Below are positions 1 through 24,974 of a DNA stretch of 24,974 bases, piece by piece. The notes under the pieces were generated by a model. It was not told the origin of the DNA. It was given only the letters and a program-made list of their open reading frames with translations, and searched no databases. The position numbers and the translations under genes were made by a program. The stretch lies in the NCBI RefSeq assembly GCF_004010195.1, contig NC_057719.1, forward strand, positions 34,818,399 to 34,843,372, written 5' to 3'. Position 1 is the stretch's first letter. The number at the start of each line of letters is the position of its first letter. The DNA is from Chiloscyllium plagiosum. Lineage: Eukaryota.

Positions 1-575
1 GTGAGGGGGGAGGTGTGGGCGCAAGTGTTGCACCTCCTGCGGTTGCAAGGGAAGGTGCCGGGAGTGGTGGTTGGGTCGGTGGGGGGTGTGGATCTGACAA
101 GGGAGTCGCGGAGGGAGTGGTCTCTACGGAAAGCTGATAGGGGAGGGGAGGGGAATATATCCTTGGTGCTGGGGTCTGTTTGGAGGTGGCGGAAGTGACG
201 GCGGATGATGCGCTGTACATGGAGATTGGTGGGGTGGTAGGTGAGGACCAGTGGGGTTCTGTCCTGGTGGCGGTTGGAGGGGCGGGGTTCAAGGGCGGAG
301 GAGCGGGAAGTGGGGGAGATGCGGTGGAGGGCACCGTCGACCACGTTGGGGGGGAAATTGCGGTCCTTGAAGAAGGAGGCCATCTGTGTTGTACGTATTT
401 TGAACTGGTCCTCCTGGGAGCAGATGCGGCGGAGTCGAAGGAATTGGGAGAATGGGATGGCGTTTTTACAGGGGGCAGGATGGGAGGAGGTGTAGTCCAG
501 GTAGCTGTGGGAGTCGGTCGGTTTGTAGTAGATGTCCGTGTTGATTCGGTCGCCTGAGATAGAAACAGAAAGGTC
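1..575 (-). mobile_element. Penelope-like retroelement fragment (RT C-terminal/thumb region and linker), running off the window start
   Basis: Minus strand translates DLSVSISGDRINTDIYYKPTDSHSYLDYTSSHPAPCKNAIPFSQFLRLRRICSQEDQF, typical of the PLE RT thumb. It is clearly homologous to about 13340-13900 in this window. CpGs are retained, suggesting a young or unmethylated copy. Confidence 0.85.
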
Positions 576-649
576 AACTTCAAACCCAGTCAGCGAGATG
601 AGATTTCCGAGCGGACCGCGATTCTTTGGTCCCCCCAACTGTAATTGAG

Positions 650-770
650 AAACAAAATAAAAACAGAAAAGACTGTATCCCTGGAGAGGGAACCGACGTT
701 AATGTTTCGGAGAGTCGTTGTTTCATTCTCCACAGAGGCTACCCGAGACCTGCCGAATATTTCCAGCATT
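650..770. repeat. Degenerate short interspersed repeat, probably a PLE terminal-repeat derivative
   Basis: aaaacagaaaa...ctggagagggaac...gttaatgtttcgg and ttctccacagagg...gacctgccgaatatttccagcatt form imperfect inverted halves resembling the adjacent element. The family assignment is from recall only. Confidence 0.4.
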
Positions 771-929
771 CAAGATTATAGAGTGGTGCTGGAAAAGCGC
801 AGCAGTTCAGGCAGCATCCGAGGAACAGGAGAATCGACGTTTCGGGCAAAAGCCCTTCATCAGGAATTCCCTGGTCCTCTGATGCTGCCGGATCTGCCTT
901 GCTTTTCCAGCATCCCACTCTAATCTTGA
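770..929. mobile_element. Palindromic non-autonomous PLE-derived element carrying a hammerhead motif
   Basis: Left arm tcaagattatagagtggtgctggaaaagc...gcagcatccgaggaacagg pairs with right arm cctggtcctctgatgctgcc...gcttttccagcatcccactctaatcttga. The same sequence family occurs at 13013-13090 and 14352-14486. Confidence 0.8.
831..869 (-). ncRNA. Minimal type I hammerhead ribozyme motif
   Basis: Minus strand reads gaauuc-CUGAUGA-a-GGGC-uuuu-GCCC-GAAAC-GUC-gauuc. All core nucleotides are present, with a 4-bp stem II and a palindromic ACGU stem III. Predicted cleavage is between 836 and 835. Confidence 0.8.
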
Positions 930-949
930 CTCGGCACATTTTGGCCCAG

Positions 950-1695
950 TTGACGGTAAGTTTGCCGACAAGCCGGACAAGCTGCAGTAAACAGGAGGTG
1001 AGGGAGGAGGCGGAGCAGGCAGCTGACATCATCCGCCTGCGCCGCCAGGAAGCCAACCAATAAGCTTCGGGCGGGACAGTTGATGGACAGGCGGACTGTC
1101 CAGTGGAAGCGTCCCTTGTGTTACAACGCACGCGCCTGGGTGGGTGCGGGAAGCGGGCCAATCGGGTGGGGGTAAAGAGGCGGGCTCTGGGTGACGGTTG
1201 GCAGATGTTGGAGAGAGCGAGGCCGCCGTCGGCAACGGCCGGGAGGGGGAGGCGAGGTAAGGTACCATGTCGGTGTCGGTTCAAATCGGGAGGCGGAGAG
1301 GAGAGCGGGGGCCGAGCACCATCGGATGACAGAGAAGGACGGCCTGCCACCTCATGCCCACACCCTTCCCTCCAGGAAACGGATATCCTCCCCTTGGCCT
1401 GCTGCTCCTCAATCCGCTTTCTTCCGGGAGTCGTCCTCGCTGCCAGTCCCCGGCCCGGAGTCTTCGACCTCGGTCTAAATTGTTGCGGCTGTGCCGGCTG
1501 GCAATGTTCCCGTGTAGGATCGCAGTGTGCCTGAAACTAGGCTGCTGAGAGTGCGGCCGATTTGTACACAGTAACAGGGAGCTCGTTAGCCTGCACCTTC
1601 ACGGCCAGCCGGTGTGTATTGTGTAGTTTGTTATTGTCAGCAGCAGCTCCGCTGTCGGTCACGAAACGGGCATTGCCGCTTCCTCGACGGTCAAC
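950..1695 (+). promoter_or_regulatory. CpG-island promoter and 5' leader of MGAT2
   Basis: GC/CpG-rich unique sequence. CCAAT at 1057-1061 and 1158-1162, GC box GGGCGG at 1069-1074, CRE-like TGACATCA at 1024-1031. No TATA box seen. Confidence 0.7.
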
Positions 1696-3003
1696 ATGAG
1701 GTTCCGCATTTACAAGAGGAAAGTGCTGCTGCTGGCCCTCGTCATGCTGCTCGCCGCCTTCGTCTTGTGGACCGGCGGAAAGCAGAGGAAAAACGAAGCT
1801 TTTCCGAGGGACGACCAAACTTCACGGAGCAGCGGGAAAGCGGGCGCCGGGAACCCGACCAGGAAAGTTTCCAACGAGTCGCAGGCGAGCAAGTTCGAAA
1901 AGCCTGAGGTCGACAACCTGACTCTGGTGTACCGCGGCATCGTTTTCCAGCTGAACTTTGACCAGACGATCAGAAACCAGGAGACCATTAAGACTCGATC
2001 CCCAAATGATTTGGTGGTGGTGGTCCAAGTGCACAACAGACCGGAATACCTGCAGAGCCTCGTCAATTCGCTCAGAAAAGCCAAAGGAATAGGGAACGTA
2101 CTGCTGATCTTCAGCCACGACTTCTGGTCCCCGCAGATCAACCAGATCGTAGCCAGCGTCGATTTTTGCCAAGTGTTACAAATATTTTTTCCATTCAGTA
2201 TCCAGTTGTATCCCAACGAATTCCCTGGACACGATCCCAGAGATTGCCCTCGTGACATAAGCAAAGCGAATGCTTTCAAGCTGGGCTGTATCAATGCTGA
2301 GTATCAAGATTCATTTGGCCATTATCGAGAATCCAAATTTTGTCAGACCAAACATCACTGGTGGTGGAAGTTACATTTTGTTTGGGAAAGAGTAAAAGTT
2401 TTGGAAGATCATAAGGGGTTAGTGCTTTTCATTGAAGAGGACCATTATTTATCACCTGATTTCTATCATGTCATGAAAAATATGTGGCATCTGAAGACTG
2501 AAAGTTGCCCTGATTGTGACATATTGACCCTTGGTACATATACACGTGTCAGTGATTTCACAGATAAAACCAGTAAAGTGGAAGTGAAAACCTGGCGATC
2601 AACAGAACACAACATGGGCATGGCTATGACTAGAGAGACATATCAAAAACTGATAGAGTGCACAGATGCTTTCTGTGAATATGATGACTACAACTGGGAC
2701 TGGACATTACAGTATTTAACTGTATCCTGTCTGCCTCGGTATTGGAAAGTTATGGTCTGTGAGGCTCCTCGTATTTTCCATGCTGGTGATTGTGGCATGC
2801 ATCACAAGAAAGCTTGCATGCCATCTGCTGAAGTTGCTAAAATTGACAAGATTATAAGTAGCAACATACAGCACTTGTTTCCAGAAACAATGGCAATAAG
2901 TGAAATATATCCTTTGGCTGCAATCGGCCCACATGTGAAGAATGGAGGTTGGGGAGATATTAGGGACCATGAACTTTGTGCAAGTTACCGCCGGCTACAG
3001 TAA
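1696..3003 (+). CDS. MGAT2: Alpha-1,6-mannosyl-glycoprotein 2-beta-N-acetylglucosaminyltransferase (GnT-II), 435 aa, single coding exon
   Basis: N-terminus MRFRIYKRKVLLL followed by a type II signal anchor. Conserved VVQVHNRPEYL, QTKHHWWWK, EEDH metal-binding motif, YDDYNWDWTL and C-terminal NGGWGDIRDHELC. Confidence 0.98.
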   Translation: MRFRIYKRKVLLLALVMLLAAFVLWTGGKQRKNEAFPRDDQTSRSSGKAGAGNPTRKVSNESQASKFEKPEVDNLTLVYRGIVFQLNFDQTIRNQETIKTRSPNDLVVVVQVHNRPEYLQSLVNSLRKAKGIGNVLLIFSHDFWSPQINQIVASVDFCQVLQIFFPFSIQLYPNEFPGHDPRDCPRDISKANAFKLGCINAEYQDSFGHYRESKFCQTKHHWWWKLHFVWERVKVLEDHKGLVLFIEEDHYLSPDFYHVMKNMWHLKTESCPDCDILTLGTYTRVSDFTDKTSKVEVKTWRSTEHNMGMAMTRETYQKLIECTDAFCEYDDYNWDWTLQYLTVSCLPRYWKVMVCEAPRIFHAGDCGMHHKKACMPSAEVAKIDKIISSNIQHLFPETMAISEIYPLAAIGPHVKNGGWGDIRDHELCASYRRLQ

Positions 3004-3102
3004 TTGTGATAAATCTCTATATAAGATCATGTCTTTAATAGTATTTAGTTTTCTTCTGTTATTAAAAAATACAACAATGGGATACAATCATTGACTGTCA
3101 CG

Positions 3103-3114
3103 ATTAAAAATAAA
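3103..3114 (+). terminator. Candidate MGAT2 polyadenylation signals
   Basis: ATTAAA at 3103-3108 followed by AATAAA at 3109-3114, about 100 nt after the stop. A further AATAAA lies at 3895-3900. Confidence 0.45.
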
Positions 3115-3169
3115 TGGCTAACTGATTGCTCGGTTAATAACTACACCCAAAGGTGTTATTATTGAGCTT

Positions 3170-3450
3170 CACAGATTAGAAAGACCCCAGATGATATCTG
3201 GTCTGTGATGAATTCGCCAATTTTTAGCTAAGGTTGCCGTAGTGGGGTGCTGCAATTGGGTTTGGCGTTCTGAGTTATGTAGAGGAAAGATCAGCCATGA
3301 TGCTAATACCTGACTATCCAGTGACTACACTGAAAAATTTATTTTGACAATGCTGGATGAGGATAGATTAAGCTTCACTGTATACTGCTCTAAGTTTACT
3401 GACTGGGCCCACATTTGAAGAGTGCTAGAGAACTATTGGTGCCTGTAGAT
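3170..3450 (+). repeat. Old, diverged SINE-like remnant
   Basis: Motifs gtggggtgctgcaattgg, gatcagcca, ctatccagtgac and ggatgaggatag resemble an ancient interspersed repeat of cartilaginous fishes. Recalled, not searched. Confidence 0.35.
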
Positions 3451-4464
3451 CATAAATTACTGTCTCTACAAAAAAAGAGCAGCAGAATTTTGTTTTTGCT
3501 TAAAGAAAAATATGTCCTTGTAGCAAGAGTTAACATTTTCTTCATTAACTTTATATATGTTCTGGGTGACTGAAGAGAAAATGGTCTATGCAGCTGTAAG
3601 AAGGCAAAGAAGCCAAAGGTGTTCATTTCATGTCATGGGTGTAATTTTTTAAGAATTCTGTTTTCATCATTCAGTTTATTTTACAAATGGGTCTTGTTTA
3701 GCTCAATATTGTCACTGCACTTAGTGTTTCAGTTAACAATAAGAAAGTCCCATAGAAATATGCCTTAATGGGTGATGTATGCGTGTCAGCCTGTTTATCA
3801 CCTAAACTACTTCTGCCATCAGTAACAAACCTGCAGCAGGAAATATGAAGTTCAAAATGCTCCTCCATATAATACCCAGAATTTTCAAAATTCAAATAAA
3901 ATTAATATGAAAAAATAATCGGTACTATTATTTCAAATTGTCATAAAAGAAAACACCCACAATGCAACTGGCTGAAAATTTCACCCAATGTAAGTCTTGG
4001 TGACAATACTGTTCACTTAAAGCACAAATCTGTAATTATTTGAAACAGCAATGCAATATTTTCAGTTAAATATTTGCAGTGGCATTTAAGAAACCTGGCA
4101 TGTATTCCCTTACCCCATTCACCTCAGTTGTTTGTCAGGTTCAGCTTACTTAACTGTTGTTGCTTCATGGCAGTTTGAGACACTGTTACATACCTGAAAC
4201 TTTCCATTGTTCAAAGCCTTGGTTGAATTTTAAAAAATATTTCAGTGTAAAACCACCTCAAATAAAAGGAATAGAAAAGCAATTCTTTGTGAAAATGGAA
4301 GAGATATTTTACCACAACGTACCTTCAATTTTTTCTTAAGACTTTGGTTCACACTATTTTGCTTTTTAAGGACTTAAAAGTTTCCCCCAAAAATCTGTAT
4401 TAATATGATTTTAAACTATGCATGGGAGGAAACAACTATGAAGCATTTTTTTTTAATTTATTTG

Positions 4465-4600
4465 TGTGTGGATGTTATCAGCAAGACCAATCTTTGTTGC
4501 CCATCCCCAACTACCTTTGAGAAAGTGATGAAGTCCTATCTTGAACTGTTGGTGCGGTTGTTGGTATGCCCATAGTACTGTTAAAAGAGCTATAGGTTGT
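4465..4600 (-). repeat. Diverged LINE/SINE 3' tail
   Basis: Preceded by a T-rich tract. tgtggatgttatcagcaagaccaatctttgttgccc resembles the reverse complement of the tail at 16255-16355. Confidence 0.4.
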
Positions 4601-4764
4601 TTTCATATGAATATCTTTTATCCACATGGAAACTTAAGTAAACATTTCTGTGTCATTCTAATGATATCACCTTTCAGAAGCACCTTGATTCAGCAAGAAT
4701 ACACAAAACAACAGTAACCACAACTTTATTTTAAAAATTAGAAACCTGAGATTTGAAGTGCAAT

Positions 4765-5000
4765 AGTCCAAGGCACTTTACAAGTGCCTTATTATACAAA
4801 ATAGGGCAAGAAGCCACACAGAGATTTTATGTCAGACAACTAAAAGCTTTGTCAAAGAGGCATGTTTTAAAGAGGGAAATGGAGGCTAAAGAGATGTGGA
4901 AGAGTATTCTGCAGCTCGAGGCCATGACACTGAAGGCATGGCCATCAATGGTTGAACAAGTGGTGATGCAGATATGGCCAGAATTCGAACACAGAATCAG
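4765..5000 (-). mobile_element. Degenerate L2-like LINE 3' fragment
   Basis: ccaaggcacttta...aaagctttgtcaaagaggcatgttttaa...ctgaaggcatggccatcaatggt resembles an antisense L2 3' end. Recalled, not searched. Confidence 0.45.
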
Positions 5001-5619
5001 TACTTAAAAGAATTTTTTTAAAAAGGTAATTTATTTGACAGAATTGATTACAGATAGTTTCTCTCATTCAGACTTTTAAACGTTTCTTTCCCTCCCCTTT
5101 TATTTCAAAAGCATTAAGCTTGATTTCATTCTAGATTAGGTTCCGTGTTTGTAGGTTAACCAAATTCACAACCTACATGTTTGGAAGGGGTATTGTTGGC
5201 ACTTATTTGACTGCAGCATGTCCTCAGAATACTGATTAGCATTATTTGCTTTCTCAACTGGTGCTGGGGACACCTTAGATCAGACTTGAAACATTAGTCA
5301 ATGTGATTTAATTAGTCTTGAGAATTATGTTCTTATACATACAGACAATCAGAATATGTATAAAATGTAAAATTCAGACTAAAAAGTACAAATTTTAAAT
5401 TCAATAAGGGAAGCACAGTCTGATAACCTGCAAGTAACAAAGACAGCAGTGAATCGTGGCACCATAAATGTGTCAAAGTTCCTAATTCAAGTCTCTCACT
5501 CTTTGGACTTTCAGAACATTTCAGTTTTAGAAAAATGTTATTGTTTGATCTAGTCACTTTGTCAAAAAAAACTGAACACATCTACATTATCAATCTATAT
5601 AAATGTTTTGGAATGAGAA

Positions 5620-6512
5620 CATAGGAGGTATGGTTTGTAGATAACACCAAAATTAGAGTACTGGACAGCGAAGAAGGCTACCTTAGAGTACAACGGGATC
5701 TTAATCAAATGGGCCAGTGGGCTGAGGAGTGGCAGATGGAATTTAATTTAGATAAGTGTGAAATGTTACATTTTGGAAAGGCAAATCAGGGCAGGTCTTA
5801 TACATTTAATACTAAGACTTTGGAGTGCAAGTTGATAGCTCCTTGAAAGTGGAATTCCAGGTAGGTGAGTGTAGGTGGCGTTTGGTAAGCTTGCTTTTAT
5901 TGGTCAGTGTATTGAGTACTATTTGAGTTGGGAGGTCATATTGTGGCTGTATAGGACATTGGTTAGGCTCCAATTGTACTGCATACAATTCTGGTAGTCT
6001 TGCTTTAGGAAGGATGTTGTGAGACTTGAAAGAGTTCAGAAAAGATTTACAAGGATGTTGCCAGAGTTGGAGGTTTTGAGCTATTGGGAGAGGCTGAATA
6101 GTCTGAGGCTATTTTCCTTGGAGTATCAGAGGCTGAGGGGTGGCCTTGGAGGTTTATAAAATATTCGGGGGCATGGATAGGCTGAGTAGACAGGGTCTTT
6201 TCCCTGGGGTGGGGGAATCCAAAACTAGAGGGCACAGGTTTAAAGTGAGAGAAGAAAGATTTAAAAGGGACCTAAAGGGAAACATCTTCACACACATGGT
6301 GGTGCATGCTTGGAACGAGTTGCCAGAGGGAGTGATTGAGGCTGGTACAATAACAACATTTAAAAGGCATCTGGATGGGTATATAAATTGGAAGGGTTTA
6401 GAGGGATACAGACCAAATGCTGGTAAATGGAACTAGATTAACTTAGGATACCTGGTCAGGATGGACAAGTTGAACCGAAGCGTCTGTATTCATGTTGTAC
6501 AACTCTATGGCT
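5620..6512 (+). mobile_element. 5'-truncated CR1 LINE (RT C-terminus plus 3' tail)
   Basis: Remnant peptides WAEEWQMEFNLDKCEMLHFG, LERVQKRFTRMLP and KTRGHRFKV...FTHMVVHAWNELP. Ends in a ...gtacaactctatg tail. Confidence 0.92.
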
Positions 6513-6659
6513 GAAAACTTGGACTAACATTTACTTGAACCCCTCCAAGATTAAAATGTGGAAGGACAGAAAAATAGTTAGATAATATATGTATTGAGTA
6601 AAAAGATTTTCTGGATGTCATTGATTCTTTCAACAGTTTCCTTAAGCTCTGCATCCTCT

Positions 6660-7010
6660 GTTCAATTTTCTGTCATTGGCAATCAATGTCAGCAATTCAG
6701 GTCAAGGAAAGTAGTGGTCCTAGTGCTGACCCTGGGGACCTCCATTGTATTTCTTTCCTCCAATCTAATAAACATACATTCAAAACTGCTTTGTCTCCTG
6801 TCACTCAGTCAACTTTATATTTATTTAGTTACTGCCCTTTTATTCCAATGGCATTGACGTTGTTGGCAAATCATGTCATTTTATTAAGACTCCTGTAAGT
6901 CTGTGTGCCTCACATGCTCATCAATAACTTCATCAAAAAAACACAATTAGTGGATTTCCTTAATTTATGCACACCTGTCCAAGTAACCTAATTTTGTCCA
7001 GGTCATTGTT
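6660..7010 (-). mobile_element. Highly degenerate CR1-like fragment
   Basis: gtagtggtcctagtgctgaccctgggga and following AT-rich sequence resemble antisense CR1 RT (GVPQGSVLGP region). Confidence 0.4.
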
Positions 7011-7899
7011 TCTAAAATCTTTCACACCATTCTTCGCACCCTTTCTTTTGAGAAGGACAAAAGATTTCCAATTTTTCTGTACCCTACAGTTTTGCCCAGT
7101 GCACCCTTACTTCAGCATCCTGGGACGCATCACATTCATATTTGATTATTTTTCAACTTTTATGTAGAGCCAATCTTTCTAATACTTCCTCTAAGTGTTT
7201 ACTTACTTCAATATCCAAACTACCTCTTTTTTCACTATGATTTGGATAACCTTTTCTTCTGTTGTAAAAAGTGCAATTAATGTATTTGAGATGAAAATGC
7301 TCAACTTAAAAGAATCACTTGACAATTGAGTGCACTGCAGGTGACTTATGAAATCGGTGCAATAGTCTCCTTCATCCAGAAGTCCAACAGCTCTTCCCCA
7401 TTTATCCCAGACAAAATCTAATTTCCATATATTCAGATTCTTCAAATGTAATATTCTAAAAACTTCCAATTTTCAAATCTTTATTGCAGTCATTCCTCCC
7501 AACCTTTGAAATCTCTTCCAGTCATTTGCCTGTGCCAAAATTTCTACCCCTCCAGCCTTGAATTACTCTTGTCCATTTCTTGCTTAATTCTAATTACTTC
7601 CAGCTTGAAGATTCCTCCTAAAATACCTGTCTCCACCTTCCCTAGTACCCATCTGAAGCTCTTGTCAAACAGATAGAGGAGCAGCACTTGAATCTTGCAA
7701 TTCATATTGGCAAGATTTAATCCATCAGAAGGTTGAAGAATAGTGTATGTAATTTCCCATGAGTATTTTTGTTTGTAACTCTTCAACTAGGGAACCAATA
7801 AGTTTGAATATTGATATTACTAAGAATATTGGTGGCAGTGTCTTTTAGCTCAAAGTGAATTGCTGTTTGAACATGCTTGTTTTCTTCCATGATGTTGTA

Positions 7900-8115
7900 G
7901 CTGGAGCTTCAGATAGCAGTGGGAGAGGCTGCAATTTTCGTTTTAGCATATGCCTGTCTAGGTACCCGCTCCTGTCAATGGCATGCATTGAAAGGATTAA
8001 GGTTAATCATCACTGTTTAGCTGCATTATGAATGATTTTCCTTGGCCATCAAGTCTTGAGGTGGAACTCAGATCCACAGCTTCTGGTGCAGAGGTAGGGA
8101 AGCTGCCCACTGCAT
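7900..8115 (-). repeat. Degenerate tRNA-derived SINE-like remnant
   Basis: Minus strand gcagtgggcagcttccctacctctgcaccagaagctgtggatctgagttccacc resembles a decayed A-box/B-box SINE head. Confidence 0.3.
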
Positions 8116-8399
8116 TATTACTATAATCTTAAGATAACAGTGATCACAAACTCTCCAAAAAACAACAAAGAATTTTGGAATCACTTGATAATTTAATAAT
8201 AAATTAGTTTTGGCATTGTAAATCCCTTGATCGGATGCAGAAATAACAATTTTAACAAACAAGATAAACAAAGATTATACTGTATACTTGCCAGGTAAAG
8301 TTAATTGCAAGAGATGCAACAAAAACAGGAATGATAATACATAGCTGAAAAAAATCAGCTGTTCCTGAGAAGTCTGCAGACTTAATTACAAATCACAAA

Positions 8400-9375
8400 C
8401 TATGCTTGCAGTATGTCACAAGGATCAATGCTGAGTCCACTGCTTTCGTCATTTAAATCAAAGATTTGGATGTTAACATAGGAAGTACAATTAGTGAGTC
8501 TGCAGCAAAAATGGAGCTGAAGTGGACAGTGAAGGTTATGTCCGAGTACAAGGGGATCTTGATCAGATGGGCCGATGAGTAGCAGACGGGGTTTAATTTA
8601 GATAAATATGAGGTGCTGCATTATGTAAAGGCAAATCAGGGCAGGGCTTAGACACGTAATGGTAAAATCCTGGGGAGTGTTGCTGAACAGAGACCTTGGA
8701 GTTCAGATTCATAGTTCTTTGAAAGTGGAGTTGCAAGTAGAGAGGATCATGAAGGAGATGTTTGATATGCTCACCTTTATTGATCTTTTATTGAAGTTGG
8801 GAGGTCATATTGCAACTGTACAGGACATTGGTTAGGCCACTATTGGAATATTGCTTGTAGTTCTGGTGGTCTTGCTTTAGGAAGGATGTTGTGAAATTTG
8901 AAAGGGTTTAGAAAAGATTTACAAGGATGTTGCCAGGGTTAGAGATATAGGGAGAGGCTGAATAGGCTGGGGCTTTTTCCTGTAGTGTTGGAAGCTGAGA
9001 TGTGACCTTATGGAGGTGTATAAAATCAGAAGGGCATGGCTAGAGTAAATAGACAAGGTCTTTTCCCTGGGGTAGGGAATCCAAAACTAGAAGGCATAGG
9101 TTTAAGGTGATAGGGGCAAGATTTAAAAGAAGCCTAAAGGGCAAGTTTTTCACACAGAGGGTGGTGCATGTATGGAACAAGCTACTAAAGGAAGTGGTGG
9201 AGGCTGGTACAATTACATTTAAAAGGCATCTACATGAGTATATGAATATCAAGGATTTAGAGGGATATAGGTCAAATGCTGGCAAATGGGACTTGATTTA
9301 TTTAGAATATCTGAATAGCATAGATGAGTTGGACCAAAACGTCTGTTTCCATGCTGTACATCTCTGACTCTATGG
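8400..9375 (+). mobile_element. 5'-truncated CR1 LINE
   Basis: Homologous to 5620-6512. Peptides FTQRVVHVWNKL and TITFKRHL. Tail gtctgtttccatgctgtacatctctgactctatg. Confidence 0.92.
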
Positions 9376-9599
9376 TCACAAATTGCCAGTTTGGCTGTTA
9401 TTACATGGCCATAAACTAAACAAAAATTAACTTATTTTGTGATTTGGAATGCGATTTAAAATGCAAACTAACCTATACTAATGTATCACAGTTTTAAACT
9501 TCAGACGCAATCTTGGTTCATTCAGACCCCTATAATGCCAAGCCTTAAATCAGGCACAATAAAGTTAAAGTTTCCCTTCTAACCATTTCAAACATTTCT

Positions 9600-10289
9600 T
9601 TAGTCTAGTTGATACAACTCCATACTTTGGAAATTGAATGCAGATTTTGTTTTATGGTCACTTATAATCTTAACACTTTGGTCATTGGGATTGATTTCCT
9701 CAAGAATTTGCAGTGGAGCCGTAGTATTAATAAACTCGGGAGTGTTCTCATCTTTCTGGTTATTTGGAAGGTCATCTTCATCAAGTACATTATCATCTAC
9801 TTTTGTACACTGTTTAAAATGTACTGATTTTTCACAGTTTACAAGTAGAGGTTCATCATTTATAGATAGTGGCTTGTCAACATATATTGTACTTGCGTGA
9901 GAGGGTGACATATTTGACTCACTTTTCATTTTAACCTCACTAGTAAGTTTACTCGCATTAACAGAAGTCCAACAGTTACTGTGCGTCAATTGATTCATGT
10001 CATAATTTGGAACTTCATTATTTGTTCCTTCTCCTGCATTAGTCGTTTCCAAAAAATTATCAGTGCCTGCCATAGCAACTAATTGGTATTTGTCATTAGA
10101 TACAAATTCAGCAGCATCATTTGCCAATGGTGTCTCTTCTTCCAATATTTTACCTTCTGCAATAGATTCAGAAAAACTGGTTTCTTCTGTCTGTTGTTGA
10201 ACGTTTGCAGCATTACAAGCTTCATTGTGTTTAACTCTGTCTGGTTTCAGAGAAAATCCATGGGAACTGGTGTTCTCACTCTCCTGAAG
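9600..10289 (-). CDS. DNAAF2: DNAAF2 last coding exon (exon 3)
   Basis: Acceptor ttttataatttcag|CTT at 10290/10289, phase 0, open to TAA at 9600. Ends HKTKSAFNFQSMELYQLD, matching the conserved kintoun C-terminus. An in-frame alternative AG lies 6 nt downstream. Confidence 0.88.
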   Translation of the reverse strand, partial: LQESENTSSHGFSLKPDRVKHNEACNAANVQQQTEETSFSESIAEGKILEEETPLANDAAEFVSNDKYQLVAMAGTDNFLETTNAGEGTNNEVPNYDMNQLTHSNCWTSVNASKLTSEVKMKSESNMSPSHASTIYVDKPLSINDEPLLVNCEKSVHFKQCTKVDDNVLDEDDLPNNQKDENTPEFINTTAPLQILEEINPNDQSVKIISDHKTKSAFNFQSMELYQLD

Positions 10290-10313
10290 CTGAAATTATA
10301 AAATCAACAATAT

Positions 10314-10476
10314 TTAGAGTCATAGAGATGTACAGCACGGAAACAGACCCTTCGGTCCAACCTGTCCAGGCCGACCAAGTATCCCAACCTAAACTCATCC
10401 CACCTGCCAGCGCCCAGCCCATATCCCTCCAAATCCTTCCTGTTCATATACCCATTCAGATGTTGCAATTGTACTT
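10314..10476 (-). mobile_element. CR1 3' tail fragment
   Basis: tagagtcatagagatgtacagcacggaaacagacccttcggtcc... is the reverse complement of the tail at about 20910-21087. Confidence 0.9.
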
Positions 10477-10929
10477 GCCTGAATTGAAAAAAAATTAACA
10501 TTAGTTGTAAAAAGAATCACATCACTGAGCAATTTCTATTTCCAAGGCCTCCAAACAAATGCCAATAAAAGGCTGCCAAGGATTTGGCAGATTTCAGTTT
10601 ATATTGTAATGGTTCCTTGGTATGATATTGCTGTTTCTGTGGTTACTTCTGTTTGTGGGCTTTGAGGGAACTGTTTGATATGTAAGAATGATAGTACTAG
10701 ACATCATTACAGCATAACAACATTACATTGCAATTTTAAATATCCTCTGAGTGTTATCAAAAAACTCAAGTAGAATATAAATTTATCATTTTCAGTCTGA
10801 AGCAGATTCAACACAGTCTTAGCTCTCAATTCCTCTATTTCAAAAATCTACCAAAACAATGCACTAACAATTCAAGTTTTTAATGTATGGATGTGGTTAG
10901 AGTAACTTTCAAAATAAAATTGCATACCT

Positions 10930-11050
10930 ATTTAAAGAGGAAAACACTGCAATATCGAGGAAAGAACAAAAGAGTGGGCTAATTGGACAATTCATTTATA
11001 GAGCTGGCATGAGCACAATGGACAAAAAGGCCTGTAAGATTCAATGATTT
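10930..11050 (+). repeat. Old CR1-type 3' tail remnant
   Basis: gagtgggctaattggaca...gagctggcatgagcacaatggac...ggcctgtaagattc has the layout of a CR1 3' UTR. Confidence 0.4.
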
Positions 11051-11807
11051 CACGTCAAGTGGTGGTGGATGTCAGTTTCCTTACAGTGATGATTATGAAA
11101 AGTTTAATTGAATGAAGAGTAGCAGGAAATGATTAATTCCAAATGCAGTATATCTAATACAGAAAGTTTAAAAATATCCAAGAGCAAGAGTGTAAAATAG
11201 TAAATATAAATAAATTAGCCTGGAATCAAATTTGAGAGTTACACAAAGGAAGTTTCCAGTTTTTAAAAAAATAATATTTGAACAATGAAAGTACTTATAT
11301 AAGCTAAATCTTGAACTATCTATCTAAACCTACCTTTTTTTGGGACACAAAACAAAAATCCAAATTACAAACTAGAAAAGTAACAAATAGATCAAACTAT
11401 TAACCATGCGCAAACATACAAAGAGAAGTGAATTTCTGGTTTAATGGAGATTCATCATTTCCTCAAGATGCTTGGTTCAGAAGGTTCAACATTATTTTCT
11501 AAATTAAATTGAACAAATTTTACACAAAATATAAAATGGAAGTCTATACAGCCCCTCAAATCTACCCTGTCATTCTGTAAAATCATGGTTAATCTCCCCC
11601 AGTCCTGAACTCCTCTTGCGTGCAGCTGCTTAAACCCTCAATATCTCAACATTTGAAAATCTATATTAAAAAAACCCACTACAATTTAATTTGATCTACC
11701 TTTTAGTATACCAGTTTGGTTAGAGTAACAAGGATTTCTATCAAATGCAGTGTCTTTAGGTGATAGGATAGTGAGCTTATTAGCTCCCTGCCTCCTTTGC
11801 CATGCAA

Positions 11808-11942
11808 TATAGAGATGTACAGCACGGAAACAGACCCTTTGGTCCAGCTCGTCCATGCCGACCAGATATCCCAACCCAATCTAATCCCACAGGCCAGCAC
11901 CTGGCCCCATATCCCTCCAAACCCTTCCTATTCATGTACCCA
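11808..11942 (-). mobile_element. CR1 3' tail fragment
   Basis: Closely matches the reverse complement of 20947-21080. Confidence 0.9.
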
Positions 11943-12394
11943 ATATACTTGAAGTGAATTTCTGCCTCCAGATGATATATGATTAAAAATATGACATTAG
12001 TTGGGGCAATAACTGTCTGCAGTTTTCCTTTGTTAAATGGTAAATAAAATAGCTCAATTCACTTTATACGTTCTTGCATTTGGATATTGGATATGCATTG
12101 ATTTTACACTCAGCCACAATGTTCACTGCCAAATACATAAATCACTGCAGGCTAACACAGGAAGAATGCTCATTCTTCAGTAGAAATTTAAAAAACGGAA
12201 GTACAGTAGTTGACAGGACATCATCTGGCGAAATAATAATTTTGAATCTTCTTAGTTAATATACAACTTATTTCTGTTCTGTAAAGCACTGCCATAACTT
12301 TTCTGCAACATTTATCTCAATAGTTAAAAGCAGATAGCTTGTGAATAATGTTCTGTTCTTGTTGAATCTTTAGATCTGGTTTCAAATAACTCAC

Positions 12395-12538
12395 CTTAGA
12401 ATGAATAACAAGGCCACTTTCACTGATTTCCACAACACTAATTAAAGGATGTTTTTCTGGTAGCTCATTTGTGACTGGATCCTCCAAATTGGTACTCAAG
12501 AATTGATTGATATTTTCTGAAGTTACACACAGATTTTT
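12395..12538 (-). CDS. DNAAF2: DNAAF2 exon 2 (144 nt, phase 0/0)
   Basis: Acceptor ttctttttatttag|AAA and donor AAG|gtgagt. Encodes KNLCVTSENINQFLSTNLEDP...PLISVVEISESGLVIHSK, similar in sequence and length to vertebrate DNAAF2 exon 2. Confidence 0.9.
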
Positions 12539-13008
12539 CTAAATAAAAAGAACATTTCATGTTCACGTTTAATACAACATCTGACGAAACATAATTATTT
12601 ATGCACTTCTACAAATCGTGTTTCTGAAACAAAACATAAATCATTCAAACTTAATTCCTACAATACTACAGTATCTTTACAAAGTAACAACCTATATTAA
12701 TAAGAATGGGATTTGGTACTGTCTTTTACTGGTATATAGTATAAATGAATTTAGAGCGCATATAAATTTAACTGGTCAATGTTTAAACCCAACAAACATA
12801 ATCTTCCACTAAGTACACAGAGGCCACAAACTGATATTGTTCTAATAAACTGACATCAAATTACTTTCAATGAACCAAGTGTCTTGAAATTTACATGTCC
12901 ATTTGCATACTTGTAAATCTACAAGACAATAAGACATAGGACCATAAATTAGGCCATTCAGCCCATTAAGTCTGCTCTGCCATTCAATCATGGCTGATAA
13001 GTTTCTCA

Positions 13009-14152
13009 GTCAAAGAGTGTGGTGCTGGAAAAGCACGGCTGGTCAGGCAGCATCTGATGAGCAGGAGAGCAAAGCTCTTCATCAGGAATGATGGGGTGAC
13101 CCAAGGAGTCAGAGATAAATGGGGGGAGTGGTGAAGAGGTAGCTGTGAATGCGATAGGTTAGTGTTGCTTAGTGTGTGTGCCCCAGAGATGTTCTCTGAA
13201 ACGTTCTGCAAGTTGCCGTCCTGTCTCCTCAATGTAGAGGAGACCACAGTGAGAGCAACAGACACAGTAAATGACGTATGTGGAAGTACAGTTAAATCTT
13301 TCTTGGATGTGGAAGGATCCTTTGGAGCTGGACGGAGGTGAGGAGGAAGTGTGGGCGCAGGTTTTGTACTTCTTGCTGTGGCAGGGCAAGATGCTAGGAA
13401 TGGAGGGTGGGTTGGTGGGGGGCATGCACCGAACAAGGGAATTGTGGAGGGAATGGTCTCTCCAAAACACAGATGAGGGTGGGGGAGGGGAATATATCCC
13501 TAGTAGTGGGGTCTGTTTTTAGGTGGCAGAAATGGCAGAGGATGATATATTGTATCCGGACATTGATGGGGTAGAAGGTGAGAACTGGGAGGTTCTGTTC
13601 TTGTTGCAATTGGAGGGTGGGGTTCAAGGGTGGAGGTGCAGGAAGTGAAGGAGATGTGTTGGAGGGCATCGTTGACCACATGGGAGGGGAAATTGCAGTC
13701 TTTGAAGAACAAGGCCATCTGGGATGTTTTATGGTGGAATTGGTCCTCCGGGGAGCAGATGCAGCAGAGGCGGAGGAGTTGGGAATAAGGGATAGCGTTT
13801 TTACAGGAGGCAGGGTGGGAGGAGTTGTAGTCCAAGTAGCTGTAGAAGTTGGTGGGTTTGACATAGATGTCTGTGTTGAGTCGATCGCTGAAAATGGACA
13901 GGTCCAGGAAGGAGAGGGAGGTGTCTGAGATGGTCCAGATGAACTTGAGGTCAGGGTGGAAGATATTTGTGAAGTTGCTGAACTGTTAACTTCCTCGTGG
14001 GAGCACGAAGTGGTACAGACACAGTCACCAATGTAGCGGAGGAAAAGATGGGGAATGGTGTTGATGGACTGGTCCACATACCTGACGAAGAGGCAGGCAT
14101 AGCTGGGGCTCATGCAGGTGGTCTGGAGGAAGTGGGAAGATTCGAAGGAGAG
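13009..14152 (-). mobile_element. Decayed Penelope-like element (RT plus GIY-YIG endonuclease plus terminal repeat) with 8-bp TSD
   Basis: Peptides MSPSYACLFV...FLRYIGDC (RT), DYNSSHPASCKNAIPYSQLLRL and FNCTSTYVIYCVCCSHCGLLYIEETGRQLAERFREH (GIY-YIG). Flanked by gtttctca at 13001-13008 and 14153-14160. Confidence 0.9.
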
Positions 14153-14351
14153 GTTTCTCAACCCCATTCTCCCACTCTCTCCCCTTAAACCTTGATCCCC
14201 TTGACAATCAAGAACCTATCTATCTCTACCTTAAATAAAAATGACCTGGCCTCCACAGCCTTCTGTGGCAATGAATTCCATCGATTCACCACTTTCTCAC
14301 TGAAGAAGTTTCTCCTTCTCAGTTTTAAAGGCTCTTCCCTTTATTCTAAAG

Positions 14352-14486
14352 GTTTCATTCCTGATGAAGGGCTTTTGCCCGAAACGTCGATTTTCCTGTT
14401 CCTCGGATGCTGCCTGACCTGCTGTGCTTTTCCAGCACCACTCTAATCTAAACTCTGGTTTCTAGCATCTGCAGTCCTCACTTCTG
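14352..14486 (+). mobile_element. 135-bp non-coding hammerhead-containing insertion with 14-bp TSD
   Basis: Flanked by cctttattctaaag (14338-14351) and cctttactctaaag (14487-14500). The body matches the reverse complement of about 772-867. Confidence 0.85.
14357..14392 (+). ncRNA. Minimal type I hammerhead ribozyme motif
   Basis: auuc-CUGAUGA(14361-14367)-a-GGGC-uuuu-GCCC-GAAAC(14381-14385)-GUC-gauu. Predicted cleavage after 14388. Confidence 0.8.
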
Positions 14487-16254
14487 CCTTTACTCTAAAG
14501 CCATGCCCATGGGTCCTAGTCTCTTCTACACATGGAAACATTTTCGCAACATTAACTCTGTCCAGGCTATTCAGTATTCTGTAAGTTTCAATTAGATTCC
14601 CCCCTCATCCTTCTAAACTCCATCAAGTATAGACCCAGAGTCCTCAAATGTTCTTCATATGTTTTGCCTTTCACTTCTGGGATCGTGAACCCCATCTGGA
14701 CTCACTCCAGGACAAGTACATCCCTCCTGTGGTATGGGGCCCAAAATTGCTCACAATACTCTCATGTGGTCTGACTAGAAGCACATCCCTGCTTTTATAT
14801 TCTAGTCCTCTCAAAAGAAGTACCAATACTGTATCTGCCTTCCGAACTACCAACTCAACTTGCAAGTTTATCTGAAGAGAATCCTGGACTAGAACTTCCA
14901 AGTCCCTTTGCACTTGAGATTTCTGAATTTTCTCCCCATTTGTGCATGGCCTCTCACTTTCCCACGTTGTATTCCATTTGTCACCTCTTTGCCCACTCTC
15001 CTAACCTGTTTAAATCCTTCTGTAGCCTCCCTGCCTCCTCAATGCTACCTATCCCTCTACCTTTGTATCATTTGCAAAGTTAGCTAGAATACCCTCAGTT
15101 CCTTCATCTAGATAATTAATATATATGATGTACAAGTGGGAAACGACTCAATCCCAACAACCATTTATAGTATATCTAAAAATATAATCAATTATGTGAG
15201 GTTTTTGCCATATAATTGTGTATGAGATTGTGCAGCATAATATGGGCATATTTTAAGATGGAAAGAAAGTATTCCTGAATCACTACAGCACTACTGCCTT
15301 TCCTAGTCAACAATTTTCTATGTAAGACATACTTGAATCCATTACACTGTATATAGCTCACAGTGTGGTCCACTTCAAACTGGAAACCCACTCAGCTCAA
15401 AATCTCTATTGCAGGTTTAATCTTTATTGTGATGACACATTGACTTCTCCCATTCCCATACCTTGATTTCTACAATACTGATATGTAAAAACTCAATTTT
15501 CTTTTGTATCTTTGATTATGGACTGAAATGGGGAAAAGACAATTTAAAAAAAAACCAAGGATTGTGAGAGATTGTTGGATTCTATGAAAGCAAGCTACCA
15601 GCACTAATCAAAGTGCTGTTTATGCTGTTATTTGTTCAACCAGTGGAAGAAGGTTTAGTTGCAGAGGGACTAGAACCAGGGAATGAGTAAAATAATTAGG
15701 TTCAGCTAGCAACAAGTAGCTAATTGGCCTGTGGAATGATGAGTAGTTTGCTTATCAAAAACAATGTGATTGGTTAACTATCTGAAAAGTCAGTTTGTGG
15801 GTATAAATAATTAGTCATAAAAGATTGAACATCCATAAAGAAAGAAGCTGTCTTTGCAGTAAAACAAAATGCCTGAAGAAAGCCTGCTTAATTTCCCTCA
15901 CCAATTGCTGGGTGCTATGGCTTTTAACCACAAAGTCAGAGACCATATAATCTGTCAAACTCTGCCTCCTACAAGAACATGAAAGTATCTGAAGACAAAG
16001 AGGGATCGCCAAACAAGCCCTAGCAAGCCAAAAGGATTACCTCAGAGATCCCTGTGAATGAGGAATATTGAACTGCCTTCCCAATTTTCTCCTCCAACGG
16101 CAACACCCTTTTTTGTTTTACTGTCTATAACTGCGTGTGTATATGAAGACTCTATAAGGGTATTAAAGTTTTAAGTTGAGTTATACGTTGGCATTTCATA
16201 ATTGTTTACTTCATCATCGCTGGGTCCAAATCTGAAAATTCTCTTCCAAATGGG

Positions 16255-16355
16255 ATTGTGGGTCTACCTACAGTACAACGATACAAGGAGGGCAACAAGG
16301 GACGGACAATAAATGCTGGTCAACCAGCAATACCCACGTTTCAAAAAAATAAACT
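16255..16355 (+). repeat. LINE/SINE 3' tail remnant
   Basis: gggacggacaataaatgctggtcaaccagcaatacccacgtttcaaaaaaataaa ends in an A-rich tract. Confidence 0.4.
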
Positions 16356-16899
16356 GGCTAAAAGGTGTATTCCAGCAGTACATAAGTTACTATATATGCT
16401 AAGCATACACAATGTTTGCAATGGGCAGGTGTTTTTGAAATCAACTTTCAATAGATAAAGAGACAAAGATATTGCAATTTGTATTATTTCAGGGAACCAG
16501 ATCATCAGGGATATTTTTTGTAATTACCACACATCATTAAAGTTATGGCAAAGATATGACTAGATAAATGCTTTTCTAATATTGACGGTCCCTGGGAGAG
16601 CATTGTCCATCAAAGATTACTCAAGCAAAACAACAAGGCATTATTTACCTAAGAGACAGCTTACATTATACCCAAGAGAACAAATCTCCAACAATGTTTT
16701 AAAATTCATTATGAATGTTCTTTTACGGTATAGGAGATACCGGATTGCTTTTCATTAACCTAATGACTGCTTTGTCCCTAAAAATAAAAAGCAGTAGTAT
16801 AATTTTCAAATGTTTTCAGTATTTGTTTCAGGAAAGTTACAAGAATGAACAGATGGAGGATGGGAAAAATTTCTGACTGTAACAGCTGCTGGAGATGAT

Positions 16900-17721
16900 T
16901 TCCTCGAATTCCAGGAGCAGCAATTACTGTTTTATATGCTGTTGTATCGTTTTGGAACTTTGGGGAAAAAAAAAGTCAAAACAACAGCTGCTTTAAAAGG
17001 GAGAAGAACAGACAAAAGAAGCACATGGTGAGGACAGCGCAAGAGAGAGAGAGAGAGAGAGAACCTGCACAGTTAATGCCTTAGCTGTTTTGAATTCATG
17101 TATTGCTGGACATCGGAGTGCGTCTGGGAAAATTAAGAAACAGTGAACTTCACAACTAATCTTGGAGGAACCTGTTGGGCAAAGTTCACAACAGAATCAG
17201 ATAAGTTAATTGTTGTTTTAAGTCTGTCCAATAGAAAGGCTGCAGTGGTGAGTACAGTGGGTTCTTTCTTGATTAAATGTTTGTGGAGATAAATCTCTTG
17301 ATTAAACTTAATATATAAGCTATAACTATCAATTTAACCTGGTGCAGTGTTTTGTAGAGGAATAAGATGGTGTTATTTTCTGGGTCTATAGATTGTGAAG
17401 GTGCAAAAATGGCCTTCGCAATGACATGTATTTCTTGTCAGATGTGGGAGTTTAAAGAGTGTTTAAGGGTTACTGCGGATTATATTTGCCATAAATGCTG
17501 TTGGATGTGAATCTTATCAGATCGAATGGATTGGTTGGAGAGACAGTTAGAAACGATGAGGAATTTGCAACAGCAACAGTATGTGATGGATGGTAGTTAT
17601 AGGACGGGGGGAATGTCTCAGATACAGATACAGTCACATAGATGGGTTAACTCCAGGAAAGGTAAGAGAGGTCAGCACCTAGGGCAGGAGTCTTTTGTGG
17701 ATATACCCATTTCAAACAGGT
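16900..17721 (+). mobile_element. CR1 LINE 5' region: 5' UTR and ORF1 N-terminus (zinc finger/leucine zipper), interrupted by a stop
   Basis: From 17409: MAFAMTCISCQMWEF...DYICHKCCWM*ILSDRMDWLERQLETMRNL, with two CxxC motifs and a heptad segment as in CR1 ORF1. The 5' boundary is approximate. Confidence 0.7.
17042..17061. repeat. (AG)n microsatellite
   Basis: About 10 AG units seen directly. Confidence 0.9.
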
Positions 17722-18502
17722 NNNNNNNNNNNNNNNNNNNNNNNNNNNNNNNNNNNNNNNNNNNNNNNNNNNNNNNNNNNNNNNNNNNNNNNNNNNNNNN
17801 NNNNNNNNNNNNNNNNNNNNNNNNNNNNNNNNNNNNNNNNNNNNNNNNNNNNNNNNNNNNNNNNNNNNNNNNNNNNNNNNNNNNNNNNNNNNNNNNNNNN
17901 NNNNNNNNNNNNNNNNNNNNNNNNNNNNNNNNNNNNNNNNNNNNNNNNNNNNNNNNNNNNNNNNNNNNNNNNNNNNNNNNNNNNNNNNNNNNNNNNNNNN
18001 NNNNNNNNNNNNNNNNNNNNNNNNNNNNNNNNNNNNNNNNNNNNNNNNNNNNNNNNNNNNNNNNNNNNNNNNNNNNNNNNNNNNNNNNNNNNNNNNNNNN
18101 NNNNNNNNNNNNNNNNNNNNNNNNNNNNNNNNNNNNNNNNNNNNNNNNNNNNNNNNNNNNNNNNNNNNNNNNNNNNNNNNNNNNNNNNNNNNNNNNNNNN
18201 NNNNNNNNNNNNNNNNNNNNNNNNNNNNNNNNNNNNNNNNNNNNNNNNNNNNNNNNNNNNNNNNNNNNNNNNNNNNNNNNNNNNNNNNNNNNNNNNNNNN
18301 NNNNNNNNNNNNNNNNNNNNNNNNNNNNNNNNNNNNNNNNNNNNNNNNNNNNNNNNNNNNNNNNNNNNNNNNNNNNNNNNNNNNNNNNNNNNNNNNNNNN
18401 NNNNNNNNNNNNNNNNNNNNNNNNNNNNNNNNNNNNNNNNNNNNNNNNNNNNNNNNNNNNNNNNNNNNNNNNNNNNNNNNNNNNNNNNNNNNNNNNNNNN
18501 NN
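17722..18502. other. Assembly gap
   Basis: Run of N. Confidence 1.
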
Positions 18503-18908
18503 CCACCTTACTAGTTTAAATCCTCCCAAGCAGTTCTAGCAAATTTCCCTGCCAGTATATTAGTCCCCTTCCAATTTAGGTGCAATCTGTCCTTCTTGTA
18601 CAGGTCACTTCTACCCCAAAAGAGATTCCAATGATCCAAAAATGTGAATCCTTCTCCCATACACCAGCTCCTCAGCCATGCATTCATCTGCTCTATCCTC
18701 CTATTCCTGCCCTTACTAGCTCGTAGCACTGCAAGTAATCCAGATATTACTAACCTTGAGGACCTCATTTTTAAATTTCTGCCTAACTTTCTGTAATCTC
18801 CCTTCAGAGTCTCAACCTTTTCCCTTCGTATGTCGTTGGTTCCAATGTGGACAATGACCTCTTGCTGGCCACTCTCCCCTGTGAGAACATTCTGCACCGT
18901 CTCTGAGA
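18503..18908 (-). mobile_element. CR1 ORF1 SGNH/GDSL esterase domain fragment, inverted relative to flanking CR1 pieces
   Basis: VIVHIGTNDI (GxND block) and DLYKKDRLHLN (DxxH block). Confidence 0.85.
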
Positions 18909-18985
18909 CGGGTTACTCTTCGGAGGGTCGGTGTAGACTGGTTGGGCCGAAGGGCCTGTTTCCACACCGTAGGGAATCTAATCTA
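18909..18985 (+). repeat. SINE/LINE 3' tail (HE1/HER1-like)
   Basis: cggagggtcggtgtagactggttgggccgaagggcctgtttccacaccgtagggaatctaatcta, ending in a short terminal repeat. Confidence 0.6.
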
Positions 18986-20030
18986 CAGGATAGACCGGAT
19001 CTAAAAGTTGAAATTCTAAATTGGAGAAAAGCCAATTTTGACAGTATTAGGCAAAAACTTTCGAAAGCTGATTGGAGGCAGATGTTCTGATTGTTGGGCC
19101 TCTTGCTGAGATATTTGTATCATCGATAGTCACAGGTAAGGTGCCGGAAGACTGGAGGTTGGCAAATGTGATGCCACTGTTTAAGAAGGGCGGTAAAGGG
19201 ATGGCTGGAAAATGGGAAGCCTTCAGAAATGAGATAACAAGAATCCAGAGAAAGTATATTCCTGTCAGGGTGAAAGGAAAGGCTGGTAGGTATAGGGAAT
19301 GCTGGATGACTAAAGAAATTGAAGGTTTGGATAAGAAAAAGGAAGCATATGTCAAGTATAGACATGCTAGATCGAGTGAAACCTTAGAAGAGTATAAAGG
19401 AAGTAGGAGTATACTTAAGAGGAAAATCAGGAGGGTAAAAAGGGGACATGAGATAGCTTTGGCAAATAGAGTTAAGGAGAATCCAAAGGATTTTTACAAA
19501 TATATTAAGGACAAAAGGGTAACTAGGGAGAGAATAGGGCCCCTCAAAGATCAGCAAGGCGGCCTGTGTGTGTAGCCACAGAAAATGGGGGAGATATTAA
19601 ATGAGTATTTTGCATCAGTATTTACTGTGAAAAAGGATATGGACGATATAGACTGTAGGGAAATAGATGGTGACATCTTGCAAAATGTCCACATTACAGA
19701 GGAGGGAGTGCTGGATGTCTTGAAACAGGTAAAGGTGGATAAATCCCCAGGACCTGATCAGATGTATCCAAGAACTCCGTGGGAAGCCAGAGAACTGATT
19801 GTTGGGCCTCTTGCTGAGATATTTGTATCATCGATAGTCACAGATAAGGTGCCGGAAGACTGGAGGTTGGCAAACGTGGTGCCACTGTTTAAGAAGGGCG
19901 GTAAAGGGATGGCTGGAAAATGGGAAGCCTTCAGAAATGAGATAACAAGAATCCAGAGAAAGTATATTCCTGTCAGGGTGAAAGGAAAGGCTGGTAGGTA
20001 TAGGGAATGCTGGATGACTAAAGAAATTGA
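18986..20030 (+). mobile_element. CR1 ORF2 inter-domain region with internal 708-bp-period duplication
   Basis: Peptides LNWRKANFDSIR, KENPKDFYKYI, EILNEYFASVFT, KSPGPDQMYPR, VPEDWRLANVVPLFKKG. 19087-19322 is repeated at 19795-20030. Confidence 0.9.
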
Positions 20031-20653
20031 NNNNNNNNNNNNNNNNNNNNNNNNNNNNNNNNNNNNNNNNNNNNNNNNNNNNNNNNNNNNNNNNNNNNNN
20101 NNNNNNNNNNNNNNNNNNNNNNNNNNNNNNNNNNNNNNNNNNNNNNNNNNNNNNNNNNNNNNNNNNNNNNNNNNNNNNNNNNNNNNNNNNNNNNNNNNNN
20201 NNNNNNNNNNNNNNNNNNNNNNNNNNNNNNNNNNNNNNNNNNNNNNNNNNNNNNNNNNNNNNNNNNNNNNNNNNNNNNNNNNNNNNNNNNNNNNNNNNNN
20301 NNNNNNNNNNNNNNNNNNNNNNNNNNNNNNNNNNNNNNNNNNNNNNNNNNNNNNNNNNNNNNNNNNNNNNNNNNNNNNNNNNNNNNNNNNNNNNNNNNNN
20401 NNNNNNNNNNNNNNNNNNNNNNNNNNNNNNNNNNNNNNNNNNNNNNNNNNNNNNNNNNNNNNNNNNNNNNNNNNNNNNNNNNNNNNNNNNNNNNNNNNNN
20501 NNNNNNNNNNNNNNNNNNNNNNNNNNNNNNNNNNNNNNNNNNNNNNNNNNNNNNNNNNNNNNNNNNNNNNNNNNNNNNNNNNNNNNNNNNNNNNNNNNNN
20601 NNNNNNNNNNNNNNNNNNNNNNNNNNNNNNNNNNNNNNNNNNNNNNNNNNNNN
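20031..20653. other. Assembly gap
   Basis: Run of N. Confidence 1.
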
Positions 20654-21087
20654 AGGGAGAGGCTGAACAGGCTGGGGCTATTTTCCCTGGAACATCGGAG
20701 GCTGAGGGGTGACCTTATAGAGGTTTACAAAATTATGAGGGGCTTGGATAGGATAAATAGGCAAAGTCTTTTCCCTGGGATCGGGGAGTCCAGAACTAGA
20801 GGGCATAGGTTTAGGACGAGAGGGGAAAGATATCAAATAGACCTAAGGGCCAACTTTTTGACGCAGAGGGTGGTGCGTGTATGGAATGAGCTGCCAGAGG
20901 AGTGGTGGAGGCTGGTACAATTGCAACATTTAAGAGGCATTTGGATGGGTATATGAATAGGAATGGTTTGGAGGGATATGGACCAGGTGCTGGCAGGTGG
21001 GACTAGATTGGGTTGGCATATCTGGTCGGCATGGACGGGTTGGACCGAAGGGTCTGTTTCCGTACTGTACATCTCTATGACTCTATG
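20654..21087 (+). mobile_element. CR1 LINE 3' end (young copy)
   Basis: RERLNRLGLFSLEHRRLRGDLIEVYKIM...RTRGH...TQRVVRVWNELP. Ends ctctatgactctatg. Confidence 0.95.
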
Positions 21088-21168
21088 CACAGATTCATTA
21101 TAGAAGGCAGAACAATTAATGTAGCAATTTTGTATATGGCATGACATTTTTGGAATCAACAAAGTTAC

Positions 21169-23082
21169 CTGCAAACAGTTGCACGATTCTCCAGCATGAA
21201 AGCTTTGCCACAAGCCTCGACACTCTGGTGACTTCATTAACACGACTGCAGCATTGTCTTTAGATATATTAACTATGCTTTCTGTGGTGTCCAGCTGATG
21301 TTCTGGAGGAAATTGAACAATCAAGGAATATAAAACATCAGAGTCCTGAGTCCCAAATACAACCCTATAGTCATGAGTGTGAAGTACTGACTTGAAGCTT
21401 TCTTCATTAACATTTTGCACATGCAGTACGAATGTTATAGAGTCTTTATTTTGATGGTAATGGAAATCAGGACATACCGGTTCTGTTTTCTTTAAACAGT
21501 CACCATAGTAGAATGCAGTGTTTGCAGATGAATCTGCACCTACATCTACCTGTTCACCTACAGAATGACTGCATACCTTTTCCAAAGTCCCAAGAGATTC
21601 TTTTCCACTCATTGCAATGGCACCTTCTTTTGCAACATTTTCATGTTCTTCAGGATCTACCTCTGAAACAAGTTTGGAAGTAGCAATTACATCATTTGGT
21701 TTTCCTAAAGTATTATTTGAAACTATCGCAGCCTCTTTAGCAGTTGACTCTGTAAAGGTTTTGCTTTCGCTCAGTTTGAAGTGTTCATTGTTCTCAGATT
21801 GCACCAAATTGGAAACCTGCAAGGTGCTAAATTCAAATTCACTTTCTGGATTCACACCATCACCAAAATGCCCTCCATTTTGTTGATGTGAATGTCCTTC
21901 AAGCTGAAAATCTGATTTACAAAGTAACTGGCCACTCTCTGTGGACTCATTACTAGTTTGTTTAAAGTCACCAGCAGGAAACTGTCCCACTTCTAGGGCT
22001 TGCCTCATAGGTAGCACAGGCAAAGTAACCACAAGCTGCCTCTTAGATTTGTTAAACATAGCTGACCCCAGATTTTCATCTACTGGATAAGGTAGACGCA
22101 AATCAAGCTTGTAAGCTGGTTTCTGTGACTCCAAACTTAAAAATTGCTCAGTTACATCTAAACAAGCATTCTCAGCAGACTTAAGCAAAGGGAGGTCAAT
22201 AGCAATCACCAGCTCTTTAGGTCTGGTGCTGGAAGCAGCTTCACGAGCATATCGGTAATCTTGCAAATCAATATGTGACCTGTGAATAATGGAGTATTTG
22301 GGTTGAGTAGATTTGCTGTCTTGTGATTTTGTATTCTTGTCCTTCATTGCAGATTCTGAACTTTTGTTTGTTGTTTTAGATTGTGTGCCATGCCCAGAGG
22401 GAGTTTCTGACTTTAGGGAACCATAGGGATAAGGAAACTGTAAAGGGTCATCATCATCTGGAGGTTTCTTGGGAACACCAGGAATAGGTTTTCGAATGAC
22501 AGCAGCCTCGGGCATTCCCTTGTAACTTACTTTTAAAGTTTTAACATTTCTTGAATCTAGTTTGGCATTTAGTTGCTTCTCTATCACTTCAATTGAAGTT
22601 TGATCTACCATTGTTTTGAACTTCTTGTTTTTATTCGCCATGTACAAAGTGTCTGGATGAAACACCACATCATATATCATGTGTTTTCTGCCACCTTTAC
22701 CCAGATCTTCTCTCCCCGGCGCCAGACTGTATGGAAGAGACCAATGTTGTCCGACCGTCCCGTTGGCACCCTTTTCAGCTTTGCAAAAGGGTTTATGTAT
22801 CAGGTCGTTGCTGCAGACGTTGATGAAACATTTCTGGTCCCCATTAACGCTGGTTTTGAGAACATAACCAGGGTTGGGATGCACGAACTTAATGTCCATG
22901 CCCCTCTCTTTTTCGAGTTGAGTGATTTCCTCTTCGTACTTTTTCTTATTTTCCGGACTGGAAATTTCCTCCGCGTATTCACACAGCATTTTTCTAAACT
23001 TTTCATCTTTAAACGCTGTGGAAAAGCGCTCCACTTCGTCCCGGGTCAAGTCCAACTCCTCGAGTTTCGAAAAAGACGCCAT
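21169..23082 (-). CDS. DNAAF2: DNAAF2 (kintoun/PF13) exon 1: PIH1 N-terminal and CS domains, 638 codons
   Basis: MASFSKLEELDLTRDEVERF...EYAEEI...KFVHPNPGYVLKT...FINVCSN...WSLPYSL...YDVVFHPDTL...RPKELVIAIDLPLL...LPYPVDE. ATG at 23082 in aacATGG context; donor CAG|gtaact at 21169/21168. Confidence 0.96.
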
Positions 23083-23127
23083 GTTATAGGTCCACCTCAA
23101 CGCGTCTACATCCGCCGTCGCAGATGT

Positions 23128-23137
23128 TTGACGTCAA
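23128..23137. promoter_or_regulatory. Palindromic CRE site
   Basis: TTGACGTCAA about 50 bp upstream of the DNAAF2 ATG. Confidence 0.4.
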
Positions 23138-23333
23138 CACCGCACGAAAGTTTGGTCATCCTTTACTTTACTCTCCCCTTTATCCAACTCCGAAGGTATT
23201 ATGTTTGACTTTGTTTAGTAACTTGTTTTAAAGAACGGTTTTTATACTTAGGGGATGTAGTACGTTGGGTATCGACGTGATGCGTACTATATGGCGGATT
23301 TAGGTAGGAATCAACCTGATGTGATATGTCCTG

Positions 23334-23347
23334 GTTGCCAAGGAGAC
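23334..23347. promoter_or_regulatory. RFX X-box
   Basis: GTTGCC-AA-GGAGAC fits RYYNYY-WW-RRNRAC, about 250 bp upstream of the ATG of a motile-cilia gene. Confidence 0.75.
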
Positions 23348-23719
23348 GTCTTCAAACCCAAACACAGACCAGGTCTCAACGCTGCTTTGTTTATAATCCT
23401 ATTATTAGCATGTTGTAAATAAAATTCCGGTCGTTATTATGCAACTATTGCCTGCAGCTGGAAATTGCCGAGGCAAATAGTTTCACTAGTGACCCTGCTG
23501 GTAGGTTCTTTTAAGTTAAGAAACCAAGTTGAACAAGAACAGGTCTCAGTAGCTTAATTATATGGATGCTGGATCTCCAACTTTAGCTGCTTATCAACTT
23601 TCAAACGACAATTTATCTCAAGTAGTTAGCTGTTGATGTCAAGCATTAGAAACAACAAGCTTTCCTACTCTCAAATGTCAAAGTTTGGATATAACTCTAG
23701 ACTGTCAGTTGGATTAATG

Positions 23720-23865
23720 TGAAGGTAGTGTAAAAGGGTACAGAAGTGATTTACAATAATTGTCCTCTGGTTCAAACATCTCACTTACATACTTGGACGA
23801 AATAAGCTGGAGGTGTTCTTATTAAAAATAGAAGATTGTGAGGGGATTTGATGTGTTCAAACTGT
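23720..23865 (+). repeat. Degenerate CR1 remnant
   Basis: aaagggtacagaagtgatttacaa...aagctggaggtgttctt...agaagattgtgaggggatttgat resembles the ERVQKRFT...RRLRGDLI coding region. Confidence 0.5.
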
Positions 23866-23869
23866 GATG

Positions 23870-24240
23870 TGGAGGTCCCAGTCTTGGACTAGGATGGACA
23901 AAGTCAGAAGTCACATGACACCAAATTATGGTCTAATAGGTTTTTTCAAAATCACAAGCTTTTGGAGCACTGCTCCTTCGTCAGGCACAGAATTTATAAG
24001 CAGAGAGATAATAGCAAGATAATTCCAGGCAATTAAGAGTGTCAAAAGACTTTATACTTAAGTCTTTTGACACTCTTAATTGCATGGAATTATTTTGCCA
24101 TTATCTCTCCACTTATAAATTCTGTGCCTGTGCGCTCCCTCCACTTCACCTGACAAAAGGAGCAGTGCTCTGAAACTTGTGATTTTAGATAAATCTGCTG
24201 GACTTTAATCTCGTGCCATGTGACTTCTGACTTTGTTCAT
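23870..24240. mobile_element. Long palindromic PLE-type terminal-repeat element with two decayed hammerhead motifs
   Basis: Arms 23894-24052 and 24060-24240, with a perfect central 24-bp stem. Hammerhead-like cores at 23953-23985 (-) and 24147-24181 (+). Confidence 0.75.
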
Positions 24241-24289
24241 ATGAGTCAGGACTTATTTGTTGAAGTATTTTTAACATAATAAAATGTTG

Positions 24290-24690
24290 TGGTTCTGTTC
24301 GCCGAGCTGGAAGCTTTTGTTGCAAACGTTTCGTCCCCTGTCTAGGTGACATCCTCAGTGCTTGGGAGCCTCCTGTGAAGCGCTTCTGTGGTGTTTCCTC
24401 CGGCATTTCGAGTGGCCTGTCCCTGCCGCTTCCGGTTGTCAGTTTCAGCTGTCCGCTGTAGTGACCGGTATATTGGGTCCAGGTCGATGTGTTTGTTGAT
24501 GGAGTTTGTGGATGAGTCCAATGCTTCTAGGAATTCCCTGGCTGTTCTTTGTTTCGCTTGCCCTATAATGGTAGTCTCCCAGTCAAATTCATGTTGCTTG
24601 TCGTCCACGTGTGTGGCTACTAGGGATAGCTGGTCGTGTCATTTCGTGGCTAGTTGATGTTCATGGATGCGGATTGTTAGCTGTCTTCCT
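24290..24690 (-). mobile_element. Penelope-like element 3' end (GIY-YIG C-terminus plus terminal repeat), a family distinct from 13009-14152
   Basis: Minus-strand peptide RIHEHQLATKRHDQLSLVATHVDDKQHEFDWETTIIGQAKQRTAREFLEA...INKHIDLDPIY. Confidence 0.85.
24322..24361 (-). ncRNA. Minimal type I hammerhead ribozyme motif
   Basis: gca-CUGAGGA-u-GUCaCCU-agac-AGGgGAC-GAAAC-GUU-ugc: stem I gca/ugc, stem II of 6 bp with one mismatch, palindromic ACGU stem III. Confidence 0.7.
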
Positions 24691-24974
24691 TAGTAGCCAC
24701 ACACGCAGACGACAAGCAACATGAATTCGACTGGGACAACACTACCATTATAGGGCAAGCGAAACAAAGAACAGCCAGGGAATTCCTAGAAGCATGGCAC
24801 TCATCCACAAACACCATCAACAAACACATCGACCTGGACACAATATACCGGCCACTACAGCGGACAACTGAAACTGACAACCAGAAGCGGCAGGGACAGG
24901 CCACTATAAACACCGGAGGAAACACCACAGAAGCGCTTCACAGAAGGCTCCCAAGCCCTGAGGATGTCACCTAG
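24691..24974 (+). mobile_element. Inverted second copy of the same PLE 3' end, running off the window
   Basis: Reverse complement of 24342-24622. The hammerhead begins again at 24958 (CTGAGGATGTCACCTAG). Confidence 0.88.

Follow-up and report, generated by a model that had tools for sequence, protein, structure and literature searches.

What are the short hammerhead-like motifs that recur within a single stretch of a shark genome, and what kind of element put them there? The stretch, referred to here as the window, covers 24,974 nt of Chiloscyllium plagiosum DNA (GCF_004010195.1 NC_057719.1:34818399-34843372), of which 23,570 are non-N bases. A preliminary description claimed seven copies of the motif in three families and all seven were located. 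Three copies are intact, namely A1 (863-836, minus strand), A2 (14361-14388, plus strand) and C1 (24358-24325, minus strand). Three are decayed (A3 and B1 on the minus strand and B2 on the plus strand), and the remaining one, C2 on the plus strand, is severed by the window edge.

The type-I core, CUGANGA followed by GAAA and then UH, is exact in A1, A2 and C1. As had been proposed, the core and an extra nucleotide after CUGANGA are present in all three families; this nucleotide lies between positions 9 and 10.1 and is accompanied by a G10.1-C11.1 pair. Stem II, which is 4–6 bp in the window copies, was said to be completely different between families. This is too strong, as all three stems begin with G-C and families A and B have their first two pairs in common, but true compensatory changes are found at pair 2 (G-C, G-C and U-A) and pair 3 (G-C, A-U and C-G). 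Family C also carries an A.G mismatch at pair 4. The loopless, palindromic stem III holds for A1, A2 and C1, which have ACGU, whereas AGCU is seen in B1 alone and no B copy is intact. Stem I is short, comprising 2 bp, a mismatch and one further pair in family A, 3 bp in C1 and 4 bp in B2. Judged from these sequence features, the seven motifs are taken to be genuine minimal hammerhead ribozyme sequences.

A strict descriptor finds 3 matches in the 23,570 non-N bases compared to a null mean of 0.006 per window, so that motif density is indeed higher than in shuffled sequence, although A1 and A2 share 96.6% identity over 89 nt, so the 3 matches stand for just two independent families. The null was obtained by dinucleotide shuffling in 1-kb chunks (n = 1000): 994 shuffles contained no match, 6 contained one and none contained two or more. 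An Rfam search of the window at E ≤ 5 returned no hammerhead family. The Rfam hammerhead models rest on forms that have a stem III. Several other candidates were set aside: miRNA-family Rfam matches at 24014-24100, which score far under gathering and merely mirror a fold-back hairpin described below; a one-mismatch match at 2783 (plus strand), which is inside the MGAT2 coding sequence and is attributed to chance; and an exact-core match at 5722, which lacks UH and is likewise attributed to chance.

The copies were also described as repeatedly taking a fold-back form. This is correct for five of the seven, whereas the other two, A2 and A3, are simple insertions flanked by target-site duplications. 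Family A is represented first by a CpG-rich, 5'-truncated open reading frame (ORF) fragment of a Penelope-like element (PLE) at 1-605 (minus strand), which runs off the window edge and which was identified by protein matches and tblastn. It spans the reverse transcriptase (RT) thumb and a Cys linker; its best matches are 67–76% identical to shark proteins, and its match list carries PF26215, often alongside PF00078 or PF01541. This is followed by an old, decayed family-A-related tail without a CUGANGA box (704-768, plus strand), an eighth remnant that was overlooked in the preliminary description. It was found by local alignment to A2, with a score reached by 0 of 1000 shuffles, while the score of a suspected second remnant at 640-712 (minus strand) was reached by 156 of 1000 and is non-significant. 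Next to it, repeat and self-comparison revealed fold-back A1 (770-929), which has a single hammerhead at its apex and 60-nt arms that are 82% complementary. The tail is repeated in its right arm as a more diverged, inverted copy, whose start is only a few bases from the cleavage site, and a search of this fold-back for a target-site duplication found none. Hammerhead A1 (836-863, minus strand) is minimal, with an extra A, stem II GGGC/GCCC and a predicted cut after 836.

The other family A copies lie far from this cluster. At 13009-14150 (minus strand), there is a 5'-truncated, frameshifted copy detected by tblastn and containing the RT end, linker and GIY-YIG domain, followed by hammerhead A3 and a tail, all flanked by a 10-nt target-site duplication with 1 mismatch. 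A3 (13068-13085, minus strand), recognized by comparison to the family, sits 65 nt past the end of the GIY-YIG match; it retains CUGAUGA, with the stem II end and GAAAC-GUC box deleted. A2 (14361-14388, plus strand) is minimal and is borne by a solo end-piece insertion (14352-14486, plus strand) of 135 nt, flanked by a 14-nt target-site duplication with 1 mismatch. From the CX2-5CxxC linker between RT and endonuclease, visible in the alignment of family A proteins as CxxxxCxxC, this family is classified as Neptune-type; Nematis shares this linker.

Family C occupies a fold-back at 24286-24974, which protein matches and repeats resolve into two inverted, 5'-truncated GIY-YIG C-termini of Poseidon type, with 234-nt arms matching at 94%, each leading into a hammerhead. 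C1 (24325-24358, minus strand) is minimal, with an extra U and stem II GUC-CCU/AGG-GAC. Both C1 and C2 (24958-24974, plus strand, recognized by comparison to the family) are located at the ORF stop codon, which C1 overlaps. An ATG starts just before stem II of C1, 28 nt from the cut, and the copy ends approximately 67 nt after this ATG in an AC-rich stretch followed by ATT. The Cys linker is absent from P0121, a protein 88% identical to the family C window piece, and from P0129. As the closest full protein lacks this linker, family C is classified by sequence as Poseidon-type (Penelope/Poseidon clade). No relatives of P0121 were found in viral contigs.

Family B is the least preserved. A repeat search defined fold-back B (23870-24247) as a head-to-head inverted pair centered at approximately 24056, with one decayed hammerhead per strand. 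B1 (23956-23984, minus strand) has stem II GGAGC/GCUCC, but GAAA has become AAAA and a 22-nt upstream deletion takes away the 5' strand of stem I. B2 (24150-24178, plus strand; found by comparison to the family) reads CUGACAA, has GCUCU at the stem end and is missing one base after GAAA, with the 4-bp stem I retained. There is no protein remnant for this family in the window; comparison with 133 proteins and 80 PLE loci gave 0 matches, the arms being short and possibly wholly non-coding, and the family-B pattern has 0 matches in viral contigs. A 6-nt match is the only candidate target-site duplication and is unconvincing. Family B is probably a third PLE family, an origin suggested by architecture only.

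The link to PLEs, which the preliminary description missed, comes from several directions. Families A and C adjoin PLE protein remnants whose top matches are carpet sharks, and homology to RT/PF26215/GIY-YIG proteins places RT and, at the C-terminus, a GIY-YIG domain in one ORF for both; a Pfam search of five PLE fragments from the window returned 0 families. Among 80 PLE loci, there are 23 motif matches compared to a shuffle mean of 0.27. Where a locus is eligible, the motif lies just past the ORF on the sense strand in 15 of 34 and on the opposite strand in 0 of 34, with 14 of the 15 positioned 96–154 nt after the ORF; the strict motif is absent from the other 19. An inverted motif copy is found upstream in 4/80 loci. 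The stem III palindrome is present in 16 of the 23 matches in relatives, and 5 of the other 7 differ by CpG-type transitions. The earlier proposal that covariation supports a real hammerhead architecture gains further support from a stem II register test applied without a stem filter to 16 exact-core PLE relatives, which are not independent because 8/16 share one stem II. Here, at least 4 stem II pairs form in 14/16 only when one extra nucleotide is skipped, compared to 0/16.

Accordingly placed within the PLEs, the motifs are, by sequence, terminal repeats of retroelements of a class already described. They are very probably minimal type-I hammerheads in the pseudo-LTR (pLTR) end of endonuclease-positive PLEs, with A of Neptune type, C of Poseidon type and B probably a third family. 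The observations that carry this reading are the position at the ORF 3' end, the target-site duplications and the architecture conserved across PLE relatives. In addition, inverted, 5'-truncated adjacent copies account for all three fold-backs, and target-site duplications flank 2 of the 4 inserts searched. Inverted 5'-truncated copies and head-to-head palindromes are described in the PLE literature, including PMC8557442, and by this analogy the fold-backs are regarded as the usual inverted insertion form of PLEs. The window contains neither a full-length element nor a direct tandem pLTR pair.

A sequence of events can be proposed. Reverse transcription would begin immediately 3' of the ribozyme, within the tail, and would usually terminate early, leaving most inserts with nothing but the hammerhead end. 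Often a second copy would be added in inverted, head-to-head orientation, giving rise to the fold-backs, and new copies would land in or beside old ones, producing the three nests. The ribozyme's job would lie in the tandem transcript of the parent element, where two copies of the same family could form a double hammerhead via the 4-nt palindrome, probably aided by the protein of the element. The dispersed copies in the window would then be inert passengers, decaying largely by CpG transitions.

PLEs of the kind to which the shark motifs belong have been described before, in animals that include fish. Cervera & de la Pena 2014 (PMC4209133) report minimal hammerheads in PLE pseudo-LTRs of type I without stem III or loop 3, with palindromic 15.2-16.2, an extra nucleotide at 9/10.1, G10.1-C11.1 and dimer dependence. 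Their account also includes copy numbers per genome in the thousands, several divergent families within one genome, mainly as single dispersed copies, and dual copies 100–700 bp apart on opposite strands. The motifs are reported there in the Xena, Poseidon and Neptune elements of fish, and neither the text examined nor one supplement file names sharks. A difference is that stem II is given as 7–8 bp in Schistosoma, compared to 4–6 bp in the shark window. The variants of Lunse, Weinberg & Breaker (RNA Biol), as summarized by title and in review, are similarly small, PLE-associated, with a very short palindromic stem III, and cleave as dimers. Family A resembles the Neptune PLEs as set out in PMC8557442 in its RT thumb, CX2-5CxxC linker, C-terminal GIY-YIG domain, hammerhead after the ORF, 5' truncation and inverted adjacent copy. 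The Cys linker is treated as a clade marker in that account; Nematis has it too, and unlike those elements the window copies are only fragments. Family C resembles the Anolis Poseidon element PAc, as reported in PMC11167929, in lacking the Cys linker in its closest full protein, in having an ATG at the stem II start, with the cut 26 nt on compared to 28 nt in C1, and in an AC-rich end next to ATT; PAc ends 111–118 nt after the ATG, in contrast to approximately 67 nt in C1. PLE hammerheads, that of PAc included, are reported to be assisted by protein and not to be needed for insertion in vitro; low activity is reported for PLE hammerheads as well. A literature search with thin coverage of subscription journals turned up no work on PLE hammerheads from sharks.

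The suggestion that these hammerheads depend on dimers agrees, by analogy, with PMC4209133 as far as it describes them. The suggestion that they pair freely in trans fares less well, as stem I must swap in a double hammerhead and modeled cross-family pairs give 0–1 stem I pairs and, where B is involved, also only 2 of 4 stem III pairs. Any dimers are thus predicted to be family-specific. A same-family double hammerhead can be drawn, yet it is not the lowest-energy fold, and the catalytic dimer was computed to be less stable than two monomers in 8/8 pairs. Fold-backs do not appear suited to help in cis, because their two copies are on opposite strands and the core is predicted to be buried in the hairpin. 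The cores are masked in the predicted folds of B and C, while in A1 stem II is predicted to form at the hairpin apex and GAUG to pair with CGUC, hiding the palindrome. The models therefore predict that fold-backs mask the core instead of supplying a partner.

The strongest competing reading, although an unlikely one, is that the short units form a separate non-autonomous family, SINE-like or retrozyme-like, that has its own RNA and is mobilized in trans by PLE proteins. It would fit the A2 insert, which has its own target-site duplication and begins 9 nt before the core, the similarity of A1 to A2, which stops 4 nt before the core, and the lack of an ORF in family B. Non-LTR retrozymes have been proposed, in a preprint (bioRxiv 10.64898/2026.07.22.740005), to be non-coding, non-autonomous derivatives of PLE pLTRs with a type-I hammerhead, including in one chondrichthyan. 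However, at 13009-14150 RT and GIY-YIG sequence passes unbroken into the same A end, as a GIY-YIG C-terminus does into the C end. Retrozymes are defined by head-to-tail tandems, whereas the window copies are solo or inverted: 0/7 are tandem and no such units occur among the listed repeats or in the self-search. This reading overlaps with that of truncated PLE ends, the template RNA being the sole difference.

A much less probable proposal is that some copies were co-opted near promoters, for example A1 with a 60-bp stem I extended by its inverted arm and acting on divergent upstream MGAT2 transcripts. The window contains the MGAT2 coding sequence (1696-3003, plus strand; Pfam PF05060, E 3.6e-160), preceded by a CpG-rich region at approximately 960-1700 in the CpG profile, and the first coding stretch of a PIH1-domain gene (20836-23082, minus strand; Pfam PIH1 and PIH1_CS; PIH1D1 structure match, E 4.3e-06), which we take to be DNAAF2/kintoun from its domains and its synteny with MGAT2. 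All three fold-backs lie 0.8–1.9 kb upstream of a start codon: A1 ends 767 nt before the MGAT2 ATG (1696), and the other two are approximately 790 and 1200 nt upstream of the PIH1-domain gene ATG (23082). The chance of such placement is 0.044–0.064 for at least 2 of 3 nests and, from squared fractions, approximately 0.016–0.024 for both fold-back nests. Under a purely random model, the pattern is mildly unlikely (approximately 0.02–0.06), a post hoc value from only two nests and two or three independent events. That A1 is intact with stem II at the apex, and that the PLE piece at 1-553 keeps 18 CpGs compared to 1 in its intronic homologue, would suit co-option. Against it, both copies near the second promoter, B1 and B2, are defunct, whereas A2 is intact although it lies far from either promoter; the predicted A1 fold hides the palindrome; and CpG retention is explicable, without function, if the piece is younger or if germline methylation is low next to a CpG island. 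A sequencing-run lookup for 960-4700 listed no RNA run containing it.

Finally, chance matches or inert hairpins without ribozyme ancestry, which might be argued from the empty Rfam search, a stem I of just 2–4 bp, modeled dimers that are not the lowest-energy fold and the 8/9 retrozyme dimers that did not cleave according to the same preprint (bioRxiv 10.64898/2026.07.22.740005), are scarcely credible in the face of the shuffle null, the constant position and strand of the motif downstream of PLE ORFs and the register-specific stem II.

With this finding, a class already described gains carpet-shark members and three more stem variants, a modest advance. The only aspect worth measuring is a possibly extreme copy number. 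High genome-wide abundance is plausible from 7 copies in 23.6 kb of one window, which, if genome-wide, would mean a total far above the 4,000–9,000 motifs given for coelacanth and Xenopus in PMC4209133. It is conceivable, at long odds, that this genome holds minimal hammerheads at one to two orders of magnitude above reported vertebrate maxima, and that copies of one family, meeting from introns and upstream transcripts, could cut one another in trans with the PLE protein as chaperone. The retroelement ribozyme would then cut host pre-mRNA across the genome in a family-specific manner, with selection stripping sense-strand intronic cores and tolerating self-silencing fold-backs. The one hint of this is that, of the two copies in the presumed intron, A3 in sense orientation is without its core whereas A2 in antisense orientation remains intact. 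Trans cleavage between dispersed copies, if shown, would represent a novel means by which a transposon acts on host RNA. Given very many dated copies in a genome, hammerhead function could also be tested statistically, using intron strand bias, core versus flank decay and 5'-end positions.

The pattern of seven hammerhead copies in this window is an end module already known from Penelope-like retrotransposons (PLEs). All seven that the preliminary description had claimed were located, and its reading of them as hammerhead ribozymes is right. The core is exact in three, named here by family: A1 (863–836, minus strand), A2 (14361–14388, plus) and C1 (24358–24325, minus). The remainder comprise A3 (from 13085, minus), in which the GAAAC-GUC box is gone; B1 (23984–23956, minus), which has AAAA in place of GAAA; B2 (from ~24150, plus), which reads CUGACAA and has a one-base loss; and C2 (from 24958, plus), which is cut off by the window edge. 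An eighth, older remnant (~704–768, plus) was overlooked in the count of seven. The local density is very high, at seven copies in 23.6 kb. A strict descriptor gave three matches in the 23,570 non-N bases, and in 1000 local dinucleotide shuffles it gave none in 994, one in six and never more than one. As A1 and A2 are 96.6% identical, the three exact cores represent two independent families. An Rfam search of the window returned no hammerhead match. Stem II had been described as wholly different between families; instead, a G-C first pair is common to all three, with compensatory changes among families at pairs 2 and 3. Of the two stem III palindromes proposed, ACGU is present in the exact copies, whereas AGCU came from B1 alone.

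The link to PLEs is provided by proteins. The 133 relatives that were fetched match only four pieces of the window: 3–605, 13051–14197 and 24285–24701 (all minus) and 24687–24971 (plus). For the first piece, 166 proteins matched at E ≤ 0.001; PF26215 is found in nearly all of the 120 listed, and the reverse transcriptase (RT, PF00078) or GIY-YIG (PF01541) domain in many. Among the matches listed, Rhincodon, Chiloscyllium and Stegostoma supply the closest relatives of the PLE fragments, with identity to Chiloscyllium punctatum proteins of up to 90%, which points to a carpet shark as the host. In family A, which is Neptune-type, A3 lies 65 nt beyond the GIY-YIG match of a PLE copy (13009–14150) that has a target-site duplication of 10 nt, and A2 is a solo insert of 135 nt with a duplication of 14 nt. 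The Cys linker, which A-type proteins have, is described as a mark of Neptune and Nematis (PMC8557442). In family C, the hammerhead directly continues the GIY-YIG C-terminus, which is 88% identical to that of P0121, an RT-bearing protein without this linker, and family C is therefore Poseidon-type. In C1 (24325–24358) the ORF stop codon is inside stem II, and an ATG in another frame is just ahead of this stem, 28 nt from the predicted cut. The family C copy terminates in AC-rich sequence with ATT adjoining. The ATG at stem II, the spacing to the cut and the AC-rich end beside ATT resemble those of PAc of Anolis (PMC11167929). Since family B has no match among the 133 proteins or 80 related loci, its PLE origin is one that we only infer. 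Separately, PLE endonuclease ends are present in four predicted shark proteins (P0004, P0122, P0124 and P0126), some of which bear host-gene annotations, and two of the four seem to continue across the region of the hammerhead; these ends are probably gene-model artefacts or exonised repeats.

An independent check came from a profile scan of metagenome contigs, from which the best 80 of 485 confirmed related PLE loci were used. For the position test, 46 of the 80 were dropped because the ORF end was unreached or followed by less than 300 nt, leaving 34. In 15 of these 34, the minimal motif is located 3' of the ORF on the sense strand, at 96–154 nt in 14 of them, and it is found on the opposite strand in 0 of the 34. 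Over these best 80 of 485 loci there were 23 motif matches versus a mean of 0.27 and a maximum of 2 in 100 base shuffles, and 16 of the 23 carry the ACGU palindrome. With the stem filter off, an exact core is found in 16 of the 34 loci. At least four stem II pairs form in 14 of these 16 when one extra nucleotide is skipped and in none when it is not, a count that overstates independence because one stem is common to 8 of the 16. In addition, four of the best 80 of 485 (L003, L026, L059 and L064) have an inverted hammerhead copy upstream. Here, the opposite-strand hammerhead is 1.5–2.4 kb upstream of the ORF end, which is the inverted architecture of the window.

All of the features in the preliminary description are already described for the minimal hammerheads of Cervera and de la Pena (PMC4209133). 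This paper reports an extra nucleotide that falls after position 9 and before 10.1, a G10.1-C11.1 pair, a palindromic 15.2–16.2, many divergent families in each genome, a dependence on dimers, opposite-strand pairs at distances of 100–700 bp, and 4,000–9,000 motifs in coelacanth and Xenopus; PMC6155905 restates the minimal-motif description. A 2026 preprint (bioRxiv 10.64898/2026.07.22.740005), which includes one chondrichthyan, ties such ends to retrozymes, from which the window copies differ in not being tandem. Penelope is among the elements that the whale shark genome paper lists. A literature search of incomplete coverage, with supplements partly covered, turned up no work on PLE hammerheads in sharks. 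A second paper, by Lunse, Weinberg and Breaker, reportedly deals with dimer cleavage.

Five of the seven copies sit within three fold-backs: A1 (770–929), B (23870–24247) and C (24286–24974). The truncated 5' ends abut at the centre of both B and C, and the hammerheads point outward on opposite strands. An inverted, 5'-truncated copy is described as typical of PLEs (PMC8557442), and rotifer Penelopes form head-to-head palindromes (PMC3846280), the same form as fold-backs B and C. The B1 core is nearly all paired inside a predicted hairpin, as is the first half of C1 within the window's extent. The A1 fold-back differs in having a single ribozyme at its apex. Its inverted arm (864–929) begins a few bases from the predicted cut site and lengthens stem I, and in the predicted fold the palindrome is still hidden. 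This arm is 83–84% identical to A2 and the direct copy 97%. The arm may accordingly be the older of the two, with the newer copy having landed in it, and the two arms may be separate insertions.

In a double hammerhead, stem I and stem III are both exchanged between strands. Same-family pairs were computed to form four stem III and two to three stem I pairs. The corresponding values are four and zero for A with C, two and one for A with B, and two and zero for B with C. As stem I comes to only 0–1 pairs across families, pairing would be family-specific, and the trans pairing that had been suggested is not supported in a free, cross-family form. The catalytic dimer is less stable than two monomers in 8/8 pairs (for A2, −13.3 versus −22.8 kcal/mol), and a bare ACGU duplex is computed at −1.7 kcal/mol, energies that ignore proteins and tertiary contacts. 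These unfavourable values fit reports that activity is low even in dimers (PMC4209133) and that PAc cleaves with the help of protein (PMC11167929).

The window comes from a vertebrate and contains two genes in convergent orientation. One is MGAT2 (1696–3003, plus; Pfam, E 3.6e-160). The other is a PIH1-domain gene (start 23082, minus; Pfam domains and a PIH1D1 structure match), which we take to be DNAAF2 from its own domains and synteny with MGAT2. An open frame of 231 aa (9600–10295, minus) is a possible final exon of the PIH1-domain gene, in which case the inserts at 13–14.5 kb would be intronic. In this presumed intron the sense copy A3 (13068–13085) is without its core and the antisense copy A2 (14361–14388) is intact, one case each. 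Another repeat family, apparently LINE and presumably CR1/L2-type, left remnants at 5640–6517, 8500–9371, 10313–10462, 11809–11942 and 18511–21085, the last of which includes an SGNH/GDSL-like domain (18514–18909). A 236-nt duplicate of 99% identity (19087–19322 and 19795–20030), adjoined by an N gap, may be an assembly artefact.

The copies group into three nests (1–929, 13009–14486 and 23870–24974), and PLEs tend to insert in or beside earlier copies (review, PMC6765202). The fold-backs are ~0.8, 0.8 and 1.2 kb upstream of start codons, with CpG-rich stretches adjoining. By chance, at least two of three nests would fall in upstream stretches with a probability of 0.044–0.064, and both fold-back nests with ~0.016–0.024 (the same fractions squared). 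These odds lean slightly toward the proposed promoter clustering, as a post hoc result from two or three events with distances taken from start codons. The PLE piece at 1–553 is 79% identical to its homologue at 13338–13888 and retains 30 CpGs versus 9; the decay is directional, with 18 CpGs kept by 1–553 and lost in the homologue versus 1. This retention suggests either low methylation near the MGAT2 CpG island, with the unmethylated zone reaching the repeat, or younger age.

The core-inactivating changes of B1 and B2 are CpG-type transitions, so that methylation state may influence which copies appear intact. As the hammerheads of fold-backs B and C are on opposite strands, a single transcript would contain one ribozyme and the antisense of it. 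At the centre of fold-back B (23982–24130), a 71-bp stem and a 7-nt loop make up a near-perfect hairpin. This hairpin has a weak miRNA-precursor score and, if transcribed, would be a possible source of double-stranded RNA.

Follow-up and report, generated by a model that had tools for sequence, protein, structure and literature searches.

A 135-nt hammerhead insert in a shark genome, probably a very short copy of the end of a PLE

Metazoan Penelope-like elements (PLEs) carry minimal hammerhead ribozymes (min-HHR) in their terminal repeats. Most of these are found singly, as motifs of truncated elements, and they are characterized by an intact core, an extra nucleotide after position 9, the pair G10.1-C11.1 and a palindromic helix III (Cervera and De la Pena 2014, PMC4209133). 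Solo minimal hammerheads of truncated PLEs are already published there for other animals, and the published motifs cut poorly even as dimers. The Poseidon element PAc of Anolis carolinensis carries a hammerhead followed by approximately 85–120 nt, with two ends that lie a 30–40-nt tail apart; its hammerhead needs protein for cleavage and is dispensable for insertion, and the tail is bounded by a pair of internal RT start sites, of which the main one lies 111–118 nt beyond the point where stem II starts (Frangieh et al. 2024, PMC11167929). PLE insertions in Adineta vaga comprise a pseudo-LTR (pLTR), a tail, an inverted partner and an 8–10-bp target-site duplication (TSD) (Arkhipova et al. 2013, PMC3846280; see Craig et al. 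2021, PMC8557442, for the general scheme). Animal non-LTR retrozymes, in turn, are defined by tandem units with at least two hammerheads, and those described in 2020 have canonical hammerheads and RNA circles (Cervera and de la Pena 2020, PMC7229834).

Here, we analysed a 24,974-nt stretch of Chiloscyllium plagiosum DNA (hereafter the window) that contains a hammerhead module standing alone between target-site repeats. A single copy of this kind is ordinary; the family to which it belongs is useful for asking how PLEs terminate reverse transcription and restore their pseudo-LTRs. The locus resembles the Adineta vaga PLEs in its optional 31-nt tail, in an overlapping head-to-head inverted partial copy, in its TSD and in having a non-LTR element as target, whereas its module is shorter (approximately 100 versus 193–218 nt) and occurs solo with a TSD, solos being without one there (PMC3846280). 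It shares with Anolis PAc the arrangement of hammerhead, following segment and two alternative ends, and in both cases RNA ends at the cut site are not seen; unlike PAc, the shark element has a CX4CXXC linker, and its hammerhead does not open a long ORF (PMC11167929). With the retrozymes it has in common a non-coding body, a type I hammerhead, kinship to PLE pseudo-LTRs and the occurrence of solo monomers (PMC7229834; Li, Clavereau and Pollet 2026, bioRxiv 10.64898/2026.07.22.740005), but the present copy consists of one minimal-hammerhead unit whose ends are of PLE type. The abundance of the module seems, short of a copy count, to be far above the 4,000–9,000 reported for coelacanth and Xenopus (PMC4209133). 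No shark is named in the accessible text of that paper or in two of its three supplementary files, and the papers listed by our literature searches included no shark description of this hammerhead-module PLE family. Two DNA patterns derived from the module had 0 loci each in metagenome, viral and prokaryote collections.

A short insert in a CR1-type host repeat

The insertion site and the parts of the insert are as follows (positions in the window; the basis is given last).

14180..14700, minus strand: host repeat, a CR1-type LINE whose decayed reading frame (3′ part) is split by the insert (14200–14700 examined; probably longer)
14338..14351, plus strand: left TSD copy, CCTTTATTCTAAAG (direct-repeat comparison and chance control)
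14352..14486, plus strand: 135-nt insert, read as a PLE terminal module of hammerhead, remaining pseudo-LTR and tail (repeats, alignment, public runs)
14352..14354, plus strand: three nucleotides unlike the upstream sequence of the module family (from family reads going loose at 14355–14358)
14355..14360, plus strand: 5′ strand of stem I, with two canonical pairs beside the core and a third past a U-U mismatch
14361..14368, plus strand: catalytic core CUGAUGA and an extra A ahead of stem II; the core starts 9 nt after the insert start
14369..14380, plus strand: stem II, GGGC-UUUU-GCCC (sequence and folding)
14381..14388, plus strand: GAAA-CGU-C, the second core half with stem III; predicted cut after C14388
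14389..14455, plus strand: remaining pseudo-LTR, up to the tail-less 3′ end common to the three other window copies (alignment; loose 3′ ends at 14441 and 14449)
14456..14486, plus strand: optional 31-nt tail, present in one of four window copies (alignment; 454 RNA reads go loose at 14483)
14487..14500, plus strand: right TSD copy, CCTTTACTCTAAAG, whose initial CC is possibly element-derived

The label CR1 for the host LINE is our assignment from its motif and not from a library match. The repeats CCTTTATTCTAAAG and CCTTTACTCTAAAG are identical at 13 of 14 positions and enclose 135 nt; when 3,000 random window positions were scored at equal spacing, only this site reached 14 nt, the other 2,999 remaining at 11 or below. 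Since the initial CC of the right repeat could derive from the element, the TSD is 12–14 nt long, and because homology to the module family begins at about 14355, the first three nucleotides of the insert may be untemplated. Deletion of the insert together with one repeat rendered the host frame continuous and allowed it to be aligned with a CR1 copy at 20654–20960. Furthermore, one contig of the public DNA run X8 bridged positions 14309 and 14492 by 34 other letters; it represents a related host repeat in which the site occurs once. None of the contig pieces listed spanned the insertion junctions of 14352–14486. Collectively, the near-identical repeats, the chance control, the restored host frame and the single-site contig establish that the 135-nt insertion with its TSD at 14338–14500 is genuine, in agreement with the earlier note, which had proposed such a TSD-flanked non-coding insert from the letters alone. 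Within it, an ATG in the hammerhead core opens 17 codons and is followed by a stop. A protein search with a 51-codon frame examined five candidates and gave no match. The only match to the module's 30-codon frame, P0121, was rejected as repeat-summed noise, about ten residues being aligned with a 15-fold repeat protein; P0121 comes from an ENA contig and is a 784-aa frame of approximately 15 near-identical 51-residue units, that is, a tandem DNA repeat of about 153 nt.

The earlier note's account of the ribozyme also held, in that the insert starts 9 nt ahead of an intact CUGAUGA (14361), core and stem II recur identically at 836–863, and stem III is the loopless palindrome ACGU (14384–14387). 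The 28-mer running from the core through stem II to GUC has its identical counterpart on the minus strand, giving two matches in the window compared with none in 100 shuffles. Across 14361–14388, all core positions are intact, and the extra A, G10.1-C11.1 and palindromic helix III of minimal type I hammerheads are present. Helix I falls short of the usual 4–5 bp with two canonical pairs, whereas the copy at 779–867 has five with a bulge. The cut position after C14388 is presumed from standard hammerhead numbering. Among the motifs described by Cervera and De la Pena, the 2-bp helix I is like that of D. virilis, and the 4-bp helix II differs from the 7–8 bp of schistosome motifs (PMC4209133). 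Rfam searches gave no hammerhead match at E values up to 1 and no match of any kind across the insert.

Prediction for the monomer paired the core into an inactive hairpin at −11.4 kcal/mol. For the dimer, nearest-neighbour energies, which ignore tertiary contacts and protein, gave −13.3 kcal/mol for the active fold versus −28.5 kcal/mol for the best alternative; the insert as a whole did not fold clearly better than its shuffles (z −1.81; 11 of 200). According to these models, the hammerhead of this copy has no active fold alone and could cut only as a dimer, probably with the help of protein.

The parent element

The window contains four copies of the module, the insert at 14352–14486 and those at 779–867, 864–932 and 13012–13091. 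The latter three and the PLE fragments that accompany them are listed here.

3..578, minus strand: younger PLE frame of this type, 5′-truncated and still open where the window ends, its 3′ end lying beyond
779..867, minus strand: sister module, identical to the insert at 86 of 89 positions, tail-less, beginning about 4–6 nt before the core
864..932, plus strand: inverted partial module, head-to-head with 779–867, with homology that begins at the counterpart of 14389; identity to the insert 83%
13012..13091, minus strand: decayed sister module at the 3′ end of the PLE body, tail-less, with a deletion across stem II and GAAA-CGUC
13092..14167, minus strand: PLE body, 5′-truncated and frameshifted, with the C-terminal part of RT, a CX4CXXC linker, a GIY-YIG region and a short 3′ UTR

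The decayed sister lies approximately 1.3 kb from the insert and directly adjoins the RT and GIY-YIG body, which matched shark RT/GIY-YIG proteins with tblastn E values of 4.6e-71 to 9.4e-81. For the frame at 3–578 there were 172 longer relatives, the best five being 68–76% identical (whale shark, brownbanded bamboo shark and zebra shark). The three PLE fragments of the window had no Pfam match by themselves; among the relatives, P0001 scored above the GIY-YIG cut-off and P0005 passed RVT_1. Moreover, the zebra shark model P0004 (XP_059504218.1) reads through RT and GIY-YIG into a translation of the hammerhead at its extreme C-terminus. This translation is identical at 9 of 14 residues, with an E value of 4e-4 in the pairwise comparison but 0.30 among 121 proteins, and it lends modest independent support to the module being a PLE end.

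A CX2-5CXXC linker ahead of the GIY-YIG core is found in Neptune and Nematis and not in Penelope/Poseidon, according to Craig et al. (PMC8557442), and the frame at 3–578 carries such a linker as C-x4-C-x2-C. The window also displays other PLE hallmarks, namely an optional tail of the 30–40-nt class (31 nt here), an inverted partial partner and a TSD, which in PLEs is of variable length. Judged from these sequence features, the module represents the 3′ end of an endonuclease-positive PLE of Neptune/Nematis type (either of the two clades). The window holds no full-length PLE copy, and a pseudo-LTR ahead of the ORF start and an RNA 5′ end are therefore putative for this family.

The earlier note had left a choice between a SINE- or retrozyme-like family mobilised by PLE proteins and a heavily 5′-truncated PLE. 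The latter reading is supported by the RT and GIY-YIG element at 13012–14167, which ends in the same module, together with the tail, the TSD and the inverted partners. SINEs have a head derived from tRNA, 5S or 7SL RNA, providing a pol III promoter, and an A-rich or simple-repeat 3′ tail. The head of the insert is instead the hammerhead itself, its 3′ end is a PLE-type tail, and ARAGORN found 0 tRNA genes. A SINE- or retrozyme-like family is thus not upheld for this locus, which lacks a tRNA-type head, a tandem array (0 tandem repeats in the window) and a single exact 5′ end, and whose relatives continue into upstream PLE sequence on some public reads.

Three PLE-type ends are stacked at 690–932, approximately 770 nt upstream of the MGAT2 start, one of them (690–770) being an old PLE-type relic whose family likeness was judged by eye. 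The two arms of the 779–932 pair are 97% and 83% identical to the insert and may therefore differ in age and not stem from one event.

Where related copies end, and how the insert may have arisen

To follow the family beyond the window, we used contigs of the public DNA runs X1 and X8 and RNA reads of run X21. These runs contain at most 0.51 of the words of the window and may therefore derive from a related species. Summed contig depth does not equal copy number and was not used as such. In all three runs with reads, the module exceeded the best bin of the PLE body in depth (45-fold in X1, 51-fold in X8 and 50-fold in X21), an upper bound inflated by the body copy being only 70–89% identical to the younger copy, depending on the bin, which lowers body depth.

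At the 3′ side, the other three copies in the window terminate at positions corresponding to about 14455, and the insert is 31 nt longer. Loose ends lay at 14441 and 14449 in public contigs and at 14437–14444 and 14483 in RNA reads; some of the contig ends reflect subfamily indels, and the 31-nt segment at 14456–14486 is the optional 30–40-nt PLE tail. Both end types, with and without the tail, occur in the public runs. The end of the insert lies 118–119 nt past the start of stem II, a match to the Anolis spacing that is no more than suggestive, given the different clade and hammerhead spacing.

At the 5′ side, the most frequent loose ends among the best 18 of 3,726 entries fell at 14355, 14356, 14357 and 14358 in both DNA runs, with 795, 753, 825 and 526 contigs in X1 and 748, 636, 880 and 512 in X8. 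Agreement among the loose letters at these positions was 0.30–0.38, which by simulation equates to 0 to about 20% shared upstream sequence. At 14357 and 14358, agreement stayed at the background of 0.30–0.31 right up to the junction in both runs, and PLE 3′-UTR-like letters persisted in the consensus at 14355 and 14356. The loose 5′ letters of the RNA reads agreed at 0.44–0.57 and were partly PLE 3′-UTR-like, a larger share continuing into the PLE 3′ UTR than in DNA; together with the DNA consensus, this indicates that long copies exist. Because the reference lacks young upstream PLE sequence, such copies are forced loose at 14355–14358 and the pile-up is partly built in; contigs, moreover, favour copies with unique flanks, and several subfamilies with indels reduce agreement. 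Nevertheless, 5′ ends 3–6 nt before the core with mostly unrelated flanks suggest that truncation is biased and not random, and in our reading the preference for ending directly ahead of the core is real but fuzzy. With regard to the shared boundary that the earlier note had proposed to look for, the 5′ ends cluster within approximately 4–9 nt at the hammerhead front and do not share one exact position; the tandem arrays it had also proposed to look for did not appear in the window. Two of the loose-end consensuses have a pyrimidine tract and AG about 10–13 nt ahead of the module, which by its letters is a possible candidate splice acceptor resembling that of D. virilis.

Both DNA runs had, within the 15 of 979 joints listed, opposite-strand joints from 14355–14361 to 14394–14405, indicating that inverted partners usually begin just 3′ of the cut site, and the head-to-head pair at 779–932 in the window parallels these joints. 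In RNA run X21, 4,144 reads fell on the window, of which 3,767 were less than 95% alike to it; they thus derive mostly from other copies and do not imply expression of this one. The module was covered from both strands (1,172 versus 1,509 reads), 98% of the reads continuing into unlike sequence, and showed no pile-up of starts or ends, for which the fragmented poly(A) single-cell library is a weak test. Over the PLE body, reads were strand-biased at approximately 3–6 to 1 in many bins, the module itself being near even; given the usual library orientation, the bias is apparently antisense to the ORF.

We consider it likely, with a probability of about 0.68, that the insert arose as a very short retro-copy, taken from the end module of an endonuclease-positive Neptune/Nematis-type PLE and ending at the hammerhead front. 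By analogy with the Anolis PLE, the element's protein would nick chromosomal DNA and begin reverse transcription at an internal position of its own RNA, using either of two start sites about 30 nt apart that would yield tail-less or tailed 3′ ends, the outer site being the one used by this copy. Copying would then very often stop a few bases 5′ of the core, a tendency that is seen in the public runs with the bias described. Its cause may be that the template RNA has its 5′ end there, initiation in the upstream pseudo-LTR letting synthesis run off the RNA, or that the folded or protein-bound hammerhead halts synthesis. Staggered cleavage of the second strand would produce the 12–14-nt TSD, and the hammerhead would be a passenger in this copy. 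The D. virilis PLE has an internal promoter (PMC2377424) and an intron near its start that ends at helix I (PMC4209133), providing precedent for RNA landmarks at the hammerhead front. Against the analogy with Anolis, the core ATG opens only 17 codons here, unlike in that element.

Several other origins have to be weighed against this short-copy reading. The short modules could form a self-propagating non-autonomous family, transcribed from an own promoter or by read-through; PLE protein would copy them again in trans, as with a SINE but with no tRNA-derived head. The large excess of module over body, the clustered 5′ ends and the plentiful module RNA in X21 would all suit it, as would the presence in the module of the region equivalent to the protein binding and initiation region in Anolis (PMC11167929) and the trans mobilisation of a host gene by pseudo-LTRs alone in Adineta (PMC3846280). 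We nonetheless regard it as unlikely, given that 5′ ends are spread about evenly over four adjacent positions and differ between the two intact window copies, that the module lines up colinearly with the PLE end and lacks private sequence, and that its RNA comes from both strands and runs into unlike sequence as expected of copies within host transcripts. Plain random 5′ truncation, with very low processivity, no preferred stop and a boundary that is an effect of the reference, is quite improbable. PLE insertions are indeed heavily 5′-truncated (PMC8557442), the body copies of the window are cut at different points (578 and 14167), and the reference partly dictates where ends pile up; yet agreement remains at background right to the junction at 14357 and 14358 in both DNA runs, internal positions among the loose ends listed never reach the counts of 14355–14358, and both window copies with an intact core (2 of 2) begin within 9 nt of it.

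A longer pLTR-ORF-pLTR insertion whose terminal repeats had recombined would leave a solo pseudo-LTR with the same end structure and the original TSD, and solo pLTRs in Adineta were ascribed to recombination or deletion (PMC3846280). That origin seems very improbable here: the Adineta solos are without TSDs, approximately 100 nt of homology would be a small target for such a module excess, and inverted partners with varied starts point to events during reverse transcription. We consider it extremely improbable that the insert is a monomer from a non-LTR retrozyme array or from a hammerhead-made RNA circle. Families with solo monomers, related to pLTRs, do occur in one chondrichthyan genome (bioRxiv 10.64898/2026.07.22.740005), and a few joints of a kind not given lead from 14468–14483 back to 14395–14414; the window, however, has no tandem repeats, neither insert end lies at the cut site, circular permutation is absent, the 15 of 979 joints listed include no head-to-tail joint to 14355, and RNA starts and ends do not pile up, which in this library is a weak test.

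In its broadest form, the idea that in carpet sharks the module of about 100–135 nt is the dominant self-renewing mobile unit, short copies being re-transcribed and re-inserted by PLE protein and full-length elements bypassed, is doubtful. If true, the module would be a PLE-dependent equivalent of a SINE with no pol III head and with a 5′ edge fixed by the hammerhead fold or the RNA start, and the many sense and inverted copies carried by host transcripts could base-pair in trans via the ACGU palindrome, leading to cleavage of host RNAs. More generally, many short copies that end at the hammerhead front, and not at the cut site, would allow a direct sequence test of where the template RNA starts, and repeat libraries may misfile such stubs as SINEs or unclassified repeats.

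Other features of the window

Two further hammerhead-type repeats lie towards the right end of the window. At 24342–24974 lies a head-to-head palindrome with 234-nt arms (94%) from a second PLE family; it includes a C-terminal GIY-YIG remnant, which we take to be Poseidon-like from its look. A different minimal hammerhead, likewise intact, forms the end of the left arm, with its core at 24358 on the minus strand and a loopless ACGU stem III. A third palindromic repeat at 23887–24247 has damaged cores at 23984 (minus strand) and about 24150 (plus strand), with the palindrome AGCU at the stem III position. Three weak Rfam miRNA matches sit on the centre of this third palindrome (24014–24100), far under the curated scores, and were rejected.

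A direct repeat of 236 nt with 99% identity (19087–19322 and 19795–20030) lies in a CR1-type element between the assembly gaps at 17722–18502 and 20031–20653, and is possibly an assembly artefact. The single-exon host gene MGAT2 occupies 1696–3003 on the plus strand (Pfam E 3.6e-160). A large host exon with PIH1 domains at 20836–23133 on the minus strand presumably belongs to DNAAF2/kintoun, and the frame at 9600–10295 (minus strand) may be a further exon of this PIH1-domain gene, which would place the insert in its intron.
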